In this document: in pieces, positions 1 through 64,000 of the stretch | Numbering within the stretch: the first letter of the stretch is position 1 | Layout of the letters: each line of letters opens with the position of its first letter | Source of the DNA: Eledone cirrhosa | Taxonomy: Eukaryota | Length of the DNA: 64,000 nucleotides | Reading direction: 5' to 3' | Assembly (NCBI GenBank): GCA_964016885.1 | Contig: OZ024746.1 | Span: forward strand, 68,572,001-68,636,000 | Notes under the pieces: generated by a model | What the model was told of the DNA's origin: nothing | The model's database searches: none | What the model saw: only the letters and a program-made list of their open reading frames with translations | Made by a program: the position numbers and the translations under genes

Positions 1-205
1 AGTAACAACAAAAAAGTTTAAGCAACGGTTCTACTCACTTTCCGTTGCTTAAACTTTTTTGTTGTTACTCTAGCGTCCCCCTTTATTTACGTGTCCCAAC
101 AACTTTTTTTAGCCGTTGTTCGCACCAACCCGAGGCATATGGCCCTTAAAGCGATGAAATGCCGAGGACGGTTGGAGGGTCACTGATGAAGGACTCACTT
201 TTTCA
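1..205. mobile_element. Fold-back element fragment (28-bp perfect hairpin 1-69, second stem-loop, CTGATGA core before (TA)n)
   Basis: agtaacaacaaaaaagtttaagcaacgg (1-28) is the reverse complement of 42-69; ccaacc...ggttgg stem 125-176; ctgatgaagg at 183-192 followed by (TA)n; cut by window edge. Confidence 0.5.
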
Positions 206-437
206 TATATATATATATATGGATAGAACAACTAAATGCAGGGAGTCATAAAAGTGAGAAATTTGAAAATTAACTAAAAAATAAACATTAAAATCCCATT
301 TCTCACTTTTATTGTCCATCTGATCAGCTGGACAGAAATTTGATTCTTCAGCTGATTAGCATCATTAAAACCCACTAATTGCACTATTTTCTTCTTTTTT
401 TTTATCACAACTGAATACCATTAATTAGGTATAGTAC

Positions 438-1004
438 TAATTGTTTCTACTTTTGGCACAAGGCCAGCAATTATCCCAGTACATTACTGGTATTTCATTT
501 TATCGACCCCCGTAAGGATAAAAGGCAAAATTAACCTTCGTGGGATTTGGACTCAGGACGTAAAGGGCCATAACTCAATGTTGCAAATCATGGCATCTGA
601 CGTATAGGTATAGTAATAATTGTTTGTACTTTTGGCACAAGGCCAGCAATTATCCCAGTGTATTACTGGTACTTTATTTTATCGACCCCATAAGGATGAA
701 AGGCAAAGTTAACCTCGGCGGGATTTGAACTCAGACTGTAAAGGTCCGTAACTCTATGCTGCAAAGTATGGCGTCTGACCCTCCACTGACACTACTAATC
801 CACCGCCCTAGTAATAATTGTTTCTACTTTAGGCACAAGGCCAGCAATTACCCAGTGCATTACTGGTACTTTATTTTATCGACCCCATAAGGATGAAAGT
901 CAGAGTCAACCTCGGCGGGATTTGAACTCAGATCGTAAAGGGACGTAACTATGCTGGAAAGCATGGCGTCCGACCCTCTACCGATACTGCCAATCCACCG
1001 CCCT
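438..1004 (-). mobile_element. Three head-to-tail copies of tRNA-derived SINE family A (~185 bp)
   Basis: Each copy matches the consensus with A box tggcagtatcgg, B box gttcaaatcc, central gttgactttgcctttcatccttacggggtcgataaaataaagtacc and 3' tagaaacaattatt; the first copy is 5'-truncated. Confidence 0.9.
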
Positions 1005-1387
1005 AGTAATAATGTTGATATTATAGAATAATTATAAATACTACAAAGACATGTTCTCTCTGCAATGCTGGTGCTACCATTAAGTCTAACAAGGCAGCCA
1101 CCTAAAGTGCAGAACTCAGAGAGGTGCCTGACTAAACCTTAAAGGATCACAATTTTATACACATTTCTATAATTAAATTAGATATATAAAAAAACGTTCC
1201 TGCAATCAATAAAGAAATTATGAAACATCTTTGCTATGTAACAGTAATGTTGAAATATTCAAATTAGATTGTATGATGTTATGAACTGTCACAGGATTTG
1301 GCATAGGTGAATGTAGGTTATGTAGTGGAAAATAACGGTTTAGTAATTGTCTTAGTGTGAAATGTCAAAAACTAGGTTCATCAGTTT

Positions 1388-1648
1388 AATAATAATAATA
1401 ATAATAATGAAATTATTGTGTACAGTGCTCAGGTGCACTACAACTTATCAAAGGTGTATGTATAGTACATAGAATAATGTACAAATGTCAGGAAAGTGAA
1501 CAGTGTATGAGTCATGATATACATGTGTGCGTGTGTATGGAGGGGGGATATCAGGTGTAGTGTTGGTGAAATTCAAGAACCATGGAGGTTTTAAAGGATG
1601 CAGTGTCTCAACAGCTAACAACTGATGCAGGTAGTTTATTCCATGCTT
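1388..1648 (-). mobile_element. 3' end of CR1/L2-group LINE with (TTA)n tail
   Basis: Minus strand encodes AWNKLPASVVSC*DTASFKTSM (WN.LP..VV....FK C-terminal motif); same sequence recurs at 13272, 25345, 42528, 52931. Confidence 0.75.
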
Positions 1649-2757
1649 TACAATAGTATAAGTTGGAATTATTTTATTTGTAACACATGACTGGAAGACT
1701 GATTGTACATTGTAGAGTTAACAACCTATAGAACCAAATAGCCAGGTGTTGGCTCTGACTCTCTGTATAAAAGTTAAATTTATGATGCATGTGTTAAAAG
1801 TGTGAACTCAATGGTACAAAAGAAAAATATGGTGACAGTGAGACACATTTAAGAGAATTTAAGTCAAGGATGAGCAACTAGTGGTGAAAAGTGTTGGTGT
1901 ATGATTTGTTAGTTAATAAATAAAAATTAGAAATATAGAAATAGTGATTTTCCATCATAAGGCAGCCATCTTGGATAGTGGTAGTAAAAATATAAATAAT
2001 ATGTTGCAAACATGATGATATAATGATAATGAAACACACCAGGGAGAATGAAAATATCACGTACTAGTGGAAAAAAATAGGCATGCATGACTTCATGTTT
2101 TTTTTTTATTTTAAATTAGAGAGATAGAAATAGTGACTTCCACATCATATTTTAAATATCATCAATCAATATCTGTTTTCCCTGTTAATAAGGGTCAGGG
2201 AAGTCTACATAGACCAAGTCAGTACTGAAACAGGACTACTGATTGCCATGACAGGCCAGGGCAGGAGTCTGCATCATGCTTCCTTATGGTCTTATATTCC
2301 ATTGAGTGCACAAGGGAGGTTATCATGTCTTTAACACAACTAAAAGGCCTTCCCAACCCTTTGTTTGACAGGTTTTCTAGGGCTGGATGCATGCATGATT
2401 TCTTAGCTTTTTAATTTCAAATTAGAAAAATATAAATAGTAACTTTCACATCACATTTTAGATAGAGGGAATAAAAATGTAACTGGTTTGTTGATAGACA
2501 TGATCACTACAAAATAAAATAAATAAGTTATATATGAATTGGTGGTATCAGGTAGATTGGTAATGTAGAACATTTTCTGGTAGCATTGGACAGATTTGTA
2601 ATGAAAGAGCTAATGAATTTTATAAAGAAATGACTATTAGTGTTAACGTTTTTATATATTATATTATACATGTATGCATATGTACTTATATGCATGTATG
2701 CATGTAAATTTACACACATTACTGTGTATATATTGAAAATATTATTGAATTTGACCA

Positions 2758-3135
2758 TAAAACATTTGTAGGTTTTACTGATTTTAACTACAAAATATTT
2801 GTAGGTTTTACTGAATTTAGCTACAAAACATTTGTAGGTTTTACTGAATTTAACTACAAAACATTTGTAGGTTTTACTGAATTTAACTACAAAACATTTG
2901 TAGGTTTTACTGAATTTAACTACAAAACATTTGTAGGTTTTACTGAATTTAGCTACAAAACATTTGTAGGTTTTACTGAATTTAAATAAAAAACATTTGT
3001 AAGTTTTACTGATTTTAGCTACAAAACATTTGTAGGTTTTACTGAATTTAACTTAAAAACATTTGTAGGTTTTACTGCTACAAAACATTTGTAGGTTTTA
3101 CTGAATTTAACTACAAAACATTTGTAAGTTTTACT
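2758..3135. repeat. 33-bp minisatellite, ~11 units
   Basis: Unit ctacaaaacatttgtaggttttactgaatttaa at 2787, 2821, 2854, 2887, 2920, 2953 and onward. Confidence 0.95.
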
Positions 3136-3900
3136 TAATTGAAATTAAATAGTTTGTTGGTTTTACTAAATTTAGATGAAATAGTCTGTAGTTTTACTGA
3201 ATTTACCATATATACTTAAATCTTATGTCTGAGAAATTGGTAAAAATCCAAATCCTGTTTACATAGAATTTGAAGTTGGTGAAAATCATCAAAATATTGA
3301 CCCTGAATGTAAGCCCTCACCCCTTCTACTATCGATTTTTTGGTTACATATTCCTCAGTTTACATTCAAGTATATACAGTAAATTAAAATGTTTTGTAGG
3401 TTTTAATGAATTTAAATTAAATGGTTTGTAGCCTTTACTGGTTTGACTGATATGCCCTTTCTTATAAAAGATAGTAATGTGTAAACTAAAAAAATTTGAC
3501 TGCTATTTTTAGCAGGTTGAATGACTGCATATAATGCCCCTCATTGGCTCATATAATACAGATTGGTTAATCTGGCACAAACATGACATATATAGAAATG
3601 AAAGAACTGAACTAAAATGAGCAAAACAACAAAATATGATTTATCTAAATATGTAAACCTATATTTATCTTCTTAAGGTGTTCAAAATACTGGGATATTT
3701 TATTAACCCTACAAATGATTATATTATCATTTTGTAAGGAAAATATTTATTGGTCTTTTTCAGCATATTTATGAGAAATGAGTACGTTTGATGTAAAAAA
3801 AATATATTTTCTTATGATCATGAATAGATGTATGCACAAATACATATGTATGTACATTTGTACATAAATAGATATATTTCTATATATATATAGATAGATA

Positions 3901-4065
3901 TGTTAAATTCCAACCACAACACCAAGCAGCTTTGGTTTGTGCCACAAGCCAAAACTGCTTGGCATTGCATCGGGATTTTACATATCTCTATATGCACTCT
4001 ACATCTCCCCATGTATTGAGTACTCATATGATTAGTGGTCACCTCGCTCTCAGCACTGCAGACTC
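3901..4065 (+). mobile_element. Short (TA)n-embedded element with hairpin and conserved tail motif
   Basis: Hairpin ccaagcagctttggtttgtg/cacaagccaaaactgcttgg 3922-3962; cactctac...gtattgagtactc tail similar to 4126-4190 and 53727-53790. Confidence 0.5.
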
Positions 4066-4087
4066 TCTCTCTCTATATATATATATA

Positions 4088-4198
4088 AGGAAAAGAAATC
4101 GAAAATGCTACTCGTTCCTATTACCCACTCTACTACCCTAAGTATTGAGTACTTTGGTGCATTATGGTCCACCTGGTTCCTTACCACATTTCTTTTGT
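4088..4198 (+). mobile_element. Short (TA)n-embedded element (tail fragment of the fold-back class)
   Basis: ccactctactaccctaagtattgagtactttggtgcattatggtccacctgg closely matches 53726-53777; its 5' part resembles the reverse complement of 54088-54110. Confidence 0.6.
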
Positions 4199-4796
4199 TA
4201 TATATATATATATATATATATACGTACATACAGACATACATACATACAAGAGTTGGAACCGGTAGATAGTATCAGCAATGGAAAGAGCAATGCAAACATT
4301 GTTTCCTTGGTCCAATTTGACAAGCTCCACCCCACTTAGTAAGCAAATGAGGTTTGGGATCTTGTTGATTTATCCTCTCTCTATATATATATATATACAT
4401 ATATACATACATACATATGTACATACATATATAATGGCTGCATCTTGATTTCAAGAATTGCCCCCTCTCACACATGAGTGGCACGAACATGACTCTTTAG
4501 CTCTGCCAAGGACTTATATTCCTTTCTGTATATGGTACAGTCATGAACATTACTTCCACTTTGGTTTCCTGTTTTGTTTATGTGAGTTTTCAAATGACAT
4601 TGGAATCCATTGGCTGAGGCACATTGTTTTCTTCACTTCCAACAGGAAGAAATGCCAAAAAGACTATAATCAGCAGCATTTTGTCACACTTCTATGATGG
4701 CTTCTATGCTTTACTGAGGCAAATCTAGTCACACTCGTTGCATTATGACATACATACATATAATACATACATACGAACACATGTACATATATAATC

Positions 4797-4843
<47 letters not shown>

Positions 4844-5073
4844 CACATACATCATCATCATCGTTTAAATGTAAATTATAATGGAATGTCTCAGATAAGA
4901 CTAGGCAGTGGTATTAGGAGGTAAATTTTGAAGGGTTAAAGGAGGTAGGAAAAAACAAGACAAAATCTTATGCATTCACAAGGCAAAGTCAATAAATTAT
5001 AGAGAAAGGATCACAGATCAATTTCTTTCATTTTTGTTCATTTGTTAATTTTTACAATAGAATTATATGGATA

Positions 5074-5596
5074 GCATGGCTTTAGACAGGAATTGTCCCA
5101 CTTGAGGCAAGATTGGTTGGATGACCGTGTCTCGATCATATAGGAGTATCTGACAGGTTTTCTACAGCTGGATGCCCTTCCTAACACCAACCACATTTAC
5201 AGTGTGGAATGGGAGCTTTTTACCGTGTTACCTACAAGACCACATTACAGCGTGGACTGTGTGTTTTTTGTTGTGACGCCTACATGACCTCATTTTGGAC
5301 TGGATGTTGTGGTACCAACATAACTTTATAGAGAAAGGGTGGTGTTGGCGGGAGTGGAAGGATGGAGTAGGGGTAGTGAGCTGGGGTGTAAGTTTGGTTT
5401 GGAGGGGCCGACTGACTGTAGGTTAACTTTGCATGTAAGGAAGGTGGGTCTTCTGTATTACTGCATGGCGCCAAAGATCTCGATCCAGTGACATTGTCTT
5501 GGAGAGGTGCAAGTGTGCAAAGTTAGAATTTATCATGTCCCAGGTTTTTCTGGGTCTACCTACTCCATAACTTCCATCAATCTTGATCGCCCTGCA
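5074..5596 (-). mobile_element. RTE-clade LINE 3' fragment
   Basis: Encodes RAIKIDGSYGVGRPRKTW...DRDLWR (RTE C-terminal GRPR.TW and DR..WR motifs); 3' UTR matches the 18181 and 57261 copies. Confidence 0.9.
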
Positions 5597-5792
5597 TATA
5601 TATATATATGCCAATACAAGAGCAATAATGACGGAGTCATTCTACTCACATGGCTTAAACAGGCTGTTTGCATAATTGCAAATGAATCAAATATTATTAT
5701 AAATATTCAATAAAACTCAGATATACATTTCTTGTATTCAGCCATGTAGAGCAATAAAACTATTTGTTAGTTATATACATACATACACACAC

Positions 5793-5844
<52 letters not shown>

Positions 5845-5849
<5 letters not shown>

Positions 5850-6286
5850 GTAAATTTGTATTCCAATGTTACTAAGTAGTTGCATTGGATGGAGTCAACC
5901 GACGTCGGAGATTGCTCAACGTATAATAAAGTGTGTTTTAAAATCCGGAGAAAATATGGAGAAGAAGTTTTTGAAATTTGAAATGGAAATGCGGGTATAA
6001 AGAATTTATTAGGTAACAATTGTTTCTGTAGTGTATGGGTTACCTATACCTCGCTATTTGAATAATATAAAAATATTATCATAAACCGAAGGTACACTGT
6101 AAGCAGACACACCATGTCGTCAGACCTTTGTATTGGAATGATATGAAAATTACAGTGTACCTTCGGTTTATGATAATATTTTTATATTATTCAAATAGCG
6201 AGGTATAGGTAACCCATACACTATAGAAACAATTGTTACCTAATAAATTCTTTATACCCGCATTTCCATTTCAAAAACTTCTTCTC
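5845..6286 (-). mobile_element. Fold-back element FB1 (~140-bp arms 5959-6102/6150-6286 plus one-sided tail), Penelope-like pLTR derivative
   Basis: Near-perfect inverted repeat flanked by (TA)n; contains a hammerhead motif; unpaired tail 5845-5958. Confidence 0.8.
6011..6127 (-). ncRNA. Type I hammerhead ribozyme motif with ~90-nt stem II
   Basis: Minus strand aggt-CTGACGA-[long stem tggtgtgt/atacacta, gtaccttcg/cgaggtat, ataatat/atattat]-GAAAC-AATT-GTT-acct; cleavage triplet is GUU. Confidence 0.65.
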
Positions 6287-6629
6287 TCTCTCTCTATATA
6301 TATATATATATACATATGTACACACATACACATACATACACATACATACATTCATACATCTATACACATCTATACACATATATACACACACACACACACA
6401 CAGACAGACACACACAAACAAACAAACAAAACCTGGAATGGTCTCAGATGGAACATTGTATAATTGTTGGTCTGCTCCTTAATCAATCTGACCTGGGGCT
6501 GTACACCTTATCTGTACATCTATTTATTTATATATCAATACACCTGTCAATACAATCTGTATTGTGTCTATATTTATAGCTTTGATCTTATTGATGAAAC
6601 AGCCATTGCCTCCTTGGAAATGGTGGAGA

Positions 6630-7030
6630 TCAACAGCAGCAGCATCATCACAACAATCAACATCATCATCATCACATCCATCGCCATCGTGATCACAGCA
6701 TCCATCATCAACAGCAGCATCATCATCATCATCACAACATCCATCATCATCATCACATCCATTGTCATCGTGATCACAGCATCCATCATCATCATCAACA
6801 GCAGCATCGTCATCATCACAGCATCCATCATCGTCATCATCATCATCACATCCATCACCATCGTGATCACAGCATCCATCATCATCAGCATCATCATCAT
6901 CATCATCATCACAGCATCCAACATCATCATCATCATCATCTTCATCATCACACCATCCATCATCATCATCATCATCAATCCATCGCCATTATTATCGTCA
7001 TCATCACAACATCCATCACCACCATCATCA
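6630..7030. repeat. Degenerate (CAT)n-rich repeat with higher-order units
   Basis: catcatcatcacatccat...cgtgatcacagcatcc units recur several times. Confidence 0.9.
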
Positions 7031-7435
7031 TCATCACCACCATCACAACCACTAGCCCCAACACCACCATCACAACCACTACCCCCAACACCACCATCAC
7101 AACCACTACCCCCAACACCACCATCACAACCACTACCCCCAACACCACCATCACAACCACTACCCCCAACACCACCATCACAACCACTACCCCCAACACC
7201 ACCATCACAACCACTACCCCCAACACCACCATCACAACCACTACCCCCAACACCACCAGCACAACCACTACCCCCAACCCCACCATCACAACCACTACCC
7301 CCAACACCACCATCACAACCACTACCCTCAACACCACCATCACAACCACTACCCCCAACACCACCATCACAACCACTACCCCCAACACCACCAGCACAAC
7401 CACTACCCCAACCACTACCCCCAACACCACCACTA
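7030..7435. repeat. 27-bp minisatellite, ~14 units
   Basis: Unit ccactacccccaacaccaccatcacaa. Confidence 0.95.
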
Positions 7436-7769
7436 CTCCCCACCTCCGCCATCACCATCACCATATCTTCATGACGTCCACCACTCCATCAGCACACAAC
7501 CACCACCACCATCATCACCACCACCACTAGTGATCTTCACCTGTCAGACATGTTGCTAATGAGGAACATAAACAAACAGCAAGCACTGCTTGTCTAAGTG
7601 GTATTAATGCAAAGACACAAACACATGGAGACAAACTTTCATATATACACATAGGTACACATACACACATACATACTCCAACCTATGACAACATAGTAAA
7701 CAGATGTGTGGTGGTGGTGGTGGTGGTGGTGGTGGTGATGATGATGACGGAGGAGGAGGATATACACAC

Positions 7770-7915
7770 TGGGCTTCTGCACAGTTCCCATGCACTAATT
7801 TCTCTTACAAAAGCATTGCTGAACTGAGGTTGTAGTAGAAAACACCAATATGACATGCTGTGGGATCAAACCCAAAGGTGTTATGGCTATAAAGTAAATT
7901 CTTAGCGCCACAGTC
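7770..7915 (-). mobile_element. Old tRNA-type SINE remnant (family C; diverged copies also near 13560, 23117, 33335, 35280, 39260, 41705, 44148, 47415, 51815, 56410)
   Basis: Recurring ttc..cacagttt...caaattt.actcacaaggc..tggt...tagtagaagacacttgcccaagg...cttaaccaca...catgcctgc pattern. Confidence 0.6.
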
Positions 7916-8180
7916 ATATCTAACCCTAATATAGGAATCTGGTAGAGAAATCACACTGGAGTTGTAACATTTTTAGTTATCTTCCTGCCAATTAAATAAT
8001 ATGGATAATGGTAAAATGAAGAATCTGTGGAAATTAGCAAAGATCTGCATTAACAACAATGGCAATAGGAAATCCAGGTGAGCTTCTTGTGAGATAATAT
8101 GTTTGTAAGGAGTAGAAAAAGCTGATGCTTTGGTATGATTTGAGAATGATTTGGCTGCATATATTTCACACCATGCCATT

Positions 8181-8421
8181 TTAACTCTTTTGATACTAAC
8201 CCACACAAAACCACCCCTGGTTCTATGAAACAAAACCACCAATTTTAAAAGCTTCTTATTTAAATTAAAATCTTCCAGCATAATTTTATGTGTGAACCAT
8301 ATTTTCAGTAAGTATCTTAGTAAGGAAATAATTAACTATTTTAGTTAAGTCCCTCAAAATTCTTCATTAGTTAAATGAAAAAGAATGTATTTCATTAGAA
8401 ATACAGTCACAAAGGGGTTAA
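8181..8421. mobile_element. Diverged TTAA-flanked piggyBac-type MITE family 2 (relatives ~11505, 21525-22065, 34850-35105, 43850)
   Basis: ttaactcttttgatac...gtcacaaaggggttaa termini; shared internal ctggttctatgaaacaaaac. Confidence 0.55.
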
Positions 8422-10809
8422 AATTGCAATGGACACATTAGACAATGCAGTCTTAGATCCATTATGTCTGAAAGAAAGGACAGGTTGAGCATGGATAAAA
8501 TGCCTCCAATCATAGGTTTACTCAATCAGAACTGACCTGGAGCTAAATAACAACATACAATGAATAGTTCTATATTTACTAGTAAAGAGAAGAACTTATA
8601 GAGGTAAAATTGTGATTTGGTTAGCCCTTGACCTCAAATTTATCAATAGAAATAACTAAAAAAATATCTTCTGTGTATTTCAATTGGCAGGGTGATGGAT
8701 TAACAGAATTGGTACAGTGTCAGATAAAATGCCTTGCAAATTTAGTTCCATCTTTTTACATCCTAAGTTTAAATCATCTGAAGTTCAACTTTGCCTTTTA
8801 ACATTCCAGGGTCAATTTTATAAAGTACCAATCAAGTCAAGTTATGGGGACATCATTGACTATAGACCTTTCACCAAAATGTAAGGCCTTGTGTCGATGT
8901 TAAAAATCTATAATTTATTATTGGCAGATGAGAAGGGAAGAGAAAGACTGAACTTATTCTCTTTTTAACACTTTTTGTTTTTTCTTTTATCATCATCACA
9001 ACCAGAACCTTCTATGAAGAAACCTCAATATAGTGACAAGACATGCCATAAAAACAATTGAATCTCCTTCAAATCATCAAACCATCTTACATTGGATAAT
9101 GTGGTCCTGGGTTACCTGTATGTAAGAGTGAAGACGTGTAGCTTAGTAGTTAAGGTGTTTGACTCATAATCTCATGTTCATGAATTTGATTCCCAACAGC
9201 GTGTTATGTCCTTGAGCAAGATGCTTTATTTCACATTACTCCAATCCACTCAGCTGACAAAAATGAGTTGCACCTGTAATTCAAGCCTTGTCACACATTG
9301 TATCATGCTGAATCTCCCTGAGAACTCCGTTATAGGTAAATGGGTCTGTAGAATGATGGGCCACTTTCCTGTTAATTTCATAAATAGGTTGTTGTTCCAT
9401 TGTTTAAGCAATTGGAACAATTGACTTTGAAACCAACAGAGGTTCAACACACATACACACACATTAGAAAATGACAGGATGGTCACAGCTGGAATATGTT
9501 TGATGAGAGCTTAACAAAAAGAACATCTTCATTGTCAATGTCATCACTAACATTATAATTAATATCACAATACATCTCCTCCTACTCATTATCATCATTT
9601 TCATAGTCGTCATTGTCATCGACATTGTGTTTAAAGATATTCTAATATGTACAAATGAATTTGAATTCACAACCAACAACAATAACAAAAACTGTACAAT
9701 TCCAAAGCAGAAATAATAAAAATAGCAATCATAATAGAAACACACACACTTTAAAATCAAATTTAATGATTAAAAAATGCATTGTTAAAAGCCTTGGGCG
9801 TTATCTCCAAAATGGTAAAACTTCTGTTAACAAGGATTGTTAAAATCTAATAACTGAGTTGGAACAAATACATAAAATTCATCTCAATGTCATTTATGAT
9901 GACCAAATACTAAATTACTGTAAAATTAAAAGAAATGCAACAAAACCAATATTACTGAAGTACTTAGGCATCTAATTGCCTAAGTGTAATGACAGCTTAA
10001 GGGTGTCACTAATGAATATTTAAGAGACAAGTTAGATCATCAGTAAAATTAATGAATTTTTTTATAAAGAAACAAGAGTTTAAAGGAATATTTGATGAAG
10101 ATGAGCTTTCCATCATTAGAATTATTTATTTTTTATTCGTTTTTTTTTATTGATTTGCTGCTCATAGCTATGAGAGAAATTAATCATACACCAATTTGTT
10201 GAAATTTCATAAAAATTAAAATTAATTTATAGAGTATACGTTTTTAAAACATTTTCCACAGAAAATATTTTTCATTCAAGGAAATAGCTAAGGATTTATA
10301 TAGATAAATATACAGCATTTATATAGATAAATATATATATAGAGGGAAACATTTTTTACTACAGCATTCATACAAATAAATATATATATAGAGAGAAATT
10401 TTTGTTTTAAATGCTATTTTGTTATGAACCCACTAACTTACTGCCATTTTTCATGTCATCCTGTGTGGAAATAGCATTTTGTTAACCTTTAGTGTGCTGA
10501 ATTCTTTTTACAAGTTGCTTCCCTTGACACTACATTATATGTTAAGGGGAGATTATTCTATTGGTAACAATGTGTCTAGAGCACCCAGAAGATTAATGAA
10601 TAGGTGGTGAATTGGCATAGTTGTTATAGCATAGGATAAAATTATTTGCAGTGTTTGTTCCGACTATCGATGGGGAGAGCACAAGAGCAAGATAAAACCT
10701 GGTGGGGTGGGGTACATATGATGTGTAAAAATAAAAGTAACAATAACAGTCATCATCATCATTATTGTTGTTGTTATCATCATCATTTCAACCTGTTTCT
10801 CTATGTAGC

Positions 10810-11160
10810 ATGGGTTCTTTTCATTGTCTAGGAAGACCCTGCCACTGTACACATAGATATCCTAGACTGCATACACAAATGGGCCATCCAACTAATTGGT
10901 TAATGTTTAAGTCACTTTCCAACAAACTCCAGCCTCTGACCCACATACATATCTCGTCACTGCCCTTTTCTACATCTACTACAGCAGCGTACACTCCTCA
11001 GTGCTGGCTGGTTTCATACCACCTCCACTAAAGCCCACTTGACTCACTCTCTCAGTACACCAATTGTGTTCACTCCCCACCATTCCAGGCCCTGAAATAA
11101 CCAGTATACCTAAACCTTCTTCCCAGACTGTCAGCCTTCTCGAATTCCTACTCTGCCTAA
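10810..11160 (+). mobile_element. Ancient Jockey/CR1-group LINE ORF2 C-terminal remnant
   Basis: Frameshifted translation LDCIHKWAIQLI...KLQPLTH...LFYIYYSSVHSSVLAGFIPPP resembles LD.IQ.RA.RLI...L.PL.HRR...LFYRYY...S.EL..L.PPP. Confidence 0.6.
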
Positions 11161-11885
11161 GTGTATTTTTTTCTTTATTAACAACAGTTAACCCCTTCAT
11201 GACTCTATTTCAATTAATTTATGAGGAAATTTGAGAGATTTATTAAAATGATTAATTATTTCATTGTTAAGATAGTAACTTAATACATGGTTCTAATATG
11301 TGTAGCATACAGGCTTTAGCCACTGCAGATCTTCTGCACTCAGTGTCCTTGTCTCACTGATATGTAGCATAGCAGTTTACACACAAATATTAGATAATTT
11401 ATCCTTCATTCTGACACTAAGTGACAATTGCCCATGTGTTTGAAAGACAAACTTATTAATACTATAACTATGCCTGTGCCATCTTTGTTGTTTTCATAGC
11501 AGTTTAAACTCTTTCAATATCAATCCATATGGAAATACCTTCACCTCCATAATACAAAACTATCTGTTTTACAATGTTCATATTCGAATTAAAACTTTCT
11601 CTCATAGTTTTATTTCACAAATACTAGTTTAATAATGACAAACCTAGTTAATTTATTAAAAATCTCAAAATTGTCAATTATTTTCAAAATTAATTGAAAC
11701 ACATAAGCAGAGAATTTCATAAGATCACATGTATGTATGAAGGGGCATGGTTTAGTGGTTAGAGTGTTTAGCTTGTGATCAGTGATTATAAGGTCACATG
11801 TTTGATTCCTGGATCAGGCAGATGCTTTATTTCACATTGCTCCAGTCAACTCAGCAGGCAAAAATAAGTTGTACCTATAATTCAA

Positions 11886-12213
11886 GGCACATGGCTTAGT
11901 GGTTAGAGCATTGGCTTTGCAATCGAAAGGTTGTAAGTTCAATTCTCAGTCCGGGTGATGTGTTGTTTCCTTGAGCAAGACACTTTATTTCACGTTGCTC
12001 CAGTTTACTCAGCTGTAGAAATGAGATGATAGGGACTGGGGTCCATATCATTCCACTGCAAAGTGGTTGTGGAGGTACCACGGCAAAAAAGCACCCAGCA
12101 CTCACTGTAAATGAGGTTGGTGTTAGGAAGGGCATCCAGCTGTAGAAATCAAGCCAGAATCAGTTCCCCTCCCACCCTTGCAAGCAGGGAAAAGCGGACG
12201 TAAAATGATGATG
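11886..12213 (+). mobile_element. tRNA-derived SINE family B (~335 bp) with RTE-type 3' tail
   Basis: A box tggcttagtgg, B-box-like aagttcaattc, gttggtgttaggaagggcatccagctgtagaaa shared with the RTE 3' UTR, (GAT)n tail; older diverged heads at 11743 and 9135. Confidence 0.92.
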
Positions 12214-12237
12214 ATATATATATATATATATATATAT

Positions 12238-12523
12238 CCAGGGAGTGTAACGTGCAGTTACTGTAGATGAGCACTCGGTGTTTAAATTCACGTCTGTAAT
12301 GAGGTGTAGAGCTAAATAGTGTGTAAATATAATAATACAAGGACAATTTGTTATGTCACTACGTTTATTGATATGTCATTACCACGGCAGAGGTCTGATG
12401 AGGTTTTGATTCCAGAGTCAGGCCAGATGGATATGGATCGAACCATGAGCTGATCAATAGTTAAACGCGCATCACCTATCAATAAACGTAATGAAGACAT
12501 AACAAATCGTCTTTGTTATTATA
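12238..12523. mobile_element. Fold-back element FB2 (arms ~12329-12373/12477-12523, tail 12238-12328)
   Basis: Imperfect inverted repeat between (TA)n tracts; hammerhead in loop followed by AATAAA. Confidence 0.7.
12391..12477 (+). ncRNA. Degenerate type I hammerhead with bulged, extended stem II
   Basis: aggt-CTGATGA-ggttttgat-tc-cagag-tcaggcc...gctga-tcaatagt-TAAAC-GCGC-ATC-acct (GAAA changed to TAAA, GTC to ATC). Confidence 0.6.
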
Positions 12524-12524
12524 C

Positions 12525-12581
<57 letters not shown>

Positions 12582-13085
12582 CACAAATTATTGTTAAATA
12601 GAATATAATGTGGGTCATTGGCTCATTAAGCTAATATTGGCACCTGAAATAAAACTTTAGTGAAAGTAATTGGTTTGTCCCTTCTGCCACACACTAGCTG
12701 ATGAATGAAAACTAACTGAAGTATAAAATTAAGAAAATATTCTGATATATCTAGATGTCTATAATTTAAAAATAACATGAGCAGGTTCCAGGCAGAATGC
12801 CATTTGGCAGTTATGAGGAAAATTTGCCTGAGAGGAACTGATTAACTGATTTTTTCTATACTTTTGGACAGGATTTTCTTCTTATTGATTCAGGACATAG
12901 ATTCTGTGTGTGTGCAATGTTGATATCCATAACAATTTCCCTTAAGTTTCATTTTAGCAAGGCTAACTTAAATATTTTCTATTAGCAATATGACTTAAAT
13001 CAGGCATGGGCAGCATTTTTCTAGCAGTGAGCCTATGAGATAAATCTGGTCATATGCTACTAAAGAAAAATAATTTTATATAATA

Positions 13086-13268
13086 ATTGTTTCTATTTTG
13101 GGCACAAGGCCAGCAATTACGCAGTGCATTACTGGTACTTTATTTTATCAACCCCGTAAGGATGAAAGGCAAAGGTAACCTCGACGGGATTTGATCTCAG
13201 ACCGTAAAGGGACGTAACTATGCTAGAAAGCATGGTGTCCAACACTCTACCAATACTGCCAATCCACT
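13086..13268 (-). mobile_element. SINE family A
   Basis: Near full-length match to the family A consensus. Confidence 0.9.
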
Positions 13269-13271
13269 TAT

Positions 13272-13392
13272 AATAATGAAAATTATTATGTAGTGCTCAG
13301 GTGCACTACAATTCATCGAAGGTGCATGTATAGTACATAAATTAATGTACAAATATCAGGAAAGTGAACAGTGTATTAGTCATGGTATACAT
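13272..13392 (-). mobile_element. CR1/L2-group LINE 3' tail fragment
   Basis: Matches 1402-1525. Confidence 0.8.
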
Positions 13393-14207
13393 AATGTTAA
13401 GAAAACTTATATGTAAATACAGAGTACACCATGTAGTACAATCAAGAGAAAAAAATGAATAAGTGCAAGAGAAAAACAAACAAAACTGCTCAAATTAACA
13501 GTCAGACCAAAAGAGTTTGTTATTAAAATTGTAGTAAAATGTTATCATGGTTTGTGGATGAGGGCATGGCCACATGGTTACATAAGGGATTCATTTCACA
13601 TCATGAGTTCCTCAGTTCGATTCTATTGTGTTTGCAAGCATCTTTTACTATAACCTGAAATCAACCCAAGCCTAGTAAATGAAACTGTGATGAATTATAA
13701 CAACAATTCAAAGGCTCTACTTTGTCTCATATTCACACTGATTCAACTTGAGAATTATCATAATGATAAATGTATCTGTACATAAGTTTAAACAGAACAC
13801 CAGATTGGCAGCTAGGTCTCATCCATTTACAATTGAAATTCTTAAATGTAATCACAAATTCTAGTTAGTTTCTTCCTTCTCATACCTTTCCTATGAAATA
13901 AACTTCCAGTTTCTTGCTTTCGTGACATCTACAATTTGCAAATATTCAAAAGCAACACCAATCATTATCTTCTTTCTCCTTGAATTATATTTTTTCTGTC
14001 TTTTCCTTCTCCCTTCTCAGTAACCTTTTGCACTTTAGCGGCTGCTTGGGGTGAGCAAAAGAAAAATCAATGAATATTCAGGAAATTATGTGTTAATTTA
14101 AGAAGTAAATTAAACAAACAACTGAATGCTCGTCATTGAAACTGATGGAGGATCAATAACTTTTTTTCTCTTTTGTTTATATAATCATAATGATAGCCAT
14201 GCAGAAA

Positions 14208-14554
14208 TCTATATATAAATTTGAGCGACTTCCATCCATCCTTCCGTCACACAATGTGTGTGTGTGTGTGTTTGTTTGAATATATGTGTGTGGAAGAGGA
14301 TGGTAAAAAAACTATAGCAAAACAGCGGATGGTGTTCCATTTGCTATGCCGTGTGTATGATGTATACGTGTATGTGTTTGGGTGAATGTATATGTATTTG
14401 TATGAAAGTATGTCTGTGAGTGTGTATTTTTGTAAGTGTGTTTGTGAATGCGCATTTATATTTATATACTCGTACATATAAATGTATGCTTATGTAGATA
14501 TACACACGTGCACACATATACACATACGCATCAGTATGTTGAAAAATATTCTAG
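14208..14554 (+). mobile_element. Helitron-like non-autonomous element with internal (GT)n/(CA)n
   Basis: A|TCTATATATAAA 5' end and CTAG|T 3' end; second copy at 51998-52314. Confidence 0.55.
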
Positions 14555-14914
14555 TACATAAAAAGCCACATGCTGTACAAATGTCACAGATTGATCACAA
14601 CTGGCTCTAGATTATTCTCTGATCTCCATATCATGAACTTCATTTGAATTCTAAACAGCTTCTTACTTAAAGGATTTTCAACATTGTAAAAAAGTTCCCA
14701 GATGAACATAAAGTCTGGTTAACAGCAGGCAGAAAATACTTTGGAAATATGCCAAAGTCCTTTCTACTCTAACAAGGAATAATAATATCTAATATTGATG
14801 TAAATTTTATATATCATCATCATCATCATCATCATTATTTTACGTCTGTCTTTCTATGGTGAGATGCGTTGGACAGGATGTTAAAGACCAAGTCAGCACT
14901 TATTCCAAGTTACA

Positions 14915-14929
14915 CAGACACATATACAT

Positions 14930-14962
<33 letters not shown>

Positions 14963-15270
14963 CACACAACACACACACACATATTTATATACACACACAT
15001 ATATATATATATACACATATATATATACACACATACATATATATATATACACATATATATATACACACATACATATATATATATATACACATATATATAT
15101 ATATACACATATATATATATATACACATACATATATATATATCTACACATATATATATATACATATACACACACACACACATATATATATATACACACAA
15201 CACACACACACACATATATATATATACACATATATATATACACACATACATATATATATATATACACATC
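14915..15270. repeat. Compound (AT)n/(AC)n microsatellite
   Basis: Directly visible. Confidence 0.95.
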
Positions 15271-15721
15271 ACACACTTACACCTCTCCAAGACAATGTCA
15301 CTGGACCGAGACCTTTGGCGCTACTCAGTAACAGAGAAGACCCGCCTTGCCAGTAGGCATCTCTAACAAAATACACCCCGTCCCGCCACCACCCCCACTC
15401 CATCCACACCACCCCGTTCTATGTAAAGTTATGTTGGTGCCGCGCCATCCAGGCCGAAACAAATGAGATCGTGTAGGTGTCACGACAAAAAAACACACAG
15501 TCCATGCTGTAATGTGGCCGTGTAGGCAACACGGTAAAAACCTCCCAGACCCACACTGTAAATGTGGTTGGTGTTAGGAAGGGCATCCAACTGTAGAAAA
15601 CCTGCCAGACAGTCCTATGCGAGCAAGACAATCACTCTTGCCTCAAGTGGGACTACCCCCATCCAAACCCATGCAAGCGTGGAACACGGACGTTAAACGT
15701 TGATGATGATGATGATGATGA
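15271..15721 (+). mobile_element. RTE LINE 3' fragment with (GAT)n tail
   Basis: [17 protein letters not shown] plus 3' UTR matching the 18181 copy. Confidence 0.9.
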
Positions 15722-16084
15722 TATATACACACATACATATATATATATATACACATTCATATACACATATATATACACACACACACATATACACATATAC
15801 ATATACACACACACATATATACACACACACATATATATACACACACACACATATATATATACACACACACACATATATATACACACACACACATATATAT
15901 ATACACACACACATACACACACACACACACATATATATATACACACACATACATACATATATACACACACATATATATATATATACACACACACATACAT
16001 ATATACACACATATATATATATATACACACACACACATATATATACACACACATATATATATATACACACACACACACATATAT

Positions 16085-16137
<53 letters not shown>

Positions 16138-16142
16138 CACAC

Positions 16143-16173
<31 letters not shown>

Positions 16174-16472
16174 TATACACACACACACACATACACACAC
16201 ACACACATATATATATACACACACAAACATATATATACACGCACACATATATACACACACACACACACATATATACACACACACACATATATATATATAT
16301 ACACACACACATACATATATACACACACACACATATATATATATACACACACACATAGACACACATACACACACATATATATACACACACACATATATAC
16401 ACACACACATATATATACACACACACACACATATATACACACACACATATATATACGCACACACATATATAT

Positions 16473-16503
<31 letters not shown>

Positions 16504-16504
16504 T

Positions 16505-16545
<41 letters not shown>

Positions 16546-16566
16546 CACACACATACGCACACACAT

Positions 16567-16610
<44 letters not shown>
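15722..16610. repeat. ~890-bp compound (AT)n/(AC)n microsatellite
   Basis: Directly visible; source of the ~300-aa spurious ORFs. Confidence 0.97.
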
Positions 16611-16938
16611 GGTTGAAGAGAATGTAAGTGAACACAAAATTTGAGTTATTTACAGCTGATGTCAAGTTCTTCAGATGTTTGATAATCTAATCAAAATATT
16701 GAAAGCATTGAAAACAAATTTAATCAAGGAGTTTCTTTTCTCTTTTCTCAGATAAAGAGAAATATAAATATATGTTACTTTACTGTGGTTTTGTTGGATG
16801 ATAACTCCAAGTAGAAATAACTTTGTTTTCCCTGATCAAATATTTCAATGTAGGTGTATCTGTGTTTGCCTGTGTGCCATGCAAATGTGTGTATGATGTT
16901 CCATGTGTGTGAATCTCTGTGTGTCTATATGTGCCTCT

Positions 16939-16939
<1 letters not shown>

Positions 16940-16998
<59 letters not shown>

Positions 16999-17072
16999 AT
17001 GTGTGTGTGTGTATGTGTACATGTATGTTCCTCTCTCTGTCTATGTGTGTGGGTGTGTGTGTGTGTGTGTGT
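16940..17072. repeat. (GT)n microsatellite
   Basis: Directly visible. Confidence 0.95.
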
Positions 17073-17578
17073 ATCAGAGGGAGAAAGAGACAGAGAGTGA
17101 CAAATTGTATATATTTTCTAATGTTATATTTCCACAATGTAATATTCTCATTGTATTCTTAAGCAAATCAAATTTTCTCAGTTTTCAAATCCCACATTTC
17201 CCTCTCTTGAACAAATAATTCTTTAGCTTAACCAAACTTTTCTACAGACCACCACACTATCTGTATTATTACCAATAGCACTGTGGTTTTTTTAGCAAAC
17301 TAGACTAACAGCCATATCTGATTTTTCTCATTTGAGAGATCAGATATGTTAATGTTTTGTTTTAACAACTGTTGCAAATGAACAACTTCAAGAAAACAGG
17401 AGAAACATATGTAGAGAGTAAATTCCAGAGAAGTGATAATTTGGAAAGAAAATACTGGGTGTAATTGTTAAATAAGCTATAGTTTAGGAGTGCACATCAC
17501 TGAGGGACTTATTTTTTAATATATATGTTTATTTTATCTTTAATTTTTATTCTTTAACACTAAATCATCAAAAATTAT

Positions 17579-18161
17579 ATATTTATTAAAATAACAGATT
17601 AAAGTTTAAGCAAAGAATCGCTGCTTTGACCCTTAACGGGATCTTCTGAAACTAACAAAGTCAATCTGTGAACGCAGAAGTGAATATTTAAAAAAATTGC
17701 GTGCAATTGTTCTCCCCGCTCCACATATGACGTATTATCTTTGTTCCATTCATTGCCAGAGAACGTCTCTATGAACTACCTAATAGAATATTAGTCTACG
17801 ACTTCTTTCATACCATAAACGTGGTTTTGTCTTTGCATGTAATTGTTTTTCACCGCTCCAAATAATGACGTATTATATTCGTTTTTTCCCGTTCTTTGAC
17901 AGGGAACATTTCCACGAACCAAAGTATCGTCTTCCTGTCTTCCTCCGGTTGCAACGCTTTTTGAAATATTCACTTCTGTGTTCACAGATTAACTTTGTTA
18001 GCTTCAGAAGATCCCGTTAAGGGTAAAAGCAGCGATTCTTTGCTTAAACTTTAATCTGTTATTTTAATAAATATTTGCTCTATGGTTCTTATATATTTGA
18101 TATATATTTATCCTTATCGAGCCCTCTTTGGATTTTAGTCTTCAAATTTATTATTATTACT
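17579..18161 (+). mobile_element. Fold-back element FB3 (~120-bp arms 17579-17705/17958-18074, tail to 18161)
   Basis: atttattaaaataacagattaaagtttaagcaaagaatcgctgc... is inverted at 18030-18073; tail ends in (TA)n; weak hammerhead-like cagaaga-tccc-gttaa-gggt-aaaa in the arm. Confidence 0.75.
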
Positions 18162-18180
18162 ATATATATATATATATTAC

Positions 18181-18781
18181 TCGAGAGAAGACTACGTTGG
18201 TATGGTCATGTGATGCGCATGAAAGACGACAGCTGTATAAAAAAGTACAGGGCGATAAAAATAGACGGTAGCCACAGAGTAGGCAGACCCAGAAAAACCT
18301 GGAACGACTTGATAAATTCTGACCTCACACACTTACACCTCTCCAAGACAATGTCACTGGACCGAGATCTTTGGCGCTACACAGTAATACAGAAGACCCG
18401 CAAAGCGAAACCTAGTCAGTAGGCACCTCTAACAAAAATACACCCCCCGTTCCACTACCCCCCACCCCCATCCACACCACCCCTTACAATGTAAAGTTAT
18501 GTTGATACCACAACATCCAGTCCGAAATAAATGAGGTCGTGTAGGTGTCACGACAAAAAACACACAGTCCACACTGTAATGTGGCCGTGTAGGTAACACA
18601 GTAAAAACCTCCCAGTACACACTGTAAACGTGGTTGGTGTTAGGAAGGGCATCCAGCCGTAGAAAACTCGCCAGACAGTTCTATACGAGCAAGACAACCA
18701 ATCTTGCCTCAAGTGGGAAAATTCCCGTCCAAACCCATGCAAGCGTGGAAAATGGACGTTAAACGATGATGATGATGATGA
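18181..18781 (+). mobile_element. RTE LINE 3' fragment
   Basis: RRLRWYGHVMRM...GRPRKTW...DRDLWR then 3' UTR and (GAT)n tail, set in (TA)n. Confidence 0.93.
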
Positions 18782-18806
18782 TATATATATATATATAATT
18801 TATTAT

Positions 18807-18993
18807 GGTGGATTGGCAGTATTGGTAGAGGGTCGGATGCCATGCTTTGATGCATAGAGTTCTGGCCCTTTCCAATCTGAGTTCAAATCCCTCCGAAGTT
18901 AACTTTGCCTTTCATCCTTACGGGGTCTATAAAATAAAGTACCAGTAATGCACTGGGTAATTGCTGGCCTTGTGCCAAAAGTAGAAACAATTA
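18807..18993 (+). mobile_element. SINE family A
   Basis: Consensus match. Confidence 0.9.
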
Positions 18994-19809
18994 TTTATCA
19001 TTAACATTCATGCATAATTATTTCTTTTTAATTTTACACAAATTTTTTAAGAGAAGGGCCTCATATTTCAAATAGCTTAGGGTCTCAGCAGGTGAAAGTC
19101 TGGCTCTGTGTGTGACCTTGAAATTGAACATATTATGGGAGATAAGAAAAGAAGAGCTAAGTGAGCCAAGAAGTAGTGAGTGGAGTTGACACAAGGCTAG
19201 CCAGCTATAGGGAGCAGAGCTCATTGAAGTTTTGGTACAAAAAACGAGATGAGACAGCATGTTGGTGAACCAGGGATTGAAGTGTGTTTTTGAGAGAGAT
19301 TATGCCAATCTTCGGACTTCTAATTGTGTTCTTCTCATGTTTAAGGAGGGATATGATACTATAATGTACACATATCAAGCCTAGAATATGTACAGAAATT
19401 GTATGTTTTTGATGTTGAAGGAGACAAGCTCAACATGACTCCATAAGGGGAGTTTTTAAGATCTCTGTTCATGGAGTTAATGCAGATTTTATGTGATGTC
19501 TAGGAATACTTAAGCTTGGTTCAGGTAGTGGAGTGCTAAGCCAGCAACATATTAAGTTTACTACACAAGAACAGGCAATGTCCATTTTACAGACTTCCTC
19601 AACAAACTATTTCTTCTTTTCTACATCTTTCAAACAATAAAAAAAAGACATATATATATATATATACATATATACAGAGAGAGAGAGATACACAGACACA
19701 GAAGGTTTGATGACCAGAGATATACAGTGAAACAACAATTATCTTCCCCTTTCATATGTACATGTGTATCTATATATCTATGTGTACATGTGTGTGTGTT
19801 TTTTTTATT

Positions 19810-19990
19810 AAGTACTAGATCAACCCTGATCAGTAGGCCTATGATCAAAAGCATTCTGATTGGGTTTATCCTGTTTTATTTAAGAGTATATCTAGGACAA
19901 CATTATCTATTTTAAATAGTTGGCTGCATGATGAGAAGAATTATCTGCTATTTCAAGTCGGTCTTGAGAACACATAAAAGCTCCCCAATA
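19810..19990 (+). mobile_element. Old interspersed repeat (copies also near 8430, 22130, 22360, 23880, 34045, 43280, 53440, 59280, 59640)
   Basis: Recurring ccctgat.agcagacctatgatcaaag.cattcc...gatttggctgctatttctagcagg...ccac.tagaggctccc pattern. Confidence 0.55.
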
Positions 19991-20417
19991 GCTCCTGATT
20001 ATGTCGTCAAATTATGTTTGTAAATTTGTGTGTAAGAGAAGACATTAAGGGTGTGTGTAGTGATTAAACATCTTGGGAGACAAAGAGGAAAACATTGTTA
20101 AAGGAATCTATATATTGCTCATCTGTTTACTTGGAGAAGTAGAAGCATGCCATTTGTAAAACTTGTCACGACAATAGGAGAGAAAACCAATTAAAATGAA
20201 ATTGCTCTTCTTTGAAGAAAACATTTTTCTGTTAACAATTTTCTAGCATCCATATTTTCAAAGGAATTGGAAATATTTATTGTAAAAAAATATTTAGATA
20301 TTAGTACTGCTTTTTAAGTTGACAGCTGCTAGCAACTCTTGGTATGACTGAAACATATCAAATATGGTTCTTGTTGACTATTAATAAACCTTTTCATGTC
20401 TACAGATGTTGACAGTT

Positions 20418-20597
20418 TAGAGTACTATAGTAGAACATTACCATATAGAATAGAGTACTATAGTAGAACATTACTATATAGAATAGAGTACTATAGTAGA
20501 ACATTACTATATAGATTAGAGTACTATAGTACTATAGTAGAACATTACTATATAGATTAGAGTACTATAGTACTACAGTAGAACATTACTATATAGA
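20418..20597. repeat. ~33-41 bp tandem repeat x5 containing palindrome tactatagta
   Basis: Unit agagtactatagtagaacattactatatagaat. Confidence 0.9.
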
Positions 20598-21039
20598 TAG
20601 AACTATTTTGTCTATAAACTCTTCAATCAAGAGTTTAGCCTTTATAGCTACAACTTGTCGCAGCACTTAGGATGGACTTTGTATGTGTGTGTGAGTGAGC
20701 ATGTGAGAGTGTGTGAGAGTGAGTATGTGAGGGAAAGACTGTGTGGGTGTGTGTGTGAGTATGTGAGGGTGAGTGTGTGTGTGTGTGGGAGTAAATGAGT
20801 GTATATGTGAATCATAAAGCTGTTGGTGAAAACAGAAGTAGCTGCTATCAAATTCAAAGTATTCAATACAAAACATATAAAGAGTGAAACAATTATTTAT
20901 TTCAAAATGATTGACATTCATGCTTTGATGAAGGTAATTCATTAATATTTTGTAAAATGTCAAGTCATAAGGAAACAAAGATGAAAGTTTGGTAGAATTC
21001 CATTAAAATGGTCACCAAACAAAAAAGAAAGAAAATAAT

Positions 21040-21440
21040 AATTGTTTCTACTTTTGGCCAGCAATTTGAAGAGAAATGATTGATTACATCAATCCCAGTG
21101 TGTTACTGGTACTTTATTTTATTGATTTTGTAAGAAAGAAAGACAAAGTTAACCTTGGTGGGATTTGAACTCAGAACATAGAAAGTCATAACTAAATACC
21201 ACAAAGAATTTTGTCTGATGCTCTACCGAGAATGCCAGACCACAACCATAAAATAATAATAATAATTGTTTCTACTTTAAGCACAAGGTCAGCAATTATT
21301 TTAAGATTAAATCGACCCCAGTGCATTACTGGTGCTTTATTTTATCGACCTCAGAAGGATGAAAGGCAAAGTTAATCTTGGCGGGATTTTATCTCAGACT
21401 GGCGTCCGACTCTCTACCAATACTGCCAATCCTCCGCCCT
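21040..21440 (-). mobile_element. Two diverged SINE A-related copies
   Basis: Central domain and ggatttgaactcag; second copy internally deleted. Confidence 0.75.
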
Positions 21441-23643
21441 CATAATAATAATAATAATAAACAAAACAAAGAAACATAGCAATGCACACAATCTGGAGAA
21501 AGCAATATATGGATTTCAAACCATTAACCCTTTCATTACCAAACTGCCTGAAACTACTTCTGGTTCTATGAAACAAAACTTCCATTTTAAAGGATTCATA
21601 TTTAAATTAAATTTAAAGCAACGAATTGGCAGAGTCAGATAGAATGTCAGATAGAATGCTTTGCATTATTCATTCTGGTTCTACACTCTTTAAGTTCAAA
21701 TCCCACCGAGGTCAAATTTGCCTTTCATCTTTTCAGGTTGATAAAAAAAAAGTACCAGTCTACTACTGGGGGTCAATTCTGCCTCTATATCTCTTTTTCG
21801 CTTCCATTCTCTCACTTTCTATCCTTCTCTGGACCCCTACAACTCCATCAGGAGCTACGGGACAATCCCATACCATTTAAATTAAAATTTAAAATTTGAG
21901 AGAATAAATTTAAATTTTCAAACATATATAAGAACGATATGTTAATTTACTACGTTACTAATAAAATAATGAATTTATTGATAGTTTTAGTAAATTCCTT
22001 TAGATTTTTCATTAATTAATTGAAATAAAGTATGTTTCATTAAAAATATTGTAATGAAAAGGTTAATAATAGTGAAAGAGAAAAACTAATGGTCGACAAA
22101 CCAAGAACAATAAACAGTTTATGAGTTGATGTACTAAAAATAGCAGTTAAATGTCCCTCAAATCACAAATTATTATTTTAATTAAGGAAGTACTTCTGAC
22201 AAATTTGTCCCTGATACAGAAAAATACATGATTGCCAATGCTGGAAGGCGTTTGATCATAGGTCTGCTCAATTCAGGATGATCTGACACTAATCAATGAC
22301 TATATATCTATATATTTATATGTTAGATATGTGTGTATATGTTTGTGTGTGCTGTTGTTATTGTCTATTAGCCCTAAAACAACTTTGACTAAGCAGACAA
22401 ATAAACAAAGACATTCTAGTTATAACCATCCATTCCATCCTGTTTTGGACATTGTGTATCTAGGACAATATTATACGACATATCCCTTACTTTTCAAGAT
22501 ATTAGTGTTTAATTTGAAAGAAATTTGGCTGCTATTTCTAACAGGTCAGAAGACTATATAGAGGCTCTCTCGTTAGCTCATGTCATTCCGTATTCCTGAC
22601 CAACTTAGATAAATAACATATTAAGAAAACAAATAAAGAGAAAAGAGGATTGGCCAAAGGATTATGTTCTAAGAGTTTACAGTTGTGCATTGTTCATGGT
22701 GTATTGAATAATTGATGTCAATATTTTGGCAGAAGCCCCAAAACTACTAAAGAACTAATATATAAACATAAATATACACTGCAGTGAATAAATATAGTAT
22801 TACATACAAATGAATACACAAATATCATCATCACTACCACTACCACAACCACCACCACTACCACCATCATCATCATTGTTTTAATGTCTGCTTTTCCTGC
22901 TAACAAGGGTTAGATGGGTCTATATAGAGTAAGTCAGTACTGAAGCAGGGCTACTGACTGTATTTATACAGATATAACTTTGTCATATATAAGCTCTGAG
23001 ATGTATTGTTTATGAAGACATAAACAAGCATCACTGCTTGCTTTAAATGATATCAACATGATGATGCACTGAGATAGATATTCATACACTCACACAGATA
23101 CACATAAATATATAATGGACTTCCTTCCTCACAGTTTTGATCAGCTAAATTCACTCACAAAATATTGGTTGGCCTGAGAGTATAGTAGAAGACACCTGCT
23201 CGAAGTAACTTGCAGTGTGATCAAACCCATATCACATGACTGTAAAAGAAATTTCTTAACCACAAGACCATGCCTGCATCTAGATGTAACCTCACCTTCA
23301 TTTCCAATATGAATAGAAATCATCACATATTTTGTATGCTGTATGATTATATAATTTTCCTCATACACCAAATTACCAAATCTAAATCACTCTAATTAAA
23401 TGAGCTTTAATAGAAAGAGAGAAAAATTAGAATGTTGCAGGTTACTCCAGATTAGACATATGTGTGTCACTAATCTTGGCATATTTATCTGAGTTGCTAG
23501 GCAACAAAGAAATTATATATTTATTCTGAATATTGAAATAATCTATGTTTCTAAATATATCAATGCTGAGGAAACTCAACAAAGTTGATATGATTATTTC
23601 AGATATAAAACCAACATGTAGTTTAGAACTAGGTTTATCTTAA

Positions 23644-23863
23644 CCCTTTAGCATTTAAACCGGCCATATCTGGCCAGAATTCTCTCACCTCTTTCTGTTC
23701 AAACTGGCTGTAACTGACCACTCATACTGGTGTTAAGGTACTGTTCTCAAAATAAATAATATCAAAATCTCATAGATTCGATATTATATGAGATATTATG
23801 TGAGGTAAAGATTTTACCATGAAAATACAATAGTATATATAGAGTAATGTAAATGCTAAAGGG
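23644..23863 (+). mobile_element. piggyBac-type MITE family 1
   Basis: TTAA|CCCTTTAGCATTTA...TAAATGCTAAAGGG|TTAA: 14-bp TIR and TTAA TSD. Confidence 0.9.
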
Positions 23864-24207
23864 TTAATGAAGCAAACCTATATCAGAAAAGGTGCTTCAT
23901 CTAGGACCATTCCATCTTTTATTTAGTTATAGCTTAGAGTAATCAAGGAGTACAATAATCAATGTGTTCTTCCCATTTGAAGATGGGAGGGTGTTTGATT
24001 CGAAGAAGATTTAGTTGCTATTTCTAGTAAGTTGAGCAATTCTATAGAGGCTCCCTCTTTTGCTGAGGATACAACCTAACAATTATTTAACAACAATGAT
24101 AGAAATACTTTCATACATAAAATTCATAAGCTCTGGAATGTATTACATTCTTCATAAAAGATGATACACACACACACAGAAACACACACACACACACACA
24201 TATATAT

Positions 24208-24255
<48 letters not shown>

Positions 24256-24259
<4 letters not shown>

Positions 24260-24965
24260 AGCAGTGTGCAGGAGAGGAGATTCTATTGGTATGAACATGT
24301 TATGCATATGAAAGATGACAGCTGTTTAAAAAGGTGCAAGCCACTCAAAGTTGATGGAAGCTATAGTGTAGGAAAACTTGGGAGGAGGTAATAAAAGCTG
24401 ACCTTGCACAATTGCACCTCTCAAACGTGATGACACAGGATTGAGATTTCTGGCATTATGCAGTAATACATATAGGGCGGTGAATTGGCAGTATCGGTAG
24501 AGGGTTGGACGCCATGTTTTCTACCATAGTTACGTCCCTTTTCGGTCTGAGTTCAAATCCCGCCGAGGTTAACTTTGCCTTTCATCCTTAAGGGGTCGAT
24601 AAAATAAAGTACCAGTAATGTACTGGGTAATTGCTGGCCTTGTGCCTAAAGTAGAAACAATTATGCAGTAATACAGAAGACCCACTACTTGGGTTGAAGC
24701 ATACATCTTGTATGCACCACTTTCCCTTACCTTCCCCTCTCCCATCCTAAGACTCCACCCACGTCCTAACACCCCAACCATCATTCAGATCCCTACCCCA
24801 AATCTGATCTACCTCTCCAATAACCATGCACCTGTCCCACTCCATCCCCAGTCCATACAGTAAAGTAGTTCTGTTGGTGACACAACAAAACGTGCCATCC
24901 ACACTGTAAAGTGGTCACATAGATGTCACAACAAAAAGCACCTACAAAAAGACCACCTTTAAAGG
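24256..24965 (+). mobile_element. Diverged RTE LINE 3' fragment interrupted by SINE A
   Basis: RRFYWYEHVMHMKDDSC...; SINE A inserted at 24475-24663. Confidence 0.8.
24475..24663 (+). mobile_element. SINE family A with target-site duplication
   Basis: ttatgcagtaataca on both sides. Confidence 0.92.
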
Positions 24966-25233
24966 TGCAATGCCTCCCTATCATGAACTCTCAAGATGAA
25001 GAAGGCATGTTCTAGCATAGCATGACCAAGACCCAATGTATTTATTTACAAGGGGTAGCTGACTCTGATAAGCTGACTATGAAGGAACGATGCTAGAGCT
25101 GTGAAACCTTGCATGCATTAATTTCAACTCTTATTAATAACAGCATTGTTTTGTTGTTGTTTTTTTCTAGGGACTACATTGAAAAATAAACCTCATTTGG
25201 TCATTCCATGAGAGTATCTTAGTTAAATAATAA

Positions 25234-25481
25234 TAATTGTTTCTACTTTTGGCACAGGGCTAGCAAAAAATACTTTATTTTATCAACCCCGTAAGGATGA
25301 AAGGCAAAGTTAACTTCAGCGGGATTTGAACTCATGCCATTAAGTAATAATAATAATGAAATTATTGTGTACAGTGCTCAGGTGCACTACAACTCATCAA
25401 AGGTGCATGTAAAGTACATAGAATAATATCCAAATGTCAGGAAAGTGAACAGTGTATGAGTCATGACATACATGTGTGCGT
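25234..25481 (-). mobile_element. Partial SINE A abutting CR1/L2 3' tail
   Basis: 25234-25335 matches SINE A; 25345-25481 matches 1395-1533. Confidence 0.8.
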
Positions 25482-26507
25482 ATAAACTATTCAGCCAACC
25501 CTCATATATATTATAATTGTGTGTATTTATGTGTCTATTTGTTTGACATTGTTGATAGTTACGTTTGTTTCTTCCATATAAACAGAAATGCCTCCATTCT
25601 GTAGTTAGATCTGTAAAAGTCCATACCTTGCTTAACAAACAACTGGAAGTTGACAGCAGGAGAGGCAACTAGCCATTGATTTCTGCTTCAACAATCACAT
25701 CCAACATATTCCAGCATAGAAAAGAGACATAAAAAGATTGATGATGATGATGATGATGATGATGATACACACACACACACACACACAATACATGCACGCA
25801 AAGAAAATACACACACAATGCACACAAACACAAGGCTCACACACACACACACATACACACTGTACACATATACGCACACATACCGACAATAGACACACAT
25901 AGATAATATAGACACAATGCACATACACACACACCGCATACACAATGCACACATACACACACAATAAACACATACACAAGCACACACACTACACCTAGAG
26001 TGACACACACACACAATCCACACATGTACAATCCACACACACAATCCACACATGTACAATACACACACACAATCCACACATGTACAATCCACACCCACAA
26101 TACACACAAGTTATATTGTTAAGAATGAGATATGGAGACCTTCTTTACAATTCTTATCTTTTTCTAATCCAATTCTGTTTTTATTTGCCATACAGTTATT
26201 ATATATAACTAACATCAAACAGATATTGCAGCTGTAAGCCACAATATTTACACAACAAACAATATATATCATTTGTGCTTTTCATACATTTTAGCAATAT
26301 CTACATCTTACTTATATTTTAACTCTATGTAATGGCATTTATCTTTTCTCTCTCTCTCTCTCTCTTCTTTTATGTTTCTCCTATTTTCACATCCCATTTC
26401 TCTTCACTCTTCTTTTTCAAAATTCCTAATACACACACATACATCCGATTATACAAACATACTTACATATATACATACATAAAAACATACATACATACAT
26501 ACATACA

Positions 26508-26813
26508 TGATGATGGCTGCCCCTCGTTATCGAGTATGGCCATTGCACGATATACCATCATAAATAATTATTAATTCATTCTATCGTGCAATGCCTGTGC
26601 GTGGAGATATTTTTTAAAGTGAGGAATGCACTGAGCCAATCCCACTCTCTGAGCGACAGTAGCTATAACCCGAAAAGAAGAAAAGATCAACATCATCGGT
26701 AACTACTGAGCTGCAGGTTTTATATCAGAGTTATCCCAGTTTCCTGAGTTGCCTTCTCCTAGAAGAATGCCCTGACAAAGGCTAGGGGGTCCTTCACTCC
26801 CAGTGGTTTAACC
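26508..26813 (-). mobile_element. Non-autonomous RTE-related element D (5'-truncated copy)
   Basis: Reverse complement of 31652-31948; RTE 5'UTR-like ctagcctttgtcagggc...ggagaaggcaactc...aaacc and a short cat-repeat tail, set in (CATA)n. Confidence 0.7.
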
Positions 26814-26825
26814 TACATACATACA

Positions 26826-26860
<35 letters not shown>

Positions 26861-27218
26861 GTGTGTGTGTGTGTGTGTGTGTATTTGTGTGCATATATAT
26901 ATATATATTCTTGAAGAAACAGGGAGCTGTGTGATTACTTGATAAAGTGTATTTAAAAATAAGAGGAAAGCACAAACGGGGGACATTCCCATCATCAGTT
27001 ATCTGCTGGAGATGACAGACATTTCAAGGCATTAAAGACAATATGTCTAGCTCCAGTGCATCAATAACTATTGGAAGTTATAGGGCGGGGAAAGGAGAGA
27101 AAGAAAAATATATAGCAGAAGGGAAAAAAAAGAAGAAAAAAAATGCAGAGAACATACCGAAAAAGAGGGAAACATGAAAAGCATGTGCATGTATATAAGT
27201 AACCATATATATATATAT

Positions 27219-27556
27219 GGAGGCACATGGCTTAGTGGTTAGAGCATTGGCCTTGCAATCGAAAGGTTGTGAGTTCAATTCTCAGACAGGGTGATGTGTT
27301 GTTTCCTTGAGCAAGACACTTTATTTCACATTACTCCAGTTTACTCAGCTGTAGAAATGAGATGATAGGGACTGGGGTCCCTATCGTTCCACTGTAAAGT
27401 GGTCGTGGAGGTGACACGGCAAAAAAGCACCCAGCACTCACTGTAAATGAGGTTGGTGTTAGGAAGGGCATCCAGCTGTAGAAATCAAGCCAGAATCAGT
27501 TCCCGTCCCACCCTTGCAAGCAGGGAAAAGCGGACGTAAAATGATGATGATGATGA
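27219..27556 (+). mobile_element. SINE family B
   Basis: Full length, flanked by (TA)n. Confidence 0.93.
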
Positions 27557-27680
27557 TATATATATATATATATATACACACACACGTAGCGAAATTTGTC
27601 CACGCCTTGAACTTTGGGTGATACCTAGAGATCAAATTTTAGGTCACCAAATTTATTGTGTTAACAAATTCATGCGTGGG

Positions 27681-28390
27681 CTGTCCCCTCAGGTGGGGGA
27701 CAGGAAGTGACAGCTATATACAGACCATGTACAAGCCATTTCACACAGAGACATCGAAGTGATAGGATATACAACTAACTATGTAAGGATTACTGCTATC
27801 AACAGACCCCTTTGGTCTACCAACAGACCCCAGGAAGTCTACAGATACACACACACATAGATTGGAACCTCTATTACTACAGACCATGTACAAGCCACAG
27901 TGGTCTACAAACTATTACAGACCATTCAGAGATATACAAACCATATCTTACTAACTAACGGTCTAAGAATTACTACCACGGATTCCAAATTCAAACAACA
28001 GCAACAATTATCTGTAACTCGCTGTTGTAACACCAACAACAAACTAGAACACCCTCACATTAACAACAAAATAATTTTGTCAATCTTTGCAACTTATGGT
28101 AACTTGTTTGTTGTACCTTTTAATTGATTCACATGAAGTAAACTATATATAACCAAATCATTTATTCTTATATTCTTTATATTATATTCATGTTATCTCT
28201 TATCTAACAACATTGCTATTATCATAACAACTAAATAACCAACATATCTATTCTATACATATTACCATACTATCCATTATATAACTATTTCTTACTTATT
28301 CTTACCCTTCGTTAAATTGTCACTGTGTGGAATGGCTTGTACATGGTTTGTATATAGCTGTCACTTCCTGTCCCCCACCTGAGGAGACAG
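27681..28390. mobile_element. 710-bp element with ~73-bp terminal inverted repeats
   Basis: ctgtcccctcaggtgggggacaggaagtgacagctatatacagaccatgtacaagcc (27681-27753) is inverted at 28318-28390. Confidence 0.75.
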
Positions 28391-28396
28391 TCCCGC

Positions 28397-28680
28397 CAAC
28401 CTCATTTACAGTGAGTGTTGGGTGCTTTTTTTCTGTGGCGCCTACACATCCACTTTACAGAGTGGGCTGGGTGCTTTTTTGCCGTGGCACCTCCACGACC
28501 ACTTTGCAGTGGAATGATATGGACCCCAGTCCCTACCATCATTTCTACAGCTGAGTAAACTGGAGCAATGTGAAATAAAGTGTCTTGCTCAAGGAAACAA
28601 CACATCACCCGGTCTGAGAATTGAACTCACAACCTTTCGATTGCAAGCCCAATGCTCTAACCACTAAGCCATGTGCCTTC
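28397..28680 (-). mobile_element. SINE family B variant (3' part missing, internal duplication)
   Basis: Head at 28680; two gggtgcttttt blocks. Confidence 0.88.
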
Positions 28681-28693
28681 ATATATATATATA

Positions 28694-29099
28694 GTAGATA
28701 TGTGTGCAACTGTAGTTACAGGTGGTTCGTTGGTTAAAGCACTCAATACTGTTACACGGTTCCATCTCATGTAGGGGTTATACTTCAGTGTATTCCAGGG
28801 TTAAGTTGGCTGTAATGTGCAGTGTGTACAAGTAGGTAGGAACATAGTCAAGGTTGTACCATAAATGAATTTTATTGTATATGACAATTGTCTCAATATC
28901 GATCAGCCCAGGATTCAATCAAAATGTTCAGGGCCTGACTCTGTACCGACATCTCATCAGATATGCGTTCATAGGTGCAGAACACATTCTAACAGTTAGA
29001 AAGTGTTCTGCACCTACGAACGCATTTGCAATTGATATTGAAACAATTGTCATATACAATAAAGTTCATTTATGGTACAACCTTGACTGTGTTCCTACT

Positions 29100-29104
<5 letters not shown>
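28694..29104 (-). mobile_element. Fold-back element FB4 (arms ~28826-28902/29031-29104, inner hairpin 28963-29025, tail 28694-28825)
   Basis: Nested inverted repeats between (TA)n tracts. Confidence 0.8.
28879..28964 (-). ncRNA. Type I hammerhead with bulged, extended stem II
   Basis: Minus strand atat-CTGATGA-gatgtcgg-ta-cagag-tcaggccc...gggctga-tcgatatt-GAGAC-AATT-GTC-atat; the other arm keeps GAAACAATTGTC (29040-29051). Confidence 0.7.
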
Positions 29105-29143
<39 letters not shown>

Positions 29144-29146
<3 letters not shown>

Positions 29147-29242
29147 GGTGTCCCCAAAAAATATATACACACTTTAACAGCATTCTAATAAATATTGCCT
29201 GTACAGGTAACAAAAGTGTGTATACATTTTTGGGACACCTTA
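29144..29242. mobile_element. Tc1/mariner MITE
   Basis: TA|cagggtgtccccaaaaaatatatacacacttt...aaagtgtgtatacatttttgggacacct. Confidence 0.8.
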
Positions 29243-29394
29243 TATATATATTTTATTTTATTATAGAAATGACTTCTACTGTGGGCACACCCTGATATAA
29301 ACCAAGAATCAACATAAATTTTCTCCCTTTCAGTTTTTTGGTTTGTCTTACTTTTTACTTTTTTTCTCTCCTCAAAATATTCCTCGCTTGTTTC

Positions 29395-29430
<36 letters not shown>

Positions 29431-29431
29431 T

Positions 29432-29466
29432 ATGATGAAGGACTAGCTTCTGAAACGTTAAGACTC
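29432..29466 (+). ncRNA. Degenerate minimal hammerhead motif (Penelope-like)
   Basis: aTGATGA-agga-ctagc-ttct-GAAA-CG-TT-A-agact; first core C and the 5' strand of stem I are lost. Confidence 0.4.
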
Positions 29467-30249
29467 TTTTATTACTTCTTTTAAGCATTAACCTAATATA
29501 CTGTATTTGTAATATGTTGTCATCTGATATTCTTCTTTATTCTTTTTTTTTTTTAGATATAATACATACATACGTACGTACATACACAGATACATATATG
29601 CATACATACATACATACATACATACATACATACATACATACATACATACATACATGCATACATTACTTGTATCAATAATTCTGAATTGTTTGGGTTCATA
29701 AGTAACCTTTAAAAATGTATGCCAGTCGTTATAAAATATTTTAGTCCCCCTCAAACAATAGAAAGCAATTTCCCCTCAAATCTAAGTTCCTTTAATGTGC
29801 AACGGTACAATTCAGATGCAAGAAAACACTAAAGATTTAAGCTTTGAAATTATATAATGCTTCTCTATAAATTACTTTTTCAGTTGTTTATGTTAAAGGT
29901 TAACATTTACAAGTTATATATTTCATTGATAACTATTGAAAACTCAACATATAGTTGACCATTAGTGGGACAGTGTATCTGAATGTTTAAACTAATTACT
30001 TTCAGAGACTGTCATGTGGTCTTCGTATTTCTCTATAGATATATCTAAAGAAAGCTGAAGAGTAATCTCTATTGTTATTGCTTAACTTTTAACATCTTGT
30101 ACCACATGAAACCGCATTAACAAGACATTCACGAAATGTATAATACACCATTATGATTGCATCATATTAAAAATTAAAAGTCTAATACTGCAAATTTTCA
30201 CAATCTGCCCACCATTTTTTTTTCTTCCCGTCCTCACTACTAAGGGTCT

Positions 30250-30500
30250 CAGACCAAGAACAATCTATATGTATATGACTCTCATCAGGAATAAAGTGAT
30301 GCCAGTAGGTTTTGTCTGAATTCTCATCTGACCATTATTACTCAGAAGCTAGGTACCTAATTGCAGCTCATCCACCTTCATCACAAGGATTAAGTCTTTG
30401 GCCACTTTAAATGTTGCCACCTATGTGACTAAGGAACTCCATTTACCTCGGATTTAAAATCAAAGTGATTCTTCTCCAAAAGAACTCTGCCTACCCATAT
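30250..30500 (+). mobile_element. Possible ancient CR1-like LINE remnant
   Basis: Y.TLIR-like translation and downstream spacing resembling CR1 ORF2; heavily decayed. Confidence 0.3.
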
Positions 30501-30723
30501 TAGATGGCCATTGACTCTCCTGACTTCCTCCACCCAATAATAAAAACACTATAAACATTTGAATTAACGAACCTACTTTTAGAATGTTTCCTTGGTTTAC
30601 GAATAAGTATGACACTCAGTGTGAGTGTGTGTCTGTGAAACATTATACACCAGGTCCGAACACAAAGGAACCAAACTCCCACTCCCACTGTCTCCACCTC
30701 TCTTGCTTTCCCCCATCACTTAC

Positions 30724-30829
30724 TATTATGAGCAAATTGGGGCCACGCTTTGGCCACTATCCAGCCCTGGCGGACAGAATAGAGAAGGTGTTTTCCCAGA
30801 GGATGGTGAGGGAGACACGCTTTTAAGGG
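30724..30829 (-). CDS. Candidate host exon (106 nt), product unknown
   Basis: Long polypyrimidine tract and cctttAG acceptor (30830-30831), GTAAGT donor (30723-30718); unique, GC-richer sequence; one frame fully open, another ends at a stop. Confidence 0.3.
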
Positions 30830-31411
30830 CTAAAGGAGGAGAGATAGGGATAGAGGAAAATGGGGCAAGAGAGAGGGAAAGTAAGAAGAGAGAAAGAGAG
30901 AAGGGGAAAGAGAGAGAAAGCAGGCAGTAGACAAGAGATGTATATTAAAATCTAGTATTTGGTACATAAAATATACTAAAAGTGAGTGGGTTTATAATAG
31001 AAAGATTGCTATGCATACTTAACCAAAGGAGAAATGTATAAAAAAAAAAACTGTAAAAAACATAACTTGGATAAATGTCAAAATTTTGCAAACTAAATCA
31101 AATAGGTACTTCAGAAAATTATAATATAATAACTAAAACGAATTATAAAATATATAAAGTGTTGAAATACTTTTTCTAATTTGGAAAACAGTACATCAAG
31201 GGAAAACATTAAAAGCAAATATAATTTACATATTTCACTATTGTTTGTGTTTTAATTAAAGGGCAGTGTAGAAGCAACACATCACAGTATTAAAAAACAG
31301 TATGCATGTATGTTTATATATATATGTGTGTGTGTGTATGTATGCGTGTATGTATGTATGTGTGAGTGTACATATGTATTTATGTATGTATGTGTGTATG
31401 TATGTATTTAT

Positions 31412-31948
31412 GTCGGGTCACTCTTGAGTGCTACTGTAACCCAGTACAACCTGTCACATGGTCGGGTCGTCGGCAACTAAACCGGCAACCCCACCTAGTT
31501 TACTTGGTGAGGAGGGTGATTTTGGACACCCAGCAGGACAAAAACAAAACCTGACAAAGGGCGGAAGAACTCATAAGAGTCACCAGCCATCCAAAAGTTT
31601 AAAAAGGTGCAAGCCACTCAAAGTTGATGGAAGCTATAGTGTAGGAAAACTTGGGAGTGAAGGACCCCTAGCCTTTGTCAGGGCATTCTTCTAGAAGGAA
31701 ACTCAGGAAACTGGGATAACTCCGATATAAAACCTGCAGCTCAGTAGTTACCGATGATGTTGATCTTTTCTTCTTTTCGGGTTATAGTTACTGTCGCTCA
31801 GAGAGTGGGATTGGCTCAGTGTACAGTCTTTCCTCACTTTAAAAATTATCTTCACGCACAGGCATTGCACAATAGAATTAATTAATAATTATTAATAATG
31901 GTATATCGTGCAATGGCCATACTCGATAACGAGGGGGCAGCCATCATG
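31412..31948 (+). mobile_element. Non-autonomous RTE-related element D (longer copy with structured 5' end)
   Basis: GC-rich multi-hairpin leader 31412-31590; 31652-31948 is the inverted copy of 26508-26802; set in (GTAT)n. Confidence 0.7.
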
Positions 31949-32530
31949 TATTTATGATTGCATGTGTGTGTATGCATGTAGGTATGTATGTATGTCTGTA
32001 TGTATTTATGTATGTATGTGTGTGCATGCATGTATGTGTGTGCATGCATGTATGTATGTGTGTATGTATTTATGTATGTATATATGTGTGTGTATGTATG
32101 TATGTTTGTCTACCCTAGAGATAAGATGAACATTAAGTAAATTGATATTATACAGAATTATATAGACTTATGGTATGTTTTACCAAGTAATTAAGTTGAT
32201 ATCTTGAACCAACTATCAAACACTTGATGGATAATGGTATTACTGATAAAATGCTTTTAGATCTTTTCAAATTAGTTACTATAAATTGTTTCAGCTATTT
32301 AACTGTTCTATTTTATCGTCACAAGTTATTTCATCAATCACTTAACATAGTATGACGTGTTACCTTTTTTATCTCAATCACTTAACACTACCAGGATAAG
32401 TTATTCTATATAATGTTTCACATAGTAAAATGTGTTACATTTTGGTCTTTTACTGTTTAGTCAGACCCCAGAGATTAGTGAAAAAGGGAAAGGAGGAAGG
32501 CCTGAATGCAACAGAGTGAATTTCACTTAA

Positions 32531-32750
32531 CCCTTTAGCATTTTAACCGCCGTATCCAGCCAGAATTCTCTCACCTCTTTATGTTCAAACTGGCTGTAAC
32601 TAGCCACTCATACTGATGTTAAAGTATTGTTCTCAAAATAAATAATATCAAAATCTCATAGATCTGATATTATGTGAGATAATCATGTAAGATAAAGCCT
32701 TTACTGTGAAAATATAATAGTATATATAGGATAATGTAAATGCTAAATGG
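32531..32750 (+). mobile_element. piggyBac-type MITE family 1
   Basis: TTAA TSD, ccctttagcattt TIR, body matches 23644. Confidence 0.9.
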
Positions 32751-33451
32751 TTAAGACATACAAAGGTTAAGAGGTGGTATTAAACTGACTGATAGATTAA
32801 GTCTACCAAGGAAGTACACAAAAGCTGGATTTTAACTCAGAGCTACGAGGGGCTGATATACTATGTCTACATAGGAAGTATATCAATGATCGATTTGAAT
32901 CCAGAAGACAAGGAGCCAGAATAAATACTGCAAGGTATCACATTCAATGCCTCAATCTATCACCTTCAGTTAGTATTTTATTTAATTGACCTTAAAAGAT
33001 GAAACACAAAGTTGATCTTGGTGAGATTTGAACTCAAAGAGCAGAGACCCAGAACAAATACTGCCAAAATGTTGCCCATTCACTGCTGCTTCAATGTTTA
33101 TAATGAGAAATAAATTCATGAATCTAATTATGAATCTTTTCTTTTCTTTTTTTTCTTGCGGAGTGTGATTGAATTTGGTACTTATTTACAAGGTAGACTG
33201 GGCCATTTTAAGAATTAAGTGCCACAGTCACTGGCACAATACAGAGTCACAGACAAGACATAAATTACTGACCTCTATATATGCTACATAATTCATTAAG
33301 CCACCAGTCACCTACTCAGTTCATCAGATCATCTTCTACAGTTTTCATTTCCCAAACTTTACACACATTTATGGTTGACCCAAAATTACAGTAGAGAGAG
33401 AAAGAGGGGGAGAGAGAGAGAAAAAAAACCCACTTGCCAAAGGTGGCACAC

Positions 33452-33526
33452 TGATTCACATGGTTGAACCTTGATTCACATGGTTGAACCTTGATTCACA
33501 TGGTTGAACCTTGATTCACATGGTTG
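33452..33526. repeat. 20-bp tandem repeat x4
   Basis: Unit tgattcacatggttgaacct, inside an old SINE remnant. Confidence 0.9.
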
Positions 33527-33793
33527 TGAAGAAAACTTCTTAACAACACAACTATGCCTGTGCTTATCATCATCATTTGTTGTGCTCATAGTTTTAGTAT
33601 ATATACTGGTTGGATGCCCTTCTTAACACCAGCACCACTTTACAGCATGGACTGGGTGCTTTTATTCGTGCCACCAGCACTAGAGAAGATGTCTTACTGG
33701 ACTCATGGGCCCTCTCTACCCCTCCATTTTACAGCATGGACTAGGTGCTTTTATTCATAATATCATAGTAATAATATAGTTTATGTAAAATAT

Positions 33794-33983
33794 AATTGTT
33801 TCTACTTTTGGCACAAGGCCAGCAATTACCCAGTCTATTACTGGTATTTTATTTTATCGAGCCCGTAAGGATGAAAGGCAAAGTTAACCTCGGCGGGATT
33901 TGAACTCAAACCTTAAAGGGACGTAACTATGCTGGAAAGCATGACGTCCGACTCTCTACCGATACTGCCAATCCACCGCCCTA
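33794..33983 (-). mobile_element. SINE family A with ~19-bp TSD
   Basis: tagtttatgtaaaatataa on both sides. Confidence 0.93.
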
Positions 33984-35875
33984 GTTTATGTAAAATATAA
34001 TAATATAGTTTTAGCAAAACATAATATCTATGAGATGGTAGACACTACTGTTCTTGTTGTTTAGGCTTGGGTTAATCCTGATAGACAGAGGATCAAAGAC
34101 GTTCCAATCATGACCATTCTGTCTTTTTTATATATCCAGGGAATACATTGTCTAATATGTAATACATTGTCTAAGATGTAATTTCAGATGGTTAAGTATA
34201 TGATTTTAGAAAGATTTGGCTTGTATTTCTAGCATTTTGGTTGACCACATAGAGGCTAGTACAAACTTGTGTCACTTCAGTTGATAATTTGGCTTCTTAC
34301 CAAATCAGAAAGCTTTGATTCTTAGATTTATATATTGAGTCTATATATATATATTTATTTATACAGATATTCATGTGTATATATAAACTAGACAGATAAC
34401 TATACATATTTGTGCAAACTTGCATGCATTTAGATAAATGTGTGTGTGTGTGTGTGTGTGTGTTCATTTACTTAGTTGAAAATATTCCATTATATTCAGA
34501 TAAAGCACCACATTTATAGTTGGAGTTATGCAAGGCTTCTTTACCAGCTCACCATCCCGATTTCCCCACCACCACCCTCACCAATACCACAAATGATAAA
34601 TACATAGATGTTTTGTATATAACACAATCTAGTACATTACAATAACATCTTTATATCAACTTAACATCCTTAGGAAAATAAATCTTTTAAAAAACTGTAA
34701 ATAATAATAAATAACTTTTCAATGTAAAAACAATTTCCTCCTTGGAGACACAGGAATCCTTGGGATCTTGAAATTTCCCTTAGGGAGGAAATATCCCCAG
34801 GTTAAGAATTGCAAGAATATATACATAATTGATTAATCTTCTTGAGAGAAAACTGCCTGAAACCAACCCTGATTCTATGATACAAAGATGTTTGTTTTAA
34901 AATGTTTATATTTATCTGAAATCCTTCCATTATGATTTTCTACGAATACCCTTGTTAAATTTTATTCTAAACATTAATTTAATAATGTTAATAATGAGAA
35001 AGTTAGTTATATTACTAAATCCCTCCAAATTCTTGTCTATTTTCAATATTAGTTAAAAAATTTAGGCAATGCCTTTCATTAGAAATGAGGTAATGAAAGG
35101 GTTATGTGATATTGTTATTGTTTAGATTTGTGTCAGCTAAGATCAAGCAGATTTATGATCAAAGGCCTTTTAGTCATCCTCATATTGCATTTTCAATTAC
35201 AATATTGTTTTTTTACACACTGCATGATTTTCAACCCTCAGCAATGATGATGGGAAGAGATCAGACTCAATATCTGAATGGCTTCAACACAATTTCAGTC
35301 AACCTATTTCTACTCACAAGGCATAGGTCAACTTGAGTCTATGGTTAAAATAAAATCTTACCCAAGGTGCCAAACTCTGGTATCAAACTTGGAACCTCAT
35401 GATTGTGTAATTTAACATAAGTTGCTTTTGATACCAGTTTAGAATAGGTTCACCAGATCCCTGCATATCGTAAGAAACAACTAAAAGGTTTGGTGCTAGA
35501 AAGGGCATCCATTTGTAATACATGACCTCAAAAAGGACAACATTGATAAGTATGAAGCTTAACATGGGGCCCACAAGGTTAACTCCTGCTTTAGCAAGGA
35601 AAGTAGCCTTAAAATGATTATTTACAATTACCTGCGTAACTATGTGTGTTTACACTCATTACAAATTATCCCCTGTAATTGTTTGATGTGTTTATTTTAT
35701 ATATATAAGTCATTCGACTTTTAATTTAATATGAATGCTCGGATTTACTTCTTGGAATCTTTGAGCTTATTCCACAGGTGGTATAGCGCATGATTCTGAT
35801 ATTCTCAGACATGACATCTTTAATCTAATTTGGGTAGTATATACATATATACATACACACACACACATATATATA

Positions 35876-35985
35876 TGATGATTTCTCATGAATGAAACAG
35901 TTCTAGTCCTGTAGAAGCTTCTCTATATTAAAACATTTATACTCTGCTATGTATTGAATACCTTACTTACTGTGATTAACCTCAA
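35876..35985 (+). mobile_element. Fragment of the FB7 family (one arm plus tail)
   Basis: Matches 53871-53975; tail also at 48790-48852 (minus). Confidence 0.75.
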
Positions 35986-36039
35986 ATGAAAACGAAAAAC
36001 GAAATTTCATTTCTCACTCTTAGTATGGCACTTACTTAA

Positions 36040-36630
36040 ATGTAAGTATGTATGTATACGTACATACATATATGTATACAGACGTACAGTAGCATGTATA
36101 TATATATATATATATATACATACATGCAGGTACACATACATATATGCACGCATCAGTTTAGCAGACGCTTATTATAGCGCTGCTTTGTTCGTTTGTCAAC
36201 AAACTGAACAGCCTGAATTTATGCCATACGGTGTTAAGGCAACCACGTCACCTTTTTGTTCAACACTGACACAGGAACGATGTACTAGTTTCAAGCTTGT
36301 TAGCTATCATCAGCACCGTTTACCCATCTGCCAGATAGTTGAACGTTCGAAAGTATATACTTTCCTTATGAAAATTAACGGCTGAGCAGATATTTGTGTC
36401 AGTGTTGAACAAAAAGGTGACGTGGTTGCCTTAACACCGTATGGCATAAATTCAGGCTGTTCAGTTTGTTGACAAACGAACAAAGCAGCGCTATAATAAG
36501 CGTCTGCTAAACTGATGCGTGCATATATGTATGTGTACCTGCATGTATGTATATATATATATATATATATATACATGCTACTGTACGTCTGTATACATAT
36601 ATGTATGTACGTATACATACATACTTACAT
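36040..36630. mobile_element. Fold-back element FB5, near-perfect ~234-bp arms (36040-36273/36395-36630)
   Basis: Arms mirror each other including the internal microsatellite; 121-bp loop contains a hammerhead. Confidence 0.88.
36276..36320 (-). ncRNA. Intact minimal type I hammerhead ribozyme
   Basis: AACGGTG-CTGATGA-t-agc-taacaa-gct-t-GAAA-CTAG-TA-CATCGTT: 7-bp stem I, full core, palindromic stem III, GUA triplet. Confidence 0.8.
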
Positions 36631-36678
36631 ATATATATATATATATATATATTTCATTTATATATATATATATAATAT

Positions 36679-36990
36679 GGAGGCACATGGCCTTGCAATC
36701 GAAAGGTTGTGAGTTCAATTCTCAGACCGGGTGATGTGTTGTTTCCTTGAGCAAGACACTTTATTTCACATTGCTCCAGTTTACTCAGCTGTAGAAATGA
36801 TGTTAGGGATTGGAGTCCATATCATTCGACTGCAAAGTGGTCGTGGAGGTGCCACGGCAAAAAAGCACCCAGCACTCACTGTAAATGAGGTTGGTGTTAG
36901 GAAGGGCATCCAGCTGTAGAAATCAAGCCAGAATCAGTCCCCGTCCCACCCTTGCAAGCAGGGAAAAGTGGATGTAAAATGAAATGAAAT
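36679..36990 (+). mobile_element. SINE family B with ~20-bp head deletion
   Basis: ggcacatgg joined directly to ccttgc; (GAAAT)n tail. Confidence 0.9.
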
Positions 36991-37027
36991 GAATATAAAA
37001 TCAAAAGATGGTTAAAAGAGTTCCCTG

Positions 37028-37098
37028 TATTTTATTATGCGCATTTCAAAAACAAATATCATCATGGGATGATATTTGCGTTCTCATCAGATAAAATA
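37028..37098 (-). ncRNA. Type I hammerhead (left arm of FB6)
   Basis: tattttat-CTGATGA-gaacgcaaatatcatc-ccat-gatgatatttgttttt-GAAA-TGCGCA-TA-ataaaata. Confidence 0.8.
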
Positions 37099-37120
37099 GG
37101 GAGACATGATATGAAGCTTA

Positions 37121-37335
37121 AAAAACACTTGCGAGCAGTGAAGTGTTAAATCAACATATGTCGAAAAATACTTGCAAGCAGTGAAGTGTTAAATCAACAT
37201 ATGTCGAAAAACACTTGCGAGCAGTGAAGTGTTAAATCAACATATGTTGAAAAACACTTGCGAGCAGTGAAGTGTTAAATCAACATATGTCGAAAAACAC
37301 TTGCAAGCAGTGAAGTGTTAAATCAACATATGTTG
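37121..37335. repeat. 43-bp tandem repeat x5
   Basis: aaaaacacttgcgagcagtgaagtgttaaatcaacatatgtcg at 37121, 37164, 37207, 37250, 37293. Confidence 0.95.
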
Positions 37336-37388
37336 ATTTAACACTTCACTGCTCGCAAGTGTTTTTTAAGCTTCATATCATGTCTCCC

Positions 37389-37459
37389 TATTTTATCTGA
37401 TGAGAACGCAAATATCATCCCATGATGATATTTGTTTTTGAAATGCACATAATAAAATA
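37389..37459 (+). ncRNA. Type I hammerhead (right arm of FB6)
   Basis: Same as the left arm but with GAAA-TGCACA-TA. Confidence 0.78.
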
Positions 37460-37583
37460 CATGGAACTCTTTTAACCATCTTTTGATTTTATATTATTTA
37501 TACTCCAGTCCTATAAACTGTTGAGTGCTACTTATCCGATATTTGCATTGCTTTATTGTACTACAATAAAACTCACCTCCTAC

Positions 37584-37616
<33 letters not shown>

Positions 37617-37753
37617 TATACTTAATACATTAACAGAGAAAGCTATTAGCGATACTCCGACCAGCTGTCATCTCACTCAACAAACATTAGGAAATACCTA
37701 AGTATATTCCCAATCATACGTTTGGGGTGCTAACTATATTGTATTATGTGGAA

Positions 37754-37943
37754 AGGCGGTGATTGTGAGTATCGGTAGAGGGTCGGATGCCATGCTTTCC
37801 AGCATAGTTATGTCCCTTAACGATCTGAGTTCAAATCCCGCTGAGGTTGACTTTGCCTTTCATCCTTACGGGGTCGATAAAATAAAGTACCAGTAATGCA
37901 CTGGGTAATTGCTGGTCTTGTGCCAAAAAGTAGAAACAATTAT
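37754..37943 (+). mobile_element. SINE family A with TSD
   Basis: ttatgtggaaag on both sides. Confidence 0.92.
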
Positions 37944-38327
37944 GTGGAAAGTCGGCTGTATTATTTTATATGAGACATAATTAAATAAATCTCACATATG
38001 TATATATATTCATTTATATATATATATACATATATGTGTATATACATGTTTGTATAACTGTTTTTTAATCATGTTCAACAACTGAAAATTTATTAATGAG
38101 ACAAAACTTTCACAAGGTCCCTTGAGACTTTTTTAAACTCAATGTAGTAAATAAGCAGACTAATTTGTTTTCACTCTGAAACTAGGTGTGCCATATTAAC
38201 ACATTTTAAATTCTTGGGTATTTAAGACAAAAAAATGTTATATATAAATATATACACAGAAAAATAATAAATATTTTATTCATTTTATTTTCCATTGCTA
38301 GTAGTTTGAGTGAAAGTGCATAGTTAA

Positions 38328-38329
<2 letters not shown>

Positions 38330-38396
<67 letters not shown>
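38330..38396. repeat. (CT)n microsatellite
   Basis: Directly visible. Confidence 0.95.
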
Positions 38397-38675
38397 GGAG
38401 AAGTAAGATAGATCAGTGGATCAGTGTAAATATAAGCAACTCGATACAGTTGACTTTATTGTGTTTCACTCTCCCAGACACTCAACTTGATTCTTTGCTC
38501 AAATCTTGATTCAATTTTTTAGTCAACTTAGTTCTTTCTCCATATAACTGCAACCCTCATCCCATATTTTCCTTCATGTTTAAGGTGTCTGTGTTTTCCT
38601 CTGCTTCTGATTGGTATTTGATGAAGGTAAGAGATTAAGGTCACAAAAAGAAATATATATATACATACACACATG

Positions 38676-38682
<7 letters not shown>

Positions 38683-38766
<84 letters not shown>

Positions 38767-38790
38767 TGTGTGTGTGTAGTGTGTGTGTGT
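38683..38790. repeat. (GT)n microsatellite
   Basis: Directly visible. Confidence 0.95.
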
Positions 38791-39405
38791 ATATGTGTAT
38801 ATATATATTCTTTTATGTGGATTTCACCGACTAATTTAGAAGAAGTATTTTGATAAGGAAGAAGGTTATTTGTTGTCGAAGGTCTAGATATGTATGCTAT
38901 TTGATGTTAACTTACTCTGATATGGTGCAGCTATTGTTAGAGATGTTGATGCTGATAATTGCTTTCTTTTGTTCTCTTGTTTGTGTTAAATACAACAGTT
39001 GTGCTTTATCATATAAAATAATCACTGTATGAAATATTTTATCTTGTGTTATTGCAGTAGCAATATCTAATTCTGTTAAGAAAAATTGGTCGGTTCTCTG
39101 CAGAGTTCTCTTAAATAGAGTAAACATTTATGATAATTAATAAAATGATTACATTTTTCAATTTCAATGGCACCTTTAATTTTCAACATAGCCATAGTCT
39201 AACAATGATTAATTTTAATATAATTATATTACTCTACAATAACAAATATACATTTCTGTATAGGTGCAAGCACAGGCTGTAGGGTTAAGGAATTTGCAAT
39301 CATGTGGTCTCTAGTTCAATCTTACTGCATTGCACCTTGGGCAAATGTTTTCTACTTTAGCTTCTGGTTAACAAATGCTTTGTGAGTGAAATTTGATAGA
39401 TGGAA

Positions 39406-39469
<64 letters not shown>

Positions 39470-39472
<3 letters not shown>

Positions 39473-39660
39473 GAAAATGAACAAACAAAACACAGGAGAC
39501 AATTGTACACACTTGGTGGAAGAGGAGGAGGTTTCGATGTTCCGGATAGAAGTCCTTCATCAAGAAAGTTCAGATAGGGGAAGAACAGATACTCCGAGGA
39601 GTAGTAAGGGAAGGTTAAGAAAGGAAGTTAAAAAGTTAAAAATAAAGCATGAAAAAAATA
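39470..39660 (-). mobile_element. Penelope-like 3' fragment with degenerate minimal hammerhead
   Basis: Minus strand tttc-tTGATGA-agga-cttcta-tcc-GGAAC-ATC-gaaa (39532-39567); abuts (TA)n. Confidence 0.5.
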
Positions 39661-39710
39661 GACATTAACTGATGATGATGATGATATATATATATATATA
39701 TATATATATA

Positions 39711-39911
39711 CAGGGTGTCCCTAAAGTCTGGACAGAAATGTAGAGTTAATGCATTGGGTTCACATGAATCTTGCAAAGCACATCGATCTTCTGATTACAA
39801 ATGTTGGAAATCAATTGGAGATGTTATTTATTAATATTTCAATTAAGTAAAATGTTGTGGAAATTTTTTTATTGAAAATATACATGTTGCCAAAGTGTCC
39901 AGACTTTAGGT

Positions 39912-39915
<4 letters not shown>
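39711..39915. mobile_element. Tc1/mariner MITE
   Basis: TA|cagggtgtccctaaagtctggaca...tgtccagactttagg. Confidence 0.75.
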
Positions 39916-39947
<32 letters not shown>

Positions 39948-42334
39948 ACTCTGTGTATGTCTGTGTGCAAGCGCGTGTGTGTTACTGTGTTTACATCACA
40001 TGACTTAATTGTTTCGCAAAGAGAGACCAAGAAAATAAGTACTGGGGTTGATATGATTTAAGGTGGTGCTCCAGCATAGCCACTGTTTAATGACTGAGAT
40101 TAGTAAAAGAATTTATATCTGTAATATTTTTCTTCTTGTGACATGTTTCAGTATTTAACTTTAAACAATCTCAACAATGAAACAAAATCAAAATATTTAA
40201 CATAATGAAATAATGTTATAAATATCTGTAAATTTATGTATCAAAATAGAAATAAAAAGTTACAATTTCCCTTTCCATGGATTCCTCTAGTCAGTATAAA
40301 TTTTGTTTAAACATTTCTCAACAAGCACAGCCTACAGTTACCACGCTACACTATCACTACAATAGCAGTTTCACCAATTATGTCGGGCACCTAGCTAAGA
40401 TAAATCTGTCAATCACTATGTAATGGAACCTCCCCAGATTCTACAGAACTTAGCCTGCTAGTTAGTAAAAAAAAATCTGCCAAATATTCCTCAAAATCAC
40501 ACACTACTGTCTTAAACAGTGTCACAAAATTAGCTAATGAATTGGTATGGAACTGACAGCTCTCCTGTAAAGATGCCAACTACTGAAACCTGACACTAAA
40601 CTTTAAACCTAAACCTCCTGGTATTATGAAATCTTATTATTTATCCTTTAAATCAAAATCTACTTTAACATAATTTCTTGTTGTAATTTTAAAGAACAAT
40701 CTTCAGATTTTTGTTATAAAGTTTTACTTTATTATTTCAGAAGCCATAACAATAACAAAAATGCATTTTTTTTTTTTAATGTTCTACTCGAATGCTAGCA
40801 TAGTCTCATTGCAACTGCAACACCACGAGAAATTTAATTAGTGAAATAACTGAAGAGGCTTTTCTGTCTCTAGTGACCTTCTTCTATTCTTCCAGCAAAA
40901 ATTCCTGTCCATAAACATAAGGTTTCAGCTATGAGTAAATTGTAACTAATCAAACATATATGCATGTAGCTTTCTAAATATATAATTATATTAGTTCTTT
41001 CTGCCAGAACCGATTTACGTTATAACAATTGAATCAGGCAGCAGACATACTTTCTGCACAGTCAGTGTAGTTGTGCTTTCATCAAGAACAAAAGCAAAAA
41101 ATAAAAACCGCAATAACATTCACTATAAAGACTTCTTCCTCCTGATTATATCAATGAAATATCAATAACTGTGTAATCCTCCAAATAACAATTTTTCTTC
41201 GTCAAATTCAATCCTTTTATTTTGATTCATTGACAGTTTCAAAATGGCTGCTTGTAATGTTATAGGGGGTTCATGTATAAACAGTCCATTTTGTTAAACA
41301 AAGCTTTATAATTTTGTTTGACTAAGGTAGAAAATCCTTACATCTAAGTATCTATTGTTGCTGTCAGTCATAATAGCTGACACTATAGTCTGCATTCATG
41401 AGAAATACATAGAAATTATCTAAGTTTATCTTTTCTATTCAAAGATGAAGATAGAAATCTGATTAGAAAAGATTAGAATATATAAATTCTAAAGTTAGGA
41501 ACAACTTTCCAAAAGACCATCACAGAAAGGTGTAATGTTTTGCACACTGAATATATAAACTGAAATAAAAATAAATGCTTCCATTCTGCATTTGTAATAA
41601 GTAATCCAAAATTTTCAATAATATGAATATCTATTTATAAATGATCCAGTGGTTATACTATAAAAGGGATAAATATTTAGCATAGAAGCCTGTAAATATT
41701 GACTGCAGGCATGGCTGTGAATACAGAAAGTTTGCAGTGCAGCTATGTGGCTTCAAGTTAAATCACACACACTGTACAGCACATTGAACAAATGTCTTAT
41801 ATCAGGTTGACCAAAGCCTCATGATTTGAGAAAAGTTTGATACATGGAACTTCTATAGAACTCAACCAAAAGACTGTTCCTATTCTTGAGTACTAGACTT
41901 AATTTGTCCCCCAGTTATATATCATAACTTGGTTCTGTGGGATATTTAGCATAAAAGCCTGCAACAGTTATAAAAGTAACAGAAAACATTATAGCATAAC
42001 TATAACACTGCACCAGAGATGTAGTGGGATACAGGCAGGCAGGCTAACAAAGAAGGAGTGTGTATGAAGAAGATACACAGGAGTAGTAACAGAGGTGAGT
42101 ATTTTGAAAGCAAAGTAGCCAGATGGAGAATGGTGTAGAAACAGTTCAATTTGTTATTACCTCTGCTAACAACATATCGATTCTTTAACATATTGATTCT
42201 TTCTCCAAGTGAAGGACAGATTGTACGATGCTTATGTATGAATTTCAATACTGTATGATAGTAAAACATGGATATTGAATGCAGAGGTTGTGTAAAGGGT
42301 GGAAAGAAATGAGGTTAGTATGATAATATGATAA

Positions 42335-42581
42335 TAATTGTTTCTACTTTAGGCACAAGGCCAGCAATTACCCAGTGCATTACTGGTACTTTATTTTATC
42401 GACCCCGTAAGGATGAAAGGCAAAGTCAACCTCGGCGGGATTTGAACTCAGATCGTAAAGGGACGTAACTATGCTGGAAAGCATGGCGTCCGACCCTCCA
42501 CTGATACTGCCAATCCACCGCCCTGTATGATAATAATGAAATTATTGTGTACAGTACTCAGGTGCACTACAGCTCATCAAG
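42335..42581 (-). mobile_element. SINE family A (42335-42523) next to CR1/L2 tail fragment
   Basis: Near-consensus copy, tatgataataat TSD; 42528-42581 matches the CR1 3' end. Confidence 0.9.
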
Positions 42582-42679
42582 CACTATAACTCATGTTCTG
42601 ATATATGTGTAATGTTAGAATACATGAATATTGGAACACAAAGGAGTTCAGAAAAATTGAATATGAAAAGAAACAAACA

Positions 42680-42935
42680 TAGTGTGCAAGAAAGAGACTG
42701 TGTTGGTATAGACATGTAACATATTTGAAGGATAGTTGGGTAAAGAAATGACAAATGCTGCATATGGAAGGAATCTGTCGAAGAGGAAGATTGAGGAAGA
42801 CTTAGAAAAAAAATAATGAAGGCTGATCTCAAGAGGCTGGAGCTCACTAACTGAGGATACATAGTACTGAGGGAGACTTGTCTATCCAAAATGTGTATGG
42901 AAAAACATAAAAAATAATTTTGATCGTGATAACGT
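42680..42935 (+). mobile_element. Old RTE LINE 3' remnant
   Basis: gtgcaagaaagagactgtgttggtat...ggaagacttagaaaa resembles RRL.WYGHV...GRPRK. Confidence 0.55.
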
Positions 42936-43053
42936 GTAGGTGTGAAAAAATATATAAAAATCATATGTAACAAGCTGGTGAGACAAATTAGCCTCAAATA
43001 TGAACACTAAAGAATATATTAGAAGGGATTTGAAATAGGTTCTTGTTGTTTAA

Positions 43054-43274
43054 CCCTTTAGCATTTACATTACTCTATATTTACTATTATATTTTCACGG
43101 TAAAGGTGTTAGTTCACATAATTATCTCACATAATATCGAATCTATGAGATTTTTATATTATTCATGTTGAGAATAATACCGTAACATCAGTATGAGTGC
43201 CCAGTTATGGCCAGTTTGAACAGAAAGCAGTGAGAGAATTCTGGCCGGATATGGCCAGTTTAAATGCTAAAGGG
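43054..43274 (-). mobile_element. piggyBac-type MITE family 1
   Basis: TTAA TSD, 14-bp TIR, reverse orientation. Confidence 0.9.
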
Positions 43275-45190
43275 TTAACCCTAAAACATCCTTAATTTAA
43301 TAAACCTATCATCAATGGCATTACAGTCATGATTATTTCCATCTATTTCTCAAGATAATATATTTACAATTACATCATTATCGAATATGTTCTATATTTA
43401 TTTAAGTTAGTAAAGTGTGATTTGAGGTAGATTTAGCTGGTATATCTAGCAGATAGAGTGACCATGTAGAAGCTATTTTACTGAATCGGTTTTATTCTGT
43501 TATACTGTTGTTTCTCTTTTTCTCATATTGCTTTTACTGAGATATTTTATATAATATGATATTGAACCAAGAATTATATGGATCTTAGCTGAACATTCCA
43601 CAGTACTTAACTGAACAGTCATATTGATTTCTCACATAGAAATCAATAATAGAAAAGGCTGATGTGGGAGCAGCATTCCATTGTGGATGCTGGATGAAAT
43701 AATATTATTAGTTAATATTGGAATGTCTCCATGGTAGAGATAGACTAATGGGAACTAGAAAATATATATATTTAGGGCAGACCTCAGACTGCTAGGCTGC
43801 ACAGATGATATCATATTGGTTTAAGAAATGATGTGATATCATGTAGATTTAGCTCTTTTTGACACCAACCTGCCTGAAACTGCTCCTGGTATTCAATATA
43901 AAACTACCCGTGTTAAAGTGTTCATACTTATATTAAAACTTTACATTGTAATTTTAGGTAAGAAATTTTTGTTAAGTAATATTTCAAAGGTCAGCTTACT
44001 AATACCACACACACATAGACACCACACATACAAACATACACATAAAAACAGATATGCACACACACACACATAAGTCACATTCTAGCATGGAAAATTGGAT
44101 GTAAAAATGATGATGGTGATGTGATGATGAAGGCAACGTTGGCATCAGGCTTCTGCACTCTTTCTGTCTACTAAAATTAGGGGTTATAACTGAAGACACT
44201 TGCCCAAGGTTTCAAGCTGTCAGATGCAACCTTTAAACCATGTGGGTGCAAAGCAAATTTCTTAACCACACAACTTTGCCTGCATCTCTAATATAATTCC
44301 TCAGAGGTCTAGAAGAATTCAGATAGCAAAATTCATGTATCATATTTTTTTTAGTGTCCATGCAAAAGACTTTTTATAATTTAAAAAAGAGAAGAAAATG
44401 TCAGTTTTGTTAGTATATGTATGATAATAGTAAATTCTTCCTGAAACAGGTCAATTCTTTGGTGAAGTGTGAGTTTCACTTCTAGATAGTTCAGAATAAA
44501 ACCAAACTATGGCAGTATTCAAGCAGAGGTTGAAATCAATAGATATTAAGAGAGCTTTGTTAGCTGGGAACAAAATTATCTTCTATAAGAAAATTATTCC
44601 ATAAATAGATGCTCGTTTAAGGGTGAGGTTTTTGAGTTAAAAGTAGCAGAAAGTAAGTGATATTCATGTGAGAAGAACATTTTCTGATAGCTTCAAAAAT
44701 ATGGTATTGAAATTGATCAAGCTTTCAGAAAAAAATTGGTGTTCCTAATTGTACATATTTTCTTAAGAATTGCATTCTCCTTTACAGACTTGGATATATA
44801 TATACATATATATATGTATATATATTTCCTGTCTGCCAAATTAAATGGATAAATGAAGAGATGCACAAATTACTCCCTCCACATACATACACAGGTGTGT
44901 ATATATATATATACACACTGTATATATACACATATATATATGTACACAGGCATATATATATATACATACACACACACTCAGAGATATATATCTTGCTAGC
45001 AAGAAAAATTTATGTGAAATGATAATGATGAAGATATATACACATACACTCATATGCACACAGATATATATGAATACAAATACATAGACATATGTATACA
45101 ATTATTTATATATATGTGTACACAAACATACATTTATGTGTGTGTCAGTATGTGTATATATACATATATATATATATACATCATCATCAG

Positions 45191-45241
<51 letters not shown>

Positions 45242-45317
45242 GTGTGTATAATAGATAATGTAAATATATTTATATGTATGTGAACACAAACATGCATGTG
45301 TGCTTATGTGAGTATAT

Positions 45318-45364
<47 letters not shown>

Positions 45365-45859
45365 TGTGTATGTATAATGTGTACATACAAATATATCTAC
45401 AATATCAGCACATACCTGTATACATGTGAGCACACACAAACACACACACATACAAACACACACACGAAGAGAAAAAACATACAAAGAGAAAGAAATCTAT
45501 TTTAAATCTGTTGTTTCAATAGTTACATACATTAAATGAACCTTTAAGTTCAGAATTCTTCAAATATCTTTTTTTTTTTATTGAACAACGAATACTATTT
45601 ATAATTGCAACAAATTAGATTTGGAGACTAAATATAATATAATAAGGTATCTTTTATTAGTTTTAGTTGTTGATTATTTTTACATTGTTTTGGTTTTCTT
45701 TTTTTCTGTCAAGGGCGCATAACTGTGTTAATAACATAGTTATCTATTATACACCTGAATTTGGCTGATTCATTAAAGTGCAGGGCAAAATGCCTTGAGA
45801 TATCTATTCTTGCCTTCTGTGATCTGAATTCAAACCCAGCAGATGCCATTTTTCATCCA

Positions 45860-46733
45860 ATTATGGAGGCCAATTGACAATCTTTGGTGTCCACGGTTAG
45901 CGGGTGGAGGGGCTTCAGAACATTCTTTCACAAGAAATGTATTTCAAGACATTTTTTTTATAAAATCCATTTTCTATATCTGAGGGTGCACCATTGAAAA
46001 TAGGTGTATGGAGGGGCAGGCAATCATATCCTCTCAGCTCTCAAAGCTGGAGCTATTCAGTGACATCTTAATTTTTGGTAACAACCAGAAGTCAGAAGGA
46101 GCCATATATGGAAAATAGGGAGCCTGATGAATGAACAAAATGCCATTCTTTGCCAAGAAACCTTGGATCAGCTGAAACAAAAGAGGCAAGGTGTTGTCAT
46201 GATACAGCTGCTAATTTCATGAGACCCATAGATCTGGTCTCTTGTGTTGAACTGCATGATGAAGACATCAGAGGACTTCCTGATAGTACTCTTTTCTAAC
46301 TGTTTGTCCATAGGTTGCACATTTGAGATGCACAACACCCTTGACAGTCAAAGAAAACAGTCACCATCACCTTGATTGTGCTCTGTACTTGACATAATTT
46401 TGGGGCCTTGGTGACATTGGATGCTTCCACTATAATGTTTGAGCTTTGGTTTCTGGGTTATACCTAAACACTCACATCTCATCTCCAGATATCACACTAT
46501 TCAGTAACTCAGGATTTTTTTGGCAGTATCAGGTAAAATGATAATGTGATGAGCAAGTAGTGCACACCCCACACACTATTTACCTATCAGCAACTAAAAC
46601 ATGCAGTGAGCTCTCCAAAAACACTACATGTGCATGAATGTATATGGCTCCACTCTGTATACTTTTGTTTACCTAACTTTCTTAACTGCCACAAGAAAAA
46701 ATATAGTTGGATACTTTTTTGACAGATCTCATA
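45860..46733 (-). pseudogene. Decayed Tc1/mariner transposase remnant(s) with one TIR
   Basis: Minus strand QAPYFPYMAPSDFWLLP resembles the mariner HPPYSPDLAPSDF motif (~46075-46128); TIR-like ggatactttttgacagatctcata at 46709-46733. Confidence 0.7.
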
Positions 46734-47025
46734 TATATATATATAACCAAATTAAAAGATATAGAGAGAGAAAGAACCATATATCATAGAAGAAACACAG
46801 TATATTGTATATATATATACCAAATACATATTCTATAGAAGAATATGTACACAGATGGAATCATAAATGAAACCTTATAACGCTATTTCATACCTGGAAA
46901 GTGTAGCTAAAAGTATTATGGCTCTAGATAAAATCTATTGAGCTTACTTATTGAGGAACACAAAATTCTAAACGTTTGATATGTTTTGATTGATCATTTG
47001 TGTGTGTATATATATATATATATAT

Positions 47026-47130
47026 TTATTAAAATAACAGATTAAAGTTTAAGCAAAGAATCGCTCTTTCACCCTTATATATTTATCCTTATCGAGCCCT
47101 CTTGGGATTTTAGTCTTCAAATTTATTATT
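47026..47130 (+). mobile_element. Internally deleted copy of FB3
   Basis: Left ~50 bp matches 17581-17634; right part matches 18102-18158. Confidence 0.85.
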
Positions 47131-47136
47131 ATTATT

Positions 47137-47325
47137 AGCGGTGGATTGGCAGTATCGGTAGAGGGTCAGACACCATGCTTTCCAGCATAGTTACGTCCCT
47201 TTACGATCTGAGTTCAAATCCCGCCGAGGTTGACTTTGCCTTTCATCCTTACGGGGTCGATAAAATAAAGTACCAGTAATGCACTGGGTAATTGCTGGCT
47301 TTGTACCTAAAGTAGAAACAATTAT
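47137..47325 (+). mobile_element. SINE family A
   Basis: Consensus match; inserted in the (TTA)n end of the previous element. Confidence 0.92.
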
Positions 47326-47771
47326 TACTATATATATATATTTCGGTATTGATTACTCATTCTCACATCTGTTAATATCACACAGACATATATATATATA
47401 TATATATATAACAAACTTCTGCACTGATAAGGCTTTGGTTTATTTGTAGTTATTGTAGAAGATACCTGCATAAGTTTGATTAACAACCAGAATCACACGG
47501 TTCTTAATCAAAACTTTCTAAACACATGTCCATGCCTGCACATCCATTTAAGATTGTTTGTTTATCTATCCAGAAAATCTTGCTCAGGACAAAAATAGTA
47601 TTTTAAAATGATTTTATGGTTTAGTCGGGGGAGAAATAGCAGTGCCATGTCCTTTTTCAAGGCCCTTGAGACTAACAGAAGAAAGACCTTGCTTGAATAC
47701 TGGCAACAGAGTGGACATCACCAAAGACACCTAAGGGCTTATATATTTATTTATTCAATTAATCAATTTAA

Positions 47772-47976
47772 CCCTTTAGCATTTAAACTGTCCATATCCG
47801 GGCAGAATTCTCTCACCTCCTTCTGTTCAAACCAGCCATAACCATAACATAGTGATGTTAAGGTATTGTTCTCAAAATAAATAATATCAAAATCTCATAG
47901 ATTCAATATTATGTAAGATAAAGCCTTTACCATGAAAATATAATAGTAAATAAAATGTCATGTAAATGCTAAAGGG
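47772..47976 (+). mobile_element. piggyBac-type MITE family 1
   Basis: TTAA TSD, perfect 14-bp TIR. Confidence 0.9.
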
Positions 47977-48410
47977 TTAAATACCTGTGTAGAGCTGGTA
48001 AGTTATGAGAGACATGGGGAGTTATCTAATACCTTTTATAATTAAGAAACAAAAACAAAGAAGAAAGAGGGATTGAAGGAGCGGAAAAGAAAGCAAAAAT
48101 AAGGAAAAACGTTGCAAACAAAATGATTGCTATAATAGTTAAATGGTTCTGTTATTGAATCTTTTCATAGCCACCTAGTATTGGAAGATCTTGTTTATAT
48201 GCTTGTATATACCTATGTGTAAATATTCTGACAGCAATACATCTTATGTTATAATATATTTACAATATTTATTATTTACTATATCACGTAATTTTTGTCT
48301 AAATAACTACAAAGTTTTATTGTATGAGAATTATTTCAACCAACTATGTCTTGCAATCTCACAAATTCATGACAATAAAAAAATTAATACTAAAATATGA
48401 GGTTGCAACA

Positions 48411-48733
48411 TCATCATTCATCATCATTTCATTTTACGTTCACTTTTCCCTGCTTGCAAGAGTGGGACGGGAACTGATTCTGGCTTGATTTCTACAGCTG
48501 GATGCCCTTCCTAACACCAACCTCATTTACAGTGAGTGCTGGGTGCTTTTTTGCCGTGGCACCTCCACGACCACTTTGCAGTGGAATGATATGGACCCCA
48601 GTCCCTACCATCATTTCTACAGCTGAGTAAACTGGAGCAATGTGAAATAAAGTGTCTTGATCAAGGAAACAACACATCACCCGGTCTGAGAATTGAACTC
48701 ACAACCTTTCGATTGCAAGGCCATGTGCCTCCA
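48411..48733 (-). mobile_element. SINE family B with head deletion
   Basis: Same deletion and same 5' flank as the 36679 copy. Confidence 0.92.
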
Positions 48734-48852
48734 TATTATATATATATATAAATGAAATATATATATATATATATATATATTAAAAATTTATTACGGGTTC
48801 AATCGAGGTTAATCACAGTAAGTAAGGTATTCAATACATAGCAGAGTATAAA

Positions 48853-49118
48853 CACCAACCTCATTTACAGTGAGTGCTGGGTGCTTTTTTTTTCCGTGGG
48901 GCTTACACGTCCACTTTACAGTGGAATGATAGGGACCCCAGTCCTATCATCTCATTTCTACAGCTGAGTAAACTGGAGCAATGTGAAATAAAGTGTCTTG
49001 CTCAAGGAAACAACACATCACCCGGTCTGAGAATTGAACTCACAGCCTTTCGATTACAAGGCCAATACTCTAACCACTAAGCCATGTGCCTCCATATACT
49101 AAGCCATGTGCCTCCATA
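48853..49118 (-). mobile_element. SINE family B (3' part missing, duplicated head end)
   Basis: actaagccatgtgcctccatat occurs twice in tandem. Confidence 0.88.
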
Positions 49119-49699
49119 TAACAATGCAAATTAACCAAATACAGTGAAAGTCCTACAGTATATATTACTGCAATTCATCAACTGATATTTATATATTATA
49201 CTAAATAACTACCTTTGGTAAACCATAACATAATTGGAAAAATATAGTGTGTATTTATTTCAGAAATTTCATCATGTTATATTAATAAGTATCTTTGGTC
49301 AATTACTAAAATGACTTCTGTGAAATCTATATTTATATATATGATTTTTCAACGTATGTTCGCTATACTAATTGGGGAGGGAGAGAGAGACATATATATA
49401 TATGAGATGTGAACATTCAGCTATTGCCAAGTTTTCAACTGTGATGTCTGTTGCAATGCTGTTTAGAAAGTCTTTTATCTTATGTATTGCAAGCTCTGCT
49501 TCAATTTGTAATATAAGTGTTTCTTTCTTATTTATTTAATTTTGATTTAGTAAATAGTGTATGTGACTGAGTGCACTTGCTTTTTGGTTTTTAATTTAAT
49601 CAAGGAGGGAATAACAGTATGCATGACCCCTCTTAAAGTCTATGTGTTTGATGTAAGAGAGGAGAAAATATTCTCATATTGGAGACTTGGCCTAAATTT

Positions 49700-49960
49700 T
49701 ACAACAGAAACTCACCAACAGAGAATTGTTTCAGCAGCTTCCACCAGTAATAGAAAAGTTAAACTTGCAGATCATTGTGTTCATTACCATAAGGAGATAG
49801 CAAGTGATCTTGTTCTGTGTTAAATATCAGATGGATACACAAACAGGGATAGAAGTAAAATTACATTGACAACTTACTAGAAGATATTGGAGTGGATAAT
49901 GTAGGAAAGCTCAGGATGCTGATGATGGATAGAGAGCTTTGGAGGGCACATGTAAAGACA
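49700..49960 (+). mobile_element. Ancient RTE-X-like LINE C-terminal remnant
   Basis: RKVKLADHC...EIASDLVL and YIDNLLEDIGVDNVGKLRMLMMDRELWR match RL.FAGHC and YID.L..D.G....L...M.DR..WR motifs. Confidence 0.65.
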
Positions 49961-50029
49961 GATGGGCAGCCTGTCAGTTGGCATAGTTATATAGATAAAG
50001 TGGACTTCACTAAAAGCACCCAAGAGTCA

Positions 50030-50465
50030 GATCATCATAATCATCATCATCATCATCATTTTTACGTCAATTTTTCCATGCTCGCATGGGTTGGGTGGGT
50101 CCTTTTCAGCACAGCACCTCTCCACTCACTGCATTCCTTCGTCATCTCCTCTGTGAGTTTCAGTGATTTGAGATCAGCTCTTGCCATCTCTGTCCATGTC
50201 TTCCTTGGTCTACCTCCACTGCAGCTTCCTTCCACTGAGATTTCTTTGCACTTCTTCACCCAGCAATCATCATTCATGTGCATCACATGTCCATACTAAT
50301 GAAGTCTTCTCTCTTGTACGCTCCTTTGGATTCCTCTTAAACCTAGTTCTCTCTCAGTTCATCCATTTTCTTTCACATTTACATTGCACATCCAACAAAA
50401 CATGGTTGCTTTATTTCTCTCTCGCCACTGCATAACAGTAGTTAGTTGAAACAAAATGGTCTCTT
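50030..50465 (-). mobile_element. RTE LINE 3' fragment (second subfamily)
   Basis: GHVMHMNDDCWVKKC...GRPRKTW followed by (GAT)n tail. Confidence 0.85.
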
Positions 50466-51997
50466 TTCTTGAGAATGTATAGTAACATGCTGTTATCTTA
50501 CTAGGTGGGTACCCATAAAAAGAAAAGTACAGAAAAATACTAGAAATAGCAATGAAATACACTCAATTACATCTTACCTAACCTAAAAGTTAAGATAGGG
50601 CTTCATTGCCAATCTACTAATCGAAAGAATCTAAGAAGAAAAATTAATCATTTCTAAATAATCATAAAATCACAGGTTAAGATTAGTTGATTAAACCAAT
50701 CCTTGTACTTAACAAGTTTTTTATTTTATCAACTCCAAACAAATGAAAAGTAAAGTTGACATTGGCAGGATTTCACCCACTTCTGAACGTAATGAACTAT
50801 AAGTAAATAACATAAGCTATTTTGTTGAATGTTCTAATGATTCTATCAAGTCAACAACAATAGCAACAACTCCACACATTGAAAAAGAATCTAAATATTC
50901 AAGACATAATACTCGTATATTTTTAATGTCAAATTTTCAGGCTGTAAATTTTTTTGCCAGGTAATCTTAAATGTTTAAAATATTGCATTTTTAATTCTGC
51001 TTAAAAACATAATTTATTTCCTCTTTCTTAAATATCAGTAAAGAATTGAGAATCGATTGATATGAAATTTAAAAAAATATAAATAAATAAGATAAAATAA
51101 AATGAAAAATATATTTCTTTTATTCAAGAGATATCTTGCAATATAAAAAAACTATTGAGAAATAATGGTACAGGGTGGGGAAGACATGGTGGAAAAGTTA
51201 AATGACAGTAGAGAAAATTTTAGGAAGAAGCAATTTTTCTTGTCTGTCTGTGCTGGTTTAGAAACTGACCTAACTTTACGATACTGTCAGTGCAGTAACA
51301 TCATGTTGGTTTACACTTTTCATACACTCCTTAGACATCACAGCATGCTTCTTAACTGTTCTAAGTAGTTGCATCATCCTCTAAAGAACAATGTATTTCT
51401 ACAGGCAGCATCATGTTTTTATAATGGCCTATATATTTAAAATGCTGAGTTGCTACCATCGTAAGTGCAAATTTCATAGAGATTTCCAAACATGAGTGGT
51501 AGCATGGAATAAAGAATCTGTAATTCTAAAATGTAACTAGATAGATAAACAAATAAATAAAGTTTATTTTATTTGTTATAAATAGTGCATTGCATGTAAA
51601 AACAGTGTAAAAGGTTTATAGACTTCCAGCAGTTTCAACGACGAGTACTCCAGTTGTTTGATTGATGGTACAGTCTACTCATTAATCTAATGTGTTAGTG
51701 AATAAGTTATTCCACAGACACATGTACACTTAACACAATTCTCAGGGCAATTCAATGTGACATAACATGTGACAATGCTAACCCTTCGAATTACAGATAC
51801 AATCCACTTGACAGGCTTCCAAACAGTTTCTGTCTACCCAATTTCAGACACAAGACTTGTGTCAACACAAAGTTATGGTAAAAGAGACTTACCCATGGAA
51901 TTGAAACCATACCCTCATGATTGTGAAGTAAACCTTTTAACCATTCAGTTTTGCTACCTCCAATAAACACTATGCTATAGAAGGTGAGCTGTTGCAA

Positions 51998-52314
51998 TAT
52001 ATATATATAAATGTGAGCAGCTTCCATCCGTCACACAGTGTGTGTGTGTGTGTGTGTGTAAATGGAAGGAAGCGGGTGGTGAAAAAACCATAGCAAAACA
52101 GCAGCTGGCGTTCCATTTGCTATGCTGTGTATGAGTGAATGTGTATGTGTGTATTTGTGTGAATGTATGTCTGTGAGTGTGTATTTTTGTAAGTGTGCCT
52201 GTGTTTGCACATTTATATTTATATACTCATACATATAAATGTGTGCATATGCACATACACACATACACACATGCACACACATATACATCAGCGTGTTGAA
52301 AAAAATTCTATTAG
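51998..52314 (+). mobile_element. Second copy of the Helitron-like repeat
   Basis: Aligns end to end with 14208-14554; subterminal hairpin tcagc-gt-gttga. Confidence 0.55.
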
Positions 52315-52930
52315 TTTAAAATTCCAGCTGCTGTAACTACTACAACAGTTGTCACTTACAATTGAGCATGACTTAGTAGTATGTACTATGCTTTTGCTAG
52401 GGGTTTTAGATGTCCATACAATAACCAGCAGACACACTTTTGGCACTCTCTTCCTTGATTCAGTGGAACATTCAGGATGTGACAGCTAGAACAAGGAGGG
52501 TACTTTTTTTATCGACCCTTAAAGGATGAAAGGCAAAGTGGACCTTGGCAGGATTTGAACACAGAACAGAGAGACAGGGAACAAATACCCAATGCTCTAA
52601 TGACTCTGCCAGTTGTTGGAATTTAACATTTCATTATATTGCTAAATTAGACAACAAAAGAGCAAGCTTCTATGCTATCACTCAACTTACTAAAGATAGT
52701 ACCACAAACTCACTCATGCCTCATCTTATTATCATCATCATCATCATTTTACATCCACTTTTCCATGCAAGCAGGGTTTGAGAGAAATGTTTTGAGATGT
52801 CCCTTTTCTGATGCCAACCCTTTTAATCTTCCTATACAACATATAGGGACATAGTCTTAAAAAAGCCATGAAGGAGACATTGAACAATGTAGTCCTGGAT
52901 ATAGTTCTAAAAATAAGATGTGTTGATCAT

Positions 52931-53383
52931 AATAATAATATAATAATAATAATATAATAATAATGAAATTATTGTGTAAAGTGCTCAGGTGCACTACAAC
53001 TCGTCAAAGGTGTATGTATTGTACATAGAATAATACACAAATGTCAGGGAAGTGAATAGTGTATGAGTCATGGTATACATGTGTGTATGTGTATGGAGGG
53101 GGAACATCAGGTGTAGTGTTGGCGGATCTCGGGAAGCATGGAGGCCTTAAAGGATGCAGTGTCTCGACAGCTAACAACCGATGCAGGTAGTTTGTTCCAT
53201 GGAGGCCTTAAAGGATGCAGTGTCTCGACAGCTAACAACCGATGCAGGTAGTTTGTTCCATGGAGGTTTTAAAGGATGCAGTGTCTCAACAGCTAACAAC
53301 CGATGCAGGTAGTTTGTTCCATGCTTCAGCAACTCTGAGCGTGAATGAAATTATTGTGTACAGTGCTCAGGTGCACTACAACT
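52931..53383 (-). mobile_element. CR1/L2-group LINE 3' end with internal 60-bp triplication and second tail fragment
   Basis: TLRVAEAWNKLPASVVSC...; atggaggccttaaaggatgcagtgtctcgacagctaacaaccgatgcaggtagtttgttcc x3. Confidence 0.85.
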
Positions 53384-53664
53384 GGTTGGAATATTTCTTG
53401 ATAGGTCTAAGCAACAATAACTTACATTGTTTTAAGCTAATAGGGAGCCTCTATGTGGTTTCTGAACTTACTAGGAATAACAAACAAATACCCTCAATTA
53501 CACCTTGTCATTTTCAAAAAGGAAAGGACACATTAGATAATGCAGTCCAAGATACCCATTAAGGCAGGATGGTCACAGCTGGACTGTCATTCACCATGGG
53601 TCTGCTTGGACTAGACTGACATGGAACTTGAACAACAAGAACAACAACAGAAATATATATATAT

Positions 53665-53790
53665 ATGAAAAGATTCAAGATCCCCCTCGGCTGAGCTCCG
53701 GCCGTTTCAACAACTTTCATATTATCCACTCTACTACCCCAAGTATCGAGTACTCTGGTGGGTTATGGTCCACCTGGTATCTTACCACAC
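53665..53790 (+). mobile_element. (TA)n-embedded tail fragment of the fold-back class
   Basis: Matches 4126-4190; contains gtatcgagtactc. Confidence 0.6.
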
Positions 53791-53810
53791 CCTCTCTGAT
53801 ATATATATAT

Positions 53811-53995
53811 AAATGGCTTCTACAGGACTAGAACTGTTTCATTCGGTAGAAATCATCTGGAGGCCCCTGTTGATTTCTACCAAATGAAACAGTTCTAGTC
53901 CTGTAGAAGCCATTTCTATATTAAATATGTATACTCTGCTATGTATTGAGTACCTTCCTTACTGTGGTTAGCCCCGATTGAACCCAGGATAAACA
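53811..53995 (+). mobile_element. Fold-back element FB7 (45-bp arms 53811-53855/53871-53915 plus tail)
   Basis: Inverted repeat between (TA)n tracts; degenerate ctgttga...gaaacagtt core; gtattgagtac in tail. Confidence 0.75.
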
Positions 53996-54010
53996 TATAT
54001 ATATATTCTA

Positions 54011-54046
54011 CTTTTGAAAAGCAGAAGAACTGCGAAACCGGTAAAG
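54011..54046 (+). ncRNA. Degenerate minimal hammerhead motif
   Basis: ctt-TTGAAAA-gcag-aagaa-ctgc-GAAA-CCGG-TA-aag: all three stems and palindromic stem III present, two core substitutions. Confidence 0.5.
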
Positions 54047-54180
54047 GAACCAAATAAATATATATATATTTGTTTAAAAATAAGACTCCAGTTGCATTTT
54101 CGATTTCATCTTTTTTTCTTTATACTTTCACTCGTGTAGAACACCTCGGTTATTTTTCATTTTGTAAAAAAAAACCTTAC

Positions 54181-54234
<54 letters not shown>

Positions 54235-55759
54235 CTAATGCTTTTGAGAATTGCATGAACAATAGATCCTCTCATTTCCTCCACAGCTGAAATTTCAGAT
54301 GTCATGGCTATGTAAGAAATACATGTTATAACAGAAACCTCTACAGAATGGCTACCAGCTTTGAAATATTGAAATAGAATTTTTAATTGCTTGTCATTGA
54401 AAATAAATATAGAAATTGCACTGGAAGCTAAAATTTTATATATTGTGAGAAATAAATAGTAATTAGATAATAGCAATGGAAATAATTAGCTAGGATTTGT
54501 ACGAAGATTTTTAATTACAATCAGTGATTGGTGACGAGAAATAAATTATTATGTTTACACAGCTATAAACAATTAACTATTTAAATTGTGTGAATTTAAA
54601 TTTTTTACTCCTGAGAAATTTATTAATGGTTTTTCAGAAATATATGTAAATTTTGTCTATGTGCATGAATAATTTATGTGTCCATAATAGTATGTATGTG
54701 CTTGTGATAGTATATATATTTATGTGTATGTGACAATATACATATGGTACATATGTATATGTGATAGATATGTGTCTTTATGGAATAGTATGTATACATA
54801 TATATATGCATGCAATAGTATATATGCAATGGTATTTATATGTAAGTGTTGATGTTTGAAAGCAAATGCTTTTATCTGTAAGATTGAGTTTATATGTCAT
54901 AATTCAATTTATTATAAAGAGGAGGCGATACATATTTAAGTAATAAAAATGTGTTTTACTATTTCCATTGTTTTCAACAATAATCGTAGCTAACACTTAA
55001 TATTTTTACCTGAACCTTGCATATAACCCTACTTTGGTTATTTCTGATGTTGAAAACGTTAGAAATCATCATCATCATTACCATTTAACATCCATTTTTC
55101 CACACTAGCCAGATCAGATGACCATGTTTTGCTCATACAGAACTGATTTTGGTTTGGTTTCTACTGCTGAATGCCCTTCCTTATGCCAACCACATTTACA
55201 GCATGGAATAGGTGCCTTTTATCATGAACTTTAAAATGTAATGTAGTTGTCATTAGGAAGGAAATCTAGCTGTAAAAACCAAGCCAAATACAAATCAGTA
55301 TGAGCATGATCTAGTCATCTGACCTGACTTCTTTCATAGTGTGACAGTCTGTCTAAACATGCAAGCATGGAAGATAGATATTAGATGATGAGGATGATAT
55401 TGTATATGGTTTCATATATGTCTCTATTATTAAATATTGCAAGGCATATTTTCCTGACTTCTAATTACTTTGCTAATTCACTGTTTTAAATAAGCTTGAT
55501 TTAATGAGAGTAGTGGCAACAAAATTGTATGAATGATGGAAGATGGGCTCCTGCCATATTTCATGGGAGTTGGACTGTATAATGCTATTGCAAAACTGCT
55601 ATAATAATTGATGGGTAAGAAGATTAGGATAGAAGAATGTTGCTGCCACATGATATTAAACAATTCTGTGGATCTCATTATTTGTAAAATCCAGTGAAAT
55701 ATACTGACAAGAAGAAAATGGAGAATGATAGATGCTGTCAAACTAAGGAATCTTTCCTT

Positions 55760-56180
55760 CTTTCCTCTTCTTCTTTGCCCACTTATTCCTGGGAAGATCG
55801 TGGAAGCAGACTCTTCTAACACTCCTTCCAGCAACTCCTGTCAGATGGAACTGTCTCCAATTAATCCGGCTGGATCCTAAAGCAAGACCATTTGAGCTCA
55901 TGGATGTTATCCAACCATCCTGCTTTGCGCCTACTCCGGGGTCTCCAACCAACTGGTTTTACTTATAAAACCTATCCAGTGATTCTTTCCTTAGACATTC
56001 TAACCATATCTGTAGTATCAGAGCTGTGATATCTTGATTTGGAGAAATAGTGGCTCTACCTGGAGCAACTCCCTGATCTATCTCAGAACTATGCACTCTA
56101 TCAAGTAACATTACCCCAAATACCCTTCACAGGAAACCCAGTCCGACTGCTTGTATTTGAGGTTGTATTCTTTTGGTCAT
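55760..56180 (-). mobile_element. Old RTE (Expander-like) LINE 3' remnant
   Basis: Minus strand IQAVGLGFL*RV.GV.LLDRV.SSEI...LQVEPL and GWRPRSRRKAGWLDNIHELKW...DRSCW. Confidence 0.7.
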
Positions 56181-56587
56181 TACACAAGCTGGAAGGTAAG
56201 AAGTCTCTATCCTGAGAATGTAGGAAATGACAAGAGATTTGTAGAAGAAAAATAAACTAATTTGATCACAGAAAACATGGCTGAATAAAGTTATCTTGGC
56301 CATCATAACCAGGGAGATTCATTAACATAATCCTCAGGCATATTCAGCATGACAGAGTTTGTGACAAAGCCAGTCATTTTGAATTATAATTGCAATACAT
56401 ACAATGGACGTCTGCACAGTTTCTGTCTGCCAAATTTTACTCATAAAACTTTGGTTTACCCAAGACTATTGTAGAATGTTTTTCTAAGATGTCCTGCAGT
56501 AGATTTGAACCAGAAACCACATTGTTGAGCAAACATCTTACCCACCCAGTCACATTCACATATGCATGGTTATGTAGTTAATATATG

Positions 56588-57243
<656 letters not shown>

Positions 57244-57260
57244 AATATATATATATATAT

Positions 57261-58255
57261 ATCATCATCATCATCGTTTAACGTCCATCTTCCACGCTAG
57301 CATGGGTTAGACAGAGTTGTCCCAATTTGAGGCAAGGTTGGTCGGGTGACCGTGTCTCGTTCATATAGGACTATCTGGCAGGTTTTCTATGGCTGGATGC
57401 CCTTCCTAACACCAACCACATTTACAGTGTTACCTACATGGCCACATTACAGCGTGGACTGGACTGTGTGTTTTTTTTGTCGTGATACCTACATGATCTC
57501 GATCTCATTTATTTGGACTGGATGTTCTGGTACCAACTTTACAGAGGGAGGGTGGTGTTGGTGGGAGTTGGAAGATGGAGTAGGGGTAGTGGATTGTGGT
57601 GTATATTTGGTTAAGAGGTGCCTACTGACTGTAGGTTTCGCTTTGTTCATAGGCAAGGCGGGTCTTCTGTGTGGCGCCAAAGATCTCGGTCCAGTGACAT
57701 TGTCTTAGAGAGGTGTAAGTGTGTAAGGTCATAATTTATCAAATCGTTCCAGGTTATTCTGGGTCTACCTACTCCGTAACTTCCATCAATTTTGATCGCT
57801 CTGCACTTTTTTATACAGCTGTCGTCTTTCATGCGCATCACGTGACCATACCAACATAGTGTTCTCTCAAGTAAACAGCATCTGATCCCTCTTATTCCTA
57901 ATTTCTCACTTAGTTCATTTATGCTTTGCCGTTCATTTATGCTTCATTCCTATCCAGTCTGCGCAGGTCCTCTGCACATAATGCCCATGTCTCTCTGCCA
58001 TGTAACATTGCTGTTCGTATACAGGCATCATACAATCTGCCTTTCATTTTTAGAGAGAAACCTTTTGTGGCCAACAGTGGTATAAGCTCTCTGAACTTTT
58101 TCCATCCCGTTCTGACTCTGGCTACTGTACTTTCAGAGCACCCTCCACTACTGCTGATTTTGTCACCCAGGTAACGGAAAGTGTCCACTATTTATATAGA
58201 ACCATCTGGGCAATAGAAAGGCACTTGCTACTTATTGCACCTGAGCATCGGCCAC
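57261..58255 (-). mobile_element. Longest RTE LINE fragment (RT C-terminus to 3' tail), disrupted
   Basis: FRYLGDKIS...ARVRTGWKKFREL...KGRLYDACIRTAMLHG.ETW, then WYGHVMRM...GRPRITW...DRDLWR and (GAT)n tail. Confidence 0.93.
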
Positions 58256-58263
58256 ATATGTAT

Positions 58264-58613
58264 ATCATCATCATCATCATCATCATCATTTTACATCCGC
58301 TTTTCTCTGCTTGCAAGGGTAGGACGGGAACTGATTCTGGCTTGATTTCTACAGCTGGATGCCCATCCTAACACCAACCTCATTTACAGTGAGTGCTGGG
58401 TGCTTTTTTTGCCGTGGCATCTACACGACCACTTTGCAGTGGAATAATAGGGACCCCAGTTCCTATCATCTCATTTCTACAGCTGAGTAAAGTGGAGCAA
58501 TGTGAAATAAAGTGTCTTGCTCAAGGAAACAACACATCACCCGGTCTGAGAATTGAACTCACAACCTTTCGTTTGCAAGGTCAATGCTCTAACCACTAAG
58601 CCATGTGCCTCCA
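58264..58613 (-). mobile_element. SINE family B
   Basis: Full-length consensus match. Confidence 0.93.
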
Positions 58614-58630
58614 TATATATATATATATAT

Positions 58631-58669
<39 letters not shown>

Positions 58670-60078
58670 AATATCAGTGGTAAGTTACAGTAACTCTATG
58701 CCCCTTACCTGTCTATAGTTACTCAATACATGTAACTCTGCATAATAATCATGTTTCCATAAAAAATGTCACTGTTGTATATATTCCCTTTCCCTCCTTT
58801 AATACACTCAAAGTTTAAACTAACCATGACAGTGCATACATAGTTTTTTTGTTTGAAAATAGAACAAAATTATATTTTAAAAAAAAGAAATAAAGAAAGA
58901 TACAAACAGGTATTTACAAAAAATAATTCCTATAATCTAATTCTCAATAAAGACATAAGATCCTAATCGTGAATAGTAATTTAATTAATTATCCAAATTA
59001 TTTCACTTAGAGTTAATTTAGCCAGTATATTTGAATGTAAATAGAGAAGCTTCTAAAGAGATTAATTCAGTCTAAATCAATTTGTTAAAACCTGTTATAC
59101 TTTTTTGAATATTTCATACTACTTTAATTTAATAAACAAATGTGGAGGTATTTAACATCTAAAAATATAAATTATAAATCAACTGATGTATATCTGTGCA
59201 AAAATAAAATAAATCCTTAATTTCGGATATCTTCAAGAAGGTGATATTTGAACTATTAAGTAAACTATAAGGCTAACACAAACCAATGATAGAGCTTCTT
59301 GGTAGGTGTTCAACTTGCTAGAAATAACAGCCAAATTTCCCTCAAAACTTACAAAAAATGATTGTGTGAGATGTTGTAGTCGTAGATCAGTGCTTCCCAA
59401 AGTGGGTTTAACAAAAACCCTAGGTTTATGCAAGAAATTTATGGGATTCTGCAAGATGAGAAATTTTTTAATAAAAGAATATTGTTTTACTTTTATATGA
59501 CTAAATTCTCTCTCTAAAACAATTTTTGTTTCGTTTTATGTCCTATCATGAAAATTAGGATAGAAACAATAGAAAGGTTATCTCTAAAATATAGGCATAG
59601 AATCTGTGATATTTGGGAAAAATTGAATAAGGTTTCAAGGATAAAATATGTTTGGGAAACAATTGTCCTTGATACAAAATATCTGATAAAAAAGTCAAAG
59701 CTAAAAGCCCCTTTCATCAAAGGTCTGCTCAATCAAAACTGACATGGCACTACACAACCTAACAATCAGCATGTTGCAAAAGCCAACAATGACGCCTCTA
59801 CATGGCAACTTATCTTGCTAGAAACAGTAGCTAACTCTCCATCAATTCACACCCTAACAAAGTGAAAGTCACATATGATCATCTAATCCTTACTACACTA
59901 TGTCAAAAAGAAAAAAAAACAGGATGATGAATGATCATGACTGAGGTACCTTTGATTGTATGACAACTCAATCATAACAAACATGGAACTACACAATCAA
60001 CCAACATGTTGTTGACTGATTTAAAATAGAAAACTTTATGTTCATACAAAGTACAATATTCTATTTGCTTCATTTATA

Positions 60079-60276
60079 TGAGAGTTGGTTGAAAAGTTCA
60101 TAGGCTGACCAAGATATTCTCATGGAATGACCAAATGAAGTTTAATTTTCAATATAGTCTTTGGAAAGAAACAATGCAGTTATTAATAAGATGAGTTGAA
60201 ATTAATGCATGCAAGATTTCACAGCTCCAGCATACATCCTTCATATTCAGCTGATGAACTTTTCAGCCTACCCTCA
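60079..60276. mobile_element. mariner-type MITE
   Basis: TA|tgagagttggttgaaaagttcat...atgaacttttcagcctaccctca|TA; solo terminus also at 25489-25506. Confidence 0.75.
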
Positions 60277-60598
60277 TATATAGGAAAAATAGCTAACATT
60301 TTAGATAAATAATTAAAGTAGATAACTTTTCTTTCTCATAAAAAAAACATAAAACAAAATGAAAAATTTTTCAATATAAAATCGATTTACAAGATTTTTA
60401 ATTAAAAACCAAGTTAGAAATGGTTAGATTTATATGTTAAAACATGCACTTAAATCACTTATATTCTATAATCTAGCTCATATCTTTGCATATATACTGT
60501 TACTCCCTCCTCACCTTTCTGTGTATGAGTATGTGTATCATCATCATCATCATCACCATCATCATTTAACGTCCATCTTCCATGCTAGCATGGGTAAT

Positions 60599-60957
60599 AT
60601 AATTGTTTCTAATTTTAGCACAAGGCCAGCAATTTGAAGGGACGGGGAAAGTCAATTAAATTGTCTTGACTGATACTTTATTTTATCAACTTTGGAAAGA
60701 TGAAAGGCAAAGTTGAGCTCAGAATGAAGAAAGTCATAAATAAATACCACAAAGCATTTTGTTTCTACTTTTGGCACAAGGCCAGCAATTTAAAGGGAAT
60801 GAGAAAGTCAGTTAAATCAACTCTATTGTATTACTGGTACTTTATTTTATTACCACCATAAGGAAGAAGGCAAAGTTAACCTCAGCAGGATTTGAACTCA
60901 GAACATAAAGGGACATAACTATATGCTGCAAAGTATTTTATCCAACGCCCTACTGAT
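60599..60957 (-). mobile_element. Dimeric SINE A-related element
   Basis: Two fused A-like monomers; inverted copy at 62583-62962. Confidence 0.85.
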
Positions 60958-60974
60958 ATATATATATATATATA

Positions 60975-61308
60975 TCATCATCATCATCATTTCATTTTAC
61001 GTCCACTTTTCCCTGCTTGCAAGGGTGGGACGGGAACTGATTCTAGCTTGATTTCTACAGCTGGATGCCCTTCCTAACACCAACCTCATTTACAGTGAGT
61101 GCTGGGTGCTTTTTTGCCGTGGCACCTCCACGACAAAATGATAGGGACCCCAGTCCCTATAATCTCATTTCTACAGCTGAGTAAACTGGAGCAACGTGAA
61201 ATAAAGTGTCTTGCTAAAGGAATCAACACATCACCCGGTCTCTGAGAATTGAACTCACAACCTTTCGATTGCAAGGCCAATGCTCTAACCACTAAGCCAT
61301 GTGCCTCC
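60975..61308 (-). mobile_element. SINE family B
   Basis: Consensus match with small indels. Confidence 0.92.
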
Positions 61309-61325
61309 ATATGTGTGTGTGTGTG

Positions 61326-61486
<161 letters not shown>

Positions 61487-61689
61487 TAAATGGAAAACTA
61501 TATTTATAAAACCATATTTATTTCATTATATATATTTCGGGGATATCATATTAACAATATGCTATGCCTTCATCAGACAAAATACAATATAAACAGTTTT
61601 ATAGATAAATATATTCGACATACCGTAATAAACATCAACTTCATTTGAAGAGGTTTACTCTAGCAGTAAATATATATATATATATATAC

Positions 61690-61908
61690 CCCTTTAACAT
61701 TTAAACTGGTATATCCGGCCAGAATTCTCTCACCTCTTTCTGTTTAAACCGGCTGTAACCAGCCACTCAGACTGATGTTAAGGTATTGTTCTCAAAATAA
61801 ATAACATCAAAATCTCATAGATTCAATATTATGTGAGATATTGTGTGAGGTAAAGCCATTACCATGAAAATATAATAGTAAATATAGAGTAATGTAAATG
61901 TTAAAGAG
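61690..61908 (+). mobile_element. piggyBac-type MITE family 1 (TTAA flanks absent)
   Basis: Body matches 23644. Confidence 0.85.
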
Positions 61909-61913
61909 ATATA

Positions 61914-62023
61914 TCATTATCATCATCATTTAACATCTATCTTCCACGTTTGCATGGGTTAGACGGGAATTGCCCCACTTGAGACAAGACTGATCAGGTG
62001 ACCATGTCTCACTCGTATAGGAC

Positions 62024-62024
<1 letters not shown>
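61914..62024 (-). mobile_element. RTE LINE extreme 3' tail
   Basis: Matches 57261-57372. Confidence 0.8.
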
Positions 62025-62093
<69 letters not shown>

Positions 62094-62096
<3 letters not shown>

Positions 62097-62437
62097 CACA
62101 TGGCTTAGTGGTTAGAGCACATTGGCCTTGCAATCGAAAGGTTGTGAGTTCAATTCTCAGGCCGGGTGATGTGTTGTTTCCTTGAGCAAGACACTTTATT
62201 TCACATTGCTCCAGTTTACTCAGCTGTAGAAATGAGATGATAGGGACTGGGTTCCCTATCATTCCACTGCAAAGTGGTCGTGGAGGTGCCACGGCAAAAA
62301 AGCACCCAGCCCTCACTGTAAATGAGGTTGGTGTTAGGAAGGGCATCCAGCTGTAGAAATCAAGCCAGAATCAGTTCCCGTCCCACCCTTGCAAGCAGGG
62401 AAAACGGGACGTAAAATGATGATGATGATGATGATGA
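62094..62437 (+). mobile_element. SINE family B
   Basis: Full-length consensus match. Confidence 0.93.
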
Positions 62438-62582
62438 TAAAGGCATTGAGGAAGTAGGGGAAAATCAATAATGAAACCAAAGTTAAAACTGAATCAACTG
62501 ATTAAGTATTTCCTAAAGTATGGTTCTTGAAGTATTACATCAGAAGTCTTGTAGACATTTTATTATGACTATCAATGAAAGA

Positions 62583-62962
62583 GGTGTATTGGCATTATCA
62601 GTAGAGCGCTGGACAAAATACTTTGCAGCATATAGTTATGTCCCTTTATATTCTGAGTTCAAATCCTGCTGAGGTTAACTTTGCCTTTCCTCCTTACGGG
62701 GGTGATAAAATAAAGTACCAGTAACACAATGGAGTCAGTTTCACTGATTTTCTCCTTCCCTTTAAATTGCTGGCCTTGTGCCAAAAGTAGAAACAAAATG
62801 CTTTGCGGTATTTATTTATGACTTTCTTCATTCTGAGCCCAACTTTGCCTTTCACCCTTCCGAGGTTGATAAAATAAAGTATCAGTCAAGTACTAGGACA
62901 ATTTAATTGACTTTCCTCCTCCCTTCAAATTGCTGGCCTTGTGCTAAAATTAGAAACAATTA
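62583..62962 (+). mobile_element. Dimeric SINE A-related element
   Basis: Reverse complement of 60599-60957, including the monomer junction. Confidence 0.85.
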
Positions 62963-64000
62963 TGACTATTAATGGAGTAACCCTAACTCTGTATAGTCAC
63001 TCAGTCTAAGAGAAATTTAGCAGCCAAATCTTTTTCAGACTTCACTAAGCTGTTCTAATCCTGGATAATTTCTTTATAAATATATCTGCTCAATCAGAGC
63101 TCATCTGGGGTTTTCACAACAACAAAGAACTCAATAACAATTAGCTGGACAAATACCTTGCAGTATTTAATTACATCCCTTTCAAATTCTGAGTTCAAAT
63201 TCTACCAATGGTGATTTTACATTTTATTTTGCAAGGATTGATTGATTAAATTGATTTCAGTCTTCGTTCCAAATATGTGGCATTGTGCCAGATTTAGAAG
63301 CCATTATTATTGAGAAGAAAAGAAAAAAATATGTTAATCAGAAGATAATTTAGAAAGTTATTCGAAATCAATTTACTGGCTTTATTCTTTGCAGAAGGAA
63401 ATATATATATGCATGCATTGCAATTTCTGTGCATACTAAACATGATCACACACATACACGTGTGTGTGTGTGTATGTATATGTGTATATTTATGTCATTG
63501 TGTGCGCGCATGTGTATGTGTGTGCACGTGTGTGTGTGTGTGTTTATATGCCATTGTGTGTAAAATGTTATATGTGAAGAATTACCTCGAATAAAATGTG
63601 CTATTTTATATTCCAAAATAGTTTTGTATGGACATTTCCAAGTTGGTTACCGTTTTTTTTTTACTTCATCTTTCCCAAAGTCTAACATGTTAAAAATGTC
63701 TATTTTCTTTCAACCTCAAGGAAGATGAATCAGAAAAGAAAATAAGCCAATGAAAACATTATTTTAATCATCTTACTTAATTTAAATGAATTTTCTATCC
63801 TGTTGTATACATTTCAGAATTTCAATTAATATTAGAATCTAATAATCTGTTGGCTTTTTTTTTCTGATAAAAATCAAAATACTTATAAATAATAGCCATG
63901 ATATGATACTAAGAGACCAATAAGCCATCAACTTTAAAGTAATTAGGTTGTAAAAGCTATAACAGCATCATAAAAGCATATTATATATCTATTGATTTCT

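What the first reader, a model, noticed from the sequence alone, without database searches (positions are those of the whole stretch)
1..54190. A diverse class of (TA)n-associated fold-back elements carrying hammerhead ribozymes
Seen: elements at 1-205, 5845-6286, 12238-12523, 17579-18161, 28694-29104, 36040-36630, 36992-37583 and 53811-53995 share one architecture: inverted arm, loop, arm, usually an unpaired tail on one side, (TA)n at one or both junctions, and no ORF. They have little mutual sequence similarity. Five have a complete or near-complete type I hammerhead (CUGANGA / GAAA-palindrome-UH); the others have partial cores, and isolated relics lie at 29432, 39532 and 54011. Established: Penelope-like elements carry minimal type I hammerheads with palindromic stem III in their pLTRs, often leave inverted pLTR copies with a 3' tail, and some clades insert in microsatellites. 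Inference: many distinct PLE-derived or retrozyme-like families use the same (TA)n niche, at roughly one element or relic per 4 kb here. Whether they are truncation products or self-propagating non-autonomous units is open.
Basis: partly seen in the sequence, partly recalled or inferred. Interest (0 to 1): 0.88.

Follow-up and report, generated by a model that had tools for sequence, protein, structure and literature searches.

The report
Penelope stumps hide a rearranged hammerhead
The small palindromes are ordinary truncated ends of Penelope-like retrotransposons, but one of them carries a knotted, rearranged hammerhead ribozyme fold that also appears in Naiad retrotransposons, a group reported to lack canonical hammerheads.

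Summary
The fold-backs, (TA)n junctions and type I hammerheads are real (3 intact cores in the elements; 0 in 300 shuffles). They are best read as 5'-truncated ends of Penelope-like elements (PLEs): hammerheads read outward, copies of one family share outer ends but differ at the centre, and public contigs run on past one centre. That picture is published (Cervera 2014; Craig 2021), and this scan reported it before in a shark. Self-propagating units are not supported; no RT/endonuclease ORF could be linked. The new part: element 1's 'partial core' is a complete hammerhead core in non-circular strand order, with an extra two-helix junction between A9 and position 10.1. A second, 55%-identical example at 27092-26986 fits all six helices (10 compensatory pairs of 26). 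Read by eye, 14 of 29 Naiad consensus 3' ends in Craig's supplement carry a non-circularly permuted hammerhead (8 of this split-core form, 6 type-CSG), although that paper found no canonical hammerhead in Naiads. Five literature searches found no report of this. Cleavage is untested.

The parts
1..205 (+). E1: fold-back (arms 1-28/42-69, cut by window start) with 136-nt tail ending at (TA)7; Naiad-type end inferred
93..194 (+). Split-core non-circularly permuted hammerhead candidate: P1 93-96/191-194, P0 hairpin 99-119, stem II 120-123/151-154, helix 'I' 125-130/170-175, stem III 134-138/159-163, predicted cut after 139, stem I 140-146/176-182, GAAA 156-159, CUGAUGA 183-189
   Evidence: one search printed an equally scoring P1 partner at 75-78; 93-96 is the one adjacent to P0
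26908..27205 (-). Solo insert between two (TA)n runs, no fold-back; second split-core hammerhead at 27092-26986, predicted cut after 27042, GAAA 27025, CUGAUGA 26998
5846..6286 (.). E2: fold-back with left tail; CUGACGA on minus, GAAA half on plus; no complete ribozyme shown
12238..12523 (+). E3: type I hammerhead 12395-12473 with one core change and long stem II; inverted arm and tail on the left
17579..18160 (+). E4: fold-back with right tail, no ribozyme found
47023..47131 (.). Second copy of the E4 family: same two outer ends, about 110 nt instead of 580, different centre
28694..29104 (-). E5: type I hammerhead 28960-28883 (one core change; the right arm holds the intact GAAA half), left tail
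29432..29470 (+). Type I relic, first core base lost, directly after a T run
   Evidence: read by eye
36037..36633 (-). E6: direct copy truncated at 36389, intact type I hammerhead 36313-36283 in the loop, inverted arm from 36395; arms include about 110 nt of microsatellite-like DNA
36987..37583 (.). E7: two type I hammerheads on opposite strands (37090-37036 minus, 37397-37451 plus), central 44-nt tandem units, right tail
39470..39562 (-). Degenerate type I relic with 3' end at (TA)n
   Evidence: read by eye
53812..53995 (+). E8: both arms start at the catalytic core; Hydra-like stem III; right tail
35877..35981 (+). E8-family copy without fold-back, starting inside the core at a TA run
48780..48850 (-). 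E8-family 3' fragment with the same tail end at (TA)n
54008..54187 (+). Solo insert with U3-A8 variant type I hammerhead at its 5' end
   Evidence: read by eye; variant described
61482..61660 (-).

Best explanation
These are dead, stump-sized insertions of many endonuclease-bearing Penelope-like retrotransposon families that target (TA)n. The GIY-YIG endonuclease nicks AT-rich DNA, reverse transcription starts at one of two fixed internal sites near the RNA 3' end (with or without the tail), stops early, and two short 3'-end cDNAs are joined head to head; this gives fixed outer ends, a one-sided tail, outward-reading hammerheads and a centre that is built anew at each insertion. Most families are canonical PLEs with minimal type I hammerheads that need a dimer. 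Element 1 and the insert at 26908-27205 are ends of Naiad-type PLEs whose 3' UTR folds into a double-pseudoknot hammerhead in non-circular order, with stems long enough to work as a monomer and with the P1/P0 junction inserted between A9 and 10.1. Shown here: anatomy, polarity, variable centres, covarying helices. Inferred: the enzyme, the insertion mechanism (from published PLE work), the Naiad assignment (from architecture only) and catalysis.
For: Hammerhead sense points outward in E3, E5, E6, E7, E8. E4 and its copy at 47023 share both outer ends with different centres; E8 is a fold-back, 35877 is not, 48787 shares the tail end. Contigs from X1 (48 loose ends), X4 and X5 continue past 36389, and one RAD joint (36331 to 36453, 3-nt overlap, 119 reads, 1 start) shows another centre. 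Both laid families are abundant in the runs. Published: dual minimal hammerheads 100-700 bp apart on opposite strands and single motifs from truncated PLEs, U3-A8 variant (PMC4209133); inverted 5'-truncated copy, tail and (TA)n preference, Octopus Hydra and Naiad families (PMC8557442); two internal RT start sites bounding the tail (PMC11167929). Permuted core: 2 sites in the window, 0 of 400 shuffles with 2 and 3 of 400 with 1; four further helices jointly matched in 1 and 0 of 5000 shuffles; 20 of 26 pairs kept in both, 10 compensatory, slid controls at most 2; 0 of 41 phage/prokaryote loci with the same core words form stems I and III.
Against: Tails measure about 75-140 nt, longer than the published 30-40. 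Direct copies nearly all start within about 85 nt upstream of the core, which a short template would also give. E6's arms both contain microsatellite-like DNA, not explained by simple truncation. No contig or read piece listed spans a whole fold-back. E2 and E4 have no complete ribozyme. Covariation by tool rests on two sequences and a structure derived from them; stem II is only 4 of 6 and 5 of 6 pairs; a nested fold competes in the MFE.
Confidence: 0.8

Rival explanations
1. Some families are short non-autonomous units (solo pLTR or retrozyme-like RNAs) that are transcribed, self-cleave and are copied by PLE enzymes in trans; the inverted half may still be made at insertion.
For: 5' ends cluster near the core (E8 arms, 35877 and 29432 start at the core itself); very high abundance in runs; microsatellite-like DNA in both E6 arms suggests a read-through template; non-autonomous PLE derivatives are published.
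Against: No head-to-tail hammerhead tandem in the window; centres differ between copies; in a read-through RNA of E7 the hammerhead is fully paired into the arm; E6 family sequence continues past its centre.
Confidence: 0.13
2. The palindromes are MITEs or other TIR DNA transposons, hammerheads incidental.
For: E4 has 125-nt arms round a 242-nt interior and no ribozyme.
Against: One-sided tails, solo copies without inverted arms, variable centres and hammerhead enrichment; no fixed target duplication seen by eye, although TA runs would hide a TA duplication.
Confidence: 0.03
3. Assembly fold-back artefacts.
For: E6 arms are 236 of 237 identical; no listed piece bridges a whole element.
Against: Arms differ by substitutions and indels (90-99.6%), carry asymmetric tails and biologically coherent polarity.
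Confidence: 0.02
4. The permuted motif is a conserved structure (for example an RT-binding signal or a decayed ribozyme) that does not cleave, because the junction between A9 and 10.1 breaks the core.
For: Eckert et al. state that known alignments have no more than one or two inserted nucleotides beside CUGAnGA; hammerhead cleavage was dispensable for insertion of a Poseidon element in vitro; stem II is imperfect in both window copies.
Against: All catalytic nucleotides and an NUH triplet are kept in both window copies and, by eye, in Naiad consensi from ctenophore, cnidarians, ostracod and cephalopods; sister families carry uninterrupted type-CSG cores, a form shown to cleave.
Confidence: 0.25

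Closest known systems
[quoted passage not shown]
   Same: Type I order, palindromic stem III, unpaired base after A9, U3-A8 variant, high sequence heterogeneity, pairs on opposite strands 100-700 bp apart, mostly single truncated copies.
   Different: E3 and E5 have a roughly 60-nt stem II domain with shared inner words; no flanked ORF shown here.
Hydra-clade PLEs, including Hydra-1_Obim (Craig et al. 2021, PMC8557442)
   Same: (TA)n target, hammerhead near the 3' end; by eye E6 and E8 follow the Hydra pattern and E5 shares the stem II base with Hydra-1_Obim.
   Different: No window motif matched the consensus set exactly; clade not assignable without protein.
Naiad PLEs (Craig et al. 2021)
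   Same: (TA)n target, inverted truncated copies, pyrimidine-rich 3' UTR; same six-helix motif by eye in 8 consensi, including both Octopus families that show it.
   Different: Published as lacking canonical hammerheads ('HHR_core', 'HHR_half_core', unresolved); E1 ends only 16 nt after the core.
Type-SGC and type-CSG non-circular hammerheads (Eckert et al. 2023, PMC10085705)
   Same: Double-pseudoknot core, blocks out of circular order, short linker from stem I to stem II, extra helix joining stems I and II.
   Different: Reported from metatranscriptome, metagenome and RefSeq searches, not tied to a retrotransposon in the sections read; block C is assumed unbroken, whereas here the stem II strand lies at the 5' end and P1/P0 interrupt the core between A9 and 10.1.
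Non-LTR retrozymes (bioRxiv 10.64898/2026.07.22.740005)
   Same: Type I hammerheads, PLE-derived, non-coding.
   Different: Defined by head-to-tail tandem units; here copies are inverted or solo.

Membership tests
EN+ Penelope-like elements | Single ORF with telomerase-like RT and GIY-YIG endonuclease | not testable with these tools
   No genome held; no such ORF in the window; relatives not found in viral or metagenome scans.
EN+ Penelope-like elements | 5'-truncated inverted copy with 3' ends facing outward | tested here: met
   Outward polarity in E3, E5, E6, E7, E8; truncation at 36389.
EN+ Penelope-like elements | Tail at one end only (30-40 bp in print) | tested here: inconclusive
   One-sided tail in 7 of 8, but about 75-140 nt long.
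EN+ Penelope-like elements | Minimal type I hammerhead with palindromic stem III near the 3' end | tested here: met
   (E3, E5, E6, E7, 61576); not met for E2, E4.
EN+ Penelope-like elements (Hydra, Naiad, Neptune types) | Insertion bias for (TA)n | tested here: met
   5 of 9 tail-less arm ends at TA runs, background 1.6%.
Non-LTR retrozymes | At least two head-to-tail units each with a type I hammerhead | tested here: not met
   No same-strand tandem among the hits.
Non-LTR retrozymes | Linear or circular small RNAs | not testable with these tools
   No RNA holder listed.
MITE / TIR transposon | Fixed terminal inverted repeats at both ends in all copies | tested here: not met
   Tails and solo copies.
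Type-SGC hammerhead (Eckert 2023) | Order cleavage site, GAAA, CUGANGA with stems I and III and intact core nucleotides | tested here: met
Type-SGC hammerhead (Eckert 2023) | Stem II strand directly 3' of CUGANGA (block C unbroken) | tested here: not met
   1 bp in E1, 3 bp in the second site; the better partner lies upstream of helix 'I'. Hence a variant, not a member.
Hammerhead ribozyme | Site-specific self-cleavage | not testable with these tools
   Needs in vitro assay.
Naiad PLEs (for E1 and 26908-27205) | N-terminal GIY-YIG, CxC motif, C-terminal RT | not testable with these tools
   Only the 3' UTR architecture could be compared, by eye.

The most novel reading that the evidence does not exclude
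Naiad retrotransposons do carry hammerheads, in non-circularly permuted form: type-CSG in nematode and spider families and a so far undescribed split-core form, opened at an extra helix between A9 and 10.1, in ctenophore, cnidarian, ostracod and cephalopod families. These would be active monomeric ribozymes present in very many copies in animal genomes and invisible to current descriptors; E1 and 27092-26986 are genomic examples.
Probability: 0.55. Interest if true: 0.85.

Novelty: new variant of a known kind. Interest (0 to 1): 0.68.

Why it matters
The fold-back class itself only illustrates known PLE biology, and warns that such stumps can pass as MITEs or miRNA hairpins. The permuted motif matters more: it would correct the view that a major invertebrate PLE clade thrives without hammerheads, move non-circular RNA permutations from rare environmental RNAs into animal chromosomes, multiply the known type-CSG examples (two in Eckert 2023), and show that the catalytic core tolerates a whole junction after A9. 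It is cheap to test and gives a monomer-competent ribozyme for asking what hammerheads do in PLE transposition.

Tried and rejected
Rfam: whole window, the 150 listed of 201 matches held no hammerhead, mostly microsatellite miRNA noise; local scans gave only a weak HH9 match on E6 (E 0.053) and no ribozyme for E1, E2, E4. The E3/E5 motif in viral and metagenome contigs gave 3 and 38 matches, none with the matching 3' half. The permuted-core words gave 6 viral and 35 prokaryote loci, 0 of 41 with the stems; they served as a control. No RNA holder listed. About 24,000 RAD loose ends at 36448-36449 were rejected as an element boundary because they begin at an AATTC, the likely restriction end (inference). 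The steep depth fall into the centre of E7 was rejected as proof of truncation, since reads on the 44-nt units can be assigned to the outer copies. Type I hits at 40706 and 35183 were treated as chance (0.67 expected at that stringency). A plain SGC reading of E1 was dropped because stem II fails. A 22-codon open frame ending just before the E6 hammerhead gave no Pfam hit. Lunse 2017 was not held; my recalled name for an octopus SINE found no paper. Sequence look-ups among earlier findings gave only unrelated phage notes or nothing.
Full report
Setting. The window is 28-42% GC per 2 kb and full of microsatellites. No whole genome is held. Its SINEs look to me like octopus repeats; that is recall, and no call shows it. 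None of the 65 frames of 90 aa or more looks like a PLE protein; 10 frames sent to Pfam gave no hit above a cut-off.

Observation. Self-BLAST and arm alignment confirm all eight inverted repeats, 90-100% identical between arms, seven with a one-sided tail. A type I descriptor found 4 intact-core sites in the window (both arms of E7, the loop of E6, and a new solo insert at 61576); 1 of 25 window shuffles had one such hit. Within the eight elements it found 3 intact and 5 near-intact sites against 0 of 300 and at most 1 (4 of 300) in shuffles. E8 and the relics at 29432, 39532 and 54011 were missed by the descriptor and are read by eye. Five of 9 tail-less arm ends abut a TA run, background 1.6%. 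A tRNA-derived SINE uses the same runs, so the niche is not special to these elements.

What the fold-backs are. In every element with a readable type I motif the sense strand points outward, so both outer ends are 3' ends. Copies tell how the centre arises. E4 (580 nt) and a copy at 47023-47131 have the same two outer ends and a different, much shorter middle; E8 is a fold-back, its relative at 35877 has no inverted arm, and 48787 shares the tail end. A later deletion could also explain the E4 pair. Four public runs laid on 36000-37700 cover both families deeply; summed contig depth is no copy number, but in X1 it is within an order of magnitude of the neighbouring SINE. Contigs of X1, X4 and X5 match the E6 hammerhead region, two of them with no difference over 108-120 nt, and run on past 36389, where this copy stops and, after five other letters, turns round. 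One RAD joint (36331 to 36453, three letters shared, 119 reads from one start) shows a different centre; only 15 of 184 joints were listed. The majority letter at 37447 restores the palindromic stem III of E7, and a common variant at 37083 turns a G-U into an A-U pair in stem II. No listed piece spans a whole element. In a read-through RNA the E7 hammerhead is buried in the arm duplex, and stem III of five motifs forms only as a dimer.

Comparison. Cervera and de la Pena 2014 (PMC4209133; parts 1-2 of 4 read) describe minimal type I hammerheads in PLE repeats, pairs 100-700 bp apart on opposite strands, single motifs from truncated PLEs, the U3-A8 variant, and no monomer but low dimer cleavage. 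Craig et al. 2021 (PMC8557442; passages; supplement searches and parts 1, 2, 52) describe the inverted 5'-truncated copy, the 30-40 bp tail, (TA)n targeting and Octopus Hydra and Naiad families. Frangieh et al. 2024 (PMC11167929; parts 1-2 of 4) show two internal RT start sites bounding the tail. Arkhipova et al. 2013 (PMC3846280; parts 1-2 of 5) show inverted pLTRs and solo pLTRs. An O. vulgaris annotation lists 31 recently active PLE families (PMC13282606; passages). The retrozyme preprint (part 1 of 5 and passages) defines retrozymes by tandem units, absent here. So the class as framed is known. Against my reading: no ORF link, tails longer than published, 5' ends clustered near the core, microsatellite-like DNA in both E6 arms, and no ribozyme in E2 or E4.

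Element 1. Its GAAA lies upstream of its CUGAUGA. The cleavage triplet, stem III (5 bp) and stem I (7 bp) fit if the order is site, GAAA, CUGAUGA. A descriptor for that order found two sites in the window, 138-189 (+) and 27043-26992 (-), with identical spacing; 3 of 400 window shuffles had one hit and none had two. Eckert et al. 2023 (PMC10085705; sections 4, 13, 14, 15 and part 1 of 18) named such non-circular orders SGC and CSG, showed cleavage, and assumed that CUGAnGA and its two flanking strands cannot be separated. Here the strand after CUGAUGA does not make stem II in E1. Reading Naiad 3' ends in Craig's supplement showed why: the stem II strand lies upstream, behind a hairpin (P0), and the strand after CUGAUGA pairs with the sequence before that hairpin (P1). 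I noted this layout before looking upstream of the second site, which then showed P1, P0, stem II and the linking helix. These four helices were jointly matched in 1 (E1) and 0 (second site) of 5000 shuffles. The two cores align without gaps, 42 of 77 letters identical; 20 of 26 pairs hold in both, 10 by change on both sides, 1 of 500 shuffles reaching that and slid controls at most 2. This rests on two sequences and a structure derived from them. Of 41 phage and prokaryote loci with the same core words none forms stems I and III of 5 bp.

Naiads. I saw the last 450-600 nt or so of 29 of the 54 Naiad consensi, chosen first for the authors' 'half core' flag; record names are inferred from file order, and all reading is by eye. 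Eight show the split-core form (Bfor with a 2-bp stem I, 3_Chem, Amil, 2_Movir, 4_Dst, Obim, Ovul, Esco with weak stem II; Obim and Ovul are near identical). Six show an unbroken type-CSG core with stems I, II, III and the linking helix (Parc, 1_Nbra, 2_Nbra, 3_Nbra, Hpol, Smim). Fifteen show neither in the part seen (Mmer, Omin, 2_Dst, 3_Dst, 1_Chem, 2_Chem, 4_Chem, 1_Movir, CGi, Sglo, Mcor, 1_Skow, Tama, Dcar, Sdum). Seven of the 8 flagged 'half core' families are explained. [quoted passage not shown] The Naiad label for the two window inserts rests on this shared architecture alone.

Is it in print? Searches listed no paper linking Naiads or any retrotransposon to a non-circular hammerhead, or describing a junction after A9. 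PMC13725137 (passages) says variants with additional helices have been reported and cites three papers; I found no such passage in one of them (PMC10162972, passages), one is Eckert, and I did not identify the third. Lunse 2017 was not held, most subscription journals are outside the library, and I did not open the supplements of Eckert or Cervera, which may bear on this.

Verdict. The finding as written is known PLE debris and would score about 0.25. It leads to a probably unreported, directly testable ribozyme architecture, hence 0.68 and 'new variant of a known kind'. Confidence: truncated PLE ends 0.8; the six-helix fold being real and conserved about 0.9; active and unreported together about 0.55.

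Noticed in passing
window 27218-27550, 28400-28680, 36677-36990, 60980-61310, 62094-62415: A tRNA-derived SINE of about 320 nt whose ends often abut (TA)n; neighbouring inverted copies create further long inverted repeats and nest with the PLE stumps.
   Followed up: partly
window 36040-36150 and 36520-36630: Both E6 arms include about 110 nt of degenerate microsatellite, differing by one TA unit: either 3' read-through from an earlier site or inverted copying of target DNA.
   Followed up: partly
window 12395-12460 and 28960-28895: E3 and E5 share a long stem II domain whose inner TCAG can pair either downstream or with the core's CUGA, a possible on/off fold.
   Followed up: partly
window 37118-37330: About five head-to-tail 44-nt units at the centre of E7, almost uncovered by other reads; may be RT stuttering at the truncation point.
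   Followed up: no
window 1-69 and 17579-17620: E1 and E4 arms share a terminal word of about 17 matching letters although their tails differ.
   Followed up: no
window 18048-18422, 57647-57943, 15280-15356: Repeated short frame resembling the C-terminus of an RTE-type LINE (label recalled; no Pfam hit).
   Followed up: partly
PMC8557442 supplement, 3' ends read as Naiad-1_Movir and Naiad-4_Chem; CGi, Sglo, 1_Skow, 1_Chem, 2_Chem: The first two look twister-like (from recall); the others share a different conserved structured motif. Naiad subclades may have swapped ribozyme classes.
   Followed up: no
L013, L015, L017, L018, L020, L033, L034, L041: Related metagenome loci with CUGAUGAG and GAAAC and flanking stems, possibly a hammerhead variant unrelated to this window.
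   Followed up: no
run X5 on window 36270-36389: A run labelled as another organism holds the E6 hammerhead region with no difference over 120 nt: young shared family or mixed DNA.
   Followed up: no

What the first reader, a model, noticed from the sequence alone, without database searches (positions are those of the whole stretch)
4013..53956. Conserved RTATYGAGTRC-like motif in the unpaired 3' tails of unrelated elements
A similar motif recurs roughly 30-80 nt before the element end or (TA)n junction, on the tail-ward strand: gtattgagtactc (4013 +), gtattgagtactt (4142 +), acgttgagcaatc (5920-5932 -), caccgagtgctc (12269-12280 -), ttatcgagccctc (18114 +, 47089 +), gtattgagtgctt (28737-28749 -), gtattgaatacctt (35951 +, ~48825-48838 -), ctgttgagtgcta (37518 +), gtatcgagtactc (53743 +), gtattgagtacctt (53943 +). 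Some of these are copies of one family, so independent instances number about 7. It is a candidate cis-signal for the mobilising RT/endonuclease or for 3' end formation (inference).
Basis: seen in the sequence. Interest (0 to 1): 0.72.

Follow-up and report, generated by a model that had tools for sequence, protein, structure and literature searches.

The report
Conserved bulged hairpin in Penelope-like tails
The recurring motif is one side of a small bulged hairpin kept in the tails of Penelope-like jumping genes here and in coral and sea-cucumber relatives, and it is a good but untested candidate for the handle by which their enzyme grips its own RNA.

Summary
All 12 quoted sites exist (two coordinates off). 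As plain sequence the motif is significant only when exact (5 hits, 0.33 expected). It is really the 3' strand of a hairpin, 5'-RCUC-[stem-loop]-UY-GAGY-3'. This hairpin forms at 7 of 24 YYGAGY cores near a (TA)n tract and 0 of 110 elsewhere. Paired bases covary, and the structure search found two new sites, 35763 and 46940. The carriers are not unrelated: they are ends of Penelope-like elements (PLEs), with inverted arm, hammerhead remnants, unpaired tail and (TA)n flanks; no ORF survives. By eye, 3 of 6 published autonomous Hydra-clade consensi (coral, sea cucumber) carry the same hairpin, about 30-40 nt after the hammerhead or at the 5' UTR start; 0 of 47 Naiad 3' ends do. It lies between the two insertion ends. 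Best reading (inferred, about 0.5): the RNA element that the PLE protein binds and that positions its two priming sites; its bulge has the layout of the TAR/7SK arginine sandwich. The strand (RNA or cDNA) is not settled. I did not find it in the literature searched.

The parts
3996..4021 (+). Bulged hairpin (outer 4 bp, UU bulge at 4016-4017, inner 5 bp); element 3893-4073 with inverted arms ending at about 3993
   Evidence: in wider context a competing downstream pairing is predicted
4127..4150 (+). Bulged hairpin (UU bulge, inner 4 bp); short element 4089-4198, same family as 53728
53728..53751 (+). Bulged hairpin (UC bulge, inner 4 bp); element 53667-53798, followed by two further small hairpins
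   Evidence: pair probabilities 0.84-0.93
53933..53951 (+). Bulged hairpin (UU bulge, short inner stem with a G-U pair); element 53812-53994, inverted repeat 53805-53921 with hammerhead-like core at 53867
   Evidence: the minimum-energy fold keeps only the outer stem
35941..35959 (+). Same family as 53933; variant with a C-A mismatch in the outer stem; element 35877-35983, cut by a neighbouring element
48829..48847 (-). Same variant as 35941; 5'-truncated copy ending at (TA)n 48780
37502..37526 (+). Bulged hairpin with compensatory inner stem; element 36992-37583
37389..37459 (+). Type I hammerhead ribozyme motif (intact core, 8-bp stem I, palindromic stem III), 43 nt before the hairpin; mirror copy with core at 37090 on the minus strand
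18077..18122 (+). Bulged hairpin with G-C outer pair, UC bulge and long interrupted inner stem; element 17579-18150, inverted arms 17579-17695 and 17958-18074
   Evidence: outer pair probabilities 0.94; relaxed hit only, 2 contiguous inner pairs
47019..47125 (+). Second copy of the 18077 family: the inverted arm (47019-47077) starts at the same short end, while the direct arm begins inside the hairpin loop, so the arms do not overlap
5914..5951 (-). Degenerate hairpin (3 of 4 outer pairs, one inner mismatch); element 5846-6286 with inverted repeat 5959-6286
   Evidence: not favoured in the fold
12273..12312 (-). Core with CC bulge and outer partner but no inner stem; element 12238-12524, hammerhead-like core at 12395 in the inverted arm
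28739..28749 (-). Exact sequence motif without a clear 5' partner; element 28694-29103 with hammerhead-like motif 28877-28966 (by eye)
35737..35766 (+). New site, not in the finding: bulged hairpin (G-C outer pair, UU bulge, inner 6 bp with two G-U); element about 35709-35837 between TA-rich tracts
   Evidence: z -2.29
46921..46943 (+). New site, not in the finding: bulged hairpin (G-C outer pair, UU bulge, inner 5 bp); element about 46820-46996 between (TA)n tracts
   Evidence: z -2.44

Best explanation
The elements are 5'-truncated insertions of hammerhead-bearing, (TA)n-targeting Penelope-like retrotransposons, probably of the Hydra clade. The motif is the 3' strand of a bulged RNA hairpin that lies just after the hammerhead, at the start of the next tandem unit's 5' UTR, that is, inside the 'tail'. 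Shown: the hairpin, its covariation, its position and its presence in autonomous Hydra consensi. Inferred: the PLE protein binds this hairpin, nicks both strands of a (TA)n tract and primes two cDNAs. One starts about 40-75 nt 3' of the bulge and gives the direct arm with its tail. The other starts 3-16 nt 5' of the hairpin foot, often at an AUAU box that could anneal to the nicked target, and gives the inverted arm. The two cDNAs are then joined. More speculative: the U-led bulge before the G-C and A-U pairs forms a U:A-U triple that takes an arginine, as in TAR and 7SK.
For: Hairpin at 7 of 24 near-(TA)n cores against 0 of 110 far cores, Fisher p 2.6e-6, 1.5e-5 after removing a family duplicate. 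Compensatory changes at the outer pair (A-U/G-C) and inner pairs 1-4, with CUC/GAG fixed and span 12-39 nt. Two new sites found by structure. By eye, 4 intact copies in 3 of 6 Hydra consensi: Hydra-2_Amil and Hydra-2_Ajap 3' ends, and two at the 5' start of Hydra-1_Ajap, all with different inner stems. The inverted arm ends 3-16 nt before the hairpin foot in the 6 of 6 elements with both a long inverted repeat and an assignable foot. Non-overlapping arms at 47019-47125 imply two separately primed cDNAs. ATAT or TATA within 20 nt before the foot in 9 of 11 copies, background 18% (36% in AT-rich windows; P 0.012 for 7 of 9 families; post hoc). A Poseidon PLE protein cuts and extends both strands and starts at two internal RNA sites that bracket the tail (PMC11167929).
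Against: No binding or activity was tested. No PLE ORF remnant lies in the window, so the clade rests on non-coding features. The strand is undecided: the antisense folds as well or better in 5 of 8 hairpins, and G-U against C-A positions do not clearly favour the sense strand. Two copies of one family (35941, 48829) share a C-A mismatch in the outer stem and so probably moved with it. Three of 8 families lack a clean hairpin (5910, 12269, 28749), and 18114 passes only the relaxed test. Whole tails are no more stable than shuffles (z 0.12, -0.99, -0.53). Three other inverted-repeat-plus-tail elements (1-204, 27575-28393, 35984-36633) show no convincing hairpin. At 28749 and 46940 the arm ends lie about 92 and 72 nt away. 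Hydra-1_Obim shows none at either end, Hydra-1_Amil only the core, Hydra-1_Crog a variant with an AG bulge. In Poseidon, priming is reported at sites not homologous to the cut DNA, against the AUAU annealing step. I first saw the pairing in Hydra-2_Amil, so that copy is not an independent test.
Confidence: 0.5

Rival explanations
1. The hairpin acts in single-stranded or extruded DNA (cDNA or element DNA) as a site for the GIY-YIG endonuclease, which cuts beside it and so sets the short end.
For: The antisense strand folds as well or better in 5 of 8 cases. The D. virilis Penelope endonuclease needed the tail sequence on plasmid DNA (as cited in PMC11167929). Ssn GIY-YIG nucleases bind ssDNA hairpins by sequence and structure and cut a few nt upstream (PMC11893778 passages). 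Craig et al. ascribe the tail to endonuclease resolution.
Against: Poseidon tail ends match RT start sites on RNA in vitro. At 47019-47125 the direct arm lacks the 5' half of the hairpin, yet the inverted arm starts at the usual end. G-U pairs occur on the sense strand in several families.
Confidence: 0.15
2. The hairpin is a 5' UTR element for translation or stability of the uncapped RNA left by hammerhead cleavage; the insertion ends are set by something else, such as the AUAU box.
For: In Hydra-1_Ajap two copies lie between the unit start and the ATG at nt 115 (by eye). Type I hammerheads in 5' UTRs promote cap-independent translation in viruses (PMC13725137 passages). The hairpin was not seen in 47 Naiad 3' ends, and Naiads lack canonical hammerheads.
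Against: It does not explain why both insertion ends keep near-fixed distances from the hairpin while its span varies from 12 to 39 nt.
Confidence: 0.13
3. The hairpin is an accessory part of the minimal hammerhead, supplying a tertiary contact or a folding switch for cleavage.
For: It lies about 30-43 nt after the hammerhead in the window and in Hydra consensi. PLE hammerheads are weak on their own (PMC4209133) and protein-assisted. The GAGY strand has alternative downstream partners in some copies.
Against: Hammerhead stems II and III vary widely while the bulge stays fixed. Hammerhead mutants do not affect Poseidon insertion in vitro.
Confidence: 0.07
4. It is a double-stranded DNA promoter or transcription-factor site of the internal PLE promoter, and the pairing is incidental.
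For: Penelope and a Chlamys element have internal promoters at the pLTR/5' UTR boundary. The core often extends to a near-palindrome GAGnnCTC.
Against: Compensatory changes in the stems and variable spacing are not expected of a double-stranded site.
Confidence: 0.06
5. Chance or neutral inheritance: a pattern picked after the fact in related AT-rich repeats.
For: The sequence motif alone fails multiple-test correction and is not enriched at two mismatches. The descriptor was written after seeing the sites.
Against: 0 of 110 far cores form the hairpin. Downstream tails of most families are barely alignable, yet the paired positions are kept in the window's organism, coral and sea cucumber.
Confidence: 0.04

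Closest known systems
Hydra-clade Penelope-like elements (Craig et al. 2021, PMC8557442)
   Same: (TA)n targets, type I hammerhead near the 3' end with palindromic stem III, inverted 5'-truncated copy plus one-sided tail, and the same bulged hairpin in 3 of 6 supplied consensi.
   Different: No ORF in the window to confirm the clade. Tails here are 74-142 nt against the 30-40 bp described. The paper's main text has 0 occurrences of 'hairpin' or 'bulge'.
Poseidon PAc tail and internal RT initiation (Frangieh et al. 2024, PMC11167929)
   Same: Two RT start sites bracket the tail, both target strands are cut and extended, AT-rich target, and a protein-binding region inferred downstream of the hammerhead.
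   Different: A different clade. The binding motif was not defined beyond ORF positions +20 to +172. Its sequence file could not be read here, so whether Poseidon has this hairpin is unchecked.
3' tail stem-loop of stringent LINEs and SINEs (eel UnaL2, PMC1636434)
   Same: A conserved hairpin near the inserted 3' end whose bulge is needed for retrotransposition (abstract).
   Different: There the bulge is a single C with a U-U mismatch in a LINE. Here it is a 2-nt U-led bulge lying between two insertion ends and inside the next unit's 5' UTR.
Hepadnaviral epsilon (PMC1885660)
   Same: A conserved stem-loop at the RNA 5' end bound by the RT to start synthesis (abstract).
   Different: Epsilon primes in its own loop with a protein primer (recalled); here insertions point to target-primed starts on either side of the hairpin.
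Arginine sandwich motif of HIV TAR and 7SK (PMC6189040)
   Same: Paired purine, then a pyrimidine bulge led by U, then G-C, A-U and G-C pairs (A22, U23:A27-U38, G26, G28-C37 in the passages).
   Different: The closing loop lies on the opposite side of the bulge. No triple or arginine contact is shown here, and so short a layout can recur by convergence.

Membership tests
EN+ Penelope-like elements | ORF with telomerase-like RT and GIY-YIG endonuclease | tested here: inconclusive
   No motif remnant in six frames; 0 relevant Pfam hits in 92 frames submitted, 87 of them from the 111 listed. Only non-coding ends are present.
EN+ Penelope-like elements | Type I hammerhead with short palindromic stem III near the element end | tested here: met
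   Complete motifs with cores at 37397 (+), 37090 (-), 36313 (-) (the relaxed descriptor gives 1-7 chance hits per simulated window, these three have intact cores and 7-8 bp stem I). Partial or degenerate ones by eye at 53867, 35877, 28960, 12395. Rfam listed none among the 150 of 201 matches shown.
EN+ Penelope-like elements | Inverted 5'-truncated copy next to a direct copy with a one-sided tail | tested here: met
   Long inverted repeats with a one-sided tail at 4013, 5910, 12269, 18114, 28749, 37518, 53943; only short, weak matches at 4142, 53743, 35763, 35951, 46940.
EN+ Penelope-like elements | Tail of 30-40 bp | tested here: not met
   Tails are 74-142 nt from arm end to (TA)n (coordinates). 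The source calls this length typical, not obligatory.
Hydra clade | RWK and DKT motifs, C-terminal endonuclease without CCHH | not testable with these tools
   No ORF in the window.
Hydra clade | Insertion into (TA)n | tested here: met
   10 of 12 quoted sites and both new sites end at TA tracts. Neptune and Naiad elements share this preference, so it does not single out Hydra.
Hydra clade | Same bulged hairpin as in autonomous Hydra consensi (my criterion, not a published one) | tested here: met
   Intact in 3 of 6 consensi, variant in 1, core only in 1, absent in 1 (by eye). Neptune, Nematis and Poseidon ends were not available, so exclusivity is unknown.
Naiad clade | No canonical hammerhead; hairpin shared with Naiad ends | tested here: not met
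   Carriers have hammerhead motifs. 0 of 47 Naiad 3' ends (of 54 consensi) show the hairpin by eye, 1 near match with a 1-nt bulge, Naiad-1_Dst; their 5' starts were only glanced at.
Non-LTR retrozymes | Head-to-tail tandem repeats of 150-450 bp, each with a canonical hammerhead | tested here: not met
   No tandem array holds a hammerhead; definition.
Helitrons | 3' end CTRR a few nt after a terminal hairpin (recalled) | tested here: not met
   Element ends are heterogeneous, with a CTRR-T junction readable in only 2 of the ends shown (5910, 53743; by eye).
Arginine sandwich motif (TAR, 7SK ASM3) | Pyrimidine bulge after a Watson-Crick pair, followed by G-C and A-U pairs | tested here: met
   First bulge base U in 11 of 12 copies tabulated, G-C and A-U pairs in 12 of 12 (the table required TC in the partner); definition.
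Arginine sandwich motif (TAR, 7SK ASM3) | U:A-U base triple and intercalated arginine | not testable with these tools
   Needs NMR, a crystal structure or binding assays.

The most novel reading that the evidence does not exclude
Hydra-clade PLEs, whose RT is sister to telomerase, carry a TAR-like arginine-sandwich hairpin conserved across cnidarians, echinoderms and this organism. It is the docking site of a dimeric RT-endonuclease and measures out both priming sites, so the inverted-repeat-plus-tail form of PLE insertions comes from programmed twin priming around one RNA element.
Probability: 0.2. Interest if true: 0.85.

Novelty: new variant of a known kind. Interest (0 to 1): 0.63.

Why it matters
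How a Penelope-like element recognises its own RNA, and why its insertions end at two fixed places, is open: the one in vitro study I found narrowed the binding region to about 150 nt without naming a motif, and Craig et al. name the inverted/tandem structure as unexplained. A 20-45 nt hairpin with fixed bulge chemistry and natural compensatory variants turns this into a few point mutations in an existing type of assay. It also offers a marker for finding and orienting ORF-less PLE ends, which automated pipelines often leave as 'unknown'. Cis-acting RT-binding hairpins are known in LINEs and hepadnaviruses, so the kind is not new; its presence and form in PLEs appear to be.

Tried and rejected
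Rfam: the 150 of 201 matches shown were microsatellite look-alikes of miRNA models plus SINE-head tRNA hits; no hammerhead or matching family among them. ARAGORN found 0 genes. Protein route: no PLE motif and no relevant Pfam hit, so protein, structure and locus searches were not used. MAFFT did not align the hairpins in register because loops differ, so no covariance model was built; pairs were tabulated by script (which stopped after 12 of 15 sites because 28749 has no partner of the required form; 58729 and 47089 were therefore not tabulated). Sense-against-antisense folding did not decide the strand. The linear consensus at two mismatches is uninformative. A repeat family at 1432, 13300, 25381, 42561, 52988 and 53370 holds a similar core but lies 750-2850 nt from (TA)n and forms no hairpin, so it was rejected. 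Four strict hits with non-pyrimidine bulges lie 429-2929 nt from (TA)n and were treated as chance (about 5 strict hits expected per window); one of them (9241) has a U-led bulge. A downstream alternative partner for GAGY is predicted in 4013 and 12269 but is not conserved. Helitron, retrozyme and Naiad identities were considered and not met. The Poseidon tail stayed unchecked: its sequence file is unreadable here, and supplements 2 and 3 held only labels and run lists; supplement 1 was not opened. The Terminon paper is not held.

Full report
Setting. The window is 34% G+C, full of (TA)n and other microsatellites, with no long ordinary ORF. Its repeat landscape looks like an octopus-type mollusc genome; that label is my recall and was not tested.

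The observation. All 12 quoted strings are present; two coordinates are off by 10 and 1 nt. The exact consensus occurs 5 times against 0.33 expected, each 41-50 nt before a (TA)n tract, although only 15% of positions lie within 110 nt of one. The looser matches carry no weight alone: 88 hits at two mismatches against 116 expected. A blind k-mer test on 87 clusters of (TA)n flanks ranks TATTGAG first (6 of 87, nominal p 2.1e-5), but this does not survive correction for all 7-mers. As a linear motif the finding is real but thin.

What carries it. Most sites lie in an element of one build: (TA)n, an inverted arm, a direct arm, an unpaired tail of 74-142 nt, (TA)n. A complete type I hammerhead motif with a palindromic stem III lies at 37389-37459, with its mirror copy at 37090. 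Degenerate ones are visible by eye at 53867, 35877, 28960 and 12395. This is the published form of PLE insertions: an inverted 5'-truncated copy beside the pLTR with a one-sided tail (PMC8557442), and minimal hammerheads in pLTRs (PMC4209133). The hammerhead arms of 12269 and 28749 are homologous (85.5 against a shuffle maximum of 57). The elements are therefore diverged relatives, not unrelated. No ORF remnant was found.

The motif is half of a hairpin. A search of the Craig et al. supplement returned the 3' end of the coral consensus Hydra-2_Amil with the motif about 30 nt from its end. There I saw that it pairs with an upstream RCUC across a 2-nt bulge. A descriptor for this (RCTC, at least 3 inner pairs, 2-nt bulge, GAGY) gives 11 hits in the window. 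The 7 with a pyrimidine bulge all lie 47-104 nt before (TA)n, against about 1 expected in simulated sequence; the 4 others lie 429-2929 nt away. Two of the 7, at 35763 and 46940, were not in the finding. Of 134 YYGAGY cores, 7 of 24 near (TA)n and 0 of 110 far from it form the hairpin (p 2.6e-6). The outer pair switches between A-U and G-C, inner pairs 1-4 change on both sides, the CUC/GAG pairs and the first bulge U stay fixed, and the span runs from 12 to 39 nt. Not all fit: 5910 has two mismatches, 12269 no inner stem, 28749 no clear partner, and the 35951/48837 pair share a C-A mismatch. The isolated hairpins have z-scores of -1.3 to -2.7, but whole tails are no more stable than shuffles.

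Autonomous relatives (by eye). Of the 6 Hydra-clade consensi supplied, Hydra-2_Amil (coral) and Hydra-2_Ajap (sea cucumber) have the intact hairpin 39 and 31 nt after the hammerhead and about 30 nt before the end. Hydra-1_Ajap ends 40 nt after its hammerhead, before the hairpin position, but begins with two copies (nt 3-25 and 64-85) ahead of the ATG at 115. All four have different inner stems, with bulges UU, UA, UA and UC. This places the hairpin at the start of the 5' UTR, so the tail is the beginning of the next tandem unit. Hydra-1_Crog (copepod) has a variant with an AG bulge and one mismatch, Hydra-1_Amil only the core, and Hydra-1_Obim none at either end. Of 47 Naiad 3' ends seen (of 54), none had it and one came near. 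Neptune, Nematis and Poseidon were not available.

Position relative to the insertion ends. In the 6 elements with a long inverted repeat and an assignable hairpin foot, the inverted arm stops 3-16 nt before the foot. The direct arm stops 39-75 nt after the core G. Exceptions are 28749 and 46940 (about 92 and 72 nt). An ATAT or TATA word precedes the foot in 9 of 11 copies (background 18%, or 36% in AT-rich windows; P 0.012 for 7 of 9 families; post hoc). At 47019-47125 the inverted arm begins at the family's usual short end while the direct arm begins inside the hairpin loop, so the arms share no sequence. A fold-back of one cDNA cannot give this; two separately primed cDNAs can. That matches the in vitro behaviour of a Poseidon protein, which cuts and extends both target strands, starts at two internal RNA sites bracketing the tail, and is predicted to be a dimer (PMC11167929). 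The likeness to L1 twin priming is recalled, not from a call.

Mechanism. I infer that the protein binds the hairpin in the RNA and that this places the two priming sites (about 0.5). The local layout, a paired purine, a U-led bulge, then G-C, A-U and G-C pairs, equals the arginine sandwich of TAR and 7SK as described in PMC6189040, with the loop on the other side; the triple and an arginine contact are untested. Hydra proteins have an N-terminal RWK motif, which is only a lead. The main rivals are a DNA hairpin read by the GIY-YIG nuclease, since the antisense strand folds as well or better in 5 of 8 cases and such nucleases exist; a 5' UTR translation element; a hammerhead accessory; and a promoter site. 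Three other inverted-repeat-plus-tail elements in the window show no convincing hairpin, so it is not universal to such insertions.

Literature. Six searches listed no paper on such a hairpin; one search was for the arginine sandwich. Seen: PMC11167929 parts 1-2 of 4 and supplements 2-3; PMC8557442 parts 1-4 and 6 of 10, a term search (0 'hairpin', 0 'bulge') and parts of its supplement; PMC4209133 parts 1-2 of 4; preprint 10.64898/2026.07.22.740005 part 1 of 5 and a term search (0 'hairpin', 'stem', 'tail'); PMC13282606 parts 1-2 of 3; passages of PMC7229834, PMC6189040, PMC11893778 and PMC13725137; abstracts of PMC1636434 and PMC1885660. Pyatkov 2004 and Schostak 2008 were seen only as cited. 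Subscription papers, Repbase notes, figure images (such as the Poseidon RNA fold in Fig. S2C) and preprint supplements were not seen and could mention the element.

Verdict. The PLE anatomy is known. The conserved bulged hairpin is real, better supported than the linear motif, shared with autonomous Hydra-clade elements of other phyla, and not found in what I searched. Its function is inferred. New variant of a known kind; interest 0.63.

Noticed in passing
window 11885-12240, 27221-27578, 36688-36997, 48420-48723, 58279-58610, 60955-61306, 62093-62426: A SINE family of about 330-360 bp with a tRNA-like head (Rfam tRNA 31.2 bits at 28614-28671), 91-96% alike, usually abutting (TA)n; it may share the (TA)n niche with the PLE ends.
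   Followed up: no
window 430-1013, 13077-13267, 18800-18995, 24473-24664, 33792-33985, 37755-37943, 42332-42545, 47128-47338: A second repeat family of about 190 bp, partly in tandem (197-bp period at 611-1013).
   Followed up: no
window 5072-5596, 15266-15727, 18177-18796, 57245-57874: Copies of a LINE-like 3' fragment; frame 18048-18422 holds a peptide that looks like an RTE-type ORF end (label recalled; no Pfam hit).
   Followed up: partly
window 36037-36633: Near-perfect palindrome whose arms (177 nt at 100%) include microsatellites; holds a complete hammerhead motif at 36276-36320 (-) about 240 nt from the arm end, and a short tail without the hairpin. Very recent insertion or assembly artefact.
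   Followed up: partly
window 1-204 and 27575-28393: Inverted repeat plus one-sided tail ending at (TA)n but without the hairpin; 1-204 has a lone hammerhead half-core at 183 near its end, as noted for some Naiads. Possibly another PLE clade.
   Followed up: partly
window 12395-12470 (+) and 28877-28966 (-): Two related hammerhead-like motifs with an unusually long, interrupted stem II.
   Followed up: partly
window 4018, 53748, 12276, 18119, 47094: The core extends to a near-palindrome GAGnnCTC in 5 of 15 sites listed and in the three sea-cucumber copies; it could allow strand exchange or RNA dimerisation. Unexplained.
   Followed up: partly
window tails after the motif, e.g. 53754-53798, 37551-37570, 5846-5911: A second hairpin of variable sequence, often followed by a C/A-rich run, precedes the (TA)n junction in most tails; it recalls the AC-rich stem-loop where the Poseidon RT starts, but is weak in some copies.
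   Followed up: partly
window 58719-58729 (-) and 47346-47356 (+): One-mismatch matches 85 and 31 nt before (TA)n without a complete hairpin; possibly decayed or truncated tails.
   Followed up: partly
window 37121-37333: Five copies of a 43-bp unit at the centre of the 36992-37495 inverted repeat, where the two arms join.
   Followed up: no
window 6464-7559: (CAT)n run and a 27-bp array giving long low-complexity frames on both strands; probably not a gene.
   Followed up: no

Follow-up and report, generated by a model that had tools for sequence, protein, structure and literature searches.

A purine loop in the long stem II of hammerheads from Hydra-type Penelope-like retroelements as a putative protein-binding motif

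Introduction

A stretch of 64,000 nucleotides of the Eledone cirrhosa genome (GCA_964016885.1, OZ024746.1:68572001-68636000), referred to as the window, contains on opposite strands two hammerheads that differ in several of their stems and that share a conserved module within a long stem II. The question of what this module is and why it is retained touches on two open issues in the biology of Penelope-like elements (PLEs), namely the reason for the weakness of their hammerheads and the recognition of RNA by their telomerase-related reverse transcriptase (RT). In this respect, one study has shown a protein-assisted ribozyme, although not the place where the protein binds.

Results

Features of the window

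The features relevant to this analysis are listed below, with positions counted from the first nucleotide of the window.

12391-12477, + strand: hammerhead A (family A, type I), with stem I at 12391-12394/12474-12477
12395-12401, + strand: core of hammerhead A
12402-12461, + strand: stem II of hammerhead A (60 nt)
12413-12422, + strand: module 5' strand in hammerhead A, with G12415 as predicted lower closing base of the 2x1 loop
12443-12452, + strand: module 3' strand in hammerhead A
12462-12465, + strand: altered GAAA box of hammerhead A
12465-12472, + strand: palindromic stem III of hammerhead A, would-be cleavage after 12473
12481-12486, + strand: AATAAA 3' of hammerhead A (ATTAAA in family C)
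12324-12379, - strand: 3' end of element A, partially copied in inverted orientation (arms 12324-12379 and 12471-12529)
28879-28964, - strand: hammerhead B (family B, type I), with core at 28960-28954
28953-28895, - strand: stem II of hammerhead B (59 nt)
28934-28943, - strand: module 5' strand in hammerhead B
28904-28913, - strand: module 3' strand in hammerhead B, with two departures from the family consensus
28894-28891, - strand: altered GAAA box of hammerhead B, followed by a palindromic stem III, would-be cleavage after 28883
28871-28876, - strand: AATAAA 3' of hammerhead B
28738-28750, - strand: tail hairpin of the AGCAYNGAGTGCT type, located 210 nt downstream of the core start
28963-29098, + strand: inverted partial copies of element B
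5998-6133, - strand: third long-armed hammerhead (family Z, young), with a 90-nt stem II of a sequence unrelated to the module
6150-6285: inverted partial copy of the family Z element

Hammerheads A and B had been located in a sequence-only reading, and our analysis has confirmed both as type I, together with their stems II of about 60 nt, the described differences in stems I and III, the presence in both of a return strand of the form GCTGATC(A/G)ATA and an identical 12-mer, CAGAGTCAGGCC, which occurs exactly twice in the window (12413-12424, + strand; 28932-28943, - strand). The ribozyme core is broken in both copies and, since judged from the known core it is the catalytic GAAA box that is altered, these short and decayed copies are probably inactive. 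The AATAAA behind hammerhead A is a likely polyadenylation signal. Element A sits within a TA/TG microsatellite, and its inverted arm is a truncated copy of the kind that commonly accompanies Penelope-like insertions. In element B, a 68-nt inverted arm (29031-29098) is 94% complementary to 28836-28903 and the fold-back at 28963-29025 extends over 31 bp.

Conservation of the module

Searches of this genome with patterns of the kind proposed in the earlier reading have borne out the expected recurrence of the module, with 266 matches for the core combined with part of the 12-mer (control 0), 765 for the core combined with the 3' strand and GAAA (control 3) and 6,531 exact matches for the module alone (control 0). 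Across nine family consensuses, which are related and were gathered with a fuzzy module pattern, 16 of the 20 module positions are invariant, compared to 1/8, 2/9, 0/7, 2/7, 1/12, 0/4 and 1/6 in the neighboring segments, a contrast that, at endonuclease identities of only 38-44% between A, B and D, speaks for selection on the module. Stem II measures 58-63 nt in this group and 58-91 nt across all long-armed families, whereas helix III is short and palindromic, with GCGC, AATT or ATAT loops between AC and GT, and its pair 86-89 covaries. An intact core (CYGANGA, GAAA, UH and a closing stem I) is found in 25/36 copies of family D, 12/15 of E, 9/10 of C, 26/59 of A and 7/17 of B. The description of the two hammerheads as otherwise unrelated did not hold, as the consensuses of families A and B are identical at 28 of 31 nt across the whole 3' strand, share the tail hairpin, which is common to eight of the nine module families, and are both found downstream of Hydra-type endonuclease remnants.

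The A in the TCAGG of both window copies, which had been assigned to the conserved module, is not the family state in either case. In the two families, TCG is more frequent than any other form (13 TCG, 11 TCA and 3 TTG among 28 family A copies chosen by similarity; TCG in 20/29 chosen by upstream sequence; 7 TCG, 6 TCA and 2 TTG among 19 family B copies), and the mixture has the pattern of CpG decay, with A12420 as the decay position in hammerhead A. TCA is the true family state only in C, D and E (13/16 in D), and TCAGG in the window most likely reflects independent CpG decay of TCGGG.

None of the Rfam hammerhead families (clan CL00010) reached its gathering score in the window and six loci, in line with the claim that none of them covers the module. 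The best score, a partial match, amounted to 17.4 bits compared to 34 for RF00163. A covariance model run on the window gave about 80 bits for both copies, a value that results by construction. In metagenome contigs, the module pattern has at least 117 matches and in viral contigs 14, and since none of those listed in the former and none in the latter contain an exact core on both sides, we consider them as chance. Three contig runs of one sample contain family D. A word search of the consensus files for Naiad, Chlamys and Hydra, in which line breaks could hide matches, did not reveal the module.

Fold of the arm

In the nine-family arm, 80.2% of cells are paired and 76 double changes compare to 36 in shuffles (0/500), which shows the long arm to be a covarying, paired RNA-like sequence and agrees with the proposed conserved structural module inside covarying stems. 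In this group, the arm is predicted to fold into an irregular helix that encloses a 2x1 loop of the form G[AG]U/A[G]C. In hammerhead A, this would leave A12416 and G12417 unpaired opposite the lone loop base G12449, between the predicted pairs U12418-A12448 above and G12415-C12450 below, whereas in hammerhead B one of the two departures in the 3' strand hits the loop-closing A. Within the group, compensatory change in the module pairs themselves is nearly absent, with column pair 37-64 as the sole case.

The sequence-only reading had instead paired TCAG with CTGA (GUCRG with CUGAU of the module), leaving a large one-sided, purine-rich CAGAG bulge. This register is the only helix returned by RNAalifold for 29 real copies (-1.97 kcal/mol), where 97% of its cells are paired, and in families B2 and B3 one pair of the 2x1-loop fold is broken but none of its own. 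However, its paired cells are devoid of compensatory change, its probability is about zero in all nine single-family consensuses, the change in family D pairs the respective A-position in the lower stem (column 27-72), and the arms of P, Z and W retain the 2x1 loop without such a complement. The register is probably wrong and we consider it very improbable as an explanation of the module, with the predicted irregular helix around the 2x1 loop being the best-supported fold.

Alternatively, the module 5' strand might pair with the core and stem I during transcription and thereby keep the ribozyme inactive. The corresponding duplex is predicted to be strong in families A (-16.4 kcal/mol) and E (-13.8 kcal/mol) and it dominates the nascent-prefix ensembles of A, E and A4 and the fold of window copy A, but B and B2 have only a weak form of it (-4.8), the prefix ensembles of B, B2, D and A2 do not contain it and it has no counterpart in P, Z and W. 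With a covariation no better than in shuffles (203/500), such an off-switch appears hardly credible.

Inspected by eye, readings of the module as K-turn, tRNA B-box, SECIS element, coding frame or DPE/Inr, defined as generally known, fail on spacing or on the change in family D.

Recurrence of the loop

In the third long-armed hammerhead of the window, from family Z, this 2x1 loop reappears at about 6099-6096 in the form C[AG]U/A[G]G, and the loop is found with compensatory flanking changes in sequence-unrelated arms of 78-91 nt. In a motif-blind scan, it was detected in four of five other long-armed entries or families but in none of eight arms of 26-48 nt, and the antisense strands of the arms did not contain it (0/9). 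Constant across groups are A-R opposite G, U-A above and G-C or C-G below, whereas covariation is observed in the flanks, where G-C/C-G followed by A-U/C-G/U-A is found below the loop and C-G/G-U/A-U/G-C beyond the fixed U-A above it. A sequence-only alignment does not register the loop across groups. As predicted from these folds, what has been conserved between distant families is the 2x1 purine loop (5'-S A R U-3' / 5'-A G S-3'), in a definition that was widened post hoc (AG to AR, G-C to G-C/C-G) to admit families Z and W, with the exact form recurring only in the P group. The pattern for the second loop-bearing group gave 4,506 genomic matches (control 19) and, since it was itself built around the loop, it provides numbers rather than independent conservation; together with the 6,531 exact matches of the module, these bring the hammerhead-bearing copies that are missed by Rfam models in one genome, as a consequence of their arm length, to more than 11,000.

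A widened loop would arise by chance in 2-4% of arms and three or more independent recurrences with a probability of about 1e-4. The possibility that the module has no function, with ancestry or template switching accounting for the nine families and chance for the other arms, draws on the former value and on the relatedness of families that were collected by a fuzzy pattern. It is opposed by the latter value, by the divergence of neighboring sequence, with UTRs of A, B and D that are mutually unalignable, and by the presence of the module in copies chosen by upstream sequence alone (22/30 in A, 18/19 in D), and is in our view very unlikely.

The loop is located 13-15 nt up the arm in the nine-family group and at 18 and 30-33 nt in other groups. 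The fixed distance within the former, the palindromic stem III typical of dimer-active hammerheads and the resemblance of AGU/AG to the core of the bulged-G motif (PMC8450098) would be compatible with an RNA-RNA contact stabilizing the active fold, either a tertiary one with stem I or loop I or one between the arms of a dimer. Conversely, the positions across groups are more than one helical turn apart, loop I by eye offers no consistent complement and canonical loop-loop contacts are placed 4-6 bp from the core (PMC4209133). The variable spacing (13-33 nt) thus weakens the tertiary role considered in the earlier reading, leaving an RNA-RNA contact rather unlikely, and would instead be expected for an autonomous protein-binding motif.

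The host element

The hammerhead forms the end of the 3' UTR (0.4-1.8 kb) that follows a Hydra-type ORF, and shortly after it come AATAAA and the 3' termini of the insertions. In family D, it follows a same-strand Hydra-type endonuclease remnant by 1.5-2.0 kb (L152, L153, L156, L160 and L168), with a 3' UTR of 1.7-1.8 kb and a single 3.4-kb alignment between L160 and L168 extending from the ORF through the ribozyme. The equivalent distance is about 1.0-1.4 kb in family A (L291, L292 and L293) and in family B, the latter with a single ORF-linked locus (L311), and for the hammerhead of family Z, relatives have a Hydra-type ORF about 420 nt upstream. Each of the two window hammerheads is a decayed fragment of a terminal repeat, and they derive from two families of Hydra-type Penelope-like retroelements with endonucleases that are about 40% identical (38-44% between A, B and D).

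The sequence-only reading had missed this host element. The CxCX5C linker of the C-terminal GIY-YIG endonuclease is present in D, P1, P2 and Z and decayed in the remnants of A, that of B being too short; CCHH is missing, and CxxC and CxH are found beside conserved E and N in remnants of A, D, P and Z. DKT, which in the Hydra clade takes the place of DKG, is seen in family Z, whereas no N-terminal RT was recovered for A, B and D. TA/TAT repeats follow 110-330 nt after the core start in 154/170 copies, in a genome that is itself microsatellite-rich. Copies are solo or inverted, with an inverted arm in 19/30. Since the long-armed elements do not share the short size (<3 kb) and canonical short-stem hammerhead of the Hydra clade, traits that are general rather than defining, we refer to them as a Hydra-type variant. 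In an endonuclease tree of families from this genome, the loop-bearing ones are not resolved as one clade, and Pfam assigned no family to six of seven proteins, including all Hydra-type ones.

Several other assignments were rejected. A non-LTR retrozyme would not account for copies that are devoid of tandem hammerhead units, solo or inverted and tied to coding UTRs. None of 20 long-ORF loci of Neptune-like elements from a GIY-YIG search owns a module hammerhead, the one near L047 being a separate insertion. The L009/L170 copy is preceded at 1.2 kb by an ORF that is not its owner, since this ORF has its own short hammerhead, and an endonuclease located 2.1 kb upstream of L121 clusters with Z instead of A and was left out.

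Copies have 5' ends that are concentrated 19-38 nt upstream of the core. Together with the YAG preceding the loop in most module families and the promoters and occasional introns of terminal repeats (PMC6765202; PMC4209133), this could hint at conservation at another level, as internal promoter element or splice acceptor (TTNCAG/AG). Yet, the conservation concerns two separate strands with flanks that covary in the manner of base pairs, the distance from the 5' end varies by about 18 nt from one group to another and the pyrimidine tract is missing in B2/B3, all of which makes such a role most improbable.

Discussion

The loop described in this study is likely a putative protein-binding motif, which is our best reading of its role. 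As to the identity of the protein, we tentatively favor, on the basis of predicted folds, that stem II of these terminal-repeat hammerheads has grown into a 58-91-nt arm whose 2x1 purine loop would serve as docking site for the element's own RT/endonuclease, a view short of probable for which the protein-assisted cleavage in Poseidon provides a precedent. That hammerhead cuts only upon addition of the element's protein, uncut RNA serves as template and copying starts internally (PMC11167929). In an equivalent manner, the protein might bind the loop on element RNA about 70-100 nt upstream of the start of copying and thereby mark this RNA as template. The bound protein would then decide on the fate of the dimer-type ribozyme, which might either remain uncut to permit copying through or fold and cut, thus splitting tandem transcripts, and the two copies of the window would be short, decayed products of such copying.

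Binding by a host protein, involved in export, stability, polyadenylation or in shielding the long double-stranded arm from editing or dicing, is less likely though to be taken seriously. The loop is constant across lineages whose proteins are only 25-46% identical, for which one conserved host partner would be the easier explanation, and it is confined to long arms, with short-armed families managing without it. However, the known protein assistance of a Penelope-like hammerhead comes from the element's own protein (PMC11167929). In short-armed Hydra families, the loop is absent within 200 nt of the ribozyme (0/2 copies in one family and 0/2 in a second), illustrating that Hydra proteins do not universally depend on it. 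The first of these families is very young and contains intact ORFs.

In a broader and more speculative view, several Penelope-like lineages might have turned stem II into a scaffold for protein recognition by a 2x1 loop, by which a telomerase-like RT would grip its template and switch the ribozyme on or off. If true, this would be the first sequence-defined RNA handle for Penelope-like retroelements. A three-base loop that does not change between distant families, within an arm of 60-90 nt, offers a precise and mutable target for binding, probing and cleavage experiments.

In the literature, we found no description of this loop in long-armed hammerheads, although related motifs exist. A-G-U opposite A-G can be read as the purine pair, bulged G and U-A of the sarcin-ricin/bulged-G motif, for which variants with bulged A and GA have been reported, whereas its sheared pairs above (A-G, tHS) and below (tSH) are here replaced by covarying Watson-Crick pairs (PMC8450098). 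Similarly, a 4x4 register with AGUC opposite YGAG matches G+1, G8, A9 and G10 of loop A of the hairpin ribozyme (Weinberg et al., 2021, PMC8216279). This assignment was rejected, with position 11 being C in nine of nine families, helices 3 and 4 with loop B absent by inspection, no Rfam hairpin match and a pattern that is not kept in other groups.

Among retroelements, Poseidon of Anolis carolinensis (Frangione et al., 2024, PMC11167929) is a model with respect to the ribozyme in the terminal repeat, the internal RT start downstream and protein-dependent cleavage, but it belongs to another clade, its ORF starts in stem II, it lacks a long arm and its binding site has not been mapped to the ribozyme. 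The minimal PLE terminal-repeat hammerheads (Cervera and de la Pena, 2014, PMC4209133) share type I, a short helix I, a palindromic helix III predicted to need dimerization and many families full of covariation with mostly solo or inverted copies, whereas their helix II is 7-8 bp, compared to 58-63 nt in our module group, and the parts of that report consulted describe no internal motif. The closest relation is to the Hydra clade of C-terminal EN+ PLEs (Craig et al., 2021, PMC8557442), with which our elements share the CxCX5C linker, absence of CCHH, CxxC and CxH in the vicinity of conserved E and N, insertion into (TA)n, copies that are truncated and inverted, and type I hammerheads near the 3' end with GUA, GUU or GUC sites and, in many cases, unpaired nucleotides at the base of stem II. 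In contrast to all Hydra rows of File S2, with a stem II of 3-7 bp and a loop 2 of at most 10 nt (PMC8557442), the elements described here, whose class is read from their endonuclease traits, combine arms of 58-91 nt, in which an internal loop is conserved, with 3' UTRs that reach up to 1.8 kb.

Two related hammerheads and their families

The hammerheads described here belong to a known kind of element, and the predicted 2x1 purine loop in their long stem II, or arm, is a genuine and conserved feature of its RNA. Within the window, the conserved module that contains it was found in two hammerheads:

12391-12477 (+), hammerhead copy A
28879-28964 (-), hammerhead copy B

Both lie where the sequence-only reading had placed them, and their shared 12-mer, which includes the 5' strand of the module opposite GCTGATC(A/G)ATA, occurs exactly twice in the window. 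Their description as otherwise unrelated does not hold, since in families A and B, built from the 29 nearest relatives of each window copy, both consensuses contain CAGAGTCGGGCC and agree at 28 of 31 positions in the 3' strand. TCG is the commonest form of the module in family A (13/28 in one set, 20/29 in another) and in family B (7/19), with TCA and TTG ranking next, which is the signature of CpG decay, and in families C, D and E the true state is TCA (13/16 in D). Copy A differs from its family consensus at 13 of 84 places, 5 of them CpG-type, and copy B at 10, including 4 CpG-type changes; as the GAAA box is also altered in each, both are probably dead. An inverted partial copy is located upstream of either. 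The core of the family A consensus is CCGACGA, from which the CTGATGA of copy A most likely derived by two CpG decays. Several copies that make up a subfamily within A2 (L332, L333, L343, ~1480 on the matched strand) have the core CCGTCGA, in which U replaces the normally invariant A6.

Predicted fold of the arm

A fuzzy module pattern gathered 200 copies, which fell into 11 clusters; the nine with at least four members were used and two pairs and 26 singletons left out. All nine families agree at 16 of the 20 positions of the module, compared to 0-2 invariant positions in each neighbouring segment, an invariance that is partly circular for pattern-picked copies but not for the sets of A and D that were picked from upstream sequence. 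Consensus folds, made on an earlier clustering of 193 copies, share one predicted architecture, which from the foot upward consists of a covarying foot of 8-9 bp, a 5' bulge of 1-3 nt, CAG/CUG, the 2x1 loop AG/G, UC/GA, a bulged pyrimidine, RGG/CCY and a variable hairpin.

The register proposed initially, in which TCAG pairs with CTGA and leaves a one-sided CAGAG bulge, has a pairing probability of about zero in 9/9 of these folds, although it is the sole helix returned by RNAalifold on 29 real copies (5 pairs, -1.97 kcal/mol, 0 compensatory changes), and we consider it very unlikely to be correct. The accompanying proposal of a conserved module within covarying stems is borne out: on the same copies, the 2x1-loop fold together with stems I and III pairs 80.2% of cells and shows 76 double changes where shuffles give 36 (0/500), a figure inflated by relatedness. 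Within the module itself, pairs are nearly constant apart from 37-64 (A-U 13, G-U 8, G-C 6). Families A and E have a strong third pairing, between module and catalytic core, that is weak in B and shows no covariation; an off-switch acting through it is very unlikely.

Genomic distribution and host elements

The surrounding 3.0-Gb, microsatellite-rich animal genome contains 266 matches to the core plus 5' module (reverse-pattern control 0), 765 to core, GAGCTG and GAAA (control 3) and 6,531 to the module alone (control 0), and the module singled out in the window thus has further genomic instances. Hammerhead elements account for all of the first 30 module matches, with an exact GAAA behind 27, an exact core before 17 and both in 14, the remainder being mutated or truncated by inversion. 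Among 30 sampled matches, 19 have an inverted partial copy upstream. At L125, L128 and L129, old divergent long-armed copies have kept GAGCTG and mostly lost the 5' strand.

The host was sought by walking upstream from the hammerheads without using the module in the queries. In family D, the module hammerhead is found in 18/19 extended loci, with a same-strand endonuclease remnant upstream at six (L152, L153, L156, L160, L164, L168) and an inverted one at several others, and L160 can be aligned with L168 over 3.4 kb, from the ORF through to the ribozyme. In family A it is found in 22/30 loci, with remnants upstream at L291, L292, L293, L295, L301 and L304, while family B offers a single ORF-linked locus, L311, with an unbroken UTR. 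The element proteins contain CxCX5C and CxxC/CxH and lack CCHH, the marks of the Hydra clade of Penelope-like retroelements according to passages of PMC8557442. Endonucleases of A, B and D are 38-44% identical in pairs; no cross-alignment was obtained between their UTRs.

The Hydra-type family at loci L171-L200 is very young, with at least 150 copies, proteins that are 97-99% identical and open frames of up to 726 aa; its hammerhead is short, and the core starts CAGAAGA. A further Penelope-like family, with GVSIAGD and YVDD motifs in its RT, a C-terminal GIY-YIG and no Pfam match, is often nested beside these elements (L156 8006-9262, L159 8613-9899, L299).

Copies tend to begin a short way upstream of the ribozyme: their 5' ends fall at -19 to -33 from the core in 23/33 of family A and at -26 to -38 in 8/13 of family D, a clustering that could reflect a transcription start or a reverse-transcription stop. 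Other elements of the window include:

28738-28750 (-), tail hairpin AGCAYNGAGTGCT, located in relatives 131-219 nt past the start of the core
37090 (-) and 37397 (+), core starts of an inverted head-to-head hammerhead pair of another type I family
28614-28671 (-), tRNA-like head
27228-27285 (+), tRNA-like head
61242-61299 (-), tRNA-like head

The tail hairpin, which includes GAGU, is found in 41/170 copies from 8/9 families. The inverted pair has a plain 36-nt stem II without the loop and tandem copies of a ~40-nt unit in between, and the tRNA-like heads probably come from a tRNA-derived SINE.

Recurrence of the loop in other long-armed groups

A covariance model built from 29 copies weakly matched a third window hammerhead:

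5998-6133 (-), hammerhead with an arm of 90 nt, from family Z, which is young and Hydra-type

Scanned without reference to the motif, 374 sequences (1.64 Mb) gave 190 hammerhead matches, among which long arms beyond those of the module families were listed for Z, L238/L303, L154 and L209, L093/L094 and L018. The loop is present in all of these except L018, a single, poorly folding copy, and none of the 8 arms of 26-48 nt on the list has it. RNAfold drew it directly in Z, L154 and L094; for L238 and L209 it gave a wider loop, in which the 2x1 arrangement was placed by eye and then confirmed on family majorities. The L154/L238-type pattern (group P), which was designed to contain the loop, has 4,506 matches (control 19), the first 30 of which include 16 with an exact core upstream and 5 with a Hydra-type endonuclease. 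In a 24-row endonuclease tree, a supported clade (100/99) unites the P families with Z, at 25-40% identity to A, B and D; the position of short-armed families relative to all of these is not settled by this tree. In group W (L093 8189 (-), L094 3985 (+)), the arm is 91-93 nt long and the loop reads G[AA]U/A[G]C; no element owning these copies was found.

Across 16 arms (nine module, five P, Z and W), the loop bases are AG/G in 15 and AA/G in one, the closing pair above is U-A in 16/16, the one below is G-C except in Z, where it is C-G, and the pairs next beyond change in concert. Arms from different groups gave no alignment to one another, and the loop sits at a height of 13-15, 18 or 30-33 nt. 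In structure-keeping shuffles, the widened loop arises by chance in 1.7-3.7% of arms and its AG form alone in 0.6-1.7%, and antisense strands contain the loop in 0/9 cases. If the P families are counted as a single lineage, recurrence in three of four tries has a probability of about 1e-4, by a definition widened after seeing Z and W. Chance or ancestry is a very unlikely explanation of the loop.

Possible role of the loop

A sequence-specific loop at a free distance from the core would act as an autonomous protein site. Penelope-type hammerheads are described as weak and dimer-type in parts of PMC4209133, and, according to the sections of PMC11167929 on Poseidon, cleavage by its ribozyme requires the element's protein, the template is RNA left uncut and copying starts internally. 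Because insertions end ~45-60 nt past the cleavage site, which would require copying through the uncut ribozyme, the element's own protein would be the nearest candidate binder, and we tentatively favour the loop as its site, at somewhat below an even chance. The absence of the loop within 200 nt of the ribozyme in short-armed Hydra families (0/2 copies in each of two families) counts against this assignment. That the loop is a dedicated candidate handle by which a telomerase-like protein might gate the ribozyme is more doubtful. Binding by a host protein appears unlikely and an RNA-RNA contact still less likely, whereas signals at the level of DNA or splicing have only a slight probability.

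Relation to known systems

No existing Rfam family covers these hammerheads, as no hammerhead model reached threshold in the window and six loci. In the literature searched, we found neither long-armed Penelope hammerheads nor this loop described; comparable variants may appear in the supplementary figures of PMC4209133 or in the paper PMC5785218. In its bases the loop is similar to the core of the bulged-G motif, but it lacks defining features of that motif as excerpted from PMC8450098; in one group only, it is similar to loop A of the hairpin ribozyme, again lacking defining features found in portions of PMC8216279. Unlike the long arms described here, stem II comprises 3-7 bp in every Hydra hammerhead in the entries drawn from File S2 of PMC8557442.

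Follow-up and report, generated by a model that had tools for sequence, protein, structure and literature searches.

A head-to-head insertion in a TA-rich tract

The window, by which we mean the whole 64-kb stretch of DNA that was analysed, consists of non-coding, microsatellite-rich, animal-like DNA. A Pfam search with the 140 window frames of at least 65 aa gave no match, and no RT or GIY-YIG gene was found in these frames. The insertion described here (Table 1) is built of two inverted arms, a tandem array at their junction and a one-sided tail. Translation of the right arm in three frames yielded two frames full of stops and a third that is short, and self-BLAST found no second copy of the family within the 64-kb window.

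Table 1. Features of the insertion and its immediate flanks, in window coordinates.
Feature	Position	Strand	Remarks
Left flank, interspersed repeat with (ATGAA)n end	36665..36991	+	Start approximate; self-BLAST
Whole insertion	36992..37583	.	Two 5'-truncated 3' ends of a single high-copy family with hammerheads, placed head-to-head and reading outwards from the centre
Left arm, without tail	36992..37164	-	Outer end equals right-arm position 37495, a recurring family stop before (TA)n
Type I hammerhead, left copy	37028..37098	-	Loop III region is the family-type palindrome TGCGCA
43-bp unit, five copies	37121..37333	-	U1 37121, U2 37164, U3 37207, U4 37250, U5 37293
Direct repeats of 7 bp, lag 44 nt, spanning the turn	37296..37363	.	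37296-37302 with 37340-37346; 37313-37319 with 37357-37363
Loopless perfect palindrome	37306..37353	.	Centre CAT/ATG
Right arm	37323..37495	+	Inverted-repeat search
Internal hairpin of the unit	37340..37363	+	7-bp stem with a loop of 10 nt; -3.7 kcal/mol (DNA)
Type I hammerhead, right copy	37389..37459	+	Predicted cut after 37451; loop III palindrome broken
One-sided tail, 88 nt	37496..37583	+	Family sequence, not flank
(AT)18.5 microsatellite, likely target	37584..37620	.	No target-site duplication discernible

The arms of 173 nt each are 98% complementary, with three mismatches at right-arm positions 37325, 37447 and 37462. They meet in a perfect palindrome of 24+24 nt with zero loop, centred between 37329 and 37330, of which the hexamer CATATG (37327-37332) is the portion found in uninverted family members. 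A first reading of this DNA from its letters alone (the sequence-only reading) had described a loopless palindrome with the turn CAACAT/ATGTTG and a 43-bp segment occurring five times on one arm and once on the other. Both descriptions were borne out: the palindrome is gapless at CAT/ATG, and the 43-bp unit is present 5.0 times on the left (95% matches) and in one copy on the right. The tail has no mirror image; its length is 88 nt, or 80 nt when counted from the family end point at 37502. The two arms use the two recurring ends of the family, the left one stopping at the equivalent of 37495 and the right one at 37583. Both arms carry the minor allele at 37488, where the family has C in about 95% of the depth in run X1 (described below), and this shared allele points to one template for both arms.

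Arms and units differ at CpG-type sites, in one case against a near-fixed family allele, the flanks differ, and both ends of the insertion coincide with family end points. These observations speak against an assembly or library artefact, such as a fold-back chimera or a mis-expanded repeat, which we consider extremely improbable even though no record in the four public runs compared below spanned the locus or displayed its junctions. On the left, positions 36900-36997 match six other copies in the window at 91-97% over 83-99 nt (self-BLAST). This flanking repeat is presumably SINE-like, and we take the interspersed repeats of the window to be reminiscent of octopod SINEs. The repeat was also considered as the cause of the short left arm and rejected, since no mirror image of the tail lies to the left of it and the end of the left arm coincides with a family end point.

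An unrelated second fold-back is located 360 bp upstream (36037-36633). Its arms (36097-36273 and 36395-36571) are 100% identical, separated by a spacer of 121 nt, and include a TA/TACA simple repeat of about 100 bp at their outer ends. The spacer harbours a single minus-strand hammerhead (36265-36327; matched by Rfam HH9 with E=0.012, short of the gathering threshold), whose predicted cut lies 10 nt before the start of the inverted arm. One TA-rich tract of 1.6 kb (36037-37620) thus accommodates two fold-backs with hammerheads as well as a SINE-like repeat, which suggests an insertion hot spot. Elsewhere in the window, two short frames (18048-18422 and 49859-50299), both without Pfam match, presumably resemble the C-terminal end of a LINE reverse transcriptase, and further tandem arrays are present at 611-1013 (197 bp, 2.1 copies), 2742-3174 (33 bp, 13.4 copies) and 53137-53323 (61 bp, 3.1 copies, 97%).

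Abundance and ends of the family

For a survey of the family, the right arm together with its unmirrored extension (37323-37583) served as query, so the array itself lay outside it. Four public runs were compared with this query: X1 and X4 (contigs from two samples of organism A), X21 (raw RAD reads of organism A) and X8 (contigs of organism E). With 3402 matching records in X1, 243 in X4, 5241 in X21 and 358 in X8 the family is high-copy; summed contig depth was not taken as copy number, and contigs drop rare forms. As 29 of 29 bins are covered in each of X1, X4 and X21, the tail is family sequence as well. What follows on loose ends and single-letter variants refers to the entries listed, 24 of 269 for the former and 40 of 110 for the latter. 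Exact-pattern scans of metagenome contigs yielded 0 loci. The public runs listed as containing the sequence include no RNA run, which has no bearing on expression.

Copies of the family often end at 37494 (9 contigs in X1, 187 reads in X21) or at 37502 (17 in X1, 1 in X4, 190 in X21) and continue with (TA)n, and in X8 19 contigs stop at 37582, again followed by (TA)n. At the other side, before 37327, T-rich non-array sequence abuts CATATG in the listed entries (19 contigs in X1, 3 in X4, 239 reads in X21), which indicates that the uninverted family has only the 6-bp palindrome. The array junction was absent from all 6 entries for joints and all 3 for between-letter insertions across the four runs; a joint going back in the same manner was detectable elsewhere in the family (X1, from 37494 to 37472). 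As far as the listed entries show, the 43-bp array is not common in the family, and the possibility raised beforehand that it is a fixed internal feature of uninverted members does not hold among them. Uniqueness is not implied, and a minor array- or CGA-bearing subfamily could be hidden.

In X8 the tail segment alone is abundant (37492-37582); its loose ends are AT-rich before 37488-37500 and consist of (TA)n behind 37582. Positions 37489-37490 are also the start of the short arm in two of the four inverted joints of X21 described below, and the tail segment may travel as a short unit of its own. The tail of the window copy has minority alleles at three sites (37514, 37522 and 37543), so that either its parent came from a minor subfamily or decay has been faster in the tail than in the arms.

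Recurrent inverted joints at CATATG

Opposite-strand joints were found in X21 at 37328-37489 (79 reads, 2 starts), 37328-37554 (97 reads, 1 start), 37332-37452 (3 reads, 2 starts) and 37356-37490 (12 reads, 2 starts), and the side lengths of all four imply head-to-head geometry. Three of the four have one end at 37328-37332, i.e. at CATATG, for which a uniform model gives an expectation of about 1e-4; all stem from one reduced-representation run with one or two read starts each, which means few loci and possible library chimeras, and joints upstream of 37327 are invisible to the query. No opposite-strand joints are listed in the contig runs X1, X4 and X8. The weakest of the four is the joint at 37489, adjoining position 37488, where 302 molecules end. 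At the 37328-37554 joint the junction letters fail to restore a CATATG site, which speaks against a restriction-ligation chimera there. As the start of the other arm varies between joints, the mirror halves seem to have been made anew at different lengths. The check proposed in the sequence-only reading, whether turn points in other copies coincide with short palindromes, finds support in the three joints at CATATG. Self-priming has already been inferred from palindromes at head-to-head Penelope junctions (Arkhipova et al. 2013, accessible passages of PMC3846280) and is an already known part of our reading of the locus.

A turn of this kind could also arise if two cDNAs, primed on opposite target strands at two start sites, annealed by their 3' CATATG, with the array added later as in the explanation favoured below. 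This would make a hairpin loop unnecessary and account for arms that end at two different family end points; the self-dimer of CATATG has -4.4 kcal/mol, and passages of PMC11167929 describe an anole PLE protein, modelled as a dimer, that extends both target strands from two adjacent starts. However, both cDNAs would have to halt at the same hexamer, and the minor allele on both arms at 37488 is simpler with one template, and we regard such annealing as distinctly unlikely.

Hammerhead motifs on both arms

The core CTGATGA...GAAA...TA is present on the plus strand at 37397 and on the minus strand at 37090. It is complete, with C3-A9, G12-A14, A15.1-U16.1 and H17 all in place, and is framed by a stem I of 8 bp, a stem II with 15 of 16 positions paired and a stem III of 2 bp. 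The claim that each arm carries a full hammerhead stands with the qualification that a G-U pair replaces G10.1-C11.1 at the close of stem II on both arms; one X4 contig has C before GAAA. According to accessible parts of PMC4209133, G10.1-C11.1 is highly conserved in PLE type I hammerheads. A strict motif scan over both strands of the 64 kb gave three matches, the two described here and one at 36313, and relaxing the motif added one weak match at 40706. Rfam returned no hammerhead for the two copies, neither with the whole window at E<=0.1 nor with 37370-37490 at E<=10; its microRNA matches lay below threshold and were dismissed as noise from hairpins and microsatellites. The second hammerhead is the mirror image of the first and not an independent motif.

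Regarding variation in the family, 13 of the 40 letter variants listed (out of 110) fall in the motif: 8 at paired positions, 4 in loops and 1 at N7, the sole core variant among them. All 8 variants at paired positions preserve the pair, while 25 of 46 possible transitions would do so (p ~0.008). Judging from this pattern the family's hammerhead looks conserved. In the right copy a private change at 37447 has removed the loop III palindrome, which weakens the predicted self-dimer from -10.5 to -3.7 kcal/mol, and by their letters the hammerheads of the window copy are weaker than those of the family.

Fold prediction for read-through RNA of either strand gave a pairing probability of 0.0 for stems I and II, and forcing the hammerhead fold on the plus read-through transcript costs 88 kcal/mol. 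Only in RNA starting at the centre is stem II kept (0.99 and 0.98), with a weak stem I (0.14 and 0.03). Because read-through RNA is predicted to fold into one long hairpin that removes both hammerheads, self-cleavage of both strands, as suggested in the sequence-only reading, is unlikely and would be a formal result of mirroring. The hammerheads at this locus are probably silent passengers. Cleavage by such PLE motifs is described as poor and in need of dimers (PMC4209133, in part), and hammerhead cleavage was not required for PLE insertion in vitro (PMC11167929, in part).

The motif resembles the metazoan PLE type I hammerheads of Cervera and de la Peña 2014 (passages of PMC4209133) in its full core, its short helix III with a palindromic loop and its covarying helix II, and here too a dimer would be expected to be needed and cleavage to be weak. 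It differs from them in the G-U pair at 10.1-11.1, the 16-bp helix II and the lack of an Rfam match, and in that the copies lie on opposite strands and point away from one another instead of forming a tandem dimer in one RNA. Animal non-LTR retrozymes (accessible portions of PMC7229834 and bioRxiv 10.64898/2026.07.22.740005) are likewise non-coding and low in GC, carry a type I hammerhead and have been proposed to be PLE-derived, but they are head-to-tail tandems with the hammerhead in the unit. We rejected this identification, since the 43-bp tandem unit here lacks a hammerhead and the hammerhead copies are inverted.

Junctions and register of the tandem array

Among U1-U4 and the body of U5 there are four differences from the commonest unit, three of them at CpG, and the allele order along the five units is G,A,G,G,A. 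These differences fit either simultaneous birth followed by CpG decay or stepwise duplication. Each array junction contains three extra letters between the T-run and CATATG (CGA three times, CAA once), which are missing from the listed family ends and mirror the letters beyond the centre. The G of CGA may be one misincorporation that was copied on, or a variant of the parent.

Since the palindrome mirrors the internal hairpin of the unit, a 7-bp direct repeat arises at a lag of 44 nt. In a modelled simple palindrome, direct repeats of at least 6 bp across the centre occur only at lags 44 (7 bp) and 82 (6 bp), and a 7-bp match at the junction was obtained in 28 of 20,000 dinucleotide shuffles, in a test devised after the repeat had been seen. 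All four array junctions have the same off-register position, one base out of register, and the period is for this reason 43 instead of 44. Pairing in this off-register position is weak (-0.2 vs -3.7 kcal/mol in register). A minus-strand 3' end growing leftwards would have this homology behind it; the minus strand is also the one expected to begin at the (TA)n tract and to bear the tail. Variants of the family at 37342, 37346 and 37363 weaken the 7-bp hairpin; A at 37342 makes up 19% of the X1 depth but is the majority among X21 reads, and these shares indicate that hairpin-intact and hairpin-broken subfamilies coexist, a natural control.

Because junction letters and period can be derived from a mirrored unit, the turn came first and the array second, and the most plausible source of the five-fold array is a copying slip made possible by the mirror structure. 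One common register at four junctions is easier to reconcile with a single origin and subsequent amplification than with four independent primings. The sequence-only reading had proposed repeated self-priming or template switching at the palindrome; its first element, a turn on a short palindrome, recurs in the family, but its second, repeated independent priming, is at odds with the single register of all four junctions. In its explicit form, with four separate re-priming events of the RT at the short palindrome during a single insertion reaction, each on the original template, this scenario would place the array exactly at the turn with mirrored letters inside, would leave it unseen in the family among the listed entries, and would allow units born identical, three of the four differences being at CpG. 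It should, however, yield an in-register 44-nt unit or variable junctions, and the order G,A,G,G,A also fits stepwise duplication; we consider it quite improbable.

Inheritance of the array from a minor subfamily that already had a 43-bp minisatellite, the fold-back having re-entered at the outermost unit with four units as loop, is very unlikely. Such an origin would agree with the right-arm unit, which matches the allele and context of U1 and not of the adjacent U5, and 24 of 269 loose-end entries is the extent of what is listed. Yet the array junction is not among the listed joints in the four runs, the letters at the junctions are those of the opposite side of the turn in mirror image, and the geometry of the palindrome predicts the period. 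A telomerase-like repeat addition, in which the A-run of a cDNA copied from an RNA 5' end T5-CGA-CATATG realigned on a T-run 43 nt downstream for four re-copies, would give identical junctions in every round; T-runs bound the unit, the T-run of the family lies just upstream of CATATG, and PLE RTs are sister to telomerase RTs (PMC8557442, in part). The listed upstream ends of the family, however, abut CATATG without CGA, so that a 40-nt unit would be expected, and the 7-bp repeat at lag 44 is put to no use, making this route very unlikely indeed.

Relation to Penelope-like elements and proposed origin

The locus shares with EN+ Penelope-like insertions, as described in accessible passages of PMC3846280 and PMC8557442, an adjacent head-to-head inverted 5'-truncated pLTR with a palindrome at the junction, a tail at one end only, a hammerhead in the terminal repeat, and an AT-rich or (TA)n target without discernible TSD. 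It deviates from the stubs in these passages by its tail of 88 nt in place of 30-40 bp, by having no ORF, and by the five-unit array at the turn. No account of tandem arrays at the turn of a PLE came up in the literature accessible to us, and supplements could show such structures. For an anole PLE in vitro, parts of PMC11167929 report reverse transcription from two adjacent internal sites that bound the tail, and cuts in AT-rich DNA on both strands. Fold-backs attributed to twin priming or cDNA self-annealing of LINE-1 (passages of PMC11702581) also consist of inverted pieces joined by microhomology, with a hairpin by self-annealing proposed, but the LINE-1 pieces adjoin one another with an overlap or gap of 1-10 bp, and TSDs of 12-18 bp flank them, whereas the arms here overlap over 173 nt. 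As no RT gene is linked, the Penelope-like assignment rests on architecture: the locus works like a Penelope-like insertion stub and is a putative member of the group in the strict sense, given that no linked RT or endonuclease gene was found and that the tail is long.

The explanation that we favour, and consider somewhat more probable than all others together, is that the insertion is a dead stub of a Penelope-like end of pLTR type, in which the turn came first, one slip seeded the array and amplification followed. In line with published PLE biochemistry, the enzyme of the element would have introduced a nick into the (TA)n tract and copied the RNA into cDNA, beginning at the distal start (37583) and passing through tail and hammerhead to reach the CATATG hexamer. 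At this recurrent site the cDNA end would have turned, and the mirror arm would have been copied back to the second family end point, the equivalent of 37495, leaving a loopless palindrome with a one-sided tail. Mirroring converts the 7-bp hairpin of the unit into the direct repeat 44 nt apart across the centre, on which a minus-strand 3' end about 37 nt past the centre may have re-primed one base off register. Copying of the centre for a second time would have produced the initial 43-bp duplicate, in which part of the turn is retained. Slippage, in the same reaction or later, could then have amplified this single junction to five units, probably by ordinary means after the seeding slip, and the units would later have decayed mainly at CpG.

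Either the reverse transcriptase or a host polymerase, with about even odds, may have made the seeding slip; in animal genomes long palindromes are unstable, and slippage of the host enzyme on such a perfect one would result in an indistinguishable sequence. Several features count against the stub reading: no autonomous partner was seen in the window, the tail has 88 nt, the period is 43 and not 44, and CGA in three of the four junctions demands one copied misincorporation or another source.

We regard it as unlikely that the array is instead a fossil of rolling-hairpin or repeat-addition synthesis, in which the telomerase-related Penelope RT turned at CATATG, re-primed on the 7-bp hairpin and cycled several times. 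If it were, the strand asymmetry of the junctions would identify the tailed arm as first-strand cDNA made on a sense RNA and the mirror arm as copied from DNA, and would thus answer the question of sense versus antisense template left open by Arkhipova et al. 2013. It would also predict 43/44-bp arrays on the untailed arm only, in other hairpin-intact copies. How Penelope-like elements build their inverted ends is stated as unresolved in accessible parts of PMC8557442 and PMC11167929.

The palindrome and the paired hammerheads of this locus are ordinary; the new detail is the mirrored 7-bp hairpin that forms a direct repeat across the turn. If the enzyme of the element wrote such arrays, a period of 43-44 should be found only beside CATATG turns, on the untailed arm and in hairpin-intact copies. 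If arrays prove to be single-locus and polymorphic, the insertion would illustrate on a small scale how the palindrome of a retroelement can give rise to a minisatellite.
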